From positions 532 through 64,531 of the forward strand of contig CALUJA010000015.1 in the NCBI GenBank assembly GCA_944320845.1: a stretch of 64,000 nucleotides of DNA, in the 5' to 3' direction. Under the pieces are notes generated by a model that saw nothing but the letters and a program-made list of their open reading frames with translations, was not told the DNA's origin and did no database searches. Source of the DNA: an uncultured Phocaeicola sp. Its GTDB lineage: Bacteria > Bacteroidota > Bacteroidia > Bacteroidales > Bacteroidaceae. Within the stretch, counting starts at the first letter, position 1. Every line of letters starts with the position of its first letter. This document shows, piece by piece, positions 1 through 64,000 of this stretch. Position numbers and translations under genes: made by a program.

Positions 1-2
1 CC

Positions 3-2414
3 GTCACTTTCAACACAAACCTGTCTTTTGAAAAGGTTTCTACCCTTCCGGAATTCCAGAAAGAATACGCACAAGGGGTTGGCGGAGTCTATTCACCGTA
101 CGCTTCTACGGCATGGGGACCCAAGATTGCCGACTTGGCAAACGACGCGACTTACGGTGGTAACACCAGCAACAGCTATACACAGCAGTACGGCATGCAC
201 GAAGGAATGTATTATGTTCCGCAACGTGCGGCTGCCGGACTTGACCCGTGGGCTGTTCCGCAAGCTTTCGACAATGCCAAGAACTTTTTCAACACAGGTG
301 TTTCGTGGAGCAACAATGTAAATGTTGCCCAAGCTTTTGACAAAGGCTATTATTCTTTCTCTTTAGGAAACAGCATGTCTGAGGGTATCATCCCGAATAC
401 GGGCATGGATCGTTACAATGTAAAGCTGAACGCTACGGCAAACCTCACCGACAACTGGACAACCGGCTTCAGCGGAAACTTCATTACCTCAAAAATCAGA
501 AAGCAGAGTTCCGGTAACGAAGGCGTAATCGCAACAGTCTACGGCGCTCCGTCAAGCTATGACTTCAACGGAATCCCGTCGCACGTAGAAGGTGACCCGT
601 ATACTCAGAACAACTATCGTTCTTCCTCATTCAACAACGCTTATTGGGCGACAGAAAACAACTCGTTTGTTGAGCGTTCTCAGCGTTTCTTCGGAAATGC
701 CTACGTGCAATACAAGACAAACTTCGGTACAGACAATCATACCTTGACCGGTAAATATCAATTAGGTGCCGATGCCTACAGCACAATCTACCAAGACAAT
801 TACGGATACGGAGACCAATCTTATTCTACGGGATATTCCCGTCAGGATGACTACCAGATTACAGAGATGAACTCACTGTTCACCCTGACATACGACTGGA
901 AGATAAACGAAGATTTCAATTTCAACCTGATGTACGGTAACGAATGGGTAGACAAGAGCACCCGCGTGACTACGGCCCAGGGTTACAACTTCAATTTCCC
1001 GGGATGGAACAACATTGGAAACGCAACCACTTTCCAGTCCGGACAGAGCACAACCAAGAAGCGGACAGTCGGAAACTTCGCCAATCTGTCGCTTTCATGG
1101 AAGAGCATGCTTTATTTGAACGCCACCGTGCGCAACGATGTCGTTTCTTCCATGCCGCGCGGAAACCGTTCGTTTACTTATCCTTCGGTATCACTGGGAT
1201 GGATCTTCACTGAACTGCCGTTCTTGAAAGACAATCAGGTGCTGACATTCGGTAAAATCCGCGGTTCATACGCTGAAGTGGGTATGGCAGGCGAGTATAT
1301 CGAAAATTTATATGCAACTCCCGCTTACGGAGGCGGATTCTCTGCCGGAACGCCTATTCAATATCCGTTCGGCTCGGTCACTTCCTATATACCTTATTAT
1401 AGAATCTATGACCCGAACCTGAAGCCGCAGAACACGAAGTCCTATGAAATCGGACTTGACCTGGCATTCTGGCACGGTCTGGTTTCGTTGAACTATACTT
1501 ATTCACGCCAGAATGTGAAAGACCAGATATTTGCCGTGCCTCTTTCAATTTCTACCGGATACAGCGAGATGATGACAAACGGTGGTGCCATCCATACCAA
1601 TGCACATGAAATCACCTTGACCATCAATCCGATTAACAAGAAGAATGTATATTGGGACTTTGGATTCAACTTCTCTAAGATTGACAACTACGTGGACAAA
1701 CTTGCCGAAGGCGTTGAAAGCATCAAGCTGGGTGGATTCGTGACACCGCAAGTACGCGCCAGCATCGGCGACAAGTTCCCGGTTATCTACGGTACAAGCT
1801 ATCTGCGCAACGAGAACGGCGACATTGTGGTAGACGAAAACGGTTTGCCGCAGGCTAGCTCACCCGATGTCATCGGCAAAATATCTCCGGACTTCCGCCT
1901 TGGATTCAACACGACATTGGAGCTTTACAAGTTCCGCCTCTCGGCCGTATTCGACTGGAAACAGGGCGGACAGATGTATTGCGGTACGATGGGTGTGCTT
2001 GACTACTATGGTGTAACCCAACGTTCAGCAGACTACCGAAACAAGAGCGAGTTCCTGTTCGAGCTTCCTGCTGTGAAACAGAATGCGGACGGCTCTTATT
2101 CGCCCAATGACATCACCATCAAAGGAGAAGATGCTTACGACTATTTCAATGCCATGAACCTAATCGACGAAGCTTCCGTATACGACAACTCGTTCATCAA
2201 GCTGCGTGAAATCTCATTGAGCTATCCGGTATTCGACAAGAAATACCTGCAAATCACAGCCAACGTATTTGCCCGTAACATTCTTATCTGGTCAGAACTG
2301 CCGGGACTGGACCCCGAAGCAACTTTGGGTAACAACAATATGGCAGGAGCATTCGAGCGTTTCTCTTTGCCGGGAAGCTCAAGCTACGGTTTCGGTCTTT
2401 CATTCAAATTCTAA
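3..2414 (+). CDS. SusC/RagA family TonB-dependent outer membrane transporter (5' truncated by window edge)
   Basis: Frame is open from base 3, upstream of the ORF-track start; SusC motifs (LKPQNTKSYEIGLD, ATVRND..S), C-terminal F; SusD follows. Confidence 0.95.
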   Translation, partial: VTFNTNLSFEKVSTLPEFQKEYAQGVGGVYSPYASTAWGPKIADLANDATYGGNTSNSYTQQYGMHEGMYYVPQRAAAGLDPWAVPQAFDNAKNFFNTGVSWSNNVNVAQAFDKGYYSFSLGNSMSEGIIPNTGMDRYNVKLNATANLTDNWTTGFSGNFITSKIRKQSSGNEGVIATVYGAPSSYDFNGIPSHVEGDPYTQNNYRSSSFNNAYWATENNSFVERSQRFFGNAYVQYKTNFGTDNHTLTGKYQLGADAYSTIYQDNYGYGDQSYSTGYSRQDDYQITEMNSLFTLTYDWKINEDFNFNLMYGNEWVDKSTRVTTAQGYNFNFPGWNNIGNATTFQSGQSTTKKRTVGNFANLSLSWKSMLYLNATVRNDVVSSMPRGNRSFTYPSVSLGWIFTELPFLKDNQVLTFGKIRGSYAEVGMAGEYIENLYATPAYGGGFSAGTPIQYPFGSVTSYIPYYRIYDPNLKPQNTKSYEIGLDLAFWHGLVSLNYTYSRQNVKDQIFAVPLSISTGYSEMMTNGGAIHTNAHEITLTINPINKKNVYWDFGFNFSKIDNYVDKLAEGVESIKLGGFVTPQVRASIGDKFPVIYGTSYLRNENGDIVVDENGLPQASSPDVIGKISPDFRLGFNTTLELYKFRLSAVFDWKQGGQMYCGTMGVLDYYGVTQRSADYRNKSEFLFELPAVKQNADGSYSPNDITIKGEDAYDYFNAMNLIDEASVYDNSFIKLREISLSYPVFDKKYLQITANVFARNILIWSELPGLDPEATLGNNNMAGAFERFSLPGSSSYGFGLSFKF

Positions 2415-2428
2415 ACAAAGCGCGAATC

Positions 2429-4063
2429 ATGAAAATTACATATAGAAATATCAAGACTTATCTGTCTGTCGCCTTGGTGGCAGGGGCTTTGTTCTCTTGC
2501 TCCGAAGACAAGATGGACAAAATCAATCAGGATATTGACAATCCGCACAATGTCGATGCCAAGTTTATCCTGACCGATGTCATCACATCCACGGCCTTCA
2601 GCAACGTAGGAGGCGACTTCAACCACTATTTCGCTTCGTATACGGAGCACGAGGTAGGTATATTCAACCAACTTTTCAATGCAGAACAGCGGCTTGCCGA
2701 AGTCTACGCATCTTCTACATTCAACAATGTATGGGCGAACACGTATTCAACGCTGAAAAATGCCCGTGTTGTCATCAGCAAGTGCTCTGAAACAGGCGAG
2801 CAGCCGGGAAACTATGCCACGAAAGGTATGGGCGAAGTGCTGGCTGCCCTCAATGCCGGACTGATAGCAGACGCGTTTGGCGACGCTCCGTTCTCACAAG
2901 CCGCCCTGCCTGAACTGGACAACGGAAAGCCGCAATACATGACTCCCGAAATAGATACGCAGCAATCCATCTATACGGCCATCATCAGCTATCTGGATGC
3001 TGCTATCGAAGACCTGCCTAAAGGCGACACACACGCCACGGGAGGTCCGGGCACACAGGACATTTTGTTTAACGGAGATGCAGAAGCATGGCTGAAACTG
3101 GCCTACGGACTGAAAGCCCGCTACACGATGCATACGTTAAACGTGGCTGAAGACAAGACCGCAGCGCTGAACACCGTATTGGACTGTGTTGAAAAGTCAT
3201 TCCAAAGCGCCGACGAGCAGGCGGCTTTCTCAATCTATGACGGCGTGGCAAACCTCAACCCGCTGTTCGATTTCTTCTACAGCCGCGAATACACCGCCGC
3301 CAGCACAAGCATGGCAAAGAAACTGCAAGCACGCCAAGACCCGCGTCTGCACCGTGTATTTGCCGATGCTCTCCTTGCCGACAAGAGTTTGGGCAATGCC
3401 TACTACTGCAAGCAACTCGACGGAACGGAAACCAACTTAGGCCCAGACGGCAAACAGACTTTCATGGGCATGATGGCACCCAATGGAGGAGACAATCTGC
3501 GCCAGGAACAGGAATATTACAACACTTCCATCTTCCTGATGGCTGCTACCGCACCGACTTACTTGATGAGCTACCATGAACTGCTGTTCCTGAAAGCGGA
3601 AGCTTTGGTACGCCTGGAAAGCAGCGATGCCGAACAAGCCCTGAAGGAAGCCGTGGTGGCCGGAATGCTGAACACGGAGGAAAATGTCCAGAATGCCTTG
3701 AGCAATACGGTTGTCCCCGTAAAAGCCAATTCTACGGCAGCACTGACCGCAGCTGATGCCGAAGAATATTTCGATTTGCAAGTGAAGCCGCTGTTTGATG
3801 CCGATGCCCTTCAGGAAACGATGATACAGAAATACATCGCCTTGTGGGGAGCCAACGGCGAGTCGACAGAGAACTATAACGATGTCCGCCGCCTGAAAGC
3901 AGAAGGATACGACTTCTATCAGCTGGAAAATCCCGGCCGTTTCCCGCTCCGCGCACCTTACGGAAGCGACGAAGTAAGCGCCAACCCTAATGTAGGCGAA
4001 GCTTACGGAAACGGACAATATGTATTCAGCGAGCCCGTATGGTGGGCAGGAGGAAACCGCTAA
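2429..4063 (+). CDS. SusD/RagB family lipoprotein (SusD-like_2)
   Basis: Lipobox LFSC, GDAPFSQA and MIQKYIALW motifs, directly downstream of SusC. Confidence 0.93.
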   Translation: MKITYRNIKTYLSVALVAGALFSCSEDKMDKINQDIDNPHNVDAKFILTDVITSTAFSNVGGDFNHYFASYTEHEVGIFNQLFNAEQRLAEVYASSTFNNVWANTYSTLKNARVVISKCSETGEQPGNYATKGMGEVLAALNAGLIADAFGDAPFSQAALPELDNGKPQYMTPEIDTQQSIYTAIISYLDAAIEDLPKGDTHATGGPGTQDILFNGDAEAWLKLAYGLKARYTMHTLNVAEDKTAALNTVLDCVEKSFQSADEQAAFSIYDGVANLNPLFDFFYSREYTAASTSMAKKLQARQDPRLHRVFADALLADKSLGNAYYCKQLDGTETNLGPDGKQTFMGMMAPNGGDNLRQEQEYYNTSIFLMAATAPTYLMSYHELLFLKAEALVRLESSDAEQALKEAVVAGMLNTEENVQNALSNTVVPVKANSTAALTAADAEEYFDLQVKPLFDADALQETMIQKYIALWGANGESTENYNDVRRLKAEGYDFYQLENPGRFPLRAPYGSDEVSANPNVGEAYGNGQYVFSEPVWWAGGNR

Positions 4064-4090
4064 GGCTCAAAGCTCCGACAATAAACACAA

Positions 4091-4126
4091 AAAAAGAGCG
4101 CATCCCGCATGAGATGCGCTCTTTTT
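4091..4126. terminator. Bidirectional intrinsic terminator
   Basis: AAAAAGAGCGCATC..GATGCGCTCTTTTT perfect stem with A/T tails after susD. Confidence 0.9.
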
Positions 4127-4129
4127 CGT

Positions 4130-4137
4130 TATATTTG
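4130..4137 (+). promoter_or_regulatory. Bacteroides sigmaA -7 box for hflX
   Basis: TATATTTG matches TAnnTTTG. Confidence 0.7.
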
Positions 4138-4169
4138 CGGTGCTTAGCCTCTGTCTGCTCTTGCCGACA

Positions 4170-4235
4170 CGGATGAAACCTCGCTTTCATCAGGGCAAGA
4201 CACGGTTTCCGACAGCATGAAACCCGATTTTCAAC
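4170..4235. repeat. Degenerate 21-22 bp-period GAAAC/GTTTC intergenic array, copy A
   Basis: TTTC ends at 4188, 4209, 4232; CAAGACACGGTTT.CCGACA is shared with the copy at ~15893. Confidence 0.7.
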
Positions 4236-4294
4236 GGCACAAGCCACACGGATGCAAGAACCAGACAGAAGCCGGACTTAATAACAACCACCGG

Positions 4295-5551
4295 ATGAAA
4301 GAATTTGTAATATCAAAAGCACAGACAGAAAGAGCGGTTCTCGTCGGTCTGATTACACAGACCCAGAACGAACGCAAGACCAATGAATATCTGGACGAAC
4401 TGGCCTTCCTGGCCGAAACGGCCGGAGCCGAGGTAATAAAGCGCTTTACCCAGAAGCTTGACTCGCCCAACTCCGTCACTTACGTAGGAAAAGGCAAGCT
4501 TCAGGAAATAAAGGAATATCTCGCCGCTGCGAATGAAAGTGAAGAGACGGAAGTGGGAATGGTCATCTTCGACGATGAACTTTCCGCCAAGCAGCTCCGC
4601 AACATCGAAAAGGAGCTGAACGTGAAGATTCTCGACCGAACCTCCCTGATTCTGGACATTTTCGCCATGCGGGCCCAGACCGCCAACGCCAAAACGCAGG
4701 TGGAACTGGCACAATACAAGTATATGCTCCCGCGGCTGCAACGGCTTTGGACGCACTTGGAACGACAAGGAGGCGGCTCCGGAGCAGGAGGCGGCAAGGG
4801 TTCGGTAGGACTCCGCGGCCCGGGTGAAACCCAGCTCGAGATGGACCGCCGTATCATCCTTAACCGCATGTCGCTGCTCAAGCAGCGCCTGGCGGAAATC
4901 GATACCCAAAAAACCACACAGCGCAAGAACCGCGGGCGGCTGATACGTGTCGCCTTGGTGGGATATACCAACGTAGGAAAATCTACCCTGATGAATCTGC
5001 TGGCCAAGAGCGAGGTCTTTGCCGAAAACAAGCTGTTTGCCACGCTCGACACCACCGTGCGCAAGGTCATTATCGAGAACCTTCCCTTCCTTTTGTCAGA
5101 CACGGTAGGATTTATCCGCAAGCTCCCCACCGATTTGGTCGATTCATTCAAGTCGACCCTCGACGAAGTACGCGAGGCTGACCTGCTTGTTCATGTGGTC
5201 GACATCTCACATCCCGACTTTGAGGAGCAGATACAAGTGGTAGACAAGACTGTCGCCGACCTCGGCGCAGGCGGGAAACCGACCATTATCGTCTTCAACA
5301 AAATTGACGCCTACACTTACATCGAAAAGGCGGAAGATGACCTGACTCCAAAAACCAAGGAGAACATCACTCTGGATGAACTGATGAAAACCTGGATGGC
5401 CAAGCTCAACGAAAACTGCATCTTCATCTCCGCGCGAAACAAAACCAACATCGAGGAACTGAAGACACTATTATATAATAAAGTAAAAGAACTTCACGTG
5501 CAGAAATACCCGTACAACGATTTTCTGTACCAGACCTATGACGAGGAATGA
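4295..5551 (+). CDS. hflX: GTPase HflX
   Basis: GPGETQLEMDRR, GYTNVGKS, DTVGF, NKID motifs; start moved to MKEFVIS at 4295. Confidence 0.97.
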   Translation: MKEFVISKAQTERAVLVGLITQTQNERKTNEYLDELAFLAETAGAEVIKRFTQKLDSPNSVTYVGKGKLQEIKEYLAAANESEETEVGMVIFDDELSAKQLRNIEKELNVKILDRTSLILDIFAMRAQTANAKTQVELAQYKYMLPRLQRLWTHLERQGGGSGAGGGKGSVGLRGPGETQLEMDRRIILNRMSLLKQRLAEIDTQKTTQRKNRGRLIRVALVGYTNVGKSTLMNLLAKSEVFAENKLFATLDTTVRKVIIENLPFLLSDTVGFIRKLPTDLVDSFKSTLDEVREADLLVHVVDISHPDFEEQIQVVDKTVADLGAGGKPTIIVFNKIDAYTYIEKAEDDLTPKTKENITLDELMKTWMAKLNENCIFISARNKTNIEELKTLLYNKVKELHVQKYPYNDFLYQTYDEE

Positions 5552-7545
5552 CTATGAAACGATACCGACCGCTCAGCGAAACTGAAATTTCGCAATTAGA
5601 AAACCAGCACTGCATCGCTGCAGACTGGAGTGACGTGGAGGTGGCAGAAAACTTCAACACCGCCCACATCCACCATACACGCTTCTCGGGAAAAGTCCGC
5701 TTAGGCGTATTCGAAGGAGAATTCAAGCTTGCCGGCGGAATGACCAAGCACGCCGGACTGCTTTATGTCACACTCCACAACGTGACTGTAGGCGACAACT
5801 GCTGCATCGAGAATGTAAAAAACTATATCGCCAATTACGAAATCGGCGAACATACGTTCATCGAAAACGTTGACATCATCCTGGTAGACAAAAAGAGCAA
5901 GTTCGGAAACGGTGTGGAAGTATCCGTGCTGAACGAAACCGGCGGCCGGGAAGTTGTCATCCACGACCGTCTGTCCGCACACCAGGCCTATATCATGGCA
6001 CTGTACCGCCATCGTCCGGAACTCACCGAGCGCATGAGGCAAATCATCTGTACGTATGCGGAAGAGACGGCATCAGAAACCGGAACCATCGGACACCATG
6101 TCACCATCGTAGATGCAGGCTACATCAAGAACGTACGCATCGGAGACTATTGCAAGATAGAAGGAGCCGGACGACTGAAGAACGGCAGCATAAACAGTAA
6201 TGAATACGACCCAGTGCATATAGGATACGGCGTGATTTGCGATGACTTCATCATCTCCAGCGGCTCGCATGTGGAAGACGGAACGATGCTGACCCGGTGT
6301 TTTGTAGGGCAAGCCTGTCATCTCGGCCACAACTATTCGGCTTCCGACTCGCTTTTCTTCAGCAACTGTCAGGGGGAAAACGGTGAGGCATGCGCTATCT
6401 TTGCCGGGCCGTTTACCGTCACCCACCACAAGTCAACGCTGCTGATAGCCGGCATGTTCTCGTTTATGAACGCCGGATCGGGGTCAAACCAGAGCAACCA
6501 CATGTACAAGCTGGGCCCTATCCATCAGGGAGCGCTGGAACGCGGGGCAAAGACTGCCTCCGACTCCTACATTCTGTGGCCCGCCCGCATCGGGGCCTTC
6601 TCGCTTGTTATGGGAAGACACGTGGCACACCCGGACACTTCCAATCTTCCCTTTTCCTACCTGATAGAGGAAAAGAACACAACCTTTCTCGTGCCGGGAG
6701 TCAACCTGCGCAGCGTGGGCACCATACGCGACGCACAAAAGTGGCCAAAGCGCGATTTGCGGAAAGACCCGAACCGTCTTGACCAGATAAACTACAATCT
6801 GCTGAGTCCGTATACCATCCAAAAGATGATGGCCGGCCGGAATATCCTGCAGGAACTGGCCCGCGTGTCAGGAGAAACCTCGGATACCTACTCGTTCCAA
6901 AGCGCCAAAATCAAGAACTCGTCGCTGAACAAAGGCATCCACTTCTATGAAACAGCCATCCATAAATTTTTGGGGAACTCTGTCATCAAGCGGCTTGAAG
7001 CCATCCGCTTCGGGAGTGACGAGGAGATTCGCGAGCGACTGAAGCCTGATACCCCCATCGGGACGGGAGAATGGGTTGACATATCCGGCTTGATAGCCCC
7101 GAAGAGTGAGATAGAACGGCTGATGACAGACATCGAAAGCGGAGAACTGAACAATGTAAACCTCATTCACGACCGCTTCGCCGACATGCATGCCCACTAT
7201 TATACCTACGAATGGACATGGGCATACGAAAAGATGCTGGAGTTTTACGGCCTTCAGCCCGACACGATAACGGCAAAGGATATAGCCGCCATCGTCGAAC
7301 GGTGGAAGGAAGCCGTGGTATGGCTCGACCGTATGGTCTATGAGGATGCAAAAAAAGAATTTTCCCTGAGCTCCATGACCGGATTCGGCGCAGACGGCAG
7401 CAAGGAAGAACAGATGCGCGACTTCGAGGAAGTGCGCGGAGTGTTTGAAAGCAATCCGTTTGTGACGGCAGTCATCGAGCATATAAAAATAAAGACGGAG
7501 CTTGGCAACGAACTAATCGAGCGCTTAGGCAATCTGCTGGGATAA
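5548..7545 (+). CDS. DUF4954 family protein (left-handed beta-helix-like N-terminal half)
   Basis: Hexapeptide-like repeats (VTVGDNCCIENV, VRIGDYCKIEGA) and GSGSNQSNHMYKLGP motif; ATGA overlap with hflX stop. Confidence 0.85.
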   Translation: MTMKRYRPLSETEISQLENQHCIAADWSDVEVAENFNTAHIHHTRFSGKVRLGVFEGEFKLAGGMTKHAGLLYVTLHNVTVGDNCCIENVKNYIANYEIGEHTFIENVDIILVDKKSKFGNGVEVSVLNETGGREVVIHDRLSAHQAYIMALYRHRPELTERMRQIICTYAEETASETGTIGHHVTIVDAGYIKNVRIGDYCKIEGAGRLKNGSINSNEYDPVHIGYGVICDDFIISSGSHVEDGTMLTRCFVGQACHLGHNYSASDSLFFSNCQGENGEACAIFAGPFTVTHHKSTLLIAGMFSFMNAGSGSNQSNHMYKLGPIHQGALERGAKTASDSYILWPARIGAFSLVMGRHVAHPDTSNLPFSYLIEEKNTTFLVPGVNLRSVGTIRDAQKWPKRDLRKDPNRLDQINYNLLSPYTIQKMMAGRNILQELARVSGETSDTYSFQSAKIKNSSLNKGIHFYETAIHKFLGNSVIKRLEAIRFGSDEEIRERLKPDTPIGTGEWVDISGLIAPKSEIERLMTDIESGELNNVNLIHDRFADMHAHYYTYEWTWAYEKMLEFYGLQPDTITAKDIAAIVERWKEAVVWLDRMVYEDAKKEFSLSSMTGFGADGSKEEQMRDFEEVRGVFESNPFVTAVIEHIKIKTELGNELIERLGNLLG

Positions 7546-7562
7546 AAAGGAACGAATACGCC

Positions 7563-9113
7563 ATGAAACGAATCTTATGCATAGCAAGCCTGGCCGTGTT
7601 GCTCTGCCTGCCGGCGCGGCCGCAAGCCGGACATATCCACAAACGGACACTGGAGCATCCCGGCTTCATCACTTCCAACACATCGGAAATAGAAATCAGC
7701 CGAATCATTCTCTCCAGCGAACAGACGCAAGTGGATGCCGTAATCTACGGAAAGCCCGGCACGCCTGCCGTCATCTCGGACGATACCTACCTCAGAAGCG
7801 AGAAAAACAGCTTCCGCCTGAGGGAGGCCGAACATATCTCCATCGGCGGCACGACCGAACCCGAGACGATACCCGAAAACGGAAGGATGAACATCACCTT
7901 GTCGTTCGCTCCTATTCCGAGAGGCATACACGAAGTGGATTTGGTGGAAAAGGAATCCGGATGGAACATCTATGGCATCCAGCTCAGCCGAAAGGAACCC
8001 TACGTATATGTCCCCAACTTCCTGCTGCCGTCTGCCGCCGGAGAGACACCCGAACTGCCCGAACCGGGCCTTTTCGCGGGGAAAGCCATCATAAACGGAT
8101 ACATTCTGGGCTATGACCCGCGTCTGGAGCTCGACATGCAGCTTTCTTACAGCGACATGCTCTTTCCAAAACCGTGGACAAGCAGGATAACCGTGCGTCA
8201 GGACGGCTCATTCCATGCAGAAGTCGAGATGATAAAGCCCGATACGGTGCATCTTTCCGTCAACAGGGCGGCACTGACACTCTTTTTGGTACCGGGCGAA
8301 GAAACGACTGCCTATATCCATCTGCCCCGTTTGAGCGTATCAGCCGTCCGTTTGGCAAGGGGAAAAAGCAAGAACGAGCAGAAGGCATGGTTTGACGGAG
8401 CCGCTGAAATCATCAATACGGAACTGGCAACGACCGGCACATCGCGGGCACTCGACGCTTACCGTCTGGCGGAAAAAGACCTTATGCAGAACCAAACGGT
8501 CGCTGCCGCATTGGACAAAGACATTCAGGCCGTGCGCCCGCTGTGCGAACGCATGCTGCAAGACGCCGCGCTGACCACGGCCGACCGCAAGCTGCTCAGG
8601 TCGCTGACCTTTGACGACATCGGCAAATACATCGAACAAAAGAGCAATGCCCTGCGGCTTGAAGCCGCCCGCAGCGAATCGTCCCGCGAAGCGGTGATAG
8701 CCACGCTCGACGAAAAAGTTTCCGGCTCGGACATCCTGCCCCGAATCATTGCTCCCCACCGCGGAAGAGCCATACTGATTGACTTCTGGGCCACGTGGTG
8801 CGGGCCGTGCCGAAAGAGTATCCCGGCCATGCGCCCGCTGCGGAAGAAACTGGCATCGAAAGACATCGTATACATTTATCTGACCGGCCCGTCTTCTCCC
8901 GAGAAGGAATGGAGGGAGACACTGAGCCAGATGACCGGCGTGCACTTCCGCCTTACAGAAGAGCAGTGGAAAACGCTCTGTTCGTCCTACGGCATCACCG
9001 GCATTCCCGCCTATCTGGTCATCAGCCACGACGGCAAGCTGAAAAGCCGGCACGTAGGCTATCCCGGTACGGATGTGCTGGAAAAAGACCTGCTCCGCGC
9101 GGCGGAAGAATAA
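7563..9113 (+). CDS. Exported TlpA-family thiol-disulfide oxidoreductase with large N-terminal domains
   Basis: Signal peptide; C-terminal DFWATWCGPC thioredoxin fold. Confidence 0.88.
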   Translation: MKRILCIASLAVLLCLPARPQAGHIHKRTLEHPGFITSNTSEIEISRIILSSEQTQVDAVIYGKPGTPAVISDDTYLRSEKNSFRLREAEHISIGGTTEPETIPENGRMNITLSFAPIPRGIHEVDLVEKESGWNIYGIQLSRKEPYVYVPNFLLPSAAGETPELPEPGLFAGKAIINGYILGYDPRLELDMQLSYSDMLFPKPWTSRITVRQDGSFHAEVEMIKPDTVHLSVNRAALTLFLVPGEETTAYIHLPRLSVSAVRLARGKSKNEQKAWFDGAAEIINTELATTGTSRALDAYRLAEKDLMQNQTVAAALDKDIQAVRPLCERMLQDAALTTADRKLLRSLTFDDIGKYIEQKSNALRLEAARSESSREAVIATLDEKVSGSDILPRIIAPHRGRAILIDFWATWCGPCRKSIPAMRPLRKKLASKDIVYIYLTGPSSPEKEWRETLSQMTGVHFRLTEEQWKTLCSSYGITGIPAYLVISHDGKLKSRHVGYPGTDVLEKDLLRAAEE

Positions 9114-9114
9114 G

Positions 9115-9141
9115 TCAGGGATGAAAACGGTTCATCCCTGA
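9115..9141. terminator. Hairpin between convergent genes, overlapping yaaA stop
   Basis: TCAGGGATGAA..TTCATCCCTGA perfect 11-bp stem. Confidence 0.7.
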
Positions 9142-9899
9142 TTTACAAAGACCATCCGCCCGCCGACGCTTGCAGCCTCATCATAGGCAAAGCCCTCCCA
9201 CCCGAAGGCTTTCAGGTCTTCCGCCCGCTCAATGCGCCGCTTGAGAATGTACCGCGTCATTTCTCCCCGGCACATCTTGGCATAAACCACCACCGTAACC
9301 AGGCGATTGCCTTTCCTCACATAAAATTCAGGCGTCACCACCTGCACTTCACCGCATACCTTCTTCCAGTCGAAAAGTTCCTTCATCTCTCCGCTTGCCA
9401 GATTGACCAGCACATTCCCCTTGCTTCTGACCTCCCCGACAAGGAAATCCGTCAGCAGAGGCTTCCAAAAATCAAACATGGTCACATCCCCGCGCTCCGG
9501 AAGCCGCACATCGCCTTCCATCCGGTAGTTCCGGATTCCGTCCAACGGGCGGAGCAGCCCATAAAGGAAAGAGGCAATCAGCAGATGCTCTTGCGCATAA
9601 ACGAAATCTTCCTCCGTAAAATCCTGCGGATGAATCCGCTTGAACACGATTCCCGTATAGGCAGCCAGGGCGGGAAGACAAGGCTCGCCGGGAGAAAGAA
9701 AGTCATGATACCGCAAACGGTTCTCAGCCGCCAGCTTCGGACTGATTCGCAAAAGCTTTTCCAGCTCTTCCGCGCCGAACTGCACCATTGCCATCGCGTT
9801 TTCACGCGCCTCCGTCTCAAAGCGGGGCACAGACACAAAAGGAAAAGTCAGGCGCGAACGTGCCGTCATGGTCTTGGCACACGATATGAAAGTCATCAT
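9132..9899 (-). CDS. yaaA: YaaA/DUF328 peroxide stress protein
   Basis: ISCAKTM, SFLYGLLRPLD, YRMEG, LVNLAS.E, YAKMCRG motifs. Confidence 0.93.
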   Translation of the reverse strand: MMTFISCAKTMTARSRLTFPFVSVPRFETEARENAMAMVQFGAEELEKLLRISPKLAAENRLRYHDFLSPGEPCLPALAAYTGIVFKRIHPQDFTEEDFVYAQEHLLIASFLYGLLRPLDGIRNYRMEGDVRLPERGDVTMFDFWKPLLTDFLVGEVRSKGNVLVNLASGEMKELFDWKKVCGEVQVVTPEFYVRKGNRLVTVVVYAKMCRGEMTRYILKRRIERAEDLKAFGWEGFAYDEAASVGGRMVFVNQG

Positions 9900-9930
9900 A
9901 AGTTCATCGTTTTTTCGTTAATTCTTTCTA

Positions 9931-9978
9931 CAAAGATACGTTTCCCCACGGATATTTCTCCAGAATCCAGTATCTTTG
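9931..9978. promoter_or_regulatory. Divergent -7 boxes for yaaA (9931-9938, -) and tlpA (9971-9978, +)
   Basis: TATCTTTG on each strand. Confidence 0.7.
9943..9957 (+). repeat. 15-bp direct repeat, copy 1 (copy 2 at 12186-12200)
   Basis: TCCCCACGGATATTT identical at both sites. Confidence 0.8.
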
Positions 9979-10006
9979 TCTTCAGAAACCCCTAAAAACA
10001 ACCGTT

Positions 10007-10510
10007 ATGAAATCATTGAAAACATGGAGCTTTCTGACGATGCTCCTGATTGCCGTGTGCGGACATGCACAGACCGAGAAAATTGCCATAGGCGACCCTA
10101 TGCCCGCCATCAGTCTCAACTCAGAGATATACGGCGACATAACGCCCGCCGACCTGAAGGGAAAAGTCGTTCTCATAAGCCTGTTCGCCACCTGGTGCCC
10201 GCCCTGCCAGCTCGAACTGGCAGAAGTGGAAAAGACGCTTTATCCGAAATACAAAGACAACCCTTCCTTCAGACTGCTTGTCATAGGCCGCGAGCACACC
10301 GATGCCGAGCTGAAGAAGTATAACGAACGCAAGAAATTCTCTTTCCCCCTTTACCCCGACCCCAAGCGCAAGGTCTTCTCGCTCTTTGCCGACCAGACTA
10401 TTCCCCGCGCCTACTTGTTCGGGAAAGACGGAAAGCTGATTTACACTTCTTCCGGCTTCAAGAAAGAAGAATTCCAGACACTGATGAAAAAAATTTCTGA
10501 AGCACTGTAG
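10007..10510 (+). CDS. TlpA/AhpC-TSA family redoxin
   Basis: Signal peptide, FATWCPPC motif. Confidence 0.9.
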   Translation: MKSLKTWSFLTMLLIAVCGHAQTEKIAIGDPMPAISLNSEIYGDITPADLKGKVVLISLFATWCPPCQLELAEVEKTLYPKYKDNPSFRLLVIGREHTDAELKKYNERKKFSFPLYPDPKRKVFSLFADQTIPRAYLFGKDGKLIYTSSGFKKEEFQTLMKKISEAL

Positions 10511-10637
10511 CCGGCAAGTCTCCAGCCATAAGGAAAAAGTCCAAGGGGAAAAGAAAGTTCCATCCGGAAAAGCAACGGCAGATTCAAGTACTGCCCGCCA
10601 TAACCATATTATAAAAAAACGCAAGAACGAAATATCC

Positions 10638-11531
10638 ATGAATAATCATCTGACAACAGTAGGAATGGGAGAGGCACTATGGGATGTGCTTCCCGAAGGA
10701 AAAAAAATCGGAGGCGCACCAGCCAATTTCGCATACCATATCTCGCAGTTCGGACTAAGCAGTCAAGTGGTAAGTGCCGTAGGTGAAGACGAACTGGGGA
10801 AAGAAATCCAAGAAAACTTCCGTCAGAAGCAGCTGAAATTTCTGATGGAATCCGTACCTTACCCCACAGGGACGGTAAGTGTAAAACTGGATGCAAAAGG
10901 CATCCCCTGGTATGACATAAAGGAAAATGTGGCTTGGGACAACATCCCGTTTACCCCTACCTTGGAGGAACTGGCCCGGCGGACGCAGGCCGTATGCTTC
11001 GGGTCATTGGCTCAGCGCAACAGGGTCTCACGAGAAACCATCAGCCGTTTTCTCGACGCAATGCCTGACACAAACGAAACTTTAAAGATTTTCGACATCA
11101 ATCTCAGGCAGGAATTTTACACCAAAGACATTCTCGAAAATTCTTTCTGCAAATGCAATATTCTGAAAATAAACGATGAAGAGCTTGCTGTCATCAGCGT
11201 CTTGTTCAATCTTCCCCATACCAGCCTGCAAGAGAGATGCCGCGCGCTGCTCACAAGATACCATCTGAAGATGCTAATCCTTACCTGCGGCACAGACGGA
11301 AGCTATGTCTTCACGCCCGGAAACCTTTCGTTTGCAGAAACGCCCAAAGTGGAAGTTGCCGATACCGTAGGGGCGGGCGACTCGTTTACCGCCACTTTCG
11401 TGGCCTCCATCCTGAAAGGAAAGTCTTTAGAAGAAGCCCACAGACTGGCCGTAGAGGTATCGGCATACGTTTGCACGCAGCACGGGGCGATGCCGACTCT
11501 TCCGGATTATCTGAAAGCCAAGCTCTCCTGA
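10638..11531 (+). CDS. PfkB family carbohydrate kinase (fructokinase-like)
   Basis: GGAPANFA and DTVGAGDSF PfkB signatures. Confidence 0.93.
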   Translation: MNNHLTTVGMGEALWDVLPEGKKIGGAPANFAYHISQFGLSSQVVSAVGEDELGKEIQENFRQKQLKFLMESVPYPTGTVSVKLDAKGIPWYDIKENVAWDNIPFTPTLEELARRTQAVCFGSLAQRNRVSRETISRFLDAMPDTNETLKIFDINLRQEFYTKDILENSFCKCNILKINDEELAVISVLFNLPHTSLQERCRALLTRYHLKMLILTCGTDGSYVFTPGNLSFAETPKVEVADTVGAGDSFTATFVASILKGKSLEEAHRLAVEVSAYVCTQHGAMPTLPDYLKAKLS

Positions 11532-11569
11532 CACATCGTCCCTCCAAAAAGGATTTTGATGCAGGCACG

Positions 11570-11595
11570 CCGTCCGTTTCAAGCGGATGAAACAA
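11570..11595. repeat. GTTTCA-N6-TGAAAC unit of the intergenic array family
   Basis: CCGTTTCAAGCGGATGAAAC, close to TTTTCAAGCGGACGAAAC at 38163. Confidence 0.55.
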
Positions 11596-12147
11596 TCATT
11601 CGCTCATAATCCGCTCCGTCACTTCCTCTTTCGAGGAAAGAGTCTGCCCGTGCAGTTCCACATAATTCACCTTTAGCGGATTCCGTTCGTTTACCTTGAC
11701 ATACATATACCGCAGTATCGCGGGCTTTCCGCTGATAGTAGTCCGGCAGGCGTAGCCCGCTCCCTGCCGGCATATTTCAAACTTGCGCGCCGGATAAGCA
11801 GTAAGCGTAACCGTGCTCGACTCCTTTCCTTTGGCCACGACCTTATATCCGTAAGCCATTTTGCGCTGGAAAAAGTTCAGTCCGTTCTTTTCTCCCATCC
11901 GTTCCTCCCGGTTAACCCAATAGACATTCAGGGGCTCGTCCTCGTCAAGCCTTCCGTCAACCAGATTGACATCATAGCAAACCAGATTCCGGTTCACGCT
12001 TCTTGAGATATGAAACAGCCGTTCGGGAGTCAGATAAAGGTTCCCTTCCGGCTCGGCCGCCATCATCCCCACGGGAAGCAGGCATGCCAGCATTCCAACC
12101 ACTGCAAATATTTTCAGCTTCATCCTTTCAGAAAAAATTAAATTCAC
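11596..12147 (-). CDS. DUF4833 domain protein (start may be 12123)
   Basis: RLFHISRSVNRNLVCYDVN motif, signal peptide. Confidence 0.8.
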   Translation of the reverse strand: MNLIFSERMKLKIFAVVGMLACLLPVGMMAAEPEGNLYLTPERLFHISRSVNRNLVCYDVNLVDGRLDEDEPLNVYWVNREERMGEKNGLNFFQRKMAYGYKVVAKGKESSTVTLTAYPARKFEICRQGAGYACRTTISGKPAILRYMYVKVNERNPLKVNYVELHGQTLSSKEEVTERIMSE

Positions 12148-12185
12148 CTGTTATCGTCTTTATCAAAGAATGCCGTCCCATGAAA

Positions 12186-12200
12186 TCCCCACGGATATTT
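12186..12200 (+). repeat. 15-bp direct repeat, copy 2
   Basis: Identical to 9943-9957. Confidence 0.8.
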
Positions 12201-12230
12201 TCAGGACACACGGCAAACACGGCATAAACA

Positions 12231-12275
12231 TAGGCGTGGATTACGCCGAGCCTTGTTCCACATAATCCACGCCTA
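12231..12275 (-). terminator. Hairpin downstream of M23 peptidase
   Basis: TAGGCGTGGATTA..TAATCCACGCCTA 13-bp stem. Confidence 0.75.
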
Positions 12276-12299
12276 AGCCAACTCTTCAGAGTCACTGTA

Positions 12300-13226
12300 T
12301 CAAGAACACCTCAAAACCTGTCCGATGCGAAGTGTAGTCGTTCTCTTTATTCCGTTCAGCTTGCACAAACGGTCGATTGACACGTGGTAAATGCGCGAGA
12401 TACGCCCCAATGTATCGCCTTTGCGAATCTTATGATAACGGATTGCCGCCTTTTCCGCCTCGGCTGCTCCCGACTTGCCGGCCTTGACTGCCGCCAAAGC
12501 ACGCGTGCGCTGATAAGCATAGCGGTTCGCCCCCCGGATAAAGAGGTAGCTGTCGGCTACAATATCCTGATTCGGAAAATCAAACATAAACTCCGGATTA
12601 ATCACTTCGCCCAAGAAGCGCGTTTCAAAATGAAGGTGCGAGCCGGTGGAGCGTCCCGTATTACCGCCCAATCCAATCGGGTCGCCCGCCTTCACATATT
12701 CGTCTTCCTTGACAATCTGCTTGGAAAGATGCCCGTAAATGGTCTCCAGGCCGTTATCATGGCGGATTACCACATACTTGCCGTAACCGCGGCGTTCGTA
12801 TTTCACCATACGCACACGGCCGTCAAAAGCGGCGCGTATCGTATCGCCTATGTATACTTTGATGTCAAGCCCGTTATGCATACGCCGCCAGCGCGGGCCG
12901 CACTTCGATGTTATCTTGGTATGGGTAGTAGGCATGCAGAATCCTGTAAGGTCAATCCGGAAACTGTCTGGGATATTCACCGTATTCCCATAGGCGTGAA
13001 CCCGCTGGTTATTCCAGTTCGGATAAAGACTATAAGCCGGATAAACAGCCTGCTCCGCCTTAATCTGACGGATAAGAGCCAATGAATCCACCGCTTTCAA
13101 CTTTCTGTCGACCGGAGCCTGACGCGCCAACAAGTCTTGCCCCGATACTTGAGTGCTTACCAATGCTAATGCCGCTACTGCTACTACTTTAATACATTTG
13201 AAAACCATTATACTTTTACTTATCAT
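12300..13226 (-). CDS. M23 family peptidase with C-terminal LysM domain
   Basis: HNGLD, YGHL, STGSHLHFE zinc motifs; HKIRKGDTL..I LysM. Confidence 0.93.
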   Translation of the reverse strand: MISKSIMVFKCIKVVAVAALALVSTQVSGQDLLARQAPVDRKLKAVDSLALIRQIKAEQAVYPAYSLYPNWNNQRVHAYGNTVNIPDSFRIDLTGFCMPTTHTKITSKCGPRWRRMHNGLDIKVYIGDTIRAAFDGRVRMVKYERRGYGKYVVIRHDNGLETIYGHLSKQIVKEDEYVKAGDPIGLGGNTGRSTGSHLHFETRFLGEVINPEFMFDFPNQDIVADSYLFIRGANRYAYQRTRALAAVKAGKSGAAEAEKAAIRYHKIRKGDTLGRISRIYHVSIDRLCKLNGIKRTTTLRIGQVLRCS

Positions 13227-13389
13227 TCAAGAGACCGTTTCCGGTTTCATACAGTTCAACTTAAAGAAGCTCCGGATATAAAGAGCTTGTACCTTTGAAA
13301 AAAAATCGTTCCAAAGATAAAATTTTTCCGTTAGAGCGGGGCTTCCGGTTAACTATTTTTATAAGAAAAAGCATGAAAACAGGAGGATA

Positions 13390-13405
13390 TATGTTTTTAA
13401 ACACA
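13390..13405. promoter_or_regulatory. Candidate Cur/BT4338-type operator
   Basis: TATGTTTTTAAACACA versus recalled consensus TATGTTnTAnAACATA (2 mismatches), upstream of the M23 -7 box at 13312-13319. Confidence 0.45.
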
Positions 13406-13450
13406 ATCTACTGTAAAACAAAACATTTCAACACCCAAACTTTTCCCTGC

Positions 13451-14104
13451 CTAACGGGCGGCATCCGCCGGCACAAACTTCCCTTCCCTCCATTCATAAG
13501 TCACGGGAGTCTTGCGAAGATAAGGTTTCAGCTTTCCGGCCGTTTCCTTATCCAGGTAATCGGGAGTGGTATATACGAAAGAAAGCGTGGGATTGTCCTT
13601 GTCAAGCACGGCCTTGAGCAGATACATATCAGCGGATGCACGCAGGTTTCTCAGCGAATCGGCCTGAGCAGGATTTTGGGGAATGCGGTAAAAAAGCCCT
13701 TCCTCCGGAGCAGACAAGAAGCGGGCGGCAGGAAGTTCCCGCCACGCCGTATCATAAAAGGCCACATGACTGTCGGCAGCCGGAGCCGCATAGGTATGAA
13801 CCACACAAATCACCTTGACAGAATCGTTGACCGGAAGCAGCTTCATCTCGACTTCACTGGCCTGACTCATCTTCAGCCGCAGATAATCGTCCGTCAGCTC
13901 GGTCATTTCCGAGGTTTTCCCGAAACGGTTGCGCACTTCCGCCTTCATGTCGCTGGCAAGAAAATCGCCGAAATCTTCGCGATTGACTTTCGTAAGCAAC
14001 GGAGAGAGCGAATCCGGCAGTGCGATGAACAGCGACTTCAAATCCTGGGCATGCAGTGTCAGGCTGCAAAGCAGGCATAACAGAACGGACAAGACTTGCT
14101 TCAT
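13451..14104 (-). CDS. DUF3256 family exported protein
   Basis: MPDS-like LPDSLSPLLTKVNREDF motif; start set at MKQVLS, downstream of the -7 box at 14131-14138. Confidence 0.85.
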   Translation of the reverse strand: MKQVLSVLLCLLCSLTLHAQDLKSLFIALPDSLSPLLTKVNREDFGDFLASDMKAEVRNRFGKTSEMTELTDDYLRLKMSQASEVEMKLLPVNDSVKVICVVHTYAAPAADSHVAFYDTAWRELPAARFLSAPEEGLFYRIPQNPAQADSLRNLRASADMYLLKAVLDKDNPTLSFVYTTPDYLDKETAGKLKPYLRKTPVTYEWREGKFVPADAAR

Positions 14105-14196
14105 AATGTTTTCCTTATTATAAACCGCCCCAAAGATACGATTAATTTCCATTCCTTACGCATGCTTGCAGCCTTTTAAAACATACCTTTCCGCTT

Positions 14197-15747
14197 TTAG
14201 TCCGAATAAACGCCTTCACGGGGAAGCAGCTTGTCCAGATTAGCCACGCCCAAAGCCATGACTGCCGTCACCACCGCCGCGTGTTCCTGGTATTCCGGAA
14301 TATTTTTCGTATAGAGGTCGCGCTCCGTATGCCATATCTCATCATAGTCGAAATCGTATCCCTTGATGTCTTCCTCCACGAATCCGTAGGTCGGGACACC
14401 TTCCATCGCAAATACATCCGCATCTACATTGCTCGCCTGCTTGGGCCGCGGAGAAGGAGGACATACACTCACCTCAAAAGGATACTCCGGATTGATGCGG
14501 CGGACATCGACAGCAATCTTTTCGAAGTCGTCATACATGGCTTCCGACACACGGATACCTACCGGAGGCTCCGGGCCGCCGTCGCGATTGAACATGTTGG
14601 AAATCTTCGGCAACTGTCCGGCGTGGGTCTTGACATAAGCCTTTGCCCCCACCCACTGGAACTCCTCGCCGGAAAAGGCGATGAAAAGAATCGTCCGCTT
14701 GGGTTTCGCTCCCGAAAGCGCAAGCAGCCGGGCGGCTTCCATCATGGGGCCGATTCCCGTCCCGCAGTCAATTCCCCCTGTGGCCGAGTCATACGAATCC
14801 AGATGCCCGCTCACGATAACGTATTCATCAGGATATTTCGTGCCTTTGATGGAGGCTACGATATTGTGATACTTGACGGGGCCCAGCTTGAAATGGTTGC
14901 GGATATCAAATTCAAGCAGGAAATCCTCGCGACGGTGCTTGACCATGTCGGCTATCACCGCATACTGTTTCTCGTCCAACTTGATGTCCGGAAGTTCCGG
15001 TGCGTTGTCGAAGGTCATCGTGTCGAGCATCTTGCGGTCGTAAAGCGCACGCAAGGGAACTTTTGCCGACTGGATGAATCCCAACACCCCCGCCTCCTTC
15101 ATCTCGTGATAGAACAAGGCCGGAAATTCCCGGTAGGGAATCATCTCATTGTGCTCGCCGTTCATCCAGTTTCTGCGGCTCAGCTCCCGGTTTTTACGGG
15201 CAATCTCCCCGTTTTCCTTCTTTATAGCTTCGCGGATAGAGTCTCCTTTGGCAGAACGGTCGATAGGCCATCCCGTGTTGGTGCCTGAAATCAGCACCCA
15301 TGCCCCTTTCAACTTATGTTTCATCCGCTGGAATTCGGCTTCCGTACGTGGCTCCATCACGGCATGCCCGCGCTGTACGCCTTTTGTCCCCGATGTATAG
15401 GAAGGCGTGACGAAGTGAAGCGCCATTCCATGGTCGTGACTGATGAGTTTGCCGAACCACGGCCCGCGGTTGAAGCCCACCTGCAGTTCGCCGGCCTCTT
15501 CCGCCTCTACATCCAGTCCCCACTTCCGGTATTCGCGCATCATCCATTCCGCCGCATTCTCATAGGCATCCGAACCTATCGGCCTGCCTCCGAAACGGTT
15601 GGTCAGAATATCCAGATGGTGCATCGTCTGATTGTCTTCCTTTCCCATCTCAATAATCTTGTCCACTACTGCCTTCTGTGCCGGTAAGACGGCAGGAAAC
15701 GCCAGCATGCAAAGGAATGCCGCTCCCGCCAAACAAGTATTTTTCAT
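14197..15747 (-). CDS. M28 family exported metallopeptidase (carboxypeptidase Q-like)
   Basis: GHLDS, DCGTG, GEE, NRDGG, WHTERD metal ligands; signal peptide. Confidence 0.9.
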   Translation of the reverse strand: MKNTCLAGAAFLCMLAFPAVLPAQKAVVDKIIEMGKEDNQTMHHLDILTNRFGGRPIGSDAYENAAEWMMREYRKWGLDVEAEEAGELQVGFNRGPWFGKLISHDHGMALHFVTPSYTSGTKGVQRGHAVMEPRTEAEFQRMKHKLKGAWVLISGTNTGWPIDRSAKGDSIREAIKKENGEIARKNRELSRRNWMNGEHNEMIPYREFPALFYHEMKEAGVLGFIQSAKVPLRALYDRKMLDTMTFDNAPELPDIKLDEKQYAVIADMVKHRREDFLLEFDIRNHFKLGPVKYHNIVASIKGTKYPDEYVIVSGHLDSYDSATGGIDCGTGIGPMMEAARLLALSGAKPKRTILFIAFSGEEFQWVGAKAYVKTHAGQLPKISNMFNRDGGPEPPVGIRVSEAMYDDFEKIAVDVRRINPEYPFEVSVCPPSPRPKQASNVDADVFAMEGVPTYGFVEEDIKGYDFDYDEIWHTERDLYTKNIPEYQEHAAVVTAVMALGVANLDKLLPREGVYSD

Positions 15748-15892
15748 GATATCAGCTTTTAAAATTAATTTTTCTACAAAGAAGAGAGGAAAAAACGAAA
15801 TAACAAAATAAAAGAACAGATATTTTTTCTGAAGCTACCGCCGCGGCCGGCGGAGGATTGGCTCTCCGCCCGAGCCGGGCGGCAGCAGCGCC

Positions 15893-15960
15893 AAGACACG
15901 GTTTGCCGACATGAAACTGCCGTCCCGTCAAGAAGAAACTTTTGTTTCATGCCGGCAAAG
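15893..15960. repeat. Intergenic array copy B with a long inverted repeat
   Basis: TTTGCCGACATGAAAC..GTTTCATGCCGGCAAA; GAAAC at 15913 and 15935. Confidence 0.75.
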
Positions 15961-16025
15961 CCGCATCCCCGTCCGCACCAAAAAAGGATTGCCTTCCGCC
16001 CGCACCTGCCGGAACGGGCAACAAA

Positions 16026-16703
16026 TCACATTTCAATGATGGACGACACGATTTGTCCGTCGAACAGATTGACCACGCGTCCGGCAAAACCGGCATCGCG
16101 CTGCGAGTGGGTCACCATTACGATAGTGGTTCCCTCCCTGTTCAGCTCGGTCAAAAGCTCCATTACCTCCTGCCCGTTTTTGGAATCAAGGTTTCCCGTC
16201 GGCTCGTCGGCAAGGATAATTTTCGGGTCGGACACTACCGCGCGTGCGATTGCCACACGCTGCTGCTGTCCTCCCGATAGCTGCTGCGGATAATGCTTGG
16301 CACGGTGGCTGATATTCATGCGCCTCATGATTTCGGCGACCTTTTGCTTGCGCACATCTGACGGTATCTTCAGATAGGTAAGCGGGAGCTCGATGTTTTC
16401 CGATACGTTCAGTTCGTCTATCAGGTTAAAGCTTTGGAACACGAAGCCGATGTTTCCCTTGCGCACGTTGGTGCGGTCTTTCTCCTTTAAATGGCCGACC
16501 TCCTTGCCGCCCAAGTAATAATTTCCTTCCGTAGGGTTATCCAGCAGTCCGAGAATATTCAGCAGCGTAGACTTGCCGCATCCCGACGGGCCCATGATGG
16601 CCACAAATTCTTTTTCATGCACTTCAAGGTTTACCTTGTTCAGGGCAATGGTTTCCACTTCCGTCGTGCGAAACACTTTACTGAGGTTTTCAATCTTAAT
16701 CAT
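16026..16703 (-). CDS. ABC transporter ATP-binding protein (MacB/LolD-like)
   Basis: GPSGCGKST, LSGGQQQR, LADEPTG. Confidence 0.96.
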   Translation of the reverse strand: MIKIENLSKVFRTTEVETIALNKVNLEVHEKEFVAIMGPSGCGKSTLLNILGLLDNPTEGNYYLGGKEVGHLKEKDRTNVRKGNIGFVFQSFNLIDELNVSENIELPLTYLKIPSDVRKQKVAEIMRRMNISHRAKHYPQQLSGGQQQRVAIARAVVSDPKIILADEPTGNLDSKNGQEVMELLTELNREGTTIVMVTHSQRDAGFAGRVVNLFDGQIVSSIIEM

Positions 16704-16732
16704 AATCGTAATTCTTATCGTTTTGACTTTAT

Positions 16733-19129
16733 TTATTCAGACTTGATACTGTCTACCGGATTGGCACTCGCCGTCCGGTAGTTCTGCACCGTTATCGTAA
16801 CAAGCGTTATCAGGGCAATAAGGAGAAACGCCGCGGCAAACACGCATCCCGACAGGCTGATGCGGACACTGAAATCCTTCAGCCATTCATCGGCCAAATA
16901 CCAGGCCACCGGTGCGGCTATGGCGAAACACACGATGACCAGAAACAGATAGAACCGTCCGAACATCCAAAGGATTTCTTCCGTAGTCGCCCCGTAGACT
17001 TTCCGTATGCCGATTTCCTTGCGGCGGTATTCCGCCTCGAAAATTACCAGGCCAAAGACTCCTACCAGCGAGATGAGCACCGCCAATATGCTGAACAAAG
17101 TCACCATATACTGCTGGTCGGTCTCTTTCTGATAAAGCGAAGCGTACACTTGGTCGAAGAATCTCACGTCAATGGAATAGCCCGTGAAATTATCCTCCAG
17201 TGCCCGGCGGACGCGGGTCAGGGCATCGTCGATGTCGCTCCCGGCCTTTATGCGGATATAGGCGTAAGGCATCTGCAAGGTTTTGAATGTAGGATTCGTT
17301 ACAAAGACGAAAGGCGAGTTTCTCCCCATCTGCAGGGAAGTAAGCTGCACATTGTTCACATATCCCACTATCTGCGCCTTCTCCCTCCACGGATGAAAGT
17401 CGAAATATTCCCCAGCAGGAATCCCGAGCTCCGTTTTCACATTCTGCGTTGCCACAAGGTTCAGATGGCCTCCCCATACCGAATCGTTCGGCAGAAAGGA
17501 GCGTCCTTCCACAACCTCCAGTCCCATCGTGCTACAGAAGTCTGGCGATACGGTTATCAAGAAGCAGCCCCGCTCCACATCCCTGTACGAAAGAGGATAA
17601 GTGCTGTAAAGATTCATGCCTCCCAGTTCCATCGACGCATAAGCTACGCCCGCCACCTCCGGATAGCCTTTCACCTGCTGGTCGAAGCCCTGATACATGG
17701 AATTTGTCACCGGGAGATTGGGCAGATAAGCCACGAGCAGCCGGTCGCGGTCAACGCCCAAATCATAACGCCGCATATATTCGTTCTGCCGGTAGATAAA
17801 GGCTGTCAGGATAATCAGCACGAAGGAAACGACATATTGAAAGCCAATCAGAAAAGTCCGCAGGCGCTTTCCCCTGCCGGAGAGGGCATAGTTTCCTTTC
17901 AGCATCATGGCCGGAGGAAAGGAAGTCATGTAAAACGCCGGATAAAGTCCCGCCAATGCGCCCACCGTCACAGCGACCAGTGCGCTGGCCGCCACCGGCT
18001 TCCAATAAGACAGAAGTGAAGGCGTGAAATCGAGAAAGGCCAGACCGTTTGCCTGCCCAAGCCCGGCTACCAGCAGCAAGGAGACAAGCCACGCCAGGAA
18101 AGCGATGCAGACCGATTCGCCTATCAGCCCCGACCGCAAGGCCCCGACCGAACTGCCCAGAACCTTCTGCGTATTGATGCTGCGGATGCGCATGGGCGTC
18201 AGCGCGGTACTGAAGTTTATCAGGTTTATACCCGCCACAACGATTATCAGCAGGGCAATGCTGACAAGCAGATACAGGCTCTGCCGGTTTCCGGTCTTGA
18301 CGAAAGGCCCTCCCCCAAAGGTATAATAGACTTCAGGCAGCGGAGTTACGTAAGCCTCGCACCGGTCTCCCCAGTTTTCCGACATGCGCCTGTTCACCCC
18401 TGCCCGCTCCATCTGCATGTCAATATCCTGCGGAGTCACGCCCGGCTTCAGGCGGACAAAGGCAAAGAAGTTGAAAGAGCCCCAATCCCCCTTTTGCAAA
18501 TCGTTCATGCGCACAAGCGGCGGATTGTCTGCAAACTGGGAATTTTCGGGAAAGTCCCTGTATACGCCGCAGACACGGAAGCGGGTCACGTTTTCATCCA
18601 TTATCCAACAGTCGCCCCCGCGGTAAACGTAAGAGCCGACCGCATTCCCGTCGGGGAAGAACTTGCGCGCCAGGGTTTCCGGCAGCAGCATCCCGTCCGG
18701 CTCGTCCATCCCTTCCGCATTTCCCTCTATGAAAGTCAGCCCTACGGTCCGGACAAAATCCTTGTAGACGGCATAAGGCTGCTCCAGGAAATAGGAAGGA
18801 TTCTCCGGGTCGGTGTAAAAAGGAACTTTTTGATATGCCCCCGCATAGATACTGCCGCACTCCACGCCCGGTGTCTGCTCGATAACAAAATCAAGCATCC
18901 CGCGCGGAAGCATGCCTCCAAGATAGGAAGGGTCGCCGTTGACGCGGACATTGAGTATCGCCACCCTGTCCGCATCGGGATAGCACGTGTCGAAACTGCG
19001 CCCGTAACCTACCTTCATCATGATAATCACGAAGGCGGCGAAAGCGGCCGACAGGCCCAACAGATTCAAGAACGAGGCCAAACGGAAATGGCCCAAGGTG
19101 TAAAACAGGTTTCGCAATATCGTATTCAT
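16733..19129 (-). CDS. ABC transporter permease (MacB_PCD/FtsX, duplicated)
   Basis: Two FtsX-type TM blocks, RRKEIGIRKVYGA, ASANPVDSIKSE terminus. Confidence 0.94.
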   Translation of the reverse strand: MNTILRNLFYTLGHFRLASFLNLLGLSAAFAAFVIIMMKVGYGRSFDTCYPDADRVAILNVRVNGDPSYLGGMLPRGMLDFVIEQTPGVECGSIYAGAYQKVPFYTDPENPSYFLEQPYAVYKDFVRTVGLTFIEGNAEGMDEPDGMLLPETLARKFFPDGNAVGSYVYRGGDCWIMDENVTRFRVCGVYRDFPENSQFADNPPLVRMNDLQKGDWGSFNFFAFVRLKPGVTPQDIDMQMERAGVNRRMSENWGDRCEAYVTPLPEVYYTFGGGPFVKTGNRQSLYLLVSIALLIIVVAGINLINFSTALTPMRIRSINTQKVLGSSVGALRSGLIGESVCIAFLAWLVSLLLVAGLGQANGLAFLDFTPSLLSYWKPVAASALVAVTVGALAGLYPAFYMTSFPPAMMLKGNYALSGRGKRLRTFLIGFQYVVSFVLIILTAFIYRQNEYMRRYDLGVDRDRLLVAYLPNLPVTNSMYQGFDQQVKGYPEVAGVAYASMELGGMNLYSTYPLSYRDVERGCFLITVSPDFCSTMGLEVVEGRSFLPNDSVWGGHLNLVATQNVKTELGIPAGEYFDFHPWREKAQIVGYVNNVQLTSLQMGRNSPFVFVTNPTFKTLQMPYAYIRIKAGSDIDDALTRVRRALEDNFTGYSIDVRFFDQVYASLYQKETDQQYMVTLFSILAVLISLVGVFGLVIFEAEYRRKEIGIRKVYGATTEEILWMFGRFYLFLVIVCFAIAAPVAWYLADEWLKDFSVRISLSGCVFAAAFLLIALITLVTITVQNYRTASANPVDSIKSE

Positions 19130-19157
19130 GGTCAGACATTTGTTTTACCCGAGATAA

Positions 19158-19173
19158 AGCAAATGCCGTGCCA
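19158..19173 (-). promoter_or_regulatory. sigma54 (-24/-12) promoter
   Basis: Minus strand TGGCACGGCATTTGCT = TGGCAC-N5-TTGC, 29 bp upstream of the permease ATG. Confidence 0.85.
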
Positions 19174-19225
19174 TTAATATAACCATCTGAAATACAGCGA
19201 ATACAGATTAAAGAAGATTTGTGAA

Positions 19226-19265
19226 GTGTCAAATAAATAGACACCCGGTGTATGATTTTTAGACA
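19226..19265. promoter_or_regulatory. Tandem enhancer-binding-protein UAS candidates
   Basis: GTGTC-N9-GACAC at 19226-19244 and TGTA-N9-GACA at 19249-19265, 22 bp apart. Confidence 0.65.
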
Positions 19266-19266
19266 A

Positions 19267-20466
19267 TCAGACCTTCGTGCATTTTATCAAGACCCGGCGG
19301 CCGTCGTTCAAGGTGGTGGCAAAGATATAGACATCGCCTCCCTCTTTCAGCTTCAGCTTCTTCCGCAGTTCCGCTACGGAGGAAGGAAAGTTTCGGACAG
19401 TAAGATTCGCCTTTTCCACCGCGGACAAAAAAGTTTTTGACTCTTTCTTGCCGAAGCCCGACACGGCATCCACCCGGAAGCGCCTGCCGGGAAAGTCCAC
19501 TTTCTCTTCGGATGTATACAGATGACTGTTGGGATGGAGCTTCCTTACGCCGCAGCGCGAAGCGAGCAGACGATAGGCTCCCGCCTTTAGCAGCGAGGCC
19601 CCGGGCTCGTAAAGATACAGCCCAACGCTGTCCGCCATCGGACAATCGGCAGCCCGCTCCTCGGAATAAGTAAAGGAAAGACTTTGTGAAAGGCCGTCGT
19701 CTGTCAGCTGGACGCAGGTGATGATGGCTTCTCCCGCCTCCCGCTCCGCCTCATCCGGCTGTCTGCGCAAGACGAGCAGCAGCTCTTTGCACTCGCCGCC
19801 CGCCGCTATCACGTGGATGCGGCGCACGCAGGTCAGGTCGCGCAGCGCGGAAGCGATGTCAAGCATCGGCGAAAGCTTTATCATGACCGTCCGCCCCTTC
19901 TCTACCAACAGCGGTTCGAGGGCACAGATATCCGGTTCGCAATCGGCAATCGCCACCGTTTTCCCGCCGTGCCCGTCGCGCCTTGCAGGGTCAAGAAACA
20001 GGCAGTCCACCGGCTCCATCTGCTCTAAATAGGCCAAAGCGTCCGCGCAATGGATACGGACATGCCCCAGTCCCAGCAAAGGGAAATTATGAGCGGCCAA
20101 CCGGCAAAGCTCCTCCTGACGCTCCACATAGTCCGCCTGACGGAAACGCCGGGCGATAAAAGAAAAATCCACTCCGAAGCCAGCCGTCAGGTCGGCAAAC
20201 GAGTCGCCTTCCGCCAGCGATGCCTTATAACGGGCCGTAAGCTCCGACGAACACTGCTCCATCGAAAGGTGCTTCGGATAAAAGAGTCCGGGCACATCCG
20301 CCCACGACGGTATCTTCTTCCGCGCAATCTGCCATCCGGCAATCTGCACGACCGCTTCCGGCATGTCTACGCCGGGATACTTTCCCGCCTGCAATGCCAA
20401 TGCACGCACATCTTCACCGCGATGCGCCTCGACAAACCTCCGGGTCTCTTCCGACAGCTCCTTCAT
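19267..20466 (-). CDS. Class I SAM-dependent methyltransferase with C-terminal THUMP-like domain
   Basis: DLTAGFGVD motif I, FLDPARR motif IV, YLYEPGASLLKAG. Confidence 0.88.
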   Translation of the reverse strand: MKELSEETRRFVEAHRGEDVRALALQAGKYPGVDMPEAVVQIAGWQIARKKIPSWADVPGLFYPKHLSMEQCSSELTARYKASLAEGDSFADLTAGFGVDFSFIARRFRQADYVERQEELCRLAAHNFPLLGLGHVRIHCADALAYLEQMEPVDCLFLDPARRDGHGGKTVAIADCEPDICALEPLLVEKGRTVMIKLSPMLDIASALRDLTCVRRIHVIAAGGECKELLLVLRRQPDEAEREAGEAIITCVQLTDDGLSQSLSFTYSEERAADCPMADSVGLYLYEPGASLLKAGAYRLLASRCGVRKLHPNSHLYTSEEKVDFPGRRFRVDAVSGFGKKESKTFLSAVEKANLTVRNFPSSVAELRKKLKLKEGGDVYIFATTLNDGRRVLIKCTKV

Positions 20467-20491
20467 CCGCCCTCCTTTTATGCGTGCATAA

Positions 20492-21784
20492 TCACAGACA
20501 ATCCGGCAGCCGGTTCAGCTTCATGCCGTTCGAGCCTTTCACCAGAATCAGGAAGCCCTCCGGTTTCGCCCGACGAAACGCGTCCATCACTTCGTCCACA
20601 TCCCGGTATTGCTCGAACCTATGGTTGACTGCCGCAAACTCGCCGCCCACCAGGCAGACTCTTTCGAAGCCGTATCCGGCAAGCAAATCCACTATCCTCT
20701 GATGCTCCTCCCGGCTGGATGCGCCCAGCTCCCTCATATCGCCCAAGACTACCATCTTATGGCCGGACGGCATCTGCCGGAAATTCTCTAACGCCGCCGC
20801 CATGCTCGTGGGATTGGCATTGTAGGCATCGACAATCAGTTCGTTGGATGCGGTCTTGACCAGCTGCGAACGGCTGTTCTGGGGCACATAACCGGCAATC
20901 GCCTCGGATATCAACGCGTCGTCAACCCCGAAATAACGCCCCACGGCCACCGCTGCAAGCGCATTGTCCAGATTGTATGAGCCGACCAGACGGGTCGTTA
21001 CCTCGTGCGATTCGCCCGCAGCCTCCCAGCAAAACTTCAGATAAGGCGAGCAGTCCAGCATCCGGCCGCTTACAAACAGCCCCGGTGTCTGTCCGTATCG
21101 CACGCAGGTCAAGTCATGGGCGATGCGGTTCAGATAGGGATTTTCATTTTGAATGAATATCGTGGCATTTCCCCGCCCGCGCAAATAGTCGTAAAGCTCG
21201 CCTTTCGTGCGGATGACCCCTTCGAAAGAGCCGAATCCCTGAAGATGCGCCTTGCCCACATTGGTGATAATGCCATAATCAGGCTCGGCAATCTCCACCA
21301 GCTCGCGGATATCGCCCGGATGGCTGGCGCCCATCTCCACGACGGCCAGTTCGTGTTCCGGCTTCAGACGGAGTAACGTGAGCGGCACACCGATGGAATT
21401 GTTCAGATTCCCCTGTGTATAGAGCAGATTGAAGCGTCTTTTCAAGACCTCGGCCATCAGTTCCTTGGTGGTTGTCTTGCCGTTTGTCCCCGTAATGCCG
21501 ATGATGCGGGTCTTCAGCCGCCGCCGGTGGCAGTTCGCCAGGCGTTGCAGTGACCGCAGACAGTCGTCCACCAGCAATATCCTCGGATTTCCGGTTCCGG
21601 CATACGCAGGCTCGTCCACCACCGCATACCGGCATCCCTTCCGCAAAGCCTCTTCCGCGAAAGCGTTGCCATTGAAGTTTTCCCCTTTCAAGGCGATGAA
21701 CATCGAGTTTTCCGGGCAGTTCCGGCTGTCGGTCGTTATCCCGCCACATTCCAGAAAGTAATCATACAAAGCAGACAATTCCAT
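20492..21784 (-). CDS. murF: UDP-MurNAc-tripeptide D-Ala-D-Ala ligase
   Basis: GITGTNGKTTTKE, DAYNANPTSM, LGDMRELG; start set at MELSALY (21784). Confidence 0.97.
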   Translation of the reverse strand: MELSALYDYFLECGGITTDSRNCPENSMFIALKGENFNGNAFAEEALRKGCRYAVVDEPAYAGTGNPRILLVDDCLRSLQRLANCHRRRLKTRIIGITGTNGKTTTKELMAEVLKRRFNLLYTQGNLNNSIGVPLTLLRLKPEHELAVVEMGASHPGDIRELVEIAEPDYGIITNVGKAHLQGFGSFEGVIRTKGELYDYLRGRGNATIFIQNENPYLNRIAHDLTCVRYGQTPGLFVSGRMLDCSPYLKFCWEAAGESHEVTTRLVGSYNLDNALAAVAVGRYFGVDDALISEAIAGYVPQNSRSQLVKTASNELIVDAYNANPTSMAAALENFRQMPSGHKMVVLGDMRELGASSREEHQRIVDLLAGYGFERVCLVGGEFAAVNHRFEQYRDVDEVMDAFRRAKPEGFLILVKGSNGMKLNRLPDCL

Positions 21785-21806
21785 CTTATTCTCGTTTAAT
21801 CCTATA

Positions 21807-21866
21807 CAAAGATAATTGAAAAATGGTTTGGAAACAGCAAAAAATGAATTATTGTACGTACATTTG
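21807..21866. promoter_or_regulatory. Divergent -7 boxes for murF (21807-21814, -) and folP (21859-21866, +)
   Basis: TATCTTTG and TACATTTG. Confidence 0.7.
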
Positions 21867-21895
21867 CACCATAAAGACGACAGGGCAGTATAATA

Positions 21896-22756
21896 ATGGA
21901 ACAGACATTCGCCAAATATATCAATGTAAACGGACAACTGATGGACTTGTCTTATCCGAGGGTGATGGGGATACTGAACATCACGCCGGATTCTTTTTAT
22001 GCAGGCAGCCGCATGCAGACGGAAACGGAGATTGTGCAGCGCGCCGTCCGGATTGTCCGCGAGGGAGGAAGCATTATCGATGTGGGAGCCTACTCTTCGC
22101 GCCCGAACGCTGAGCACATCTCCCCGCAGGAAGAGATGGAACGCCTGCGCAAAGGACTGCGGGCCATACGCCGCGAACTGCCGGACGCCGTAATCTCTGT
22201 CGATACATTCCGGGCGGATGTGGCCCGCATGTGCGTGGAAGAATACGGAACAGGCATCATCAACGACATTTCAGCAGGCAATATGGATGAAAACATGTTT
22301 CCTACCATCGCCCGGTTGGGAGTCCCCTACGTGATGATGCACATGCAAGGCACCCCGCAAGACATGCAGCTCCACCCGCACTACGGGAATATCGTGAAAG
22401 AGGTGCTGTATTATTTTTCCGAGAAAGTGCAGAAGCTGCGCGACATGGGGGCCAAAGACCTGATTATCGACCCCGGTTTCGGATTCGGGAAGACACTGGA
22501 GCACAATTATGAACTGCTGAACAAGATGGAAGAGCTGCAGATATTCGAACTTCCCGTGTTGGTAGGCGTGTCGCGCAAGTCGATGATTTACAAACTGCTT
22601 GACAAAACGCCCGATACGGCCCTGAACGGGACGAGCATTGTCCATGCCATCGCCCTGATGAAAGGAGCCGACATCCTGCGCGTGCATGACGTAAAGGCCG
22701 CGACAGAAGCCATACGGATTGTAGCCGCCATGAAAAACCTAAAACCTGAAGAATAA
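21896..22756 (+). CDS. folP: Dihydropteroate synthase
   Basis: MGILNITPDSF, DPGFGFGK, VSRKS, RVHDV. Confidence 0.97.
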   Translation: MEQTFAKYINVNGQLMDLSYPRVMGILNITPDSFYAGSRMQTETEIVQRAVRIVREGGSIIDVGAYSSRPNAEHISPQEEMERLRKGLRAIRRELPDAVISVDTFRADVARMCVEEYGTGIINDISAGNMDENMFPTIARLGVPYVMMHMQGTPQDMQLHPHYGNIVKEVLYYFSEKVQKLRDMGAKDLIIDPGFGFGKTLEHNYELLNKMEELQIFELPVLVGVSRKSMIYKLLDKTPDTALNGTSIVHAIALMKGADILRVHDVKAATEAIRIVAAMKNLKPEE

Positions 22757-22767
22757 AAACCACGATT

Positions 22768-23541
22768 ATGCCTTTCGATATTCATATACTGACGCTGAAG
22801 GATATCCTGGATATCCTGCTGGTCGCATTTCTGCTCTACAAAACCTACAAGCTGATGAAGTCATCCGGCTCCATCAACATATTCACCGGAATTTTGGTAT
22901 TTATCATCATCTGGGTTATCGTGTCGCAAGTCTTGCAGATGCGCCTGCTGGGCTCGATTTTCGACAAGTTGGTAAGTGTGGGAGTCATTGCCATCATCGT
23001 CTTGTTCCAGGAGGAAATCCGCCGCTTTCTGCTTACACTCGGCTCGCGCCACCACAGCAGCAGCTGGCTCCGGTTCTTGCGAGGGAACAAGAAGACCGAG
23101 ACCAACAAGGAGGATATCATGCCCATCGTCATGGCTTGCCTGAGCATGAGCAAGGGAAAGGTAGGGGCATTGATTGTGATGGAAAAGAATTTCCCGCTGG
23201 ATGACATTGTGCGAACGGGCGATGTGATAGATGCCAATGTTAACCAGCGCCTGATTGAAAACATTTTCTTCAAGAACAGCCCCCTGCACGACGGGGCCAT
23301 GATTATCAGCAACAAGCGCATAAAGGCGGCCGGATGCATTCTGCCGGTATCCCACAACCTGGATATCCCAAAAGAACTGGGACTAAGACACCGGGCTGCC
23401 TTAGGCATCTCGCAGGAGACCGATGCCATGGCCATCATCGTATCCGAAGAAACGGGAGGCATATCAATAGCCTATCACGGGCAGTTTTATCTGAAACTGA
23501 GTGCGGAGGAACTGGAACGCATGCTGACCGCCGACAACTGA
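22768..23541 (+). CDS. cdaA: Diadenylate cyclase (CdaA/DacA, TIGR00159-type)
   Basis: 3 N-terminal TM helices, PLHDGA and LGLRHRAA DAC motifs. Confidence 0.95.
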   Translation: MPFDIHILTLKDILDILLVAFLLYKTYKLMKSSGSINIFTGILVFIIIWVIVSQVLQMRLLGSIFDKLVSVGVIAIIVLFQEEIRRFLLTLGSRHHSSSWLRFLRGNKKTETNKEDIMPIVMACLSMSKGKVGALIVMEKNFPLDDIVRTGDVIDANVNQRLIENIFFKNSPLHDGAMIISNKRIKAAGCILPVSHNLDIPKELGLRHRAALGISQETDAMAIIVSEETGGISIAYHGQFYLKLSAEELERMLTADN

Positions 23542-23791
23542 CCGCCGCAACGAAGCCGAACCTTTTTCTTTACACATGCGCCGCGCACACATACGCACCG
23601 CACAGCGCCATGACAGCCGCAGTTTTCCGGCGAAGCCTCATCATAATACATTTATAAAATATAAGACCGGCCGAACCCGTAAGACAACCTAAACCTCACG
23701 GCGGAATAAAAGAAGAACAAGATGCCGGCCGCCTCTTCCACCCGTACATTCCGCCCGCGAACGCAACATGCGGCAGGATTCTGATTCAAGC

Positions 23792-23923
23792 TGTTCATAA
23801 ACATGGCGGGAATATTCTTTCGGGGAGACTTATCAACACATTTATTTTACTGATTGCCAAACCAATATTGAGTTATCAACCGAAAAGAAGAAAGCTGTTA
23901 ATAACTTTTCAACCTGTTGATAA
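23792..23923. promoter_or_regulatory. Cluster of six DnaA-box-like 9-mers
   Basis: TTATGAACA(-,23792), TTATCAACA(+,23830), TTATCAACC(+,23873), TTATTAACA(-,23896), TTTTCAACC(+,23906), TTATCAACA(-,23915). Confidence 0.65.
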
Positions 23924-23971
23924 CTTGATTTCTCATCAGGCTTCCGGCTTTTTCCCCCTCATACGGGGCTG

Positions 23972-24003
23972 CAAAGATACAACTTTTTCCGGAAAGACCA
24001 CAA
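23972..24003 (-). promoter_or_regulatory. Orphan sigmaA promoter firing leftward into a non-coding region
   Basis: Minus strand TTG-N21-TATCTTTGCA; only 8- and 12-codon ORFs seen just downstream and no ORF-track minus ORF before the cdaA stop. Confidence 0.7.
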
Positions 24004-24034
24004 TGATGCCTCAATTCTGCCCCGCAATATTTTT

Positions 24035-24151
24035 TGTTTTTCACATTCCCGGCAAAGGTTTTTCCATTGCCTCCCAGATTTTTTCTAAGGAGAAAAATCA
24101 GTTTTCTCAGGAGGAAAAACTTTTTTCACGAGGGCATGCGATTCTTCTTTC
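24035..24151. repeat. Intergenic array copy with 21-bp period
   Basis: TTTTC ends at 24042, 24064, 24085, 24106, 24127. Confidence 0.7.
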
Positions 24152-24179
24152 CAGCAAGAAATCAAGCCGGTAACCGACT

Positions 24180-24875
24180 TCAATACAGTCCCAACAGATG
24201 CAGGATGGTGGGCGACAGCAGTGCTGTGAGGATTCCATTGAGGGTCAGTCCCAGGCTGGCATAGGCCCCGTACTTCCCGCTTACCTCCATCGCGCGCGAT
24301 GTCCCTACGGCATGACTGGCCGTCCCCATCGAAAGTCCCTGGGCTATGGGGCTGCCTACGTGTCCCACCTGAAGAACCTTGAATCCGCATATCGCGCCAA
24401 ACAGCCCGACCACTATCACAACCGCCGCCGTCAAAGACGGAATGCCGCCCACGGCATTGGACACTTCCATCGCTATGGGGGTGGTTACAGATTTCGGAGC
24501 CAGCGACATGACCACTTCGGGCGAAGCTCCCAGAATTTTCGCTATGACCGCCACCGAAACAAGTCCGACAATACACCCTGCCAGCTGAGAGACAAGGATG
24601 GGCATCCACTGCTTACGAATCATACGCAACTGCAAATACAGGGGAACGCCCAGTGCCACCACCGCCGGCTTCAGCCAAAACTCCACCAACGAACCGGCCT
24701 CGGAGTATTTCTCATAAGAAACGCCGGAAAACTTCAGGAAACAAATCAACAGGGCTATGGCCACCAGAATAGGATTCAGCAACAGCGAACCCGTCTTCCT
24801 CTGCAAAAGCTTCGAAAGGAAAAAGAATCCGAACGTAATGGCCAGCAAAAAAAACTTATTTTCTAAAAACTCCAT
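24180..24875 (-). CDS. lrgB: LrgB family membrane protein
   Basis: PAVVALGVPLY, SLAPKSVTTPIA, SHAVGT motifs. Confidence 0.95.
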   Translation of the reverse strand: MEFLENKFFLLAITFGFFFLSKLLQRKTGSLLLNPILVAIALLICFLKFSGVSYEKYSEAGSLVEFWLKPAVVALGVPLYLQLRMIRKQWMPILVSQLAGCIVGLVSVAVIAKILGASPEVVMSLAPKSVTTPIAMEVSNAVGGIPSLTAAVVIVVGLFGAICGFKVLQVGHVGSPIAQGLSMGTASHAVGTSRAMEVSGKYGAYASLGLTLNGILTALLSPTILHLLGLY

Positions 24876-25206
24876 ATTTACGAACCAATTGATGAACCCA
24901 TCCTGTCACGACCAGCACCAGGATTGTGCTGAGCAGCGTGGCTATAACTATCGGCCAAAACTGTGCCTGAATAATATCAAAATAGAGCATGAGCGCGACT
25001 CCCGACGGTACGAAAAAGAACCCAAGATTGGCGACAAGGAAATTAGTCAATCCTTGTACCCACTCGAGCTTTATCCAGCCCAACTGCAAGAAAAGAGTAA
25101 GCAGCAACATCCCGATAATACTGGACGGCAATCTGACTCCCGTCAGGGAAACAACCAGTTCGCCCAACGCTAAACATCCGAAAAGGATGGAACACTGACG
25201 TATCAT
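24856..25206 (-). CDS. lrgA: CidA/LrgA family membrane protein
   Basis: PSSIIGMLLL, FFFVPSGV; overlaps lrgB; -7 box at 25235-25242. Confidence 0.93.
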   Translation of the reverse strand: MIRQCSILFGCLALGELVVSLTGVRLPSSIIGMLLLTLFLQLGWIKLEWVQGLTNFLVANLGFFFVPSGVALMLYFDIIQAQFWPIVIATLLSTILVLVVTGWVHQLVRKYGVFRK

Positions 25207-25438
25207 ATAATCTAACACTTATTGAAAACCGGCGCAAAGTTAGGCATAAACCGCAAACCGGAAGCAAATCCTTTGTCTTTTTACAAACCCTGCCTTTAAA
25301 CATACGGTTTTTGCATACTTTAAACCAAAAAAAATCCGTTTTTGCCAACCTGATATTACAAAAATGCCTACTTTTGCATTGCGACAAAAACGGTTTGCCG
25401 CCGATAATAACGAACACAACTTTAATCAATATACCATC

Positions 25439-26452
25439 ATGGATCTAATTAGTCAAATCGTTGAACGCGCAAAAGCGAATAAACAGCGCATCGTACTTCC
25501 GGAAGGAACCGAAGAACGTACCTTGAAAGCCGCCAACCAAATCTTGACAGACGGCGTAGCAGACCTGATTCTCTTGGGCAAGCCAGACGAAATCATGGCT
25601 CTTGCCAAAGAGTGGGGATTGGGAAACATCCATAAGGCCACCATCATAGACCCCGAAACAAATCCGAAAAAAGAAGAATATGCCCAACTGCTGTGCGAAC
25701 TCCGCAAGAAAAAAGGCATGACCATCGAGGAAGCACGCGAGCTGGTGCTGAACCCGCTATATTTAGGCTGTCTTATCATCAAGTCTGGCGATGCCGACGG
25801 ACAGTTGGCCGGCGCCCGCAACACAACGGGCGATGTGCTTCGTCCGGCTTTGCAGATTATCAAGACCGCTCCGGGCATTACCTGCGTATCGGGAGCCATG
25901 CTGATGCTGACACATGCTCCTGAATGCGGCGACAACGGCGTGTTGGTAATGGGAGACGTTGCCGTCACTCCGGTGCCGGATGCCAGCCAGCTGGCCCAGA
26001 TTGCCGTATGCACCGCACGTACCGCCCAGGCCGTTGCCGGCCTTGACCCGCGGGTAGCCATGTTGAGCTTCTCAACGAAAGGCTCTGCAAAGCATGAAGT
26101 GGTAGACAAGGTAGTGGAAGCCTTGAAGATTGCCAAAGAACTGGCTCCCGATTTAAAGATTGACGGCGAAATGCAAGCGGATGCCGCTCTCGTTCCGAGA
26201 ATCGGCGCAAGCAAAGCACCGGGGTCAGAAATCGCCGGAAAGGCCAACGTACTGGTCGTTCCCTGCCTGGAAGTCGGAAACATCTCCTACAAACTGGTGG
26301 AACGCTTGGGACACGCCACTGCCATCGGCCCAATCCTGCAAGGTATTGCCCGTCCGGTAAACGACTTGTCACGCGGATGCTGCATCGATGACGTATACAA
26401 AATGATTGCCATCACAGCCAATCAGGCGATTGCGGCCAAGGCAAACCAGTAA
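25439..26452 (+). CDS. pta: Phosphate acetyltransferase
   Basis: RIVLPEG, SFSTKGS, DGEMQADAA, GNISYK; -7 box TACTTTTG at 25369. Confidence 0.97.
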   Translation: MDLISQIVERAKANKQRIVLPEGTEERTLKAANQILTDGVADLILLGKPDEIMALAKEWGLGNIHKATIIDPETNPKKEEYAQLLCELRKKKGMTIEEARELVLNPLYLGCLIIKSGDADGQLAGARNTTGDVLRPALQIIKTAPGITCVSGAMLMLTHAPECGDNGVLVMGDVAVTPVPDASQLAQIAVCTARTAQAVAGLDPRVAMLSFSTKGSAKHEVVDKVVEALKIAKELAPDLKIDGEMQADAALVPRIGASKAPGSEIAGKANVLVVPCLEVGNISYKLVERLGHATAIGPILQGIARPVNDLSRGCCIDDVYKMIAITANQAIAAKANQ

Positions 26453-26507
26453 AACATAAGGGCGGAAGCCCAACAAACTCCATTTCAAAAAACAAAAACA
26501 CTCGACA

Positions 26508-27710
26508 ATGAAAATATTAGTACTCAATTGCGGCAGTTCATCCATCAAATACAAGTTGTTTGACATGACGACAAAGGCCGTTGTTGCACAGGGGGGACTT
26601 GAAAAGATTGGTCTTCCGGGTTCTTTCCTGAAGGTGACGCTGCCCGACGGCACGAAGAAAATCATCGAAAGAGACATTCAAGAGCATACGGCAGGCGTTC
26701 AGTTAATCTTCGAGACACTTACCCACGCCGAATACGGTGCGGTGAAATCGCTGGATGAAATCGGTGCGGTGGGTCATCGTGTCGTTCACGGAGGAACCAA
26801 GTTCAGCGGCTCGGTGCTGATTGACGACGCCGTAATCGAAACCGTAAAGGAGTGCAGCGACCTTTGTCCGCTTCATAACCCGGCCAACCTGAAGGGCATC
26901 TACGCCGTTCAGAAGCTGCTTCCGAGCGTTCCGCAAGTAGCCGTGTTCGATACGGCCTTTCACCAGACCATGCCCGAACGTGCCTATATGTATGCCATAC
27001 CGTATGAATATTACGAGAAATACGGCATCCGCCGTTATGGCTTCCACGGAACTTCACACCGCTATGTATCAAAACGCGTCTGCGAATTTCTGAACATTCC
27101 GGCAGAAGGGTCTAAAATCATTACCTGCCATATCGGAAACGGCGGCTCCATTGCAGCCGTGAAAGACGGCAAGTGCATCGACACTTCCATGGGCCTGACT
27201 CCGCTGGAAGGACTCGTGATGGGCACCCGTTCAGGGGACATCGACGGCGGCGCCATCCTTTATCTGATGAAAAAGGAAGGACTTACTCCCGACCAGATGT
27301 CGGACATCCTGAACAAGAAAAGCGGCGTATTGGGCATATTCAAGCGCTCAAGCGACATGCGCGAGCTTGAGGCAGCCGCTTCGCAAGGTGAAGCCATCGC
27401 CAAGCTTACGGAAAGCATGTATTTCTACCGCATCACCAAATACATCGGAGCCTACGCCGCCGCAATGGGAGGCGTGGATGTCATTCTTTTCACCGGCGGT
27501 GTGGGAGAAAATCAGGCGACAGCCCGTGCTGCGGCCTGTGAGTCTTTAGGCTATCTCGGAGTAAAAATCGATCCGGAACGCAACAAAGTGCGCGGCGAAG
27601 AGGCCATCATCTCTACCGACGATTCAAAAGTGAAGGTTGTCGTTATCCCGACCGACGAAGAACTGATGATTGCATCGGACACGATGGACATCTTAAAGGG
27701 CAGACAATAA
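26508..27710 (+). CDS. ackA: Acetate kinase
   Basis: VLNCGSSSIKY, GHRVVHGG, DTAFH, CHIGNGGS, IPTDEE. Confidence 0.98.
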   Translation: MKILVLNCGSSSIKYKLFDMTTKAVVAQGGLEKIGLPGSFLKVTLPDGTKKIIERDIQEHTAGVQLIFETLTHAEYGAVKSLDEIGAVGHRVVHGGTKFSGSVLIDDAVIETVKECSDLCPLHNPANLKGIYAVQKLLPSVPQVAVFDTAFHQTMPERAYMYAIPYEYYEKYGIRRYGFHGTSHRYVSKRVCEFLNIPAEGSKIITCHIGNGGSIAAVKDGKCIDTSMGLTPLEGLVMGTRSGDIDGGAILYLMKKEGLTPDQMSDILNKKSGVLGIFKRSSDMRELEAAASQGEAIAKLTESMYFYRITKYIGAYAAAMGGVDVILFTGGVGENQATARAAACESLGYLGVKIDPERNKVRGEEAIISTDDSKVKVVVIPTDEELMIASDTMDILKGRQ

Positions 27711-27782
27711 GAAAATTCAGCTTGCTGTCCGGACTGCCGGGACTGTCTCTGCAGTCCGGAGGCAAAAGCCGGAGGCATACGG

Positions 27783-27823
27783 AAAAAGTGCCGGAGCAAC
27801 CCCCACGGATGCTCCGGCACTTT
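27783..27823. terminator. Bidirectional terminator between ackA and rubredoxin
   Basis: AAAGTGCCGGAGCA..TGCTCCGGCACTTT 14-bp stem. Confidence 0.88.
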
Positions 27824-27845
27824 CGTTATTTCATACGGTCAGAAA

Positions 27846-28010
27846 TTATTCTTCCACAGGTTGAAAATCATCTTTGCCTACGCCACAAACCGGACAAACC
27901 CAATCTTCCGGAAGGTCTTCAAAAGCTGTTCCCGGAGCGATGCCGCCATCCGGATCTCCTACCTCAGGGTCGTAAACCCAATCGCAAACTGTGCAAATGT
28001 ACTTTTTCAT
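27846..28010 (-). CDS. Rubredoxin (54 aa, not in ORF track)
   Basis: Manual translation [54 protein letters not shown]; CxxC...CPxC; own -7 box at 28062-28069. Confidence 0.97.
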
Positions 28011-28090
28011 AATCAGTCTTGTTACAAGTTAATATTATTCTCTTTTCTTTTAAAGATAAAACAAAGATAAGGAGATTTTGTTTAACCCAT

Positions 28091-28789
28091 TCATTCGGAT
28101 AACATTTTTTTCAATTCGGCCACTCCTTCCGACGCCCCCTTGCGAATGACGGTCACCTTGCGGGCCGAAGCGACAGACACCTCGTTCGGATCAATCAGAT
28201 ACACGGGCACTCCCTCCGGCACATAATAAAGCAAGCCTGCCGCCGGATATACATTCAGCGATGTCCCGATAATGACAAACACATCCGCCTTCCTGACAAA
28301 ACCGATGGCTGTCTCTATCATCGGCACCGGTTCGCCGAACCAGACGATGAACGGCCTCAGCTGGGAACCGTCGGCGGCCTTATCCCCCATCTTCACTTCA
28401 TACTCATCCGGCCGGAGTTCCCTTATATACCGGGGGTCGTTCGGATGCCGGCTCGATGTCACTTTGGTCAGTTCGCCATGCAGGTGGATTACGTGACTGC
28501 TTCCGGCCCGCTCATGCAGATTGTCGACATTCTGGGTGATAACCGTCACATTGAAGCTTCCTTCCATCCCGGCAAGCAGTTCATGCCCCCGGTTAGGCCT
28601 TACATCAAGCAGCTGCTTGCGGCGTTCATTATAGAAATTGATTACCAGTTCCGGATTGGCGGCATAGCCTTCCGGCGTCGCCACCTGCTCCACCGGATAG
28701 CGTTCCCACAGTCCGCCCGCATCGCGGAACGTACTGATTCCGCTTTCCGCACTCATGCCCGCGCCTGTCAAAACTACCAGATTTTTCAT
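28091..28789 (-). CDS. cobB: NAD-dependent deacylase (class III sirtuin)
   Basis: GAGMSAESGISTFR, TQNVDNLHERAG, HLHGE, GTSLNVYPA. Confidence 0.95.
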   Translation of the reverse strand: MKNLVVLTGAGMSAESGISTFRDAGGLWERYPVEQVATPEGYAANPELVINFYNERRKQLLDVRPNRGHELLAGMEGSFNVTVITQNVDNLHERAGSSHVIHLHGELTKVTSSRHPNDPRYIRELRPDEYEVKMGDKAADGSQLRPFIVWFGEPVPMIETAIGFVRKADVFVIIGTSLNVYPAAGLLYYVPEGVPVYLIDPNEVSVASARKVTVIRKGASEGVAELKKMLSE

Positions 28790-28919
28790 AACATCCTTGT
28801 TTTATATTTTATGACCAATACAAAAATAAGAATTTTTATAAGTCAAGCTACCTCATTTTCACAGAAAAAAGATACCTTTGCCCCTCAGTTGAACATTATT
28901 TTACTAACAAATCACATTT

Positions 28920-29504
28920 ATGGACAAATTCAGTTACGCCATCGGCTTAGGCATCGGACAGAACCTGTGGAGCATGGGCGCGCGAAACATTGATGTAAAC
29001 GACTTTGCGCAAGCCATCAAGGATGTATTGGAAGGAAGACAGACCGCCATCACCCATACCGAAGCCCGCGAGATAGTCAACAAATACTTTACCGAACTGG
29101 AAGAAAAAATCAATTCGGAAAACATAGCGAAGGGAAAGGCCTTTCTGGAAGAAAACAAGAAGAATCCAAAAATCGTAACGCTCCCGAGCGGCCTGCAATA
29201 TGAAGTGATAAAGGAAGGAAACGGCAAGAAACCCAAAGAGACTGACCGTGTGCGCTGCCATTATGAAGGCACACTCATCGACGGAACCCTGTTCGACAGC
29301 TCCATAAAGCGCGGCGAACCGGCCGTATTCGGGGTCAATCAGGTAATTAAAGGATGGGTAGAAGCTCTTCAGCTCATGTCGGAAGGAGCGAAATGGAAGC
29401 TCTACATCCCGTCGGAACTGGCTTACGGGGCACAGGGAGCAGGCGAAATGATTCCGCCACACAGCACGCTGATTTTTGAGGTAGAGCTAATCGAGGTGCT
29501 GTAA
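28920..29504 (+). CDS. FKBP-type peptidyl-prolyl isomerase (FKBP_N + FKBP_C)
   Basis: SGLQYEV, HYEGTLIDGTLFDSS, VIKGW. Confidence 0.96.
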   Translation: MDKFSYAIGLGIGQNLWSMGARNIDVNDFAQAIKDVLEGRQTAITHTEAREIVNKYFTELEEKINSENIAKGKAFLEENKKNPKIVTLPSGLQYEVIKEGNGKKPKETDRVRCHYEGTLIDGTLFDSSIKRGEPAVFGVNQVIKGWVEALQLMSEGAKWKLYIPSELAYGAQGAGEMIPPHSTLIFEVELIEVL

Positions 29505-29546
29505 GGACATACGGGAAACAACTAAAAACCTAAAAATAAAAAGCAG

Positions 29547-30392
29547 ATGAAAAAAAGTAATTTACTGATGGTGCTTGCAGTCGCTGCAGGCATGGCATCA
29601 TGCTCTCAGGCTCCGCAAGCCAACATCAAGAACGAAGTAGACTCTCTTTCATACATGATGGGAGTGGCAACCACGCAGGGGCTGATGGATTTTGTGTTGC
29701 AGCAAGGCATCGACTCGGCCAATGTAGCCAACTTTATCAGAGGACTGGAGCAGGGATGCAAAGAGACCGACGCTGAACAGAAAGCTTACTTTATGGGCAT
29801 GCAGATAGGACAGCAGGTGAGCGGACAAATGTATGAATACAACAACCGCCGCATCTTCGGCACGGATACTACCAACACTCTGAGCAAAGAAAACTATCTG
29901 GCAGGCTTTATAGCAGGTGTAAAAAGACGGGCCACCGTATCAATCGACTCGGCAAATGCCTATGTACGCAAGCATCAGGCCGTAATCAAAGAAAAGGCGT
30001 TAGAGGCCCAATATGCCGACTACAAGAAGGAAAACGAAGACTTCCTGGCTCAAAACAAGGGCAAGGAGGGCATACAGACCACTGCCAGCGGCCTGCAATA
30101 CAAGATTATCACCAAAGGAACGGGCGCTGTCCCGGCTGATACTTCAAAAGTGGAAGTAACCTACAAGGGTACACTGATTGACGGAACGGAGTTTGACAAG
30201 TCAGAAAAGCCGATTTCATTCAAGGTCAGCCAAGTTATCAAAGGATGGACCGAAGCGTTGACCATGATGCCGGTGGGTTCTAAATGGGAGCTTTACATCC
30301 CGCAGGAACTGGCTTACGGCTCGCAGCAGCAAGGCAAAATCAAGCCGTTCTCTACACTAATCTTCGAAGTAGAGCTGCTCGGCGTCAAATAA
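29547..30392 (+). CDS. FKBP-type peptidyl-prolyl isomerase lipoprotein
   Basis: Lipobox MASC; SGLQYK, YKGTLIDGTEFD, VIKGW. Confidence 0.94.
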   Translation: MKKSNLLMVLAVAAGMASCSQAPQANIKNEVDSLSYMMGVATTQGLMDFVLQQGIDSANVANFIRGLEQGCKETDAEQKAYFMGMQIGQQVSGQMYEYNNRRIFGTDTTNTLSKENYLAGFIAGVKRRATVSIDSANAYVRKHQAVIKEKALEAQYADYKKENEDFLAQNKGKEGIQTTASGLQYKIITKGTGAVPADTSKVEVTYKGTLIDGTEFDKSEKPISFKVSQVIKGWTEALTMMPVGSKWELYIPQELAYGSQQQGKIKPFSTLIFEVELLGVK

Positions 30393-30420
30393 CGGCCGCC
30401 CAACGGCAAAGCATAAGACA

Positions 30421-30470
30421 AGAAAGTCATCCCGCCCCTGTCGTCCGACAGGAAAGCAGGATGACTTTCT
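30421..30470. terminator. Hairpin between convergent FKBP and argF'
   Basis: AGAAAGTCATCC..GGATGACTTTCT with nested CCTGTCG/CGACAGG. Confidence 0.75.
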
Positions 30471-30535
30471 GTTTTCATACAGGCCAGACGCCGGTTTCAT
30501 CCGGACGAAACCGGCGTCTCATGCCGTCACAAACT
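30471..30535. repeat. Intergenic array copy with 22-bp period
   Basis: TTTC/TCTC ends at 30476, 30498, 30520; AGACGCCGGTTTC..GAAACCGGCGTCT hairpin. Confidence 0.7.
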
Positions 30536-31489
30536 TTGCAGCATACGCTTCAAGACCACCGTAGCCGAAATCTCCCGGTTGGCGGCCTCGGGTATAACGA
30601 GCGAAGTGGGGGCTTCAATCACATCGTCCGTCACAATCATATTGCGACGAACAGGCAGGCAATGCATAAAGAAGGCATTGTCCGTCACGGCCATGTGCGC
30701 GGCATCCACCGTCCAGGCCATATCCTTGCTCAGCACTTTGCCGTAGTCTTCCGGATTTGTCACGCCGGGACACGCCCAGTTCTTGGCGTAGATAAAGTCG
30801 GCTCCCTCGAAGGCCTTCATCTGATTGTATTCGACTTTCGCCCCGCGCACGAACTTCGGGTCGAGTTCATACCCGTGCGGATGCGTGATGACAAAGTCAA
30901 CATCCGCTTCGTTCATGAAGTCGGCGAAAGAATTAGGCACGGCCTGAGGCAGCGCACGCGGATGCGGCGCCCATGTCAACACGACTTTCGGGCGTTCCTT
31001 CCGTTTATATTCCTCGATGGTTATCAAATCGGCAAAAGCCTGCAACGGATGTCCCGTAGCCGCCTCCATCGAAAAGACCGGCTTGCCGGAATACCGGATG
31101 AACTGGTTCAGTATCTTCTCGGTGTAGTCATCCTCCCGGCTCTCGAAACGGGCGAAGGAACGCACGCCGATGACATCGCAATACGAAGCCATCACGGGAA
31201 TCGCCTCCAGCAGATGCTCGCTCTTGTCTCCGTCCATCACGACCCCGCGCTCCGTTTCCAGCTTCCATGCGCCCTGATTCACATCGAGAACAATCACATC
31301 CATCCCCAGATTACGGGCGGCTTTCTGCGTGCTCAGCCGCGTACGCAGGCTGTTGTTGAAAAAAATCAGCAGGCAAGTCTTGTGGTGTCCTAATGCCTCA
31401 TACTTATAACGGTCTTTCTTAATTTCAAACGCCTCGGCCAAAGCAGCCTTCAGGTCGCCCAAATCGAATACATTGGTATAGGTTCTCAT
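30527..31489 (-). CDS. argF': N-succinyl(acetyl)ornithine carbamoyltransferase, ArgF'
   Basis: SLRT, HPLQ, HCLP motifs; TWAPHPRALPQAV; Ser at residue 90. Confidence 0.92.
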   Translation of the reverse strand: MRTYTNVFDLGDLKAALAEAFEIKKDRYKYEALGHHKTCLLIFFNNSLRTRLSTQKAARNLGMDVIVLDVNQGAWKLETERGVVMDGDKSEHLLEAIPVMASYCDVIGVRSFARFESREDDYTEKILNQFIRYSGKPVFSMEAATGHPLQAFADLITIEEYKRKERPKVVLTWAPHPRALPQAVPNSFADFMNEADVDFVITHPHGYELDPKFVRGAKVEYNQMKAFEGADFIYAKNWACPGVTNPEDYGKVLSKDMAWTVDAAHMAVTDNAFFMHCLPVRRNMIVTDDVIEAPTSLVIPEAANREISATVVLKRMLQSL

Positions 31490-31555
31490 AAATTATCTGT
31501 TTTAATTTAGGTTTGACAATCATATAAAACAAGAATGCGCTCCTGCCAGCCCGCC

Positions 31556-32803
31556 TTATACACGAATCTGCCCGTGTCCGTCAACAAGCCATTTGTAGGT
31601 CGTCATTTCGCGCAATCCCATCGGGCCGCGTGCATGCAGCTTTTGTGTACTGATGCCGATTTCCGCTCCCAGTCCAAACTGGGCGCCGTCGGTAAACGAA
31701 GTCGGCGCATTGACATATACACAGGCTGCGTCCACCGCACGCTGAAAATAGGCGGCCGCCTCCTTGTCTTCGGTTATAATGGCCTCACTGTGTCTTGAGC
31801 TATATATATAAATGTGCGACAAGGCCTCATCCAGACTGTTTACCGTCTTTATCGCCATTTTATAATCCAGAAACTCCGTCCCGTAACTGTTCTCATCCGC
31901 CCGTTCGAGCAAGGCAGACGGATATTTCCCCTCCAATGCCCGGAAGGCCGCCTCGTCCGCATAGATTTTGACCCGGCCTCTCTGCAACGGTTCACAAAGA
32001 GCCGGCAGGTCTTTCAGCCGTGAAGCATGAACCAGCAAGCAGTCAAGCGCATTGCATACACTGACACGCCGTGTCTTGGCATTGTTAACAATCGCGGCCC
32101 CCATACCGACATCGCCCGATTTGTCGAAATAAGTATGGCAGATTCCCGCCCCCGTTTCGATGACCGGAACAGCAGATTCCCGGCGTACGTAGTCAATCAG
32201 CTTTCCGCTTCCCCTCGGGATAATCACATCCACATAACCTTCGGCATGCAGCAGCTCCGCGGTCGCCTCGCGGCTTGCAGGGAGCAGCTCCACCACATGG
32301 CCGTCCATTCCGAAGCGCCCGAGTACGCGGTGAATCATTTCCACTATCGCCCGGTTGGAACAGTCAGCGTCACTTCCTCCCTTCAGGATGCAGGCATTCC
32401 CGCTTTTCAGGCAAAGCGAAAAGACATCGAAGCTTACATTCGGACGCGCTTCATAGATGATGCCGACCACTCCAAAGGGGACACTGACTTTTCGGATGCG
32501 CAGTCCGTTGGGCCGCATACGCTCTTCCAAGGTGATGTTCAGCGGCGAAGGCAGGGCCGCCACGTTACGCATGTCTGCCGCAATGCCGGCCAACCGTTCC
32601 GGAGTCAGCATCAAGCGGTCATATTTCGGGTCATCCGGCTCCATCCGCCGCAAATCCTCTGCGTTGGCAGCCAATATATCGCCCGCGGCCACCGCGGTTT
32701 CGTCGGCCACTGCCCGCAAAACCTCATTGATGAGCCCTTCATCCGACAACGCCAGCCGACGGGAGGCGAGCCGGACCTTTTGGAAAGTTTCTGTAAGATT
32801 CAT
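31556..32803 (-). CDS. proA: Glutamate-5-semialdehyde dehydrogenase
   Basis: [37 protein letters not shown]; -7 box at 32886-32893. Confidence 0.97.
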
Positions 32804-33061
32804 CTTTTTACTCGTTTGCTCATGACCTCTGCCCGGTTTGAAAGCAAGATGCTTCCTCCCGGTTCCGATTCATGACATTATGATGCAAATATAACTTTTC
32901 TCTTTGAAATGCAGTCCGTTTTTTTCAAAAAAGGGAAAATTCCGTTTTGCAGGCATCCGGCCGCGCCCGCATCAGCATCAGACCGGCATTTATTTCTCAC
33001 CAAAAAATTTCCGATTCCAGTTTTTATTTTTATCTTTGTAAGAAACTAAAACTTTTCAGTC

Positions 33062-33292
33062 ATGAAAGAAGCTGCTTATGATTCATTGGTAGAAGTTTTC
33101 CGAGGGAATCTCTGGGAAGCGGAAGTAGTCAAAGGACTGTTACAGTCTGCCGGCGTGGAAGCGATGATTAAAGACCAGTCCATCGGTGCCGTATCGTCTC
33201 CCTATCTTGACAGCGGAGGAAACGTTCTGGTCATGGTCAACAAGGAAGAAGAAGTATACGCAAAAAAGGTAGTGGCAGAGAAACATCCATGA
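33062..33292 (+). CDS. DUF2007/putative signal-transducing small protein
   Basis: WEAEVVKGLLQSAGVEA pattern; -7 box at 33031-33038. Confidence 0.75.
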   Translation: MKEAAYDSLVEVFRGNLWEAEVVKGLLQSAGVEAMIKDQSIGAVSSPYLDSGGNVLVMVNKEEEVYAKKVVAEKHP

Positions 33293-33774
33293 AACATACG
33301 GCCTTTTCACTGTCTGCCCTTTTGCTGTCCGCCTTTCTGATGTTCTCCGCTCCTGCCCGAGGGCAGGAACTGCAAACTACCGAATGGAAAGCCTACGGAA
33401 TCTCCTTTCTTGCTCCGGCAGATATCGCAACCGAAGACGATTCGGAAGAGGGATACATCGTATATAACGCAGACTATTACATTACCGTGCAGTTGCTGGC
33501 GGGAGAGGGCTTCAGCATTTCTGAAATTCCCCAAGAGCTAAAAAACATTGCAACGGACGATGAAGTGGCCGCACAGACCGAAGTGGAGACTTTTGAACTG
33601 CCGCAGTTCCACGGCGCCAAGTTGGAAGGGAACTGCGATGAAGACCGTTGTGTCTACAGCTACCTGATAGCCAAAGACGGGAGCTGTGGATTTTACGTGT
33701 CTGTAATATACAAAAGCCAGGAAGAACCTGTCGCCGAAAAGATTTTAAGCAGCTTCAGGATGGAAGACAACTGA
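33289..33774 (+). CDS. Exported hypothetical protein
   Basis: Signal peptide, acidic mature domain, ATGA overlap with upstream gene. Confidence 0.75.
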   Translation: MKHTAFSLSALLLSAFLMFSAPARGQELQTTEWKAYGISFLAPADIATEDDSEEGYIVYNADYYITVQLLAGEGFSISEIPQELKNIATDDEVAAQTEVETFELPQFHGAKLEGNCDEDRCVYSYLIAKDGSCGFYVSVIYKSQEEPVAEKILSSFRMEDN

Positions 33775-33819
33775 GCTTCCGCCGTTTATCCTATACCGAC
33801 ACGCTAAACCATCACCCCA

Positions 33820-34788
33820 ATGAAAAGACAAAAACAGTCACACCTGCAGATTATATCCCTGATTGTACTTCTTTCACCTTTCCTGTCCAGCTTTTCCTAC
33901 TGTCATTCCGACACGGACAAAGAAGAAACCCCGGAGGAGACCTACAGCTGCGTAGCCGTTCCCAAGAGCATCAGCTTCTGCGGCACGGAGATAGACCTCA
34001 CACGCTTCGACCGCCACGAGCGTATGGACCGTGAACTGATGGCTTTTGCCTACATGCACAGCACTTCCCTGCAAATCATCAAGCGGGCCAACCGCTACTT
34101 CCCCGTCGTTGAGTCAATCCTTCACGAAAACGGGATACCGGACGACTTCAAGTATCTGATGGCAATCGAAAGCAATGTAAACCCAACGGCACGGTCTTAC
34201 GCCGGAGCAGCGGGGCTTTGGCAGTTCATGCCGCGCACAGCCAAGGAGTTCGGCCTGGAAGTGAATGACTTTGTGGACGAACGGTACCATGTAGAGAAGG
34301 CCACGCGGGCGGCGTGCAAGTATCTGAAGCAGGCATACGCCCGTTTCGGCAACTGGGAAACCGTGGCCGCCTCCTACAACGCCGGACAGGGACGCATATC
34401 CCGGGAGCAGGAAAGGCAGTATACCGACAATGCGCTCGACCTGTATCTGGTGGAAGAAACATCCCGATACGTATACCGCATACTCGCGGCCAAGATTATG
34501 CTGGGCAATCCGCAGCTTTTCGGCTTCCGCCTGAAGCGGAGCGACCTTTATCCGCCCATTCCCTACCGCACGATAAAAGTCACGTCAAGCATCAGCGACC
34601 TGCCCCGCTTCGCCAAAAGCCAGGGAATCACCTACGCCCTGCTGAGAAACATGAATCCCTGGCTCCGCGGACGCTCGCTTCCCAACCACAGCCACAAGGA
34701 ATACATCATCCGGATACCGGATGAAAAAGGGATGCACTACAACCCGCTGATGACTTTTCCGCATGACAAAAAGTGGGTGGCCGAATGA
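33820..34788 (+). CDS. Lytic transglycosylase (SLT domain, MltD-like, C-terminal LysM-like)
   Basis: MAIES, AAGLWQFM, ASYNAG, EETSRYV. Confidence 0.93.
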   Translation: MKRQKQSHLQIISLIVLLSPFLSSFSYCHSDTDKEETPEETYSCVAVPKSISFCGTEIDLTRFDRHERMDRELMAFAYMHSTSLQIIKRANRYFPVVESILHENGIPDDFKYLMAIESNVNPTARSYAGAAGLWQFMPRTAKEFGLEVNDFVDERYHVEKATRAACKYLKQAYARFGNWETVAASYNAGQGRISREQERQYTDNALDLYLVEETSRYVYRILAAKIMLGNPQLFGFRLKRSDLYPPIPYRTIKVTSSISDLPRFAKSQGITYALLRNMNPWLRGRSLPNHSHKEYIIRIPDEKGMHYNPLMTFPHDKKWVAE

Positions 34789-38085
<3,297 letters not shown>

Positions 38086-38104
38086 AGACAAGCCCGAGGG
38101 CACA

Positions 38105-38185
38105 TCTGTCTCAAACAGTTTTTCACCGCGCCGATAAAACGGTTTCACCTTTCAGAAATCCTTTTTCAAGCGGACGAAACGCCGG
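38105..38185. repeat. Intergenic array copy with 21-22 bp period
   Basis: TTTC ends at 38124, 38146, 38167. Confidence 0.65.
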
Positions 38186-38260
38186 GCAAGACAGCAGAAG
38201 GACTCAAAACGACGGTACAGACCGACGGAAAGAGAACGGCACCCTCCATAAACGAATGCG

Positions 38261-38327
38261 GAAGACTGCATCAAGACAAGAAGACAGACACCCTTTCCGT
38301 CTCTTCTTCTGTCTCGATGCAGTTTTC
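38261..38327. terminator. Long imperfect hairpin downstream of the beta-galactosidase
   Basis: GAAGACTGCATC..GATGCAGTTTTC closing stem with inner AAGAAGA/CTTCTT pairing. Confidence 0.6.
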
Positions 38328-38470
38328 TTATGAAAAGACAGACAGACCTCCAGTCTTTAAAGCCCTCAGACCCGCTTCTGACCCAAGTTTAGATTATTTA
38401 TAAGGAAATAAAAGAAGATTTTTTGGATAAAATAAATAATTCTTCGTATCTTTGTCGCCCGGTTTATAGC

Positions 38471-39037
38471 ATGGTGAAAGTGGGAGAACTCAATACATAT
38501 AAGGTAGAACTGAAAAACATGCGTGAGGATTCATGCCTGTATGAATACACGCTGGACAGTCAATTCTTTGCAGACATAGAAGCTCCGGATGTGCGGAAAG
38601 GCAATCTGACCGTAACTCTCTCCGTGAGAAAAACCGGAGGAGCCTATGCCTTGAGTTTTCATACAGAAGGAACCGTGACCGTTCCCTGCGACCGCTGCCT
38701 GGACGACCTGGAACTTCCGGTGGAAACCGACGACAGACTGATAGTAAAGTTAGGCACAGACTTTGCAGAAGAGGAGGATATCATAACCGTGCCGGAAGAA
38801 GACGGATACATCAATGTGGGATGGTACATTTATGAGTTCATCATGCTCAGCCTCCCGATAAAGCATGTACACGCTCCGGGAGAATGCAACGCAGCGATGA
38901 CCGAGATACTGAGCCGGCACTTGGCTACCGAAACGGCGGAAGAGACCGACCCTTCTGACGAAGAGGAAGACACAACGGGGAATGGGGACATAGATCCGCG
39001 ATGGAATGATTTAAGGAAAATATTAGATAATAATTAA
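38471..39037 (+). CDS. yceD: YceD/DUF177 family protein (start may be GTG 38480)
   Basis: CDRCLD, LSLPIKHVH, DPRW motifs; upstream of rpmF; -7 box at 38447-38454 lies inside the ORF-track extension. Confidence 0.92.
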   Translation: MVKVGELNTYKVELKNMREDSCLYEYTLDSQFFADIEAPDVRKGNLTVTLSVRKTGGAYALSFHTEGTVTVPCDRCLDDLELPVETDDRLIVKLGTDFAEEEDIITVPEEDGYINVGWYIYEFIMLSLPIKHVHAPGECNAAMTEILSRHLATETAEETDPSDEEEDTTGNGDIDPRWNDLRKILDNN

Positions 39038-39052
39038 ATAAAGTTTAGAAAA

Positions 39053-39238
39053 ATGGCACATCCTAAAAGAAGACAGTCAAAAACGAGAACTGCCAAAAGA
39101 AGAACTCATGACAAGGCAGTTGCTCCAACTTTAGCCATCTGCCCCAACTGCGGCGCTTGGCACGTTTATCACACAGTTTGTGGAGCTTGCGGTTACTATA
39201 GAGGCAAGGTTGCAATCGTAAAAGAAGCAGCCCTCTAA
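39053..39238 (+). CDS. rpmF: 50S ribosomal protein L32
   Basis: MAHPKRRQSKTR, CPNC..CGAC zinc motif. Confidence 0.98.
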   Translation: MAHPKRRQSKTRTAKRRTHDKAVAPTLAICPNCGAWHVYHTVCGACGYYRGKVAIVKEAAL

Positions 39239-39283
39239 CAAGAACGCTTTACCGCGACACATTTTGTGTCGGTGAAAGAAACA

Positions 39284-39322
39284 AAGCCGGAGAGCCATTC
39301 GGCTCTGTCGGCTTCTTTTTTT
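39284..39322 (+). terminator. Intrinsic terminator/attenuator between rpmF and fabH
   Basis: AAGCCG.AGAGCC..GGCTCT..CGGCTT followed by a T tract. Confidence 0.75.
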
Positions 39323-39341
39323 GGAAATTATCAAACTAGGA

Positions 39342-40346
39342 ATGATGGAAAAGATCAATGCAGTAATTACAGGAGTCGGTGGATATGTACCCGACTATGT
39401 CTTGACAAACGACGAGTTGTCAAGGATGGTTGACACCAACGATGAGTGGATTATGACCCGTATCGGCGTCAAAGAAAGACGCATCCTTAATGAAGAAGGT
39501 CTGGGAACCTCGTACATGGCGCGCAAAGCAGCCAAGCAACTGATGCAAAAGACTAACTCAGACCCCGATTCCATCGATTGCGTCATTGTCGCAACAACTA
39601 CTCCGGACTATCATTTCCCTTCCACCGCTTCTATTCTATGCGACAAACTGGGACTTAAGAACGCATACGCATTCGATATGCAAGCTGCATGCAGCGGTTT
39701 CCTTTATGCAATGGAGACGGCCGCCTGCATGATCCAGTCAGGCAGACACAAGAAAGTAATCATTGTAGGTGCAGACAAGATGTCTTCGATGGTCAACTAT
39801 TCCGACCGTGCGACTTGTCCAATCTTCGGTGACGGCGCTGCCGCCTGCATGGTTGAAGCGACAACGGAAGACTACGGTATAATGGATTCCATTTTGCGTA
39901 CTGACGGAAAAGGGCTTCCATTCCTTCATATGGCAGCGGGAGGCTCTGTCTGTCCTCCTTCCTACTTTACTATCGCAAACAAGATGCACTATCTGCATCA
40001 GGAAGGAAGGACAGTATTCAAGTATGCCGTTTCCAACATGTCGGACGTTACTGCCGCAATCGCAGCGAAGAACAATCTGAACAAAGATAATATCGACTGG
40101 ATTGTTCCCCATCAAGCCAATCTGCGCATCATTGATGCCGTAGCTTCACGCCTTGAGGTGCCTTTGGACAAAGTTATGGTCAATATCCAACGTTATGGCA
40201 ATACCAGTGCGGGAACTCTTCCCCTTTGTCTGTGGGACTACGAAAAGCAGCTGAAGAAAGGAGACAATATTATCTTCACCGCATTTGGTGCCGGATTCAC
40301 CTGGGGAGCCACTTATGTAAAGTGGGGTTACGACGGAAGCAAATGA
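39342..40346 (+). CDS. fabH: 3-oxoacyl-ACP synthase III
   Basis: AACSGF, HQAN, YGNTS catalytic triad. Confidence 0.97.
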
Positions 40347-40378
40347 CCAAGAACAGAATAAAATCAAACTTGCATACG

Positions 40379-40409
40379 AAAAACGCATCCCAACCCGATG
40401 CGTTTTTTT
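40379..40409. terminator. Terminator between fabH and era
   Basis: AAAAACGCATC..GATGCGTTTTTTT. Confidence 0.8.
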
Positions 40410-40433
40410 GTCTGCACCAAAGAAATAAAAATT

Positions 40434-41315
40434 ATGCACAAAGCCGGATTTGTTAATATCGTAGGAAATCCGAATGTAGGAAAGTCCACTTTGATGAATT
40501 TGCTCGTGGGAGAACGCATTTCCATCGCCACATTCAAAGCACAGACTACCCGCCACCGCATCATGGGAATACTCAATACGGAAGACATGCAAATAGTCTT
40601 TTCGGATACTCCCGGCGTCCTGAAGCCCAACTACAAGCTGCAAGAGTCGATGCTGAACTTTTCAGAATCCGCGTTGGCCGATGCAGACATTCTGCTTTAT
40701 GTGACCGACACGGTGGAAAAGCCGGACAAAAACTCCGACTTCATCAGCAAGGTAGAAAAATTGGATATACCCGTTCTGCTGCTTATCAATAAAATCGACC
40801 TGAGTAATCAAGAGGCACTGACAAAATTAGTAGAGGACTGGCACCAGATTTTGCCGCAATCAGAAATCATTCCGATATCGGCAAAAGCAAAATTTAATAT
40901 TGATGCCGTGATGAAACGGATTAAGGATTTGCTTCCCGACTCACCTCCCTATTTCGGGAAAGACCAGTGGACAGACAAGCCGGCACGCTTCTTTGTGACG
41001 GAAATCATCCGCGAAAAAATCCTGCTGTATTATGACAAGGAGATTCCCTACTCCGTGGAAGTGGTGGTGGAGCAGTTCAAGGAGACCCCGAAGAATATTC
41101 ACATCAACGCTGTCATCTACGTGGAACGCGAATCGCAAAAGGGGATTATCATCGGTCATCAAGGGAAAGCGCTGAAGAAAGTAGCGACCGAAGCCCGCAG
41201 AACATTAGAGCATTTCTTCCAGAAGTCCATATATCTGGAAACTTTTGTAAAGGTTGATAAAGACTGGAGGAACTCAGATAAAGAACTTAAGAACTTTGGC
41301 TATCAATTGGATTAA
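40434..41315 (+). CDS. era: GTPase Era
   Basis: [22 protein letters not shown] domain. Confidence 0.98.
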
Positions 41316-41347
41316 TCCGGCTGCGAAGCCGCAAAACAATAACAAAT

Positions 41348-42661
41348 ATGGGAAACTTAGTAGCAATTGTGGGACGCCCCAATGTGGGAAAGTCGACACT
41401 GTTTAACCGTCTGACCCAAACGCGTCAGGCAATCGTCAATGAACAGGCCGGTACAACCCGCGACCGCCAGTATGGAAAATGCGAATGGTTAGGAAAAGAA
41501 TTCTCTATCGTCGATACCGGAGGATGGGTGGTCAATTCCGACGACATTTTTGAAGAGGAGATACGCAAGCAAGTGATGCTTGCCATCGATGAAGCGGATG
41601 TTATCCTGTTCGTGGTTGACATTGCAAACGGAGTGACAGATCTGGACATGGATGTGGCCAACATACTGCGCCGCTCAAAAACGCCCGTAATCGTAGTCAC
41701 CAACAAAGCGGACAATAACAATCTGCTCTATAATGCCGCCGAGTTTTATTCGCTCGGCTTGGGAGATCCGTACAGTATCTCGGCGATGAGCGGAAGCGGA
41801 ACAGGCGAGCTGCTGGACGCGATCTTAAGCAAATTCAAAAAGAAGGCCGAAGAAATATTAGACGATGAAATCCCCCGCTTTGCCGTGGTGGGACGTCCGA
41901 ATGCAGGGAAGTCATCCATCATCAATGCCTTTATCGGGGAAGAGCGCAATATTGTAACCGAGATAGCCGGCACTACCCGCGACTCGATTTATACACGATA
42001 CAACAAATTCGGATTCGAGTTCTATCTGGTGGATACCGCCGGAATACGCAAAAAGAACAAGGTTTCGGAAGACCTGGAATACTATTCCGTTATCCGTTCC
42101 ATCCGGGCCATTGAAAATTCGGATGTATGCATCCTGATGCTGGATGCCACCCGCGGCATCGAAGGACAGGATCTCAACATCTTTTCACTGATTCAGCGCA
42201 ATCAGAAAGGCCTGGTGGTAGTGGTCAACAAATGGGATTTGATAGAGGAAAAGACCAACAAAATAATGAAAGGATACGAGGATGCCATCCGCAAGCGCCT
42301 GGCCCCGTTTACGGACTTCCCTATCATATTCACTTCCGCACTGACCAAACAGCGCATATTCAAAGTATTGGAAACCGCCCAGGAAGTATACAAGGCACGC
42401 ACTCTCCGCATTCCTACCGCCCGGCTGAACGAGGAACTGCTGCCGTTAATCGAGGCCTACCCGCCTCCTTCAAACAAGGGAAAATATATTAAGATTAAGT
42501 ATATCACCCAGCTTCCCAATACACGGATACCGTCTTTCGTATTCTTCGCCAATCTGCCTCAATATGTAAAAGAGCCTTACCGCCGCTTTTTGGAGAACAA
42601 GATACGCGAACGGTGGAAACTGTCTGGTACTCCAGTAAACATATTCATTCGTCAGAAATGA
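41348..42661 (+). CDS. der: Ribosome biogenesis GTPase Der/EngA
   Basis: Two G domains ([16 protein letters not shown]), C-terminal KH-like domain. Confidence 0.98.
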
Positions 42662-42666
42662 CAGAA

Positions 42667-42700
42667 AGACGGCCCGGAATCTCAATATTCCGGGCCGTCT
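42667..42700. terminator. Hairpin between convergent der and mlaF
   Basis: AGACGGCCCGGAAT..ATTCCGGGCCGTCT 14-bp stem. Confidence 0.85.
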
Positions 42701-42727
42701 GCCGTTATTGACATTCAGTCTGAAGCC

Positions 42728-43495
42728 TTATCCCTTTTCCTTTGTCTCTTCCGCCTTGACTTTCCGCAGCAGGTCTGAAGCGAAAATAAAGTTGTTCAGG
42801 CGCTCATTGGTCGCCGTAAAGACATCATCCTTCGTCCCCTCCCACTCTTTGTGTCCCTGATAGATATAAAGAATGCTTTCTCCTATACCCATCACCGAGT
42901 TCATGTCGTGTGTATTGATGATGGTGGTCATGTTATATTCCGTTGTGATGCCGTGAATCAGCTCGTCTATCACCAGCGAAGTCTTCGGGTCAAGGCCTGA
43001 ATTCGGCTCGTCGCAAAAGAGATACTGCGGTTGCAGCACGATGGCGCGCGCTATTGCCACACGCTTCTGCATGCCCCCGCTTATTTCTCCCGGATATTTG
43101 TTCTGGGCATCTATCAGGTTCACACGGTCAAGACAGAACTGTGCCCGCTTTACCCGCTCCCGATAGGTGGCATTCGAAAACATGTCGAGCGGAAACATCA
43201 CGTTTTCCAATACGGAAAGCGAGTCAAACAACGCCGCGCTCTGAAAAATCATCCCCATTTCCCGGCGCAGAGCCTGCTTCTCTTTCTTTCCCATATGGAT
43301 AAAGTCACGCCCGTCATAAAGCACCTCCCCCTTTTCCGGGGTAAGAAGCCCCACGATGCACTTCATCAGCACGGTTTTTCCCGAGCCGCTCTGACCGATT
43401 ATCAGGTTGGTCTTCCCATTCTCAAAAGAGAAATTTATGTTATCGAGGACTGTACGCCCTTCAAACGCCTTGCTTACAGATTTCAGTTCTATCAT
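42728..43495 (-). CDS. MlaF-like ABC ATP-binding protein
   Basis: GQSGSGKT, ISGGMQKRVAIARA, FCDEPNSGLDP. Confidence 0.93.
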   Translation of the reverse strand: MIELKSVSKAFEGRTVLDNINFSFENGKTNLIIGQSGSGKTVLMKCIVGLLTPEKGEVLYDGRDFIHMGKKEKQALRREMGMIFQSAALFDSLSVLENVMFPLDMFSNATYRERVKRAQFCLDRVNLIDAQNKYPGEISGGMQKRVAIARAIVLQPQYLFCDEPNSGLDPKTSLVIDELIHGITTEYNMTTIINTHDMNSVMGIGESILYIYQGHKEWEGTKDDVFTATNERLNNFIFASDLLRKVKAEETKEKG

Positions 43496-44235
43496 CCCAT
43501 TAACAATTGAGTAAGTATTAGGTCGGAAAACAATATCAACACACTGCTTGACACCACCGAATCCGTACTTGCCTTACCCACGGCGATGGAACCGCCCTCT
43601 ACTGTATAGCCGAAGTAGGCGGAAACGCTCGCGATGATGAAGGCAAAAAACAGCGACTTGATGAAGCTGCACCAGATATACCATTCCACAAACATGTATT
43701 GCAAGCCGTATTCCAGGTCGGTGGCATTCATAATCCCGCCGAACCAAGCCGTACAAAAGGCGCCGAATATGCCCGCAAAGATGCTGAACACCACAAGAAA
43801 GGGAATCATCGTCATCAGTCCCAGAATTTTCGGAAGGATAAGATACGAGGCGGAATTGATTCCCATGATTTCCAGAGCGTCAATCTGCTGGGTGACACGC
43901 ATCGTCCCGATTTCGGAAGCGATGTTCGAGCCGACTTTCCCGGCCAGAATAAGACACATGATGGAAGAAGAAAATTCCAGCAAAAGGATTTCACGCGTGG
44001 TATACCCCACCACAAAGCGCGGCATCCACGGACTTTCGATATTCAGCTTAATCTGAATGCAGATTACCGCACCGATAAAAAACGATATGAGCAGGACAAT
44101 GCCGATAGAATTGATTCCCAACTGGGCCATTTCACTCACATACTGCTTGAAATACATGCGGAACCGCTCAGGACGGGCAAAGACCCTTCGCATCAGCAGG
44201 AGGTATTGTCCTAAAGTAGTGATTGGCTTAACCAT
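43492..44235 (-). CDS. MlaE family ABC permease
   Basis: GSNIASEIGTMRVTQQIDAL motif; ORF-track start lies in a -7 box (44259-44266), so start set at 44235. Confidence 0.93.
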   Translation of the reverse strand: MVKPITTLGQYLLLMRRVFARPERFRMYFKQYVSEMAQLGINSIGIVLLISFFIGAVICIQIKLNIESPWMPRFVVGYTTREILLLEFSSSIMCLILAGKVGSNIASEIGTMRVTQQIDALEIMGINSASYLILPKILGLMTMIPFLVVFSIFAGIFGAFCTAWFGGIMNATDLEYGLQYMFVEWYIWCSFIKSLFFAFIIASVSAYFGYTVEGGSIAVGKASTDSVVSSSVLILFSDLILTQLLMG

Positions 44236-44376
44236 AATTTCCTCGGAATATTTTGTCACAAAAGTAAGGCTTTTTAGCTATATTATTATAAAAAGAGATG
44301 TGAAATTCACTTCAACAACCACATAACCCAAGTTTTTTACTACTTTTGCCGCAAGAAAGAAAACTCCTCATCAAGT

Positions 44377-45216
44377 ATGGCAGAAGAAATGCAACAGGAA
44401 AACGAAAAGTTCAAGCTACCCGAAGACGGCCGCATGGTGCTGCGCACGGAGAATCTGGTAAAGAAATACGGGAAACGCACCGTGGTAAGCCATGTTTCAA
44501 TCAACGTGAAGCAGGGGGAGATTGTGGGACTGCTCGGCCCGAACGGTGCCGGAAAGACCACTTCCTTCTATATGACTACGGGACTGATAGTACCCAACGA
44601 AGGGCACATCTATCTGAACGACCAGGACATCACCTCCTACCCGGTCTACAAGCGGGCGCAAAACGGCATCGGATACCTGGCACAAGAAGCGTCGGTATTT
44701 CGGAAAATGAGCGTGGAAGACAACATCGCCTCCGTTCTCGAGCTGACGGACAAGCCGAAAGAGTACCAAAAAGAAAAACTGGAAAGCCTGCTCAACGAGT
44801 TCCGCCTGCAAAAAGTGCGGAAGAACCTTGGAGACCAGCTTTCGGGCGGGGAACGCCGGCGGACTGAAATAGCGCGCTGTCTGGCCATCGACCCAAAATT
44901 CATTATGCTCGACGAGCCATTCGCCGGAGTCGACCCCATCGCGGTGGAAGATATCCAACATATTGTGTGGAGGCTGAAGTATAAGAACATCGGAATCCTG
45001 ATAACCGACCATAATGTGCAGGAAACGCTGAGTATCACCGACCGCGCCTACCTGCTGTTCGAAGGGAAAATCCTGTTTCAAGGGACTCCGGAAGAGCTTG
45101 CCGAAAACAAGATTGTCCGCGAGAAGTACCTGAGCAACAGCTTCGTGCTGCGCAGAAAGGATTTTCAGCTGAACGAACCGAAGGAGCAATCCGGCGCAGC
45201 AGCCGCCGCACGCTGA
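44377..45216 (+). CDS. lptB: LPS export ABC ATP-binding protein
   Basis: [32 protein letters not shown]; -7 box at 44341-44348. Confidence 0.96.
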
Positions 45217-45252
45217 CCGTGGCGCACCCTCACGCTTCCGCCCCGCGCCGCC

Positions 45253-45287
45253 GCCTGCACACAAGCGCCTTACGGTGCAGGCAAAAA
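45253..45287 (-). terminator. Terminator for DUF4250 gene
   Basis: GCCTGCAC..GTGCAGGC then A5 (T tract on minus strand). Confidence 0.7.
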
Positions 45288-45297
45288 CACCTTCTCC

Positions 45298-45474
45298 TTA
45301 CCAGAACTTGTTCTGCTCTTCGCTGTATTCAAATCCGGCTTCCTTCAGACGGCCTACAATCTCCGACTTGCTGACATGGAGGTCTTCACACAACGCGTCG
45401 AGTGAAGGATAAAAGTCACGCAGCTTCATGTTGATGACGCTGAAAAGCATCATCGGGTCTTTTGGCAATTCCAT
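45298..45474 (-). CDS. DUF4250 family small protein (58 aa, not in ORF track)
   Basis: Manual translation MELPKDPMMLFSVINMKLRDFYPSLDALCEDLHVSKSEIVGRLKEAGFEYSEEQNKFW; -7 box at 45502-45509. Confidence 0.9.
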   Translation of the reverse strand: MELPKDPMMLFSVINMKLRDFYPSLDALCEDLHVSKSEIVGRLKEAGFEYSEEQNKFW

Positions 45475-45599
45475 AGTCTGTAATCTTTTTCAAATGCGCC
45501 GCAAAGTTACGCTTTTTTCCAAACGGCTGTTCCCCTCCGTCCTTTCTTTGCCCGCATTTTATCAATATTTTACCAAAATCCGTCCTCCCCGACCCCGCC

Positions 45600-45690
45600 C
45601 GGCATGAAAGTCCCGTTTCGCCGCAAGGAAAAATCTTTTCCGCCGGCCCGAAAAACATTTTCCACCGCCGCCGCAATCTTCCCCCGCCGA
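45600..45690. repeat. Intergenic array copy with 21-22 bp period
   Basis: GAAA at 45606, 45628, 45650; TTTC ends at 45619, 45640, 45662. Confidence 0.7.
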
Positions 45691-45805
45691 AGAAAGAAAA
45701 TAAATACTAAAGTTTCAAAGGCAAGTCCTGTCAAATCAGGAAAAAGCATTAACTTTGCAACCTGATTTTATTAAGGATTACCAACACCTAATTTTTATCA
45801 AAAAA

Positions 45806-47155
45806 ATGATGGAACTTGACTTACTCACGGCCGTATCGCCCATCGACGGACGATACAGAGGCAAAGCGGGAGCTTTGGCCGCCTATTTTTCAGAGTATGC
45901 ACTGATGAAATACCGCGTGCGGGTAGAGATAGAATATTTTATCACCCTATGCGAACTGCCGCTGCCGCAGCTGAAGGACTTTGATGCGGCACGCTTCGAG
46001 TCGCTGCGCGGCATCTACCGGAATTTTTCAGAGGCCGACGCCGGACGCATCAAGGAGATAGAGAGCACAACCAACCATGATGTGAAAGCCGTGGAGTATT
46101 TTATCAAGGAACAGTTCGACAAGATGGGCGGGATGGAAGCTTACAAGGAATTTATCCACTTCGGCCTGACTTCGCAGGATATAAACAATACATCCGTCCC
46201 CCTCTCCATCAAAGACGCGCTTGAAGAAGTATATTATCCGCAGATACAGAAGCTGGTCGACCAGCTCACGGCCTACGCCGAAGAATGGAAGGATATCCCG
46301 ATGCTTGCCAAGACACACGGACAGCCGGCTTCCCCCACACGGCTGGGAAAAGAGGTCATGGTGTTCGCTTACCGCCTCAACCGCCAGCTTGCCACCTTGA
46401 AAGCCTGTCCGATTACAGCCAAGTTCGGCGGCGCGACCGGAAACTACAACGCCCATCACGTGGCTTATCCCGACATCGACTGGAAAGCCTTCGGCAATAA
46501 GTTCGTGGCCGAGAAATTAGGATTGGAACGCGAAGAATATACCACCCAGATATCCAACTACGACAACCTGGGCGCAATCTTCGATGCCATGAAGCGAATC
46601 AACACCATCATGATTGATATGAACCGCGACTTCTGGCAATACATCTCGATGGAATATTTCAAGCAAAAAATCAAGGCAGGAGAAGTCGGTTCGAGCGCCA
46701 TGCCCCACAAGGTCAATCCCATCGACTTTGAAAACGCCGAGGGAAACCTGGGCATAGCCAATGCCATATTCGGACATCTCTCGGCCAAGCTGCCGGTATC
46801 ACGCCTCCAGCGCGACCTTACAGACTCTACCGTGCTGCGTAACGTGGGTGTTCCGTTCGGACATACAGTAATCGCCATCCAGAGCACCTTGAAAGGACTG
46901 GGCAAGCTCCTGCTGAACGAACATAAAATCTATGAAGACCTGGACAATTGCTGGAGCGTAGTGGCCGAAGCAATCCAGACTATCCTGCGCCGGGAAGCTT
47001 ATCCGCATCCTTATGAAGCGCTGAAAGCGCTGACGCGCACCAATCAGGCCATCAATGAAGCCTCCATAAAAGATTTCATCGAGACCCTGAACGTAAGCGA
47101 AGAGATAAAAAAAGAATTGCGCGCGATAACCCCGCACAACTACACAGGAATGTAA
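45806..47155 (+). CDS. purB: Adenylosuccinate lyase
   Basis: TNHDVKAVEY, GSSAMPHKVNP, SRLQRDLTDS; -7 box at 45750-45757. Confidence 0.97.
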   Translation: MMELDLLTAVSPIDGRYRGKAGALAAYFSEYALMKYRVRVEIEYFITLCELPLPQLKDFDAARFESLRGIYRNFSEADAGRIKEIESTTNHDVKAVEYFIKEQFDKMGGMEAYKEFIHFGLTSQDINNTSVPLSIKDALEEVYYPQIQKLVDQLTAYAEEWKDIPMLAKTHGQPASPTRLGKEVMVFAYRLNRQLATLKACPITAKFGGATGNYNAHHVAYPDIDWKAFGNKFVAEKLGLEREEYTTQISNYDNLGAIFDAMKRINTIMIDMNRDFWQYISMEYFKQKIKAGEVGSSAMPHKVNPIDFENAEGNLGIANAIFGHLSAKLPVSRLQRDLTDSTVLRNVGVPFGHTVIAIQSTLKGLGKLLLNEHKIYEDLDNCWSVVAEAIQTILRREAYPHPYEALKALTRTNQAINEASIKDFIETLNVSEEIKKELRAITPHNYTGM

Positions 47156-47215
47156 ACCCGTTAAATTATTCAATCCACCCGAGAAGGGCATATTAAAATT
47201 AAACAGTTCAATATT

Positions 47216-48463
47216 ATGGAAGGAAAAGAAAACAGACAAGAAGGCGAATACAGCCGTTCTAACCGTGATGGTTACAAGTCTTACAACAACAGAGAAGGAT
47301 ACAACAGAAACAACCGCTATGAAGGCGGAAGTTACGGCAGGCGCTCAGGCGGTCATTACAGCAATGACAGAAACGAACGGCCCTACCGTTCTTCATACAA
47401 TCCGCGCTTCAACAACAGCGAAGACCGTCCGCAACGCAGCTACGGCGACCGCCCGAAATTCCGTCCGCGCTTCAATAACGCAGAGGGAAGCGAGCAGCGT
47501 CCGTATCGTCCGCGTTACAACAATACCGAGAACGAAGGACAGCGTCCTTTCCGTCCGCGCTACAACTACGGACAACCGTCCGACGGCGAAGGACGCCCGC
47601 AGCGTCCGCGCTTCGGAGGAAGGCCCCAAGGAGGATACAACCGTCAGGAAGGAGGATACCGTCCGCGCACAGCCGACTATAATCCGAATGCAAAATACAG
47701 CAAGAAAAAGCAAATCGAATACAAGGATATACTGACTGACCCGAATGCACCGATTCGCCTGAACAAGTTCCTGGCAAATGCCGGAATCTGCTCACGCCGC
47801 GAGGCAGATGAATTTATCACCGCAGGAGTCGTTTCAGTAAACGGTGTGGTGGTCACCGAACTGGGAACGAAAGTAAAACGTACAGACGAAGTGAAATTCC
47901 ACGACCAGCCGGTAAGCATCGAGCGCAAAGTGTATGTCTTGCTCAACAAGCCCAAGGATTGTGTCACTACCTCCGACGACCCGCAAGAGCGTAAAACGGT
48001 CATGGAACTGGTAAAAGACGCATGCTCCGAACGTATCTATCCGGTGGGAAGATTAGATAGAAACACGACGGGAGTACTGTTGCTGACCAACGATGGCGAC
48101 CTTGCTTCCAAGCTTACGCACCCTAAATTTCTGAAGAAGAAAATATATCATGTCTATTGTGACAAGAACGTAACGAAGGCCGACCTTGACAAAATCGTTT
48201 CGGGCATTACGCTCGACGACGGTGAAGTGCATGCCGATGCCGTAAGTTATGCGTCAGACACAGACAAATCACAGGTAGGAATAGAAATCCATTCAGGGAA
48301 AAACCGGATTGTCCGCCGTATCTTCGAGGCGTTGGGCTACCGTGTCATCAAGCTTGACCGCGTATACTTTGCCGGACTGACCAAGAAGGGACTGCGCCGC
48401 GGCGACTGGCGTTATCTCACAGAGCAAGAGGTAAACTTCCTTCGTATGGGATCTTTTGAATAA
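47216..48463 (+). CDS. rluB: RluB-like pseudouridine synthase with long low-complexity N-terminus
   Basis: S4 domain IRLNKFLA..SRREADE, GRLDRNTTG catalytic motif. Confidence 0.9.
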   Translation: MEGKENRQEGEYSRSNRDGYKSYNNREGYNRNNRYEGGSYGRRSGGHYSNDRNERPYRSSYNPRFNNSEDRPQRSYGDRPKFRPRFNNAEGSEQRPYRPRYNNTENEGQRPFRPRYNYGQPSDGEGRPQRPRFGGRPQGGYNRQEGGYRPRTADYNPNAKYSKKKQIEYKDILTDPNAPIRLNKFLANAGICSRREADEFITAGVVSVNGVVVTELGTKVKRTDEVKFHDQPVSIERKVYVLLNKPKDCVTTSDDPQERKTVMELVKDACSERIYPVGRLDRNTTGVLLLTNDGDLASKLTHPKFLKKKIYHVYCDKNVTKADLDKIVSGITLDDGEVHADAVSYASDTDKSQVGIEIHSGKNRIVRRIFEALGYRVIKLDRVYFAGLTKKGLRRGDWRYLTEQEVNFLRMGSFE

Positions 48464-48478
48464 ATGATAAGACAAAAA

Positions 48479-49882
48479 ATGGAAACAATTCGTAGAACAA
48501 AAATTGCAGACCTGCTGAAACGCCGCGACTTCGGCGTCATGGTCAATGTTAAAGGATGGGTACGCACCCGCCGCGGCAGTAAACAAGTTAACTTTATCGC
48601 CTTGAATGACGGTTCTACTATAAATAATGTACAGATTGTAGTCGATCTCGCCAACTTTAATGAAGAGCTTTTGAAGCAGATTACCACGGGGGCATGCATC
48701 AGTGTCAACGGGGAACTGGTGGAATCAGTAGGTGCAGGACAGGCTTGTGAAATACAAGCCCGCGACATTGAAGTACTGGGCACATGCGACAATACTTATC
48801 CGCTGCAGAAGAAAGGGCACTCGATGGAATTCTTGCGCGAGATTGCGCATCTGCGTCCGCGTACAAACACATTCGGGGCCGTATTCCGCATCCGCCACAA
48901 TATGGCCATCGCCATCCACAAGTTCTTTCATGAGCGCGGCTTCTTCTATTTCCACACTCCGCTGATTACGGCGTCAGACTGTGAAGGTGCAGGACAAATG
49001 TTCCAGGTCACTACACTGAATCTGTACGACCTGAAGAAAGACGAGAACGGATCCATTATCTACGATGACGATTTCTTCGGCAAACAGGCAAGTCTGACAG
49101 TATCCGGCCAGCTGGAAGGAGAGCTGGCGGCGACTGCCTTAGGGGCAATCTATACTTTCGGTCCGACATTCCGTGCGGAAAACTCCAATACTCCCCGCCA
49201 TTTGGCCGAGTTCTGGATGATTGAGCCCGAGGTGGCATTCAACGATATCAACGACAATATGGATTTGGCGGAAGAGTTTATCAAGTATTGTGTACGGTGG
49301 GCGCTGGAGAACTGCTATGATGATGTGAAATTTTTGAACGACATGTTCGACAAGGGGCTTATAGAACGCCTGCAAGGAGTGCTGAAGGAAACATTCGTCC
49401 GCCTGCCTTATACGGAAGGTATCAAGATATTGGAAGAAGCCGTTGCCAACGGCCACAAGTTCGAATTCCCTGTATATTGGGGAGTAGACCTGGCATCCGA
49501 GCACGAGCGTTATCTGGTGGAAGACCATTTCAAGCGCCCTGTTATCTTGACCGACTACCCGAAAGAAATCAAGGCATTCTATATGAAACAGAATGATGAC
49601 GGCAAGACCGTGCGCGCAATGGATGTGCTTTTCCCGAAAATCGGCGAGATAATCGGCGGTTCGGAACGTGAAGCCGACTACGACAAGCTGCTCACGCGAA
49701 TCAAAGAGCTGAACATTCCGATGAAAGATATGTGGTGGTATCTGGATACGCGCAAATACGGCTCATGCCCGCACTCCGGCTTCGGACTGGGATTCGAGCG
49801 TCTGCTGCTGTTTGTCACAGGAATGTCAAACATCCGTGATGTGATACCGTTCCCACGCACTCCGCACAACGCGGAATTTTAA
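48479..49882 (+). CDS. asnS: Asparagine--tRNA ligase
   Basis: [41 protein letters not shown]. Confidence 0.98.
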
Positions 49883-49982
49883 AGGGCAAAAAAATGCAGG
49901 AAAAGATAATGATTTTCAAAATAAATACTTATATTTGAGTGCTACTTGGAACATAAGTTTTTAACACCATAAAAGCAATATT

Positions 49983-50471
49983 ATGAAAACTCGTTATTTT
50001 TTCCTGTTGGCAGTAATGCTCTTGGCTGTAGGAAATCTGGCAGCGCAGGATATCCAAGAAAAAAAGCCGATTGACTTAAGCGGTGTGTGGCAAATGTGCT
50101 TTTACAGTTCAAGCGAGCCCGGCACTCCCGGCGAGCTGAAAACAAGCAACTCTCTGAAAATCCTGTCTGAAGACGGGAACTTCACCAATGTGGTAATGAT
50201 GCAAACCGGGGCTATCGTCATTGGATACGGGACATACGAACTGAAAGGCAATAACTTGTTCAACGAGTATGTAACCAAAAACATCCATTTGCCGCAGCTG
50301 GACGGTCAGATCAACGAGATGCATTTCGAATTAAGCGACGACAATGATCTGATGTATGTAAAGTTCTACATCAAGAATGACATATCGGGCAACGTTATCG
50401 ACTCGTGGAAACATGAAATATGGAAGCGGGTGGAAATGCCGACGACCTATCCGGAAAACATTGTGCGCTGA
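49983..50471 (+). CDS. DUF4488 domain exported protein
   Basis: GVWQMCFY..PGELK.SN.LKILS.DG motif; -7 box at 49930-49937. Confidence 0.8.
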   Translation: MKTRYFFLLAVMLLAVGNLAAQDIQEKKPIDLSGVWQMCFYSSSEPGTPGELKTSNSLKILSEDGNFTNVVMMQTGAIVIGYGTYELKGNNLFNEYVTKNIHLPQLDGQINEMHFELSDDNDLMYVKFYIKNDISGNVIDSWKHEIWKRVEMPTTYPENIVR

Positions 50472-50496
50472 TTCTCATTTTTTCTTCACCATATCA

Positions 50497-50530
50497 TGCA
50501 GGCATAAACTCAGGAGAGTTTATGCCTGCA
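50497..50530. terminator. Hairpin after DUF4488
   Basis: TGCAGGCATAAACTC..GAGTTTATGCCTGCA 15-bp stem. Confidence 0.8.
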
Positions 50531-50623
50531 ATGCCATTTGCCCTACCTCATCTCTTGACTATCCCGAATTTTCTTGATAACTTGCCACAGTTTTGGATAT
50601 GTCTCCACAAAATTTACATCACT

Positions 50624-53600
50624 ATGAAATACATTTATGCCCTTGTCCTGAGCTGGCTCGGATACTATTGCAACGCCCAGTCGGTCTATACATATACGAA
50701 CGAACTGTCGTGCAACCGGATTACAGACCTTGAGCAAGATGCATCCGGATTTATCTGGATAGCCACGGAAGACGGACTGAACAAGTTCGACGGATATACC
50801 TTTACCAGTTATTTCCACGATGAACAGGACTCTACATCCTTGCTGTGCAACTATACCAACAAGCTTTATCTGGACACCGACCATCAATTATGGATTGCAA
50901 CCAACAAGGGAATCCAGTGTTATGTGCCGGAGAAAGATGCCTTTCATTCAGTTGAACTGCCAGGCGCAACACAATCCAATGTAAGCAGCATGGCGCAACT
51001 GCACGACGGAAGCATTTGGATATCCACATCCGGATATGGTCTTTATTCCATCAATCCACAGACAAAACAAGCTCTACGCCTGAGCTGGATAAGCGAACAG
51101 TGTGATGATTCATACGTAAACTGCATATACGAAGACCGGCTGCACAACGTATGGATTTCTTTTTTAGGCAACAGACTGGCCTGCATCTCCCCAGAAAAGC
51201 AGCAGGTCACCACATACACGATGCCTTATGCTCCTTTCCCGAAAGTATACGGAATGGCGGAAGACGACAAAAACAACCTGTTCATCCTTACTTTCAACGA
51301 TGTACTGATGAAACCGGAAGGAAGTAGCGACTTCATTTCAGTGCGGAATCCGGGAAACAAGACCGTAGTGGGACGGGACATCATAAAGGCATCAAGCGGA
51401 GAACTGCTCATATCCACCTTCAATCAAGGCATCATGCGCATCGACACACAGCAGATCCGGCTGCTCCCCGACCGGCATACCCAAAATATCAATATGGAAA
51501 ACAAAAACATCACAAGCCTCATCGAGGATGCCGACGGGAACAAATGGCTGGCGTGCAACGAAGGACTGGCCATGATATCCAATGAAAAAAAGCTGTTCGA
51601 GTTTTGGAAACATCCGGATTCTGACATACAGACATCCCCTTCGGCCGTATGCCAAACCCGCAACGGAGACTTATGGATAGGGAATCAAAACTGTTCGCTC
51701 TTCCGACTGTCTTATGACAAGAAAATTGTCAGCCGACTCAAGTTGCCCAAATACCCGCGAAGCATCTGCGAGGACGAGACGGGAAATCTGTGGATAGGGT
51801 GCAACAACGGCGGACTGTTCCGACTGAATCCGCAGACGGAAGCTCTCCACTTCATTCCCGACTTCGGCGACAAGGACATTTCCAAGATCATCAAGGGGCC
51901 GGGCCAGAGTCTTTTCATCGCACTGCCCGGCAACGGACTGGGCTGCTACAGTCTTTCTTCCGGAGAGGCCCGCATCATCACCTATCAGACCCCCATGAAA
52001 AACAACAGTTATCTGGGGAGTGACTGGATTAATGACCTGTTGGCAGACCAGGACGGCCTGATATGGATCTGCCATTTCTTAGGGGTTTCCTGCTATGACC
52101 CCAAGAAAGAAGAATTTCTAAGCCTTGACATCAACAAGACATTGTCCCGCCATGTGTGCAGAAACATCGTGGAAGACAAAGACGGACAGCTGTGGATCGG
52201 CACGAACAACGGCATCTACATCTGCGACAAAGCAAGGAAAAGCCTGCGCCACATAGGGAAAGAAGACGGGATGCCCAGTAACGTAATCTGCGCGATGGAG
52301 CTTGATAATAAAGGAGACCCATGGTGCAGCACCTATAAAGGTCTGTGCCACATCGGACAGAAAAGCCACAAAGTCGACACTTACCTGTCAGGAAACGGCC
52401 TGACAGACGAAGATTACACACCGGGAGTTTCGACCAAAGACAGGGAAGGACGCATCTATTTCGGCGGCATCTACGGCATCACCCGCTTTTTGCCCGACAG
52501 CATCCGCACTTCAGCCCCTCTGCATATCCCGTCACTGACCGGTCTGCTGATAGACAATACACCGGCCAACGCCTCCATGCTGAAGCAAAGAAAAAATCTT
52601 GCCGACGATGCGCCGATTAAAGCACGCCGTCTTACCTTTTCTCCGGCCGACAACACGCTTTCGTTTGAGTTTTCCACATTCAAGTTTCATAACCAGGAAA
52701 ACATTTTTTTCGAATACCGGATGGAAGGCATCAACGACAAATGGAGCCGCACGGCACTGGGCGAAAACAGAATTTCCTTCAACTATCTGCGGCCGGGGCA
52801 CTATACACTGGAAGTCCGCGCCTGCGAAAAAGAAACGGTATCCCCCGTGCGAAGCATTTCCATCTACATAGCCCCGCCGTGGTATCTCACATCACTGGCA
52901 TGGGCTGCCTACTATCTCGCCGCCGTTTCACTGATAGTCTTTGTCATTTTCATCTACTTCCGCCGGAAAGACCGCAGGCGGAAAGAAGAAATAAACGAAG
53001 AGAAACTGCGCTTTTTCATCAATATCGCCCACGAGATACGCTCGCCGCTAACGCTGATTTTAGACCCGGTAAACGAACTCATCAAACAGAACTCCGGCAA
53101 CAGCGCCCTTTCGCAAAACCTGCACACCATAAGGCAAAACACCACACGCATCATCAATCTGATGAACCAGCTGCTTGACATCCGCCGGATTGACAAGGGA
53201 CAAATGAATTTGTCTTATAAGGAAACCGATTTGGTGCCGTTTATAAAAAACATTTGCGAGCTGTTCAAATATCAGGCCGACAAGCATCACATCAGGCTGT
53301 CCTTCACACATCAGGCTGAAAGCATGCCGGCAGTAATCGACCCGGCAAACTTCGACAAGGTCATCATCAACCTGCTGACCAACGCATTCAAATATACGCC
53401 CGACGGAGGAACCATCGAAATACTTCTTTCGTCAGACACGCCTCGCGGTTCATCGAGGGAATATGCCGAAATCAGCATACGCGACACCGGCATCGGCATA
53501 AAGCCTCAGGATATAAAAAGGATATTCGAGCGTTTCTATCAGTCGTCCGCCGAATCCCGGCCCAACTCCGGATTCGGAATCGGCCTGCATCTGGTGAAGA

Positions 53601-54568
53601 TGCTCGTAGAGCTGCACCACGGGACTATAAAGGCGGAAAACCGTGCCGACTGTCAAGGAAGCTGTTTCACCATAAGAATCCCGCTGGAAAAAGACTTCCC
53701 GCCTGCCGATGAAAAGGCAAAAGACACAGACGGACAATACCTCCACACACTTCCCGACATGCCGGAAAAGGAACCGGAAACGCCGAACCGGCAGAACAAG
53801 CATGCCAAATACCATATACTGATAGTGGAAGACGACCTTGACATGTGCAAATATCTGGAAGAAAAGTTGGGACACATTTATAAGACTACCGTCTGCCACA
53901 ACGGACAGGAAGCCCTACAGCAGGCACTCGGCCGTCCCTTCGATTTGATTATATCCGACATCGTCATGCCGGTCATGAACGGTTTCGAACTCCTTGCCAT
54001 ATTAAAGGGAAACCCAGAGACAAACCACATCCCGATTATCCTGCTGACTTCGCGCGCTGAGGCAGAAAACCGGATAAAAGGATGGGAAGAGGGTGCCGAT
54101 GCCTTCCTGCCCAAGCCCTTCCAGATGAAGGAACTCGTGTCACTTTGCAGTAACCTGATTGAAAAGCACATCGTGCTGAAAGGAAAATACGGACTGGGGC
54201 AGGACATCGAGAAAAACATAAAGCCCATCGAAATCAAACCGAACGACGAACTGTTCGTCGAGCGCCTTACCAGAGTCATCAACGACCATCTGCCCGACCC
54301 GGAATTCACCGTCGAAGCTCTGGCCAAAGAAGTGGGCATAAGCAGAGTCCAGCTGCACCGCAGGCTGAAGGAACTGTTCGGCATATCAACCAGCGAGTTC
54401 ATCCGCAACCTGCGCCTGAAGCAGGCCACCATCCTGCTCAAAGAAAGCAAGACAAACATCTCGCAGATAGCATACGCCGTCGGCTTTTCAAACCCGATTC
54501 TGTTTTCCTCCATATTCAAGAAAGCATACGGATGCACCCCCACAGAATACCGCGAGAGGAACATGTAA
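50624..54568 (+). CDS. Hybrid two-component system (beta-propeller sensor, Y_Y_Y, HisKA, HATPase, REC, AraC HTH)
   Basis: WIATEDGLN repeats, NIAHEIRSPLTLI, GFGIGL, DIVMPVMNG, VGFSNPILFSSIFKK; start set at MKYIYA. Confidence 0.96.
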   Translation: MKYIYALVLSWLGYYCNAQSVYTYTNELSCNRITDLEQDASGFIWIATEDGLNKFDGYTFTSYFHDEQDSTSLLCNYTNKLYLDTDHQLWIATNKGIQCYVPEKDAFHSVELPGATQSNVSSMAQLHDGSIWISTSGYGLYSINPQTKQALRLSWISEQCDDSYVNCIYEDRLHNVWISFLGNRLACISPEKQQVTTYTMPYAPFPKVYGMAEDDKNNLFILTFNDVLMKPEGSSDFISVRNPGNKTVVGRDIIKASSGELLISTFNQGIMRIDTQQIRLLPDRHTQNINMENKNITSLIEDADGNKWLACNEGLAMISNEKKLFEFWKHPDSDIQTSPSAVCQTRNGDLWIGNQNCSLFRLSYDKKIVSRLKLPKYPRSICEDETGNLWIGCNNGGLFRLNPQTEALHFIPDFGDKDISKIIKGPGQSLFIALPGNGLGCYSLSSGEARIITYQTPMKNNSYLGSDWINDLLADQDGLIWICHFLGVSCYDPKKEEFLSLDINKTLSRHVCRNIVEDKDGQLWIGTNNGIYICDKARKSLRHIGKEDGMPSNVICAMELDNKGDPWCSTYKGLCHIGQKSHKVDTYLSGNGLTDEDYTPGVSTKDREGRIYFGGIYGITRFLPDSIRTSAPLHIPSLTGLLIDNTPANASMLKQRKNLADDAPIKARRLTFSPADNTLSFEFSTFKFHNQENIFFEYRMEGINDKWSRTALGENRISFNYLRPGHYTLEVRACEKETVSPVRSISIYIAPPWYLTSLAWAAYYLAAVSLIVFVIFIYFRRKDRRRKEEINEEKLRFFINIAHEIRSPLTLILDPVNELIKQNSGNSALSQNLHTIRQNTTRIINLMNQLLDIRRIDKGQMNLSYKETDLVPFIKNICELFKYQADKHHIRLSFTHQAESMPAVIDPANFDKVIINLLTNAFKYTPDGGTIEILLSSDTPRGSSREYAEISIRDTGIGIKPQDIKRIFERFYQSSAESRPNSGFGIGLHLVKMLVELHHGTIKAENRADCQGSCFTIRIPLEKDFPPADEKAKDTDGQYLHTLPDMPEKEPETPNRQNKHAKYHILIVEDDLDMCKYLEEKLGHIYKTTVCHNGQEALQQALGRPFDLIISDIVMPVMNGFELLAILKGNPETNHIPIILLTSRAEAENRIKGWEEGADAFLPKPFQMKELVSLCSNLIEKHIVLKGKYGLGQDIEKNIKPIEIKPNDELFVERLTRVINDHLPDPEFTVEALAKEVGISRVQLHRRLKELFGISTSEFIRNLRLKQATILLKESKTNISQIAYAVGFSNPILFSSIFKKAYGCTPTEYRERNM

Positions 54569-54663
54569 CAAATCCATAAGCAAAATGAAACAGTCCGTAA
54601 CATATCCGGCAACTTCATGAAACGATAACATGAGCCTTGCCCTCTTCATAATTGTTATTTTTG
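54564..54663 (+). promoter_or_regulatory. susC promoter with upstream direct repeats (candidate HTCS site)
   Basis: GTAACA.ATCC-N10-ATGAAAC twice at 32-bp spacing (54565, 54597); -7 box TATTTTTG at 54656-54663. Confidence 0.65.
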
Positions 54664-54689
54664 CTGATGTAACTTTAAAACCAACAATT

Positions 54690-57600
54690 ATGAAAAACAT
54701 TTTTCGCAATCTGGAGCGAAAGACGGCCCTGCTGTTTGCCGTCTTTCTTGCTTGCTCGCTTACGGTCTCGGCGCAATCCGTGGCGCTGACCGGCATCGTA
54801 AAGGACGCTTTCGGTGAAGGAATCATCGGAGCCAACGTGATAGAGAAGGGAACGACCAACGGAACGGTAACCGACCTGGACGGAAACTTCAGTCTGACCG
54901 TATCCGGACAGGATGCCGTGCTGACCATATCCTTTTTGGGATACATCACGCAGGACATAAGAGTAGGTAACCAGTCTTCCTTCAACGTAATATTAAAGGA
55001 AGATACACAGAATCTGGACGAGGTTATTGTCATTGGATACGGAACCGCCAAAAAGAGCGACCTGACGGGAGCCGTTACCCGAGCCGACATGGGGGCACTG
55101 GAAAAATCTCCGAATGTCAATGTCCTGCAGGGATTGAAAGGCGTCGTTCCGGGGCTTAACATAGGTATCGCCACCAAGGCGGGCGACTCGCCGACGGTTT
55201 CCATCCGCGGACGAAACTCCATTTCAGGCTCAACCGAACCGCTTGTGGTGCTGGACGGAGTAATTTACCGAGGCAACATATCCGACATCAACCCGAGCGA
55301 TATCGAGTCTATTGATGTGCTGAAAGACGCCAGCAGCACGGCCATCTACGGTTCGCAAGCTGCCAACGGCGTCCTGATGATAACGACAAAAACCGCCAAA
55401 ACCGTATCCAAACCGATTTTTGAATATAGCGGAACATTTTCTTTGCAAGGGCTAATCAACAATAACATGAAGCGTCTCGACCGCGATGGCTTTGCCCAAC
55501 AGGTGGCTGATATAAAGATAGCCGAAAGCCGCATGGGGCAAGACCTGCTTCAGCCTAATCCGGACTTCAATCCTGCTACTTACTTTAAAGACGGCGAGGT
55601 AATATCCGGCTACAATGAGGGCGTGAACACAGACTGGTGGGACTTGCTCACAAACGATGTTCCATACATTCAAAACCACAATATCAGCGTGCGCGGAAAG
55701 ACGGAAATGAATAGCTATTTCATCTCTTTCGGCTTTACAGACCAACAGAACATGGTGGTGAACGACACATATAAACGTTACAATGTGCGCATGAACTTAG
55801 ATAGCAAAATCACTGACTGGCTGAAAATCGGAACCGCTTCCTATTTCAATGTGAGCAATTTCTCAGGAGCAAACACTTCTTTCGGCAGTCTGTTCAGCAT
55901 TCCGGCCTCGGCCACTCCCTACGAAGACGACGGCAAAACGCTGAAAGTGCAGCCGCTCGCGAGCACAATCAACCCCTTGCTCACCATGGACAATCCTAAC
56001 AAAGACCTGCGCTACAACCTGTCAGGAAATGTTTATGCCGATGTAAGCATTCCGTGGGTCAAGGGCCTGAGCTACCGCATCAACTATGCAAACAACTGGA
56101 CCATTTACAACTACTATAATTTTGACCCGTATGGAAACACGCTTTTAGGGCAGGCGGAAAAGAAGCATACCAATCAAAACGAATGGACGCTCGACAACAT
56201 AGTCACTTATCAAAATACCTTCGGCAAGCACTCCATCAATGCAACCTTCGTTTATGGCGTGGAAAAACGCACATACGAAGCGACCGATGCCATCGCAAAG
56301 ACTTTCAATGACAAGACTTTGGGCTATAACGACATGGCGATGGGACAGGCAGACCTGAATACCATCACATCAAACGCCTGGGAAGAAAGCAGCCTATACA
56401 ACATGTTGCGCCTGGTATATACCTATAATGACCGCTATATCTTTACGGGAACCATACGCCGCGACGGCTTTTCCGGCTTTGCGGAAGGACATAAGTTCGG
56501 ATATTTCCCGTCTGTTGCCGCGGCATGGCGGCTTTCGGAAGAGTCATTCATCAAAGACAACCTTAAATGGATTGACAATCTGAAGCTCCGTCTGTCGTAC
56601 GGCTCAAGCGGAAACCGGACAGCAGGGCGTTATGCGACCATGGCACAAATGGCAAACAGCAACGCTTCATGGAGCAGCACAGGCTATGTATACGGCGACG
56701 GCGCGACCGGAGGCTTGATGCAGCTGATGAGTACCCTGCCAAACCCCGACTTGAAATGGGAGACAACCCAGTCTGTCAACTTGGGAATTGACTTCAGTGT
56801 ACTGGGAGGACGGCTGTTTGGTAACTACGAATTCTACGTTTCAAAGACCAGCGACCTGATATATAATGTTGAAATCCCGCACATGAACGGCATGGTGACC
56901 AACAGTATCCCGACAAACATCGGTAAGCTGCGCAACATCGGACACGAATTCAGCATCACAGGCATCCCTGTCGTAAACAAAGATTTCCAATGGACTGTCA
57001 CCGCCAACTTTTCACTGAACAAAAACAAAGTAGAAAGCATTCTGGGAATCGATGCCGACAAGGACGGAAAGGAAGACGACCTGATTGCAAGCAACATCTT
57101 CATCGGCGAACCGCTGAACACGATATATGACTACAATATTATCGGCATGTGGCAGGTAGACGACTATAATAAGGGAATCATCCCCGACGGCTTTCTGTAC
57201 GGAACTTACAAGATAGAAGACATCAACAATGACGGTAGCTACACGGCCGAAGACGACCGCAAAATCCTCGGTTACGAAGACCCGCTGTTTCGTTTCAGCA
57301 TCCAAAACAACTTTACATACAAGGACTTCGAGCTGAACATCTTCATCAACGCCGTGCAGGGCGGGAAAAACCACTATTTGGGACAGCCTGCCGGAGATTT
57401 GGCCATACCCGACCATCTGCTCAGCAACAGTTTCATGAAGTTTGACTACTGGACTCCGGAAAATCCGAACGCGCGCTACCGCCAGCTGGGATTCTATACA
57501 AACTCATTAGGTTCAGGATTCTCACCCTATATCTCCCGCAGTTTCGTCCGCCTGCAAGAGCTGTCGCTGGCATACAATCTGCCAAAAAGTTTCTTGAAAA

Positions 57601-57767
57601 AGATTCACGTAAACCGCGCAAAGGTCTTCATCAGCGCATCAAACCTCTTTACCATCACAGGATGGGACGGATGGGACCCGGAGGCAGGACAAGGCATCAG
57701 CTATGACCTGGACGGCGGCTATCCGACCATGAAGAGCTATACGCTGGGACTGAACTTCGAGTTCTAA
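54690..57767 (+). CDS. SusC family TonB-dependent transporter
   Basis: CarboxypepD-like N-terminus, DVLKDASSTAIYGSQAANGV plug, LKWETT, C-terminal F. Confidence 0.96.
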   Translation: MKNIFRNLERKTALLFAVFLACSLTVSAQSVALTGIVKDAFGEGIIGANVIEKGTTNGTVTDLDGNFSLTVSGQDAVLTISFLGYITQDIRVGNQSSFNVILKEDTQNLDEVIVIGYGTAKKSDLTGAVTRADMGALEKSPNVNVLQGLKGVVPGLNIGIATKAGDSPTVSIRGRNSISGSTEPLVVLDGVIYRGNISDINPSDIESIDVLKDASSTAIYGSQAANGVLMITTKTAKTVSKPIFEYSGTFSLQGLINNNMKRLDRDGFAQQVADIKIAESRMGQDLLQPNPDFNPATYFKDGEVISGYNEGVNTDWWDLLTNDVPYIQNHNISVRGKTEMNSYFISFGFTDQQNMVVNDTYKRYNVRMNLDSKITDWLKIGTASYFNVSNFSGANTSFGSLFSIPASATPYEDDGKTLKVQPLASTINPLLTMDNPNKDLRYNLSGNVYADVSIPWVKGLSYRINYANNWTIYNYYNFDPYGNTLLGQAEKKHTNQNEWTLDNIVTYQNTFGKHSINATFVYGVEKRTYEATDAIAKTFNDKTLGYNDMAMGQADLNTITSNAWEESSLYNMLRLVYTYNDRYIFTGTIRRDGFSGFAEGHKFGYFPSVAAAWRLSEESFIKDNLKWIDNLKLRLSYGSSGNRTAGRYATMAQMANSNASWSSTGYVYGDGATGGLMQLMSTLPNPDLKWETTQSVNLGIDFSVLGGRLFGNYEFYVSKTSDLIYNVEIPHMNGMVTNSIPTNIGKLRNIGHEFSITGIPVVNKDFQWTVTANFSLNKNKVESILGIDADKDGKEDDLIASNIFIGEPLNTIYDYNIIGMWQVDDYNKGIIPDGFLYGTYKIEDINNDGSYTAEDDRKILGYEDPLFRFSIQNNFTYKDFELNIFINAVQGGKNHYLGQPAGDLAIPDHLLSNSFMKFDYWTPENPNARYRQLGFYTNSLGSGFSPYISRSFVRLQELSLAYNLPKSFLKKIHVNRAKVFISASNLFTITGWDGWDPEAGQGISYDLDGGYPTMKSYTLGLNFEF

Positions 57768-57804
57768 CAACCTTGACAAAATCTATTTTAAAATACGCAC
57801 TACA

Positions 57805-59520
57805 ATGAAAAGCTTGAAATATATTTTTGCGGCCGCGGCATTATCATGCTTGGGCACCGCCTGCAATGAAAGCAACTGGCTTGAAGAAACTCCATACGAC
57901 TTCTATACGCCGGAAAACTCCTATACAACGACCGCCCAGTTCCAACAGGCGCTGAATTATCTGTATGACCAGGTGCGCGGAATGCGGTGGAAACTGGGAG
58001 ACCAGCACATGGCTCTTATCTGCAGTGACCTTGCATCCGGAGGGACGGACACGAATCCGGTAGCCAAATTCAACGACTACAAGACATTCATCACGCCTTA
58101 TACCTACGTTTCCAGCTCGTTCTGGGACATTTCCTACGCGGCCATCGCCAACGCAAATACCATCATCAACCGCATTGACATGGAGAACGAGGTGGGAGAA
58201 TCCGACAAAAAAGTGATTAAAGGGCAGGCTCTGTTCTTCCGTGCCTATTTCTACAACTTTCTGGCCAATCTTTACGGCGGCGTTCCCCTGATACTGGAGG
58301 AAGCGAGCGAGCCGCGCCAGGATTATGTCCGGGCATCCCGTGAGGAGACCTACGACCGCGCGCGCCAAGACCTGGAGGATGCCGCCCTAATGCTGAATGA
58401 TATCACGGCGGCCAAAGACGGGGAAGTAAACATACAGGCGGCCAAGCACCTGCTGACCGAGGTCTACATCTCGCTTGGAAACTATCAAAAGGCCATCGAT
58501 GCCGCCACCGAAGTCATCAATGACCCGAACATGGATTTGATGGATACCCGCTTCGGCTCCCGGCAAGGCGAGACGGCGAACGGAGAGTCCCCGTATTGGG
58601 ACTTATTCCAGCTGAATAACCAGAACCGCTCAAGCGGAAACCGGGAGACCATCTGGGCCTTGCAGTACGAATACAAGAACTCAGGCTCGCCTTACAGCAA
58701 CGAACTGCCCCGATGGCTGCTTCCTTACTACGAAGGACTGAATGTTCCGGGCAAAGACGGGAACAATGTCAAGGCTTTCACGCTCAATACGATGGAAAAA
58801 GGCGGACGAGGAATCGGCACCATCCGACCTACCGACCATTTCCTCTATGAAATCTGGGACGCGGGCGATGACAGAAATTCAGAACTCCTTATCAAGCGCG
58901 ACTACCAGATAGACAATCCGGACGCCGTGGACTTCGGAAAATGGATAATGGCCGACCATATCTACGAAACGCTCAACACCGAACAGCAGACACGCCAGTT
59001 CTATCCGTTTATCCTGAAGTTCAGCCAAATCGGGACTCTGGAGGAAGACAATTACGCAAAGAACTCCGACGGGTCTTATCAGATGACCGCACTCGGAGAG
59101 CACGGCGTAGTCTACGCCTGGGGAAGTCTAAGCGCCAATACATCCATGCGCGACGAATATATGTTCCGGCTCGCGGGAACTTATCTGCTGAGGGCCGAAG
59201 CCTATTACTGGAACAATGAGCCGGGGAAGGCTAAGAAAGACCTGAACGAGATAAGACGGCGCGCCAACGCCCCCGCCATCAGCGAGTCGGATGTCAGCCT
59301 CGACTTCATCCTCGACGAGCAGCTGCGCGAACTTTACTTCGAGGATTTCCGCGTGCCGACCTTATGCCGGTTGGGGAAGATGGTGGAACGCTCCAGAAAA
59401 TACAATCCGTTCGGGATGAATGTGGGAGACCAGCAGAATCTGTTCCCTATCCCGTACAGCGAAATCGAAAAGAATATTTTCGGAACAATGGAGCAGAACC
59501 CAGGTTATGAAGGATTCTAA
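57805..59520 (+). CDS. SusD family lipoprotein
   Basis: Lipobox GTAC, FFRAYFY..L..LYGGVPL, LDEQLRELYFE, QNPGY. Confidence 0.95.
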   Translation: MKSLKYIFAAAALSCLGTACNESNWLEETPYDFYTPENSYTTTAQFQQALNYLYDQVRGMRWKLGDQHMALICSDLASGGTDTNPVAKFNDYKTFITPYTYVSSSFWDISYAAIANANTIINRIDMENEVGESDKKVIKGQALFFRAYFYNFLANLYGGVPLILEEASEPRQDYVRASREETYDRARQDLEDAALMLNDITAAKDGEVNIQAAKHLLTEVYISLGNYQKAIDAATEVINDPNMDLMDTRFGSRQGETANGESPYWDLFQLNNQNRSSGNRETIWALQYEYKNSGSPYSNELPRWLLPYYEGLNVPGKDGNNVKAFTLNTMEKGGRGIGTIRPTDHFLYEIWDAGDDRNSELLIKRDYQIDNPDAVDFGKWIMADHIYETLNTEQQTRQFYPFILKFSQIGTLEEDNYAKNSDGSYQMTALGEHGVVYAWGSLSANTSMRDEYMFRLAGTYLLRAEAYYWNNEPGKAKKDLNEIRRRANAPAISESDVSLDFILDEQLRELYFEDFRVPTLCRLGKMVERSRKYNPFGMNVGDQQNLFPIPYSEIEKNIFGTMEQNPGYEGF

Positions 59521-59600
59521 TTAATTTTGGCCCTGTCCGTGCGGCTGTTCGGATATGGACAGCCGCACGGACGGCCAGCATCAAAACCAGACATTCATTT

Positions 59601-61961
59601 ATGAAAAGATTTTTGACCTTAGGATTTCTCCTGTGCATCACCATAGGAATATTCGCGCAGAAAGAAGTCAGAACCAAAGAAAAGTTTGACTTTGACTGGA
59701 GATTCTCCTTGACAGACGACAGACAATACGCCAATCCAGACTTTGACGACCGGGACTGGCAAGATATCCAACTGCCCCACGACTGGAGCATCAAGATGGA
59801 ATTCGACTTTTCCGTCAGCGGCTCGGCAGCCCATCTGCCCGGAGGCATCGGATGGTACCGCAAAACGTTTGCCGTCCCGGCTTCACACAAGGGGAAATCC
59901 ATATCCATCTTGTTCGACGGCATATTCCACCAGAGCGATGTATACATCAACGGGCATCATCTGGGCTTTCGTCCCTACGGCTTTTGCAGCATCGAATACG
60001 ACCTGACCCCTTATCTGAACTACGGAGGAAAGAACACGGTCGCCGTCCGCGTAGACCGTTCGGGGAAGAATGATATAGCCCGATGGTACACCGGTTCGGG
60101 CATCTACCGGCATGTATGGCTGATAACGGCCGGTGCCGTGCATGTAATCAACGACGGAACCTATGTAACCACTCCGCGGATTACGGAAGAACGGGCCGAT
60201 GTCCGCATCGTGACCAGCGTAACAAATGCCTCGGACAAGCCGCACCGGATAGAAGTGTCGCAGCGCATACTGACAAGCGAAGGCAAAGCCGCGACCAAAA
60301 GTCTGAACAGTGAAAGGCTGACCGTCGTTCCGGGCGACACAACGGACATCGTACAGGACATCACGCTGTCTTCGCCCGTATTGTGGTCGACCGACAATCC
60401 TTATCTCTACACATTGGAAACGACAGTAAAATCGGACGGAAAGAAGACAGATGTATATCAGACACGTTTCGGCGTGCGTTCGATAGCGTTCACAGCCGAC
60501 AAAGGCTTCTTCCTGAACGGGAAACAGACGAAGCTGAAAGGCGTATGCCTGCATGAAGACGCAGGTTCGCTGGGGACAGCCGTACCCGAGCGCAGCAACG
60601 AACGCCGTCTTGAAATATTGAAAGAATACGGATGCAACGCCATCCGCTGCGCCCATAACCAACCGTCGCCTGAATTCCTTGACCTGTGCGACCGGATGGG
60701 CTTTCTGGTCATCGACGAAGCCTTCGACAAATGGAAGTCGGGATACTACGCCAAATATTTTGACCAATGGTGGCAGAAGGATTTGGCCAATATGCTGACG
60801 CGCGACCGCAACCATCCATCCGTCATTTTGTGGAGTATCGGCAACGAATTGCAAGAGGCATGGGACGACAGCACCGACACCGGAGTAAGACGGGCACAGA
60901 TGCTTCAGGACTTTGTCCACAAGCATGAGCCGAGCCGCATGGTCATTCTCTCAGCACAAAACAACCATCAGGAGCGGTTTGCAGGAGTGACCGATGTCAT
61001 CGGATACAACTATCTGGAGGCGCGGATGCTGAGCGACCATCAGAAATTCCCTGAAAGACGGATGATGATAACGGAAGAACTGCCCTACTTCAGCGGCGAA
61101 GAAGGAAACATCCGGAGCTATACCCCTTTCAACCCGTGGAATATCATCGCCGCAAACGAGTTTGTGGCCGGGGGATTCATATGGTCGGGGGCGGATTATC
61201 TGGGAGAAGCCGTCGGGCAAAGCCACGGATGGCCGAACGGACTGTTTGATATCTGCATGTTTGAAAAGCCAAGAGCGGCCTACCACCGCGCCATGTGGAG
61301 CGACAAGCCGACCGTAAGCATCGCTTTCCTCGACCCTTCGCTGGATATTGACCACGGACGCGACCTGTGGCAATGGCCAAAAATGGCTTCGCACTGGAAT
61401 CTGCCGGAATCTTATATCGGACAAGTAATCCAGGTATGCACCATCACCAACTGCGAAAGCGTGGAGATATTCCTGAACGGCAAGTCAATGGGCAAGCAGA
61501 ACACGGCCGACTTTCCGAACAACACCATCATCTGGAACATTCCCTACCGCCCCGGCGTAGTGACGGCCAAAGGATATAACGGCGGCAAGGAAGCAGCTGC
61601 CTTCCGGCTCGAGACATCGCTCGGCACCGACAGCATGACCCTGACGCCGGACAGGAGCATCATTGCGGCAGACGGGCAGGATGTGTCGCATATCACCGTG
61701 CAACTGTATGACAAGAACGGCAAGCCGGTGCAGACGGACGACCGAGAACTGACCGTGACCGTGGAGGGAGACGGGAAGTTCATGGGCATCGACAGCGGAG
61801 ACCTAAGAAGAAAACGCACTTTCAACACCAACAGGCTGAAAACCTACTTCGGAAAGACGCTGATAGTGGTACAGTCTCTGCGGAAAGCCGGACAAATGAC
61901 CGTAAAGGTGGAGATGGAAGGGAAGGACAGCCCGTATACAGTCCGGATACAGTCGGAATGA
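59601..61961 (+). CDS. GH2 glycoside hydrolase (DUF4982/Ig C-terminal type), exported
   Basis: LPHDWSI, GIGWYRK, WYTGSGIYR, WSIGNE, ITEE. Confidence 0.93.
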   Translation: MKRFLTLGFLLCITIGIFAQKEVRTKEKFDFDWRFSLTDDRQYANPDFDDRDWQDIQLPHDWSIKMEFDFSVSGSAAHLPGGIGWYRKTFAVPASHKGKSISILFDGIFHQSDVYINGHHLGFRPYGFCSIEYDLTPYLNYGGKNTVAVRVDRSGKNDIARWYTGSGIYRHVWLITAGAVHVINDGTYVTTPRITEERADVRIVTSVTNASDKPHRIEVSQRILTSEGKAATKSLNSERLTVVPGDTTDIVQDITLSSPVLWSTDNPYLYTLETTVKSDGKKTDVYQTRFGVRSIAFTADKGFFLNGKQTKLKGVCLHEDAGSLGTAVPERSNERRLEILKEYGCNAIRCAHNQPSPEFLDLCDRMGFLVIDEAFDKWKSGYYAKYFDQWWQKDLANMLTRDRNHPSVILWSIGNELQEAWDDSTDTGVRRAQMLQDFVHKHEPSRMVILSAQNNHQERFAGVTDVIGYNYLEARMLSDHQKFPERRMMITEELPYFSGEEGNIRSYTPFNPWNIIAANEFVAGGFIWSGADYLGEAVGQSHGWPNGLFDICMFEKPRAAYHRAMWSDKPTVSIAFLDPSLDIDHGRDLWQWPKMASHWNLPESYIGQVIQVCTITNCESVEIFLNGKSMGKQNTADFPNNTIIWNIPYRPGVVTAKGYNGGKEAAAFRLETSLGTDSMTLTPDRSIIAADGQDVSHITVQLYDKNGKPVQTDDRELTVTVEGDGKFMGIDSGDLRRKRTFNTNRLKTYFGKTLIVVQSLRKAGQMTVKVEMEGKDSPYTVRIQSE

Positions 61962-62129
61962 CCGGTTCGGATGACCGCAGAGGGCAGCAAGCGACGCCCG
62001 ATTATCAAGCGGCGTAGCCGGGGAATGCCCCGGTTTCATGCCCGCCAAAAAAGCGGTGCATCCGCATCATAAATCCGTATGGCCCATACGGAAAATCCGC
62101 AAATCCGAAGCAAAACCGTCATAAGACAG

Positions 62130-62166
62130 CAGCGCCGGGACGGGGCAAAGCCTCATCCCGGCGCTG
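62130..62166. terminator. Hairpin between convergent GH2 and argD
   Basis: CAGCGCCGGGA..TCCCGGCGCTG. Confidence 0.7.
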
Positions 62167-62182
62167 ATATATAAGTCAACCG

Positions 62183-63307
62183 TCAATCCAGCACCTTGTG
62201 CAGACGATTCAGAAAGTCACCGGCCTCTTCCATGCTCAGGCAAAGCGGCGGAAGCAGGCGGAGCACATTCGTTCCGCTTACGCCGGTAAATACCTTTTGC
62301 TCGAACAGCAGGCGGCGGCGAAGCTCCTTTATCGGATTTTCAAACTCAAGCCCAATCATCAGGCCGCGTCCGCGCACCTCCCTGATGCCCGAAAAGCCTT
62401 TCAGTTCATCCAGCAAAAAAGCCCCTACCTTGGCAGCATTCTCCACCAGTCCCTCGGCCTTCATGACATCGAGCACCGCAATAGCGGCCGCGCAAGCCAG
62501 ATGATTGCCCCCGAAGGTAGTGCCCAACTGTCCGTAAACCGGCTCAAACTTCGGGCTTATCAATACTCCTCCCATCGGGAAGCCATTGCCGATGCCCTTT
62601 GCCACCGTAATGATATCCGGACGGATTCCGGCATACTGGTGCGCAAAGAACTTGCCGCTGCGTCCGTAGCCCGACTGAATCTCATCGAGTATCAGCACCG
62701 TATCATTTTCGTCACAGGCCCTACGCAACGCCTGCATAAACTCCGTGGTGGGCAGCTGAATGCCTCCCACTCCCTGGATGCCTTCAATAATCACCGCGCA
62801 TACATCCCCCTTCGCCAGTTCATCCTTCATTGCCTCAATATCGTTCAGGGGAAGATACGTTACATGCCCGTTGTCGTTGACGGGAGCAATAATCTTAGGA
62901 TTGTCTGTTACTTCCACCGACAGCGAAGTACGCCCGTGAAACGCCTTGGCAAACGATACCAGCCGTGTACGCCCATTATGGAAAGACGCCAGTTTCAAGG
63001 CGTTCTCATTGGCTTCCGCTCCCGAATTAATCAGGAAAAGCTGGTAATCATCGTAGCCTGAGATGGCGCCCAAACGGTCGGCCACCTCTTGCTGAAGCTT
63101 GTTTATGACAGAGTTTGAATAAAATCCCAAAGCAGCGACCTGCCTGCTGACCGCCTCCACATAATGCGGATGTGCGTGTCCGATGGAGATTACGGCATGT
63201 CCGCCGTAAAGGTCAAGGTATTCATCGCCCTTGTCGTCCCATACATGGCACCCCTTTCCCCTTACGATATTGACATCGAAAAGGGGATAGACATCGAATA
63301 GCTTCAT
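62183..63307 (-). CDS. argD: Acetyl/succinylornithine aminotransferase
   Basis: DLYGGHAV, SGAEANE, DEIQSGYGRSG, VAKGIGNG; start set at MKLFDVY. Confidence 0.95.
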   Translation of the reverse strand: MKLFDVYPLFDVNIVRGKGCHVWDDKGDEYLDLYGGHAVISIGHAHPHYVEAVSRQVAALGFYSNSVINKLQQEVADRLGAISGYDDYQLFLINSGAEANENALKLASFHNGRTRLVSFAKAFHGRTSLSVEVTDNPKIIAPVNDNGHVTYLPLNDIEAMKDELAKGDVCAVIIEGIQGVGGIQLPTTEFMQALRRACDENDTVLILDEIQSGYGRSGKFFAHQYAGIRPDIITVAKGIGNGFPMGGVLISPKFEPVYGQLGTTFGGNHLACAAAIAVLDVMKAEGLVENAAKVGAFLLDELKGFSGIREVRGRGLMIGLEFENPIKELRRRLLFEQKVFTGVSGTNVLRLLPPLCLSMEEAGDFLNRLHKVLD

Positions 63308-63326
63308 ATCTTTTTCATTTTTAATA

Positions 63327-63998
63327 TCAGAAAGCACTCGGTTTGAGCCTCAAGCCGACCGTTTCCTCCAGATTAAACATCAGGTTCATATTGTGGACAG
63401 CCTGCCCGCTCGCCCCCTTCAGCAGATTGTCTATGCATGAAATGACAAGCAGCTTATCGCCATGCTTCTCCAAATGCAGGAGACACTTGTTGGTATTCAC
63501 TACCTGCTTCAGGTCTATGTTCTTGTCAACGACATGTGTGAACGAGTCTTCCGCATAATATTCCCTATACATCTTGACAATCTCCTCCAGTTCCACCTTC
63601 GTCTTCACCACGATGGTAGCAAAAATGCCACGGGCAAAATCGCCACGGTAAGGGATGAAGTCAATCTCTGAGTCGAAGCTGTTTTGCAGCTGCTTCAGTG
63701 ACTGCTTGATTTCGGGCACGTGCTGATGGGCAAACGGCTTATAGACACTCATGTTATTGTTCCTCCAGCTGAAGTGGCTGGTAGCACCCGGCTTCACTCC
63801 TGCCCCCGTGCTTCCGGTAATTGCATTGACCATCACATCGCCGTTCAGCATCAGATGCTTCGCCAGAGGGAGCAGTCCCAGCTGGATGCAAGTGGCAAAA
63901 CATCCGGGATTGGCCACATGCCTGCTCTCGCATATCGTCCTGCGGTTCAGTTCAGGCAGTCCATAAACAAAGTCATGCTCGGCACTCTTGATGCGGTA
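63327..63998 (-). CDS. argC: N-acyl-gamma-glutamyl-phosphate reductase (5' truncated by window edge)
   Basis: YGLPELNR, NPGCFAT, TGSTGAG, DNLLKGASGQAVHN; frame open to the window end. Confidence 0.96.
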   Translation of the reverse strand, partial: YRIKSAEHDFVYGLPELNRRTICESRHVANPGCFATCIQLGLLPLAKHLMLNGDVMVNAITGSTGAGVKPGATSHFSWRNNNMSVYKPFAHQHVPEIKQSLKQLQNSFDSEIDFIPYRGDFARGIFATIVVKTKVELEEIVKMYREYYAEDSFTHVVDKNIDLKQVVNTNKCLLHLEKHGDKLLVISCIDNLLKGASGQAVHNMNLMFNLEETVGLRLKPSAF

Positions 63999-64000
63999 AT

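Follow-up and report, generated by a model that had tools for sequence, protein, structure and literature searches.

Phased GAAA/TTTC palindrome arrays dispersed in the intergenic DNA of a Phocaeicola-group genome and of other Bacteroidales

Described systems resembling the arrays

REP/BIME elements are short palindromic units that lie clustered and in alternating orientation in intergenic DNA. They are species-specific and patchy in related organisms, are at times transcribed in 3' UTRs and have been proposed as docking sites of proteins. Beside the RAYT-associated REPs of Enterobacteria and Pseudomonas, CGTC-type REPs without a dedicated transposase occur (PMC3733652). The arrays described here were found in a window (the whole stretch of 64,000 nucleotides that was analysed; positions refer to it) of the 2.8-Mb genome of a chicken-gut bacterium of the Phocaeicola group (G000), and the original prediction had called them REP/BIME-like. 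The resemblance extends to all of the traits named above, as the arrays are extragenic, high in copy number, clustered, alternating in orientation and variable between species. Strict membership does not follow from it. REP/BIME units measure 20–40 bp with spacers of 20–100 bp and carry a GTAG or CGTC tag, whereas the units of the arrays measure 14–16 bp, keep a strict 21–22-bp register and carry GAAAC/GTTTC; in addition, the array-rich genomes searched lack a RAYT, and no stem covariation occurs in G000. REP/BIME in the strict sense (REPtron) was rejected because both the RAYT and the 20–40-bp GTAG/CGTC palindrome are missing.

A literature search revealed no description of the array family, and the nearest analogue was BrickBuilt, a MITE/minisatellite of Porphyromonas gingivalis. 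Its direct repeats of 23 nt follow each other without spacers, as many as about 23 in one element, and the element also has a long leader, a long tail and terminal repeats of the IS5 type, GAGACCTTTGCA (PMC4596501). Both belong to Bacteroidales, are always intergenic, show a tandem repeat of about 22–23 nt with conserved and variable halves and encode no transposase; BrickBuilt reaches about 20 copies per genome. In contrast to BrickBuilt, the present units are palindromes with variable linkers, and just 2–5 of them form a locus. Sequences similar to the BrickBuilt terminal repeats gave nine matches in G000, one of which lay within 400 bp of an array. Membership was rejected because these repeats are not associated with the arrays, and because of the palindromic units and variable linkers.

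CRISPR arrays were taken as repeats of 24–48 bp with unique spacers of 26–72 bp at one or few loci with cas genes. Units of 14–16 bp, linkers of 6–8 nt and about 45–130 loci of 2–5 units do not agree with this, and the CRISPR array of G000 itself (C12:48.9–57.4 kb) was left out of the analysis. Operators of ArgR, PurR, LexA, Rex, ParB/Noc and Lrp were rejected since the spacing is wrong or the loci are too many and spread over all spacer types. Intrinsic terminators, in which a GC-rich hairpin with an immediately adjoining U-tract marks the 3' end of a transcript, were rejected as well, because RNA reads through the array at 38121 to a separate hairpin and most arrays lack a T-run (C8:10187 excepted). 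Plasmid iterons were considered and dropped.

Phasing at two helical turns is known from the OxyR operator with its four half-sites, paired ARG boxes, the resolvase site res, the hix sites of Hin and 22-bp plasmid iterons. In such operators and recombination sites, half-sites spaced by about 10–11 or 21–22 bp lie on one helix face, and 60–120 bp are bound cooperatively. They occupy one or a few loci and have a dedicated function, whereas a single genome holds tens to hundreds of array loci, in every kind of spacer. By analogy, the hixL core GAAAAC-N4-GTTTTT and the core ARACGTWCGT of the B. fragilis Mpi inverted repeat may be compared with the array cores, which they seem to resemble.

Array grammar and the sites of the window

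Half-sites were labelled A (GAAA) and T (TTTC). Gene calls were crude (longest ORF plus codon score), so that the intergenic classes are approximate. In the intergenic DNA of G000, the half-sites alternate at distances of about 10 and 12 bp with a fixed period of 22 bp. Genome-wide, GAAA was followed by GAAA at 22 bp in 68 cases (15 expected, z 14.7), TTTC by GAAA at 12 bp in 66 cases (16 expected) and GAAA by TTTC at 10 bp in 54 cases (16 expected); counts of GAAA-Nx-TTTC-Ny-GAAA were maximal along x+y=14. Forty-five chains had four or more half-sites (1.6 after dinucleotide shuffling), and 17 had five or more (0.03 after shuffling). The window held four chains of at least four half-sites (0.05 expected), a number reached in 0 of 300 shuffles, and none of 30 genome shuffles equalled the observed counts of G000. 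Controls with shifted spacing were flat, as was the reversed pattern AAAG/CTTT, a built-in control of the same composition. A dispersed, species-variable family of intergenic palindromes is borne out, and its 21–22-bp phasing exceeds that of shuffled DNA. The 5-mer GAAAC was barely enriched in intergenic DNA (965 vs 854); plain k-mer enrichment is thus uninformative, and the signal lies in phasing and not in word frequency.

About 45 loci of G000 are clear and about 130 probable. Each is a tandem array of 2–5 units with a period of two helical turns, and the unit is a palindrome, (T/G)GAAA(C/A)-N4-6-(G/T)TTTC(A/C), followed by a linker of about 8 nt (range 6–8 nt) that is often GC-rich. The claimed richness in GC was borne out, with 53.5% in the linkers from TTTC to GAAA vs 43.5% in intergenic DNA; half-sites and inner segments (37% GC) thus alternate with GC-richer linkers at helical periodicity. 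The conserved part of the half-site is just (A)(T/G)GAAA(A/C), without a long shared body, and many copies read GAAAA or TTTTC. All-versus-all BLAST of the arrays yielded shared 15–18-mers only and no master copy, and conserved termini are absent from these heterogeneous arrays. Arrays were found in 16 convergent, 10 divergent and 28 tandem spacers, which argues against ordinary promoter operators.

Of the seven array sites originally listed in the window, all possess the half-sites at the coordinates given for them, and six are in-register arrays. Site 1 (4175..4232) has about three units with five exact half-sites (A4175, T4185, T4206, A4219 and T4229; register 10/21/13/10), the GAAA of the middle unit being degenerate. 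It lies between a SusD-like gene (end 4063) and hflX, which was identified by Pfam. The start of the hflX ORF (4217) falls within the array; the true start is probably ATG 4295 (MKEFVISK...), since the Pfam domain GTP-bdg_N starts at residue 57. Site 3 (15902..15948), 5' of an M28 peptidase gene (-) and 3' of an ABC ATPase gene (-), also has about three units (degenerate TTTG15902, GAAA15913, GAAA15935, TTTC15945). Sites 1 and 3 share the string CAAGACACGGTTT(G)CCGACA..ATGAAAC, with a 1-nt indel between the copies. Site 2 (11577..11592), between convergent pfkB-kinase and DUF4833 genes, is one TTTC-N8-GAAA unit (TTTCAAGCGGATGAAAC; T11577 and A11589, its two half-sites) and no array. It matches the unit at 38164 at 16 of 17 positions, and its membership in the family is doubtful. 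Both longer strings that had been reported as shared do exist, each just twice in the genome.

Site 4 (24039..24161), between convergent cdaA (+) and lrgB (-), is the longest array of the window, with 7–9 half-sites (GAGAAAAatcagTTTTCTC, GGAAAAActTTTTTC...): T24039, T24061, T24082, A24092, T24103, A24114 and T24124, and possibly T24148 and A24158. A 101-aa ORF spanning it (23868-24173) gave no Pfam match and is probably spurious. Site 5 (30473..30520), between convergent FKBP and carbamoyltransferase genes, has three in-register half-sites (T30473, T30495, A30507). Its TTTC-N8-GAAA unit forms the core of a palindrome with a 12-bp stem (GACGCCGGTTTC/GAAACCGGCGTC); its membership is ambiguous, and it may be a simple hairpin instead.

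A GH2 beta-galactosidase gene carries site 6 (38121..38179) in its 3' UTR, 5' of a long hairpin (about 38270-38335). The site has four in-register half-sites (T38121, T38143, T38164, A38176) and, additionally, the out-of-register pair TTTC38150/GAAA38155. In three of four metatranscriptome runs, RNA contigs extended from the GH2 gene through the site and ended at 38246-38352 (low depth); the next transcript begins at about 38460-38483 in all four. Site 7 (45606..45662), between a DUF4250 gene (-) and the purB promoter (+), is the cleanest array of the window. Its three palindromes (GAAAgtcccgTTTC, GAAAaatctTTTC, GAAAaacatTTTC; half-sites A45606, T45616, A45628, T45637, A45650 and T45659) have centres spaced by 22 bp and GC-rich linkers. 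RNA contigs, at low metatranscriptome depth, started at 45781-45804 and did not cover it. A further weak chain of four half-sites at 33008..33100 (C15:33539-33631), in a spacer between divergent genes, overlaps a promoter as well as a start codon and is possibly due to chance.

Spread, strain variation and apparent constraint

The array family occurs in many, though not all, species of Bacteroidales, a span with species-specific cores that had not been foreseen. About 12–16 of 90 congeners, or about 15% of the species of the genus, are array-rich, with a patchy distribution, and the same architecture was found in at least eight further genera of the family and in several further families of the order. 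In some species, up to about 10% of the intergenic regions are marked by arrays. Common to different species are just the GAAA/TTTC half-sites and the register; inner and linker segments are homogenised inside a species and divergent among species. The core reads GGAAACGTACGTTTCC in the sister species G015 and G031 and TGAAACAnnTGTTTCA in the congener G014, and further variants occur in G227, G218, G142, G231 and genomes of other families. Neither cores nor termini of the G015 type were found in G000. Species do not share the positions of their arrays; the purB array, for example, is missing from the orthologous DUF4250-purB spacer of G014.

Within the source species, the purB array, the sole array compared across strains, is essentially invariant. 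It was identical in contigs from four metagenome studies, a fifth metagenome run differed by one G>A in a linker (45646), and no length or insertion polymorphism occurred across strains in the metagenomes examined. Five orthologous array pairs of G015 and G031 were compared in units that had been chosen because one genome of the pair has exact half-sites there. Differences amounted to 0 of 88 positions in half-sites, 1 of 53 in inner segments, 3 of 66 in linkers and 311 of 4885 in flanks; the cores (1 of 141 changed) thus contrast with flanks at 6.4% (Fisher p=0.002). From these five alignments, purifying selection seems to act on the cores, although gene conversion could be another source of their conservation.

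A partner gene was sought in several ways. The original prediction had proposed to look for a RAYT near dense copies. PF01797 (RAYT, Y1_Tnp) did not occur in any of the four array-rich genomes searched (G000, G014, G015, G031), and the same search detected it in 14 of 16 genomes of other families and in control genomes. No RAYT-type gene is flanked by arrays in G000, where only an ABC transporter gene and hflX are. As had been stated, there is no transposase near the arrays. Around 13 arrays of G014 and G015, the recurrent neighbours were just spurious ORFs translating the arrays, so that no gene recurring beside arrays was found. The expectation that no named family applies also agrees with Rfam, where the window had no match at the gathering score and the arrays of G014 and G015 gave only chance miRNA-like matches (E<=1).

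Explanations of the arrays

In our judgement, the best explanation, which stands at about even chances, is that the arrays are REP/MITE-like dispersed, phased docking sites for a DNA-binding protein on one helix face. They would act as double-stranded DNA. Because each half-site follows the previous one after about one turn of the helix and in the opposite orientation, several protein dimers could fit side by side on the same face. The docked protein would be sequence-specific and either architectural or recombinase- or transposase-like, and its binding may bend or wrap 60–110 bp. The arrays would be spread or renewed by lineage in the manner of REPs or MITEs and, once placed, retained through selection on their cores. 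Phased docking sites had been one suggestion of the original prediction; docking now appears favoured over hairpins by the absence of covariation in either linker of the G000 arrays and by the apparent purifying selection on cores.

A wider version of this explanation is put forward tentatively. Bacteroidales might share an undescribed recognition system, in which a conserved protein reads GAAA-N6-TTTC palindromes in 22-bp phase and lineage-specific repeat families would have repeatedly seeded arrays. Selection would keep these for an architectural, insulating or regulatory role, such as in the leader of hflX or 5' of purB. The protein could possibly be a factor that organises the nucleoid, or else a recombinase or transposase that has been domesticated.

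It seems rather unlikely that the arrays function as REP-like hairpins of RNA or single-stranded DNA, in which the palindromes, once transcribed, would form structures that shield the 3' ends of mRNAs, make transcription pause or stop, or serve as substrates of a single-strand-specific enzyme. For the elements of G014 and G015, strong single-strand folding is indeed predicted (z -7.8 and -4.9), so that a hairpin or ssDNA role is conceivable there; several loci of G000 are long nested palindromes, of which C8:10187 has a T-run on its 3' side. Site 6 is transcribed, and in a manual tally the arrays tended to lie a little closer to the stop codon on their upstream side (median about 70 nt) than to the start codon on their downstream side (about 110–160 nt). 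However, folding is weak in G000 (median z -2.3), and covariation is nil beyond the 4–5-bp A/U-rich half-sites, which argues against selection for hairpins and for recognition of half-sites. Furthermore, the transcripts pass site 6 and reach the separate terminator hairpin, the purB array lies 5' of the transcription start, and neither a Y1/RAYT enzyme nor an Rfam family was found.

Selfish MITE-like repeats without host function, whose GAAAC tags bind a trans-acting transposase and whose copies in G000 are old and decaying, are similarly improbable. Such an origin would agree with the patchy distribution, the homogeneous species-specific variants, the differing positions between species and the heterogeneity in G000. 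Copies in G014 have discrete TIR-like ends (GTTTCACCCTGTTTC / GAAACTGCCTGAAAC) and a constant span of 104 bp. Arrays of G015 are bordered by symmetric T-run/A-run flanks with TA on both sides, which could be a duplication or just part of the core. However, the cores of orthologous arrays have changed far less than the flanks, which would not be expected of decaying copies. No kb-scale element with paired ends of the G014 type, which might be the autonomous partner, exists in G014, phage and plasmid collections contain no meaningful match, and the lack of RAYT and of insertion polymorphism at purB likewise speaks against this origin.

Intrinsic curvature by phased A/T tracts, favoured intergenically and without a dedicated partner, is very improbable. 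A- and T-tracts do recur about every helical turn between GC-richer linkers, and the frequent GAAAA/TTTTC half-sites would suit it. Against it, the G and C bounding the tracts are conserved, orientation alternates strictly, AAAG/CTTT is unenriched, and cores of the G015 type, in which the tracts are no longer than A3, are nevertheless highly conserved, as is their ACGT centre. Chance or a compositional artefact, to which the weakly enriched GAAAC and the marginal sites 2 and 5 might point, is refuted by the shuffles and flat controls and has a negligible probability.

Bacteroidales prevail in gut microbiomes, yet dispersed non-coding repeats have hardly been charted in them. The arrays follow a searchable grammar (GAAA-N6-TTTC-N8 at a 22-bp repeat) and are usable as species-specific markers. 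They also mislead ORF callers, as seen for the start of hflX and for the ORF of 101 aa at 23868. The apparently constrained cores imply a trans-acting partner which, once found, could bring to light a new layer of nucleoid organisation or of regulation, or else a new enzyme that mobilises repeats.

Half-sites and their phasing in the window and the genome

The original prediction of GAAA/TTTC half-sites at seven intergenic sites was confirmed by reading the sites and listing their half-sites. The sites begin at positions 4175 (between genes for a SusD-like protein and hflX), 11577 (pfkB kinase and DUF4833), 15902 (M28 peptidase and ABC ATPase), 24039 (cdaA and lrgB), 30473 (FKBP and carbamoyltransferase), 38121 (GH2 beta-galactosidase and YceD) and 45606 (DUF4250 and purB; flanking genes according to Pfam). 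At six of the seven, at least three half-sites share one register, with spacings of 9-11 bp from GAAA to TTTC, 11-13 bp from TTTC to GAAA and 21-23 bp between half-sites of the same orientation. The site at 11577 is a lone TTTC-N8-GAAA unit, and that at 30473 consists of three half-sites, its TTTC-N8-GAAA unit being situated within a palindrome with a 12-bp stem.

Some arrays overlap with predicted reading frames. The longest ORF of hflX starts at an ATG (4217) inside the first array, and the Pfam HflX N-domain begins only at residue 57. The second ATG at 4295 (MKEFVISK...) is more likely the true start, which would place this array in the leader and not in coding DNA. The longest array is spanned by an ORF of 101 amino acids (23868-24173), which had no match in the Pfam search and seems to be an artefact created by the repeat. 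Elsewhere in the genome, several other array loci are also hidden in doubtful ORFs or in ORFs whose starts were extended too far (e.g. C8:55360 and C6:55303).

The genome, in which the window corresponds to C15:532-64531, comprises 2.8 Mb in 36 contigs with roughly 50% GC; its purB product is 94% identical to the counterpart in Phocaeicola plebeius, and chicken-gut metagenomes from several studies share 93-99% of words with its sequence. Intergenic DNA was delimited by crude gene calls (longest ORFs with a codon-usage filter). A large CRISPR array outside the window (C12:48,987-57,371, about 130 repeats ending in ATTGAAAC) was left out of the intergenic analysis, because its repeats inflate genome-wide counts of the word GAAAC. 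Distance spectra of all intergenic DNA were compared to 60 dinucleotide shuffles and showed sharp maxima for pairs of GAAA spaced by 22 bp (68 where 15 were expected; z 14.7; echoed at 44 bp), for TTTC to TTTC at 21-23 bp, for GAAA to TTTC at 10 bp (54 versus 16) and for TTTC to GAAA at 12 bp (66 versus 16). Counts of three half-sites were in excess along the line x+y=14; hence, the sum of 22 bp is fixed and its partition floats by one base. Chains of exactly three half-sites (108 observed, 21.6 expected), of at least four (45 versus 1.6) and of at least five (17 versus 0.03) were all strongly over-represented in comparison to the shuffles. The window itself holds four chains of at least four half-sites, where 0.05 were expected and none of 300 shuffles reached this number. 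As a simple word, GAAAC is hardly enriched in the intergenic DNA, so that the signal lies in the phasing. Other over-represented intergenic words include TATCTTTG and TATATTTG, both of which conform to the -7 box of Bacteroidetes (TAnnTTTG).

Distribution and lineage-specific versions

Related genomes were screened with a three-half-site pattern, a shifted-spacing control and a reversed control (AAAG/CTTT) of the same composition. A large excess of the pattern over the shifted control was found in the genome studied here (100 versus 30) and in its congeners G014 (94 versus 22), G015 (125 versus 40) and G031 (109 versus 27), whereas most other genomes showed none. About 12-16 of 90 genomes of the genus are rich in arrays, as are genomes of at least eight other genera of the family (151 genomes screened). 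A stricter four-half-site pattern, with a background of 0-2 per genome, also flagged genomes in several other families of the order (e.g. G488 with 168 matches, and G346, G492, G450 and G250).

Each lineage possesses its own version. Half-sites of the present genome follow the profile (A)(T/G)GAAA(A/C), and typical units, i.e. palindromes GAAA...TTTC, are CATGAAAC...GTTTCATG or GGAAAAA...TTTTTCC. In G015 and G031 the core (half-sites and the inner segment between GAAA and TTTC) is GGAAACGTACGTTTCC, which is absent from the present genome; the linkers between TTTC and GAAA are variable, GC-rich and 6-8 nt long, and the array borders read TTTTTTA|CGTTTCC ... GGAAACG|TAAAAAA. G014 has the core TGAAACAnnTGTTTCA with semi-conserved linkers of 6 nt, and its elements, present in about 20-25 copies, show TIR-like ends (GTTTCACCCTGTTTC / GAAACTGCCTGAAAC) and a constant span of 104 bp; no kb-scale partner with these ends was found in G014. 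Further versions are TGAAAC-N4-GTTTC (G227), GAAAYRTAYRTTTC with an AAACAAT linker of 7 nt and a period of 21 bp (G218), GAAAA..TTTTC joined by GTCCGCAGA (G142), and a variable inner segment with conserved TTTCAACGTGTTGAAA (G231). What all lineages share is limited to the half-sites and the register. The core AAACGTACGT of G015 and G218 may resemble the repeat of the Mpi invertase of B. fragilis and the hix sites of Hin.

In another family of the order, a perfect tandem 22-mer (GAAACTTTTGTTTCATCGGCAT, at least four identical units; G523:C73:3060-3139) appears to stem from a recent expansion of a single unit by slippage. The reversed control AAAG-N7-9-CTTT-N5-7-AAAG was hugely over-represented in G138 and G119 (genus g24), G074, G051, G083, G085 and G272, with 443+443 matches versus 19 for the test pattern in G138, which suggests another phased repeat family in these genomes. 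A FopS-family sRNA (RF04319, 78.6 bits; L097:780-846, at about 962.9 kb of G015:C1) is located about 200 nt upstream of a G015 array.

Array anatomy, transcription and constraint

Different arrays of the genome have only 15-18-mers in common, and their comparison with each other revealed no conserved body or terminus. The two longer shared strings of the original prediction are both real, but each is a two-copy event. One of them, the segment CAAGACACGGTTT(G)CCGACA(gc)ATGAAAC, occurs at 4196-4226 and 15893-15919 in the same position within both arrays; this suggests one local duplication and is the only hint of copying between arrays in this genome. Of the arrays, 16 lie in convergent, 10 in divergent and 28 in tandem spacers, classes that account for 20%, 22% and 59% of intergenic length, respectively. 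Their occurrence in all three classes shows that they are not ordinary promoter operators; by a manual tally, they lie somewhat closer to upstream stop codons than to downstream starts.

In three of four metatranscriptome runs of low depth, contigs from the beta-galactosidase gene cross the array at 38121-38179 and end at 38246-38352; the following transcript begins at about 38460-38483 in each of the four. The contigs end at a long perfect hairpin (38270-38335, gcatcaagacaagaagacagac...gtctcttcttctgtctcgatgc) about 200 nt past the stop codon, which is probably where transcription truly terminates, after an unusually long 3' UTR. The array is thus 3'-UTR RNA and not the terminator. RNA contigs of purB start at 45781-45804 and leave the upstream array uncovered, which is weak evidence at a depth of 2-5x. 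The purB ORF was listed from a TTG at 45755, and the conserved protein begins at ATG 45806; between strains, the 5' UTR varies by +A or +AA in a homopolymer at 45799.

The purB array (45606-45662) is identical in contigs of four independent metagenome studies; a fifth run shows a single G>A at 45646, within a linker. G014 has the gene pair DUF4250-purB with a short spacer devoid of an array, and purB has other neighbours in P. plebeius and G015, so array positions are not conserved between species. G015 and G031 (about 87-96% identity at the compared loci) possess orthologous arrays with equal unit numbers. In five array pairs, 0 of 88 half-site positions, 1 of 53 inner-segment positions and 3 of 66 linker positions differ, compared to 311 of 4885 (6.4%) in the flanks including coding DNA (core versus flank, Fisher p=0.002, in a small sample with units picked for exact half-sites in G015). 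Once arrays are in place, their cores are hence under constraint or subject to homogenisation, and the linkers diverge about as fast as the flanks.

Possible function and origin

A dimeric or oligomeric protein may recognise the arrays as double-stranded DNA, sit on one face of the helix and bend or wrap 60-110 bp. Such docking is plausible because only half-sites and helical register are universal, AT-rich sites are interspersed with GC-richer linkers at intervals of about one turn (linkers 53.5% GC, inner segments 37%, intergenic DNA 43.5%), the cores are apparently under purifying selection, and the linkers of the present genome lack pairing covariation. In both kinds of linker, opposed positions pair no more than base frequencies predict, with a weak excess only at the first pair of TTTC-N8-GAAA (z 2.5).

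A rival reading is a role as hairpin in RNA or single-stranded DNA; it gains support from the copy transcribed within a 3' UTR and from the elements of G014 and G015, which fold strongly. In the present genome, single strands fold with only a modest advantage over shuffles (median z -2.3); together with the lack of covariation in the linkers, this indicates that the conserved feature is not a stem beyond the A/T half-sites of 4-5 bp. Purely selfish MITEs are disfavoured, since they do not account for the conservation of the cores. Unspecific DNA curvature is disfavoured as well, because conservation is specific to base and orientation and the reversed control was flat.

A REP/MITE-like amplification is suggested by the patchy distribution and by the species-specific homogeneity of the arrays. 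The original interpretation thus holds in part: the arrays are REP/BIME-like in kind, but not members of REP/BIME. A Y1_Tnp/RAYT transposase was found in none of the four array-rich genomes searched (the present one, G014, G015 and G031), the same search being positive in 14 of 16 genomes of other families and in control genomes. No gene was found to be flanked by arrays or to recur beside them; searches in Rfam yielded no matching family, those in phage and plasmid collections no meaningful match, and those in the literature no description of this family. The nearest analogues are BrickBuilt, a MITE of P. gingivalis with a 23-nt tandem repeat (PMC4596501), whose IS5-type terminal repeats showed no association with the arrays, and the CGTC REPs without transposase (PMC3733652).

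These observations show that the phased repeats are a real and abundant family across the Bacteroidales, whose variants are species-specific, whose cores are conserved and whose positions turn over from one species to the next. The family is of considerable interest because it is widespread, follows a simple grammar and shows signs of constraint.

What the first reader, a model, noticed from the sequence alone, without database searches (positions are those of the whole stretch)
23640..23923. oriC-like DnaA-box cluster at a site where strand bias does not switch
Seen: six TTATCAACA-type 9-mers in both orientations within 132 bp, AT-rich spacers, and an AT-rich patch at about 23642-23665. By eye, plus-strand genes on both sides prefer C-ending codons and minus-strand genes prefer G/T-ending codons, so there is no skew inversion here. 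Established: these are 1-2 mismatch variants of the TTATCCACA DnaA box; I recall TTATCAACA at the B. fragilis origin region. Inference: a non-origin DnaA-binding locus (datA/DARS-like titration or reactivation site, or a dormant origin), which I do not know to be described in Bacteroidota.
Basis: partly seen in the sequence, partly recalled or inferred. Interest (0 to 1): 0.65.

Follow-up and report, generated by a model that had tools for sequence, protein, structure and literature searches.

The report
Non-origin DnaA-box cluster in Phocaeicola
A gut Phocaeicola genome carries its densest cluster of replication-initiator (DnaA-type) binding motifs away from the replication origin; the cluster is conserved and outlived the gene that once contained it, so it is a credible but untested candidate for a replication-control site in a phylum where none is described.

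Summary
Five TTATNAACA 9-mers (a sixth is weak) lie in 132 bp (23792-23923). This is the densest such cluster in the 2.8-Mb genome, and no shuffle approached it.

It is not the origin. GC skew stays negative across the contig. The only V-shaped skew minimum is on another contig, at trmH/nadA. The homologous spot is also the skew switch in a 4-Mb relative, where the cdaA-linked boxes lie about 140 kb away.

The same extended word, (A)GTTATCAACAG, is the top enriched word at that origin region in eight genomes. It also sits conserved just upstream of the ribonucleotide-reductase promoter in eleven. DnaA is therefore the likeliest reader.

In most Phocaeicola the boxes lie inside a GNAT acetyltransferase gene, with frozen synonymous sites. 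In three independent lineages, including this one, the gene was lost but the boxes stayed. Against its nearest relative, 1 of 45 box positions differs, versus 34% of the rest of the gap.

Best reading (about 0.55): a DnaA-binding regulatory locus of the datA/DARS/DBC kind, restricted to this genus. Binding and function are untested. A hairpin role or another binding protein remain live rivals. A dormant origin is unlikely.

The parts
23792..23800 (-). DnaA-type box TTATGAACA (variant at consensus position 5)
   Evidence: Identical in the nearest relative L007 while its flanks diverge. 13.2 bits with the matrix built from origin boxes.
23830..23838 (+). DnaA-type box TTATCAACA (perfect)
   Evidence: Identical in L007. 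15.5 bits. Relatives that keep the gene have weaker versions here (TTTTCAACA, TTTTGCACA).
23873..23881 (+). Box TTATCAACC, left member of the conserved three-box core
   Evidence: TTATCAACA in L007 and most relatives. This is the single box difference between the window and L007.
23896..23904 (-). Box TTATTAACA, middle member of the core, 14 bp from the left box
   Evidence: 15.7 bits. It encodes Leu-Leu-Thr in the GNAT gene of relatives, with the TTA TTA ACA codons 92-93% conserved.
23906..23914 (+). Weak sixth 9-mer TTTTCAACC (two mismatches)
Evidence: 7.1 bits. I do not count it as a site.
23915..23923 (-). Box TTATCAACA (perfect), right member of the core, 10 bp from the middle box
   Evidence: 19.2 bits, the best site in the cluster. 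TGTTGAAAA or TGTTGATAA in relatives.
23866..23926 (.). Conserved three-box core module: box(+) N14 box(-) N10 box(-)
   Evidence: About 60 of 61 positions are identical to L007, while the rest of the gap differs at 34%. The box block 23792-23930 is the only part of the gap with DNA matches in other species. The strict module was found only in the genus.
23542..24179 (.). 638-bp gap between convergent cdaA and lrgB: decayed remnant of a lost GNAT plus DUF2156 (LPG_synthase_C) gene pair
   Evidence: Relatives carry the two minus-strand genes here. The genes are absent from the whole genome, and only weak collinear tblastn remnants remain in the gap.
23972..23979 (-). Bacteroides-type -7 promoter element TAtcTTTG on the minus strand, with ATTG 21 nt upstream at 24001-24004; it would send transcripts leftwards through the boxes
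   Evidence: Read from the sequence. Kept as TAtaTTTG in L007, with only the two free positions changed. No expression data were available.
23642..23665 (.).
   Evidence: Only partly conserved in L007. It lies 127 bp from the nearest box.
22768..23541 (+). cdaA (diadenylate cyclase), left flank
   Evidence: Pfam DAC and CdaA_N.
24180..24875 (-). lrgB, right flank, with its own terminator-like hairpin at 24164-24180
   Evidence: Pfam LrgB. Terminator scan.

Best explanation
The site is a non-origin cluster of binding sites for the replication initiator DnaA, whose box in this genus reads TTATNAACA (extended form AAGTTATCAACAG).

History: a three-box module, box(+) N14 box(-) N10 box(-), arose within Phocaeicola inside the linker-coding part of a GNAT acetyltransferase gene between cdaA and lrgBA. 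It has been kept there by selection on the DNA itself. In this genome's lineage the GNAT and DUF2156 genes decayed. The module survived as a free-standing island and now has five good boxes.

Mechanism (inferred): several DnaA molecules bind side by side on the cluster away from oriC. This changes how much active initiator is free for the origin. It could work by simple titration, as proposed for E. coli datA and the B. subtilis DnaA-box clusters. It could also work by changing DnaA's nucleotide state, as at datA or DARS.

Shown here: non-random clustering, non-origin position, the same word at the origin, and purifying selection on the boxes. Inferred: DnaA binding, and any effect on initiation.
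For: 1. Densest cluster in the genome.
2. Not the origin. Skew is negative throughout C15. The only V-shaped minimum is at C1 about 58 kb, at trmH/nadA. Its homologue is the skew switch in relative G015, at about 3.79 Mb, with the cdaA-linked boxes 140 kb away. The distance is 479 kb in G060 and 783 kb in G058.
3. Same reader as at the origin. In an unbiased 8-mer count over the origin region of 8 genomes, TATCAACA is the most frequent of the enriched words (24 seen, 0.66 expected). ATCAACAG and TATTAACA are also enriched. A matrix built from origin boxes alone ranks the window second in the genome, after the origin.
4. A conserved AAGTTATNAACA box lies just upstream of the -33 element of the ribonucleotide-reductase promoter in 11 genomes. 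From established knowledge, reductase genes are classic DnaA targets in E. coli.
5. Box variation sits at position 5 (C, T or G), which is the N of the E. coli consensus TTATNCACA.
6. Selection on the DNA. In the GNAT gene the box codons TTA TTA ACA and CCT GTT GAT AAC are 92-100% identical, against a gene-wide mean of 60%. One clade reads the same DNA in another frame, KVIN instead of KLLT.
7. Three independent gene losses kept the boxes: window/L007, L032 and L014/L015. In L014/L015 three boxes fill a 128-bp spacer.
8. Window versus L007: 1 of 45 box positions differs against 212 of 622 elsewhere in the gap; Fisher p = 5e-7.
9. The strict inverted pair occurs once, sometimes twice, per genome in 41 of 108 genomes of the genus. 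The reversed control pattern gave zero hits.
Against: - No binding data of any kind.
- The dnaA promoter of this genome has no box cluster, so the usual autoregulation control for the motif is missing.
- The module is not universal. The second-closest relative, L008, has the genes but no box pair. Three gene-loss lineages (L018, L041, L056) lost the boxes too.
- The module is absent from 285 genomes of 34 other genera of the family, so it cannot be essential.
- The distance to the origin varies from 140 to 783 kb. There is no fixed early-replicating position.
- The inverted pair can form a hairpin. At a second locus (the pyrH spacer in other species) it is embedded in a 23-bp perfect hairpin flanked by an A-tract and a T-tract.
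- DnaA here differs from E. coli at two base-contact residues, P423S and T435A. Its true specificity is therefore unknown.
Confidence: 0.55

Rival explanations
1. The conserved feature is the hairpin, not the boxes. The inverted pair would form an RNA or DNA stem-loop that acts as a terminator or insulator between convergent genes, or as an mRNA structure.
For: - At the pyrH / histidine-phosphatase convergent spacer of G046, G103 and G009, the pair sits in a 23-bp perfect hairpin with an A-tract and a T-tract. Its energy is -24.6 kcal/mol, z = -7.
- In L014/L015 the core, with A/T tracts, fills the whole 128-bp convergent cdaA-lrgB spacer.
- The window core folds at -15.4 kcal/mol, z = -3.6.
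- After the gene loss, cdaA and lrgB became convergent neighbours, which could favour keeping a hairpin.
Against: - In most species the pair lies in the middle of an ORF, where a sense-strand terminator makes no sense.
- At box position 5 all four arm combinations occur. 14 of 19 are a C-A mismatch on the plus strand, and others are a mismatch on the minus strand, so pairing is not protected on either strand.
- No compensatory changes are seen, because the stem positions are invariant.
- The extra tandem boxes at a 19-bp period, and the two left boxes, are outside any hairpin yet conserved.
- Unrelated loci share the same arm sequence, which ordinary terminators do not.
- The window has no U-tract after the stem, and the terminator scan finds nothing there. 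lrgB has its own terminator at 24164-24180.
Confidence: 0.15
2. The boxes are read by a sequence-specific DNA-binding protein other than DnaA, for example a lineage-specific regulator or nucleoid protein with a 12-bp half-site AGTTATCAACAG.
For: - The invariant unit is 12 nt, longer than a 9-mer DnaA box.
- The module is restricted to the genus.
- There is no box cluster at the dnaA promoter.
- The boxes upstream of nadA could in principle belong to an NAD regulator.
Against: - The word is a one-mismatch variant of the universal DnaA box, with its variation at the known free position.
- It is enriched in three separate intergenic stretches spread over 1.8 kb exactly at the skew switch in 8 genomes, not only at the nadA promoter.
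- It is conserved at the ribonucleotide-reductase promoter.
- The variable orientations and spacings fit DnaA arrays better than a dimeric operator.
Confidence: 0.13
3. DnaA binds, but the job is local transcription control. The array would act as a roadblock or regulator for the minus-strand promoter at 23972-23979 and the roughly 400-nt non-coding transcript it would make, or for antisense read-through from cdaA. It would not control initiator supply.
For: - The TAnnTTTG element is conserved in L007, with only the free positions changed.
- The boxes lie about +40 to +180 downstream of it.
- From established knowledge, DnaA-box complexes block RNA polymerase in E. coli (asnC, guaB), and several B. 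subtilis clusters regulate neighbouring genes (PMC3245932).
Against: - Relatives that keep the genes have no promoter at this distance, yet they conserve the boxes. The promoter therefore cannot explain the older conservation.
- No expression data could be obtained.
Confidence: 0.1
4. A dormant or secondary replication origin.
For: A dense box cluster with a small AT-rich patch 127 bp away.
Against: - No skew disturbance in this genome or in G015.
- The site is inside a coding gene in most relatives.
- The AT patch is short and poorly conserved.
- A well-supported origin exists at trmH/nadA.
Confidence: 0.03
5. A neutral relic. The 9-mers are leftovers of the decayed GNAT coding sequence and have no present function.
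For: The block is homologous to codons of about 125-165 of the GNAT gene.
Against: - The rest of the pseudogene has diverged beyond recognition, while box positions differ at 1 of 45 against L007.
- Weak ancestral positions have become perfect boxes in the window.
- Three independent losses retained the core.
- Synonymous sites were already frozen in the intact genes.
Confidence: 0.04

Closest known systems
Bacillus subtilis non-oriC DnaA-box clusters (six DBCs; Okumura et al. 2012, PMC3245932)
   Same: Clusters of DnaA boxes outside oriC that lie between genes. Their deletion makes initiation early, and some also regulate neighbouring genes. This is the best functional analogy for a box cluster with no other recognisable partner sites.
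   Different: There is no sequence relation. DnaA binding is shown by ChIP for the B. subtilis clusters but not here. Those clusters are mostly origin-proximal, whereas this site lies 140-783 kb from the origin depending on the species. In most Phocaeicola this cluster lies inside an ORF.
Escherichia coli datA
   Same: A single chromosomal locus with about five high-affinity DnaA boxes that lowers initiation potential (as summarised in PMC3245932).
   Different: From established knowledge, datA needs an IHF site and promotes DnaA-ATP hydrolysis. No IHF-type site can be recognised here, and no activity was tested. Phylum, sequence and genomic context all differ.
Escherichia coli DARS1 / DARS2
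   Same: [quoted passage not shown] The Phocaeicola core has the same topology: one inverted box plus two tandem boxes.
   Different: DARS boxes I and II are 5 bp apart, whereas here the gap is 14 bp, then 10 bp. I could not establish whether the inverted pair here is head-to-head in the DARS sense. ADP release was not tested. In G015 the third box is on the other side, giving a mirrored module.
Predicted oriC of Bacteroidales beside nadA
   Same: The same box word (TTATCAACA, extended by AG) in clusters.
   Different: The origin sits at the skew switch between trmH and nadA. The window site shows no skew switch and has no conserved unwinding element.

Membership tests
Chromosomal replication origin (oriC) | Lies at the GC-skew switch (minimum of cumulative skew) | tested here: not met
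   Skew is negative on both sides. The minimum is at C1 about 58 kb. In G015 the switch is 140 kb from the homologous site.
Chromosomal replication origin (oriC) | Cluster of DnaA boxes | tested here: met
   Five boxes in 132 bp.
Chromosomal replication origin (oriC) | Adjacent conserved AT-rich unwinding element | tested here: inconclusive
   There is a 24-bp AT patch 127 bp away, only partly conserved in L007. No equivalent exists in relatives that keep the genes, where the flanks are coding.
Chromosomal replication origin (oriC) | Replication starts there (marker frequency, autonomous replication) | not testable with these tools
Non-oriC DnaA-box cluster (B. subtilis DBC type) | Several DnaA boxes clustered outside oriC | tested here: met
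Non-oriC DnaA-box cluster (B. subtilis DBC type) | Stable DnaA binding in vivo (ChIP) | not testable with these tools
   There is indirect support only: the same extended word occurs at the origin and at the reductase promoter.
Non-oriC DnaA-box cluster (B. subtilis DBC type) | Deletion alters initiation timing | not testable with these tools
   Needs genetics.
datA | IHF-binding site between essential boxes; stimulates DnaA-ATP hydrolysis | not testable with these tools
   No IHF consensus is known for this phylum, and no assay was possible.
DARS | Three-box core, with boxes I and II opposite and II and III in the same direction | tested here: met
   The core is (+) N14 (-) N10 (-) in the window and relatives. 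The comparison is to PMC6868365.
DARS | 5-bp spacing between boxes I and II that allows a head-to-head DnaA dimer | tested here: not met
   The spacing is 13-14 bp in all species aligned.
DARS | Promotes ADP release from ADP-DnaA | not testable with these tools
   Biochemical assay.
Intrinsic (bidirectional) terminator | Stable stem-loop with a short loop, followed by a U-tract | tested here: not met
   For the window, the scan finds none at the boxes. The best fold has a 40-nt interior and no U-tract. At the pyrH locus of other species the criterion is met apart from the loop, which is 12 nt.
Intrinsic (bidirectional) terminator | Pairing maintained by compensatory change | tested here: not met
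   At the one variable stem position, all four arm combinations occur.

The most novel reading that the evidence does not exclude
Phocaeicola evolved its own initiator-control locus, functionally like datA or DARS. It is a three-box DnaA module written into the synonymous sites of a protein-coding gene. The module is selected strongly enough to outlive that gene in three lineages, and in some species it is duplicated in the same architecture at the pyrH locus. It would be the first replication-control element defined in Bacteroidota, and a clear case of a regulatory DNA element surviving the death of its host gene.
Probability: 0.33. Interest if true: 0.75.

Novelty: new member of a known kind. 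Interest (0 to 1): 0.57.

Why it matters
- My searches of the held paper library found no experimental work on initiation control in Bacteroidota, a dominant gut phylum.
- This site gives a short, defined DNA target: a 60-bp core, present once per genome in cultivable species such as P. plebeius, P. coprocola and P. barnesiae.
- The target can be tested directly by DnaA gel shift or ChIP, and by deletion or synonymous recoding with an ori:ter read-out.
- It also bears on growth-rate estimates from metagenome coverage, which assume a single origin, here at nadA.
- It is a clean example of DNA-level selection inside a coding sequence.

Tried and rejected
- Rfam at permissive threshold over 22500-25500 gave no RNA family. 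There are no tRNAs in the window.
- One search was mis-aimed. L001:1-638 turned out to be folP DNA just upstream of cdaA, not the gap. I used it only to locate the folP-cdaA locus in 99 genomes of the genus.
- The dnaA upstream region has no box cluster, so it gave no autoregulation control for the motif.
- A full-text search for TTATCAACA and two searches on Bacteroides oriC and DnaA boxes found no experimental work on Bacteroides DnaA boxes.
- The pyrH-linked second module is absent from this genome.
- The flanks of the gap (23542-23791 and 23924-24179) have no DNA homologue outside L007, so the origin of the minus-strand promoter could not be traced.
- The 48-aa and 50-aa minus-strand ORFs in the gap are not conserved in frame with L007 because of indels. 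I rejected them as genes.
No marker-frequency or transcript evidence could be obtained.

Full report
OBSERVATION

The region 23792-23923 holds five 9-mers within one mismatch of TTATCAACA:
- 23792 (-) TTATGAACA
- 23830 (+) TTATCAACA
- 23873 (+) TTATCAACC
- 23896 (-) TTATTAACA
- 23915 (-) TTATCAACA

A weak sixth, TTTTCAACC, lies at 23906. The repeat finder recovers the same units independently, as 16-nt direct repeats 19 bp apart and a 10-nt perfect inverted repeat.

The window is C15:532-64531 of a 2.8-Mb, 36-contig genome. Sites within one mismatch occur at 0.317 per kb genome-wide. This is the top cluster in the genome. With the strict motif TTATN[AC]ACA it is the only place with three or more sites in 200 bp. 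Poisson expectation for five sites in 132 bp anywhere in the genome is about 0.003. None of 5000 shuffles of the gap reached four sites.

CONTEXT

The flanking genes are:
- folP, 21896-22756 (+)
- cdaA, 22768-23541 (+)
- lrgB, 24180-24875 (-)
- lrgA, 24856-25218 (-)
- pta and ackA further on

. The boxes therefore sit in a 638-bp gap between convergent gene ends. CdaA relatives identify the organism as a Phocaeicola.

NOT THE ORIGIN

GC skew is negative in every 2-kb bin around the site, and contig C15 falls monotonically. Among all contigs, only C1 has a V-shaped cumulative-skew minimum, at about 58 kb. Only C9 has a clear maximum.

C1:56.8-58.65 kb holds a trmH-like gene and nadA, with three sub-clusters of the same boxes. 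dnaA is elsewhere, at C2:35035-36441, and not at a skew switch.

In relative G015 (a 4.03-Mb scaffold), sampled skew places the minus-to-plus switch at 3.785-3.790 Mb. That spot is homologous to C1:57102-59791. The cdaA-linked boxes lie at 3,652,068-3,652,119, about 140 kb away on the negative-skew arm. In G060 and G058 the nadA-to-cdaA distance is 479 and 783 kb.

WHO READS THE BOXES

I counted 8-mers without prior assumptions in the 1.9 kb upstream of nadA in eight genomes.
- TATCAACA is the most frequent of the strongly enriched words: 24 seen against 0.66 expected, and present in all eight.
- ATCAACAG, TTATCAAC and TATTAACA are enriched too.
- Box positions are conserved across the eight genomes.

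A matrix built only from these origin boxes ranks the window cluster second in the genome, after the origin itself. The window boxes share the flanks, AAGTTATCAACAGnT.

A third, independent context is the promoter of the ribonucleotide-reductase large-subunit gene (Pfam Ribonuc_red_lgC). An AAGTTATNAACA box lies just upstream of its -33 element and is conserved in all 11 genomes examined. It again varies only at position 5. Reductase genes are classic DnaA targets in E. coli (established knowledge).

Position 5 is the free position of the E. coli consensus TTATNCACA.

I aligned the genome's DnaA domain IV to PDB 1J1V. R399, D433, H434 and H439 are kept. P423 becomes S and T435 becomes A. This is compatible with an altered box (A instead of C at position 6), but it proves nothing.

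EVOLUTION OF THE SITE

In most Phocaeicola two minus-strand genes lie between cdaA and lrgB:
- a 341-aa GNAT acetyltransferase (Acetyltransf_9)
- a 296-aa LPG_synthase_C / DUF2156 protein

. Both are absent from this genome. Only weak collinear tblastn remnants remain in the gap.

In relatives the boxes lie inside the GNAT gene, just after the GNAT domain at about aa 125-145. The conserved core is AGTTATCAACAG-N11/12-CTGTTRATAACT, followed 10 nt later by TGTTGAWAA.

Codon use at the boxes is frozen. Leu-Leu-Thr is TTA TTA ACA in 92-93% of species. Pro-Val-Asp-Asn is CCT GTT GAT AAC in 100%. The gene-wide mean is 60%, and the other top-ranked columns are two-fold codons. One clade (L027, L030, L033) reads the same DNA in another frame, KVIN instead of KLLT. 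The protein segment is therefore not the constrained object.

On a folP-cdaA tree the gene pair was lost independently several times.
- Window/L007 (sister to gene-bearing L008), L032 (sister to L031) and L014/L015 kept the core. In L014/L015 three boxes fill a 128-bp cdaA-lrgB spacer.
- L018, L041 and L056 kept nothing.

Between the window and L007 (CdaA 98% identical), 1 of 45 box positions differs against 212 of 622 other gap positions; Fisher p = 5e-7. The box block is the only part of the gap with DNA matches in other species.

DISTRIBUTION

The strict inverted pair occurs in 41 of 108 genomes of the genus, once per genome and occasionally twice. The reversed control pattern gave zero hits.

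The strict three-box module was found in 5 of the 17 sampled Phocaeicola genomes, and in none of 285 genomes of 34 other genera of the family. The window itself misses the strict pattern because of its TTATCAACC box. The element is therefore young and genus-specific.

Second copies in G046, G103 and G009 lie in the short convergent spacer between pyrH and a histidine-phosphatase gene. They have the same architecture: box(+) N14 box(-) N10 box(-) N10 box(-). This genome lacks that copy.

THE HAIRPIN RIVAL

At the pyrH locus the pair is embedded in a 23-bp perfect hairpin flanked by an A-tract and a T-tract, at -24.6 kcal/mol and z = -7. It looks like a bidirectional terminator. The window core folds at -15.4 kcal/mol, z = -3.6.

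Five points count against a hairpin as the selected feature:
- In most species the site is in the middle of an ORF.
- The 12-nt arms are invariant, so no compensatory change can be seen.
- At the one variable stem position all four combinations occur, with mismatches on either strand.
- The tandem boxes at a 19-bp period, and the two left boxes, lie outside any stem yet are conserved.
- The window has no U-tract, and the terminator scan finds only lrgB's own terminator at 24164-24180.

I keep this rival at about 0.15. The two roles are not exclusive.

OTHER POINTS

A minus-strand Bacteroides-type promoter element lies to the right of the boxes: TAtcTTTG at 23972-23979, with ATTG 21 nt upstream. 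It is conserved in L007 with only its free positions changed. It would drive a non-coding transcript through the boxes, as another first-reader note proposed (e1-5245764).

COMPARISON WITH KNOWN SYSTEMS

The nearest analogues are:
- the six non-oriC DnaA-box clusters of B. subtilis (PMC3245932)
- E. coli datA
- E. coli DARS1 and DARS2

The three-box topology (one inverted, two tandem) matches the DARS core. The spacing does not: 14 bp here against 5 bp in DARS (PMC6868365). No IHF or Fis partner sites can be assessed. There is no sequence relation to any of them. My searches of the held library found no paper describing DnaA boxes or initiation control experimentally in Bacteroides.

VERDICT

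The non-origin status is well supported. Selection on the boxes is well supported. A role in controlling initiator availability is the best mechanistic guess, but nothing here tests it. I class it as a new member of a known kind (non-origin DnaA-box clusters), with the unusual history of an element embedded in a coding sequence that outlived its gene.

Noticed in passing
own genome, contig C1:56800-58650 (outside the window): Probable oriC. The only V-shaped GC-skew minimum lies between a trmH-like methylase gene and nadA, with three sub-clusters of TTATCAACA-type boxes. The homologous spot is the skew switch in relative G015. dnaA is unlinked, at C2:35035-36441.
   Followed up: yes
own genome, contig C4:61314-61331 (outside the window); L177-L186: A conserved AAGTTATNAACA box lies just upstream of the -33 element of the ribonucleotide-reductase promoter in all 11 Phocaeicola genomes examined. 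A conserved GGAAAACTT word occurs twice further upstream. This is a candidate DnaA-regulated promoter.
   Followed up: partly
window 23972-24004, minus strand: A Bacteroides-type promoter (ATTG, 21 nt, TAtcTTTG) is conserved in the nearest relative. It would transcribe a non-coding RNA leftwards through the box cluster towards the cdaA 3' end. No expression data were available.
   Followed up: partly
L169:1775-1850, L170, L176 (G046, G103, G009): A second copy of the box(+) N14 box(-) N10 box(-) module, with a fourth tandem box, lies in the convergent pyrH / histidine-phosphatase spacer. It is embedded in a 23-bp perfect hairpin flanked by an A-tract and a T-tract. L175 (G096) has a longer palindrome, apparently carrying about three box-like words per arm, next to an RNase HII-like gene (named from its N-terminus only).
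   Followed up: partly
G015:C1:3799168-3799358 (within L116): A five-box cluster, including two canonical TTATCCACA boxes, lies about 9 kb from the nadA skew switch of the relative G015. Its genomic context was not examined, and no homologous cluster was seen in this genome.
   Followed up: no
own genome, dnaA C2:35035-36441: DnaA domain IV keeps R399, D433, H434 and H439 of E. coli but has Ser for P423 and Ala for T435. Both are base-contact residues. This may go with the A at box position 6.
   Followed up: partly
window 25773-25949 and 45429-45803: Looser groups of one-mismatch boxes: three in 177 bp inside pta, and four in 375 bp. The window as a whole has 32 such 9-mers against 12.9 in dinucleotide shuffles (20 expected at the genome-wide rate). 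This is probably oligonucleotide or codon bias.
   Followed up: no
own genome, contigs C35 (81.9 kb, 57% GC) and C36 (3.85 kb, 33.5% GC): Two contigs depart in composition from the 49-51% GC typical of most contigs. They may be a foreign element, a plasmid or a binning contaminant.
   Followed up: no
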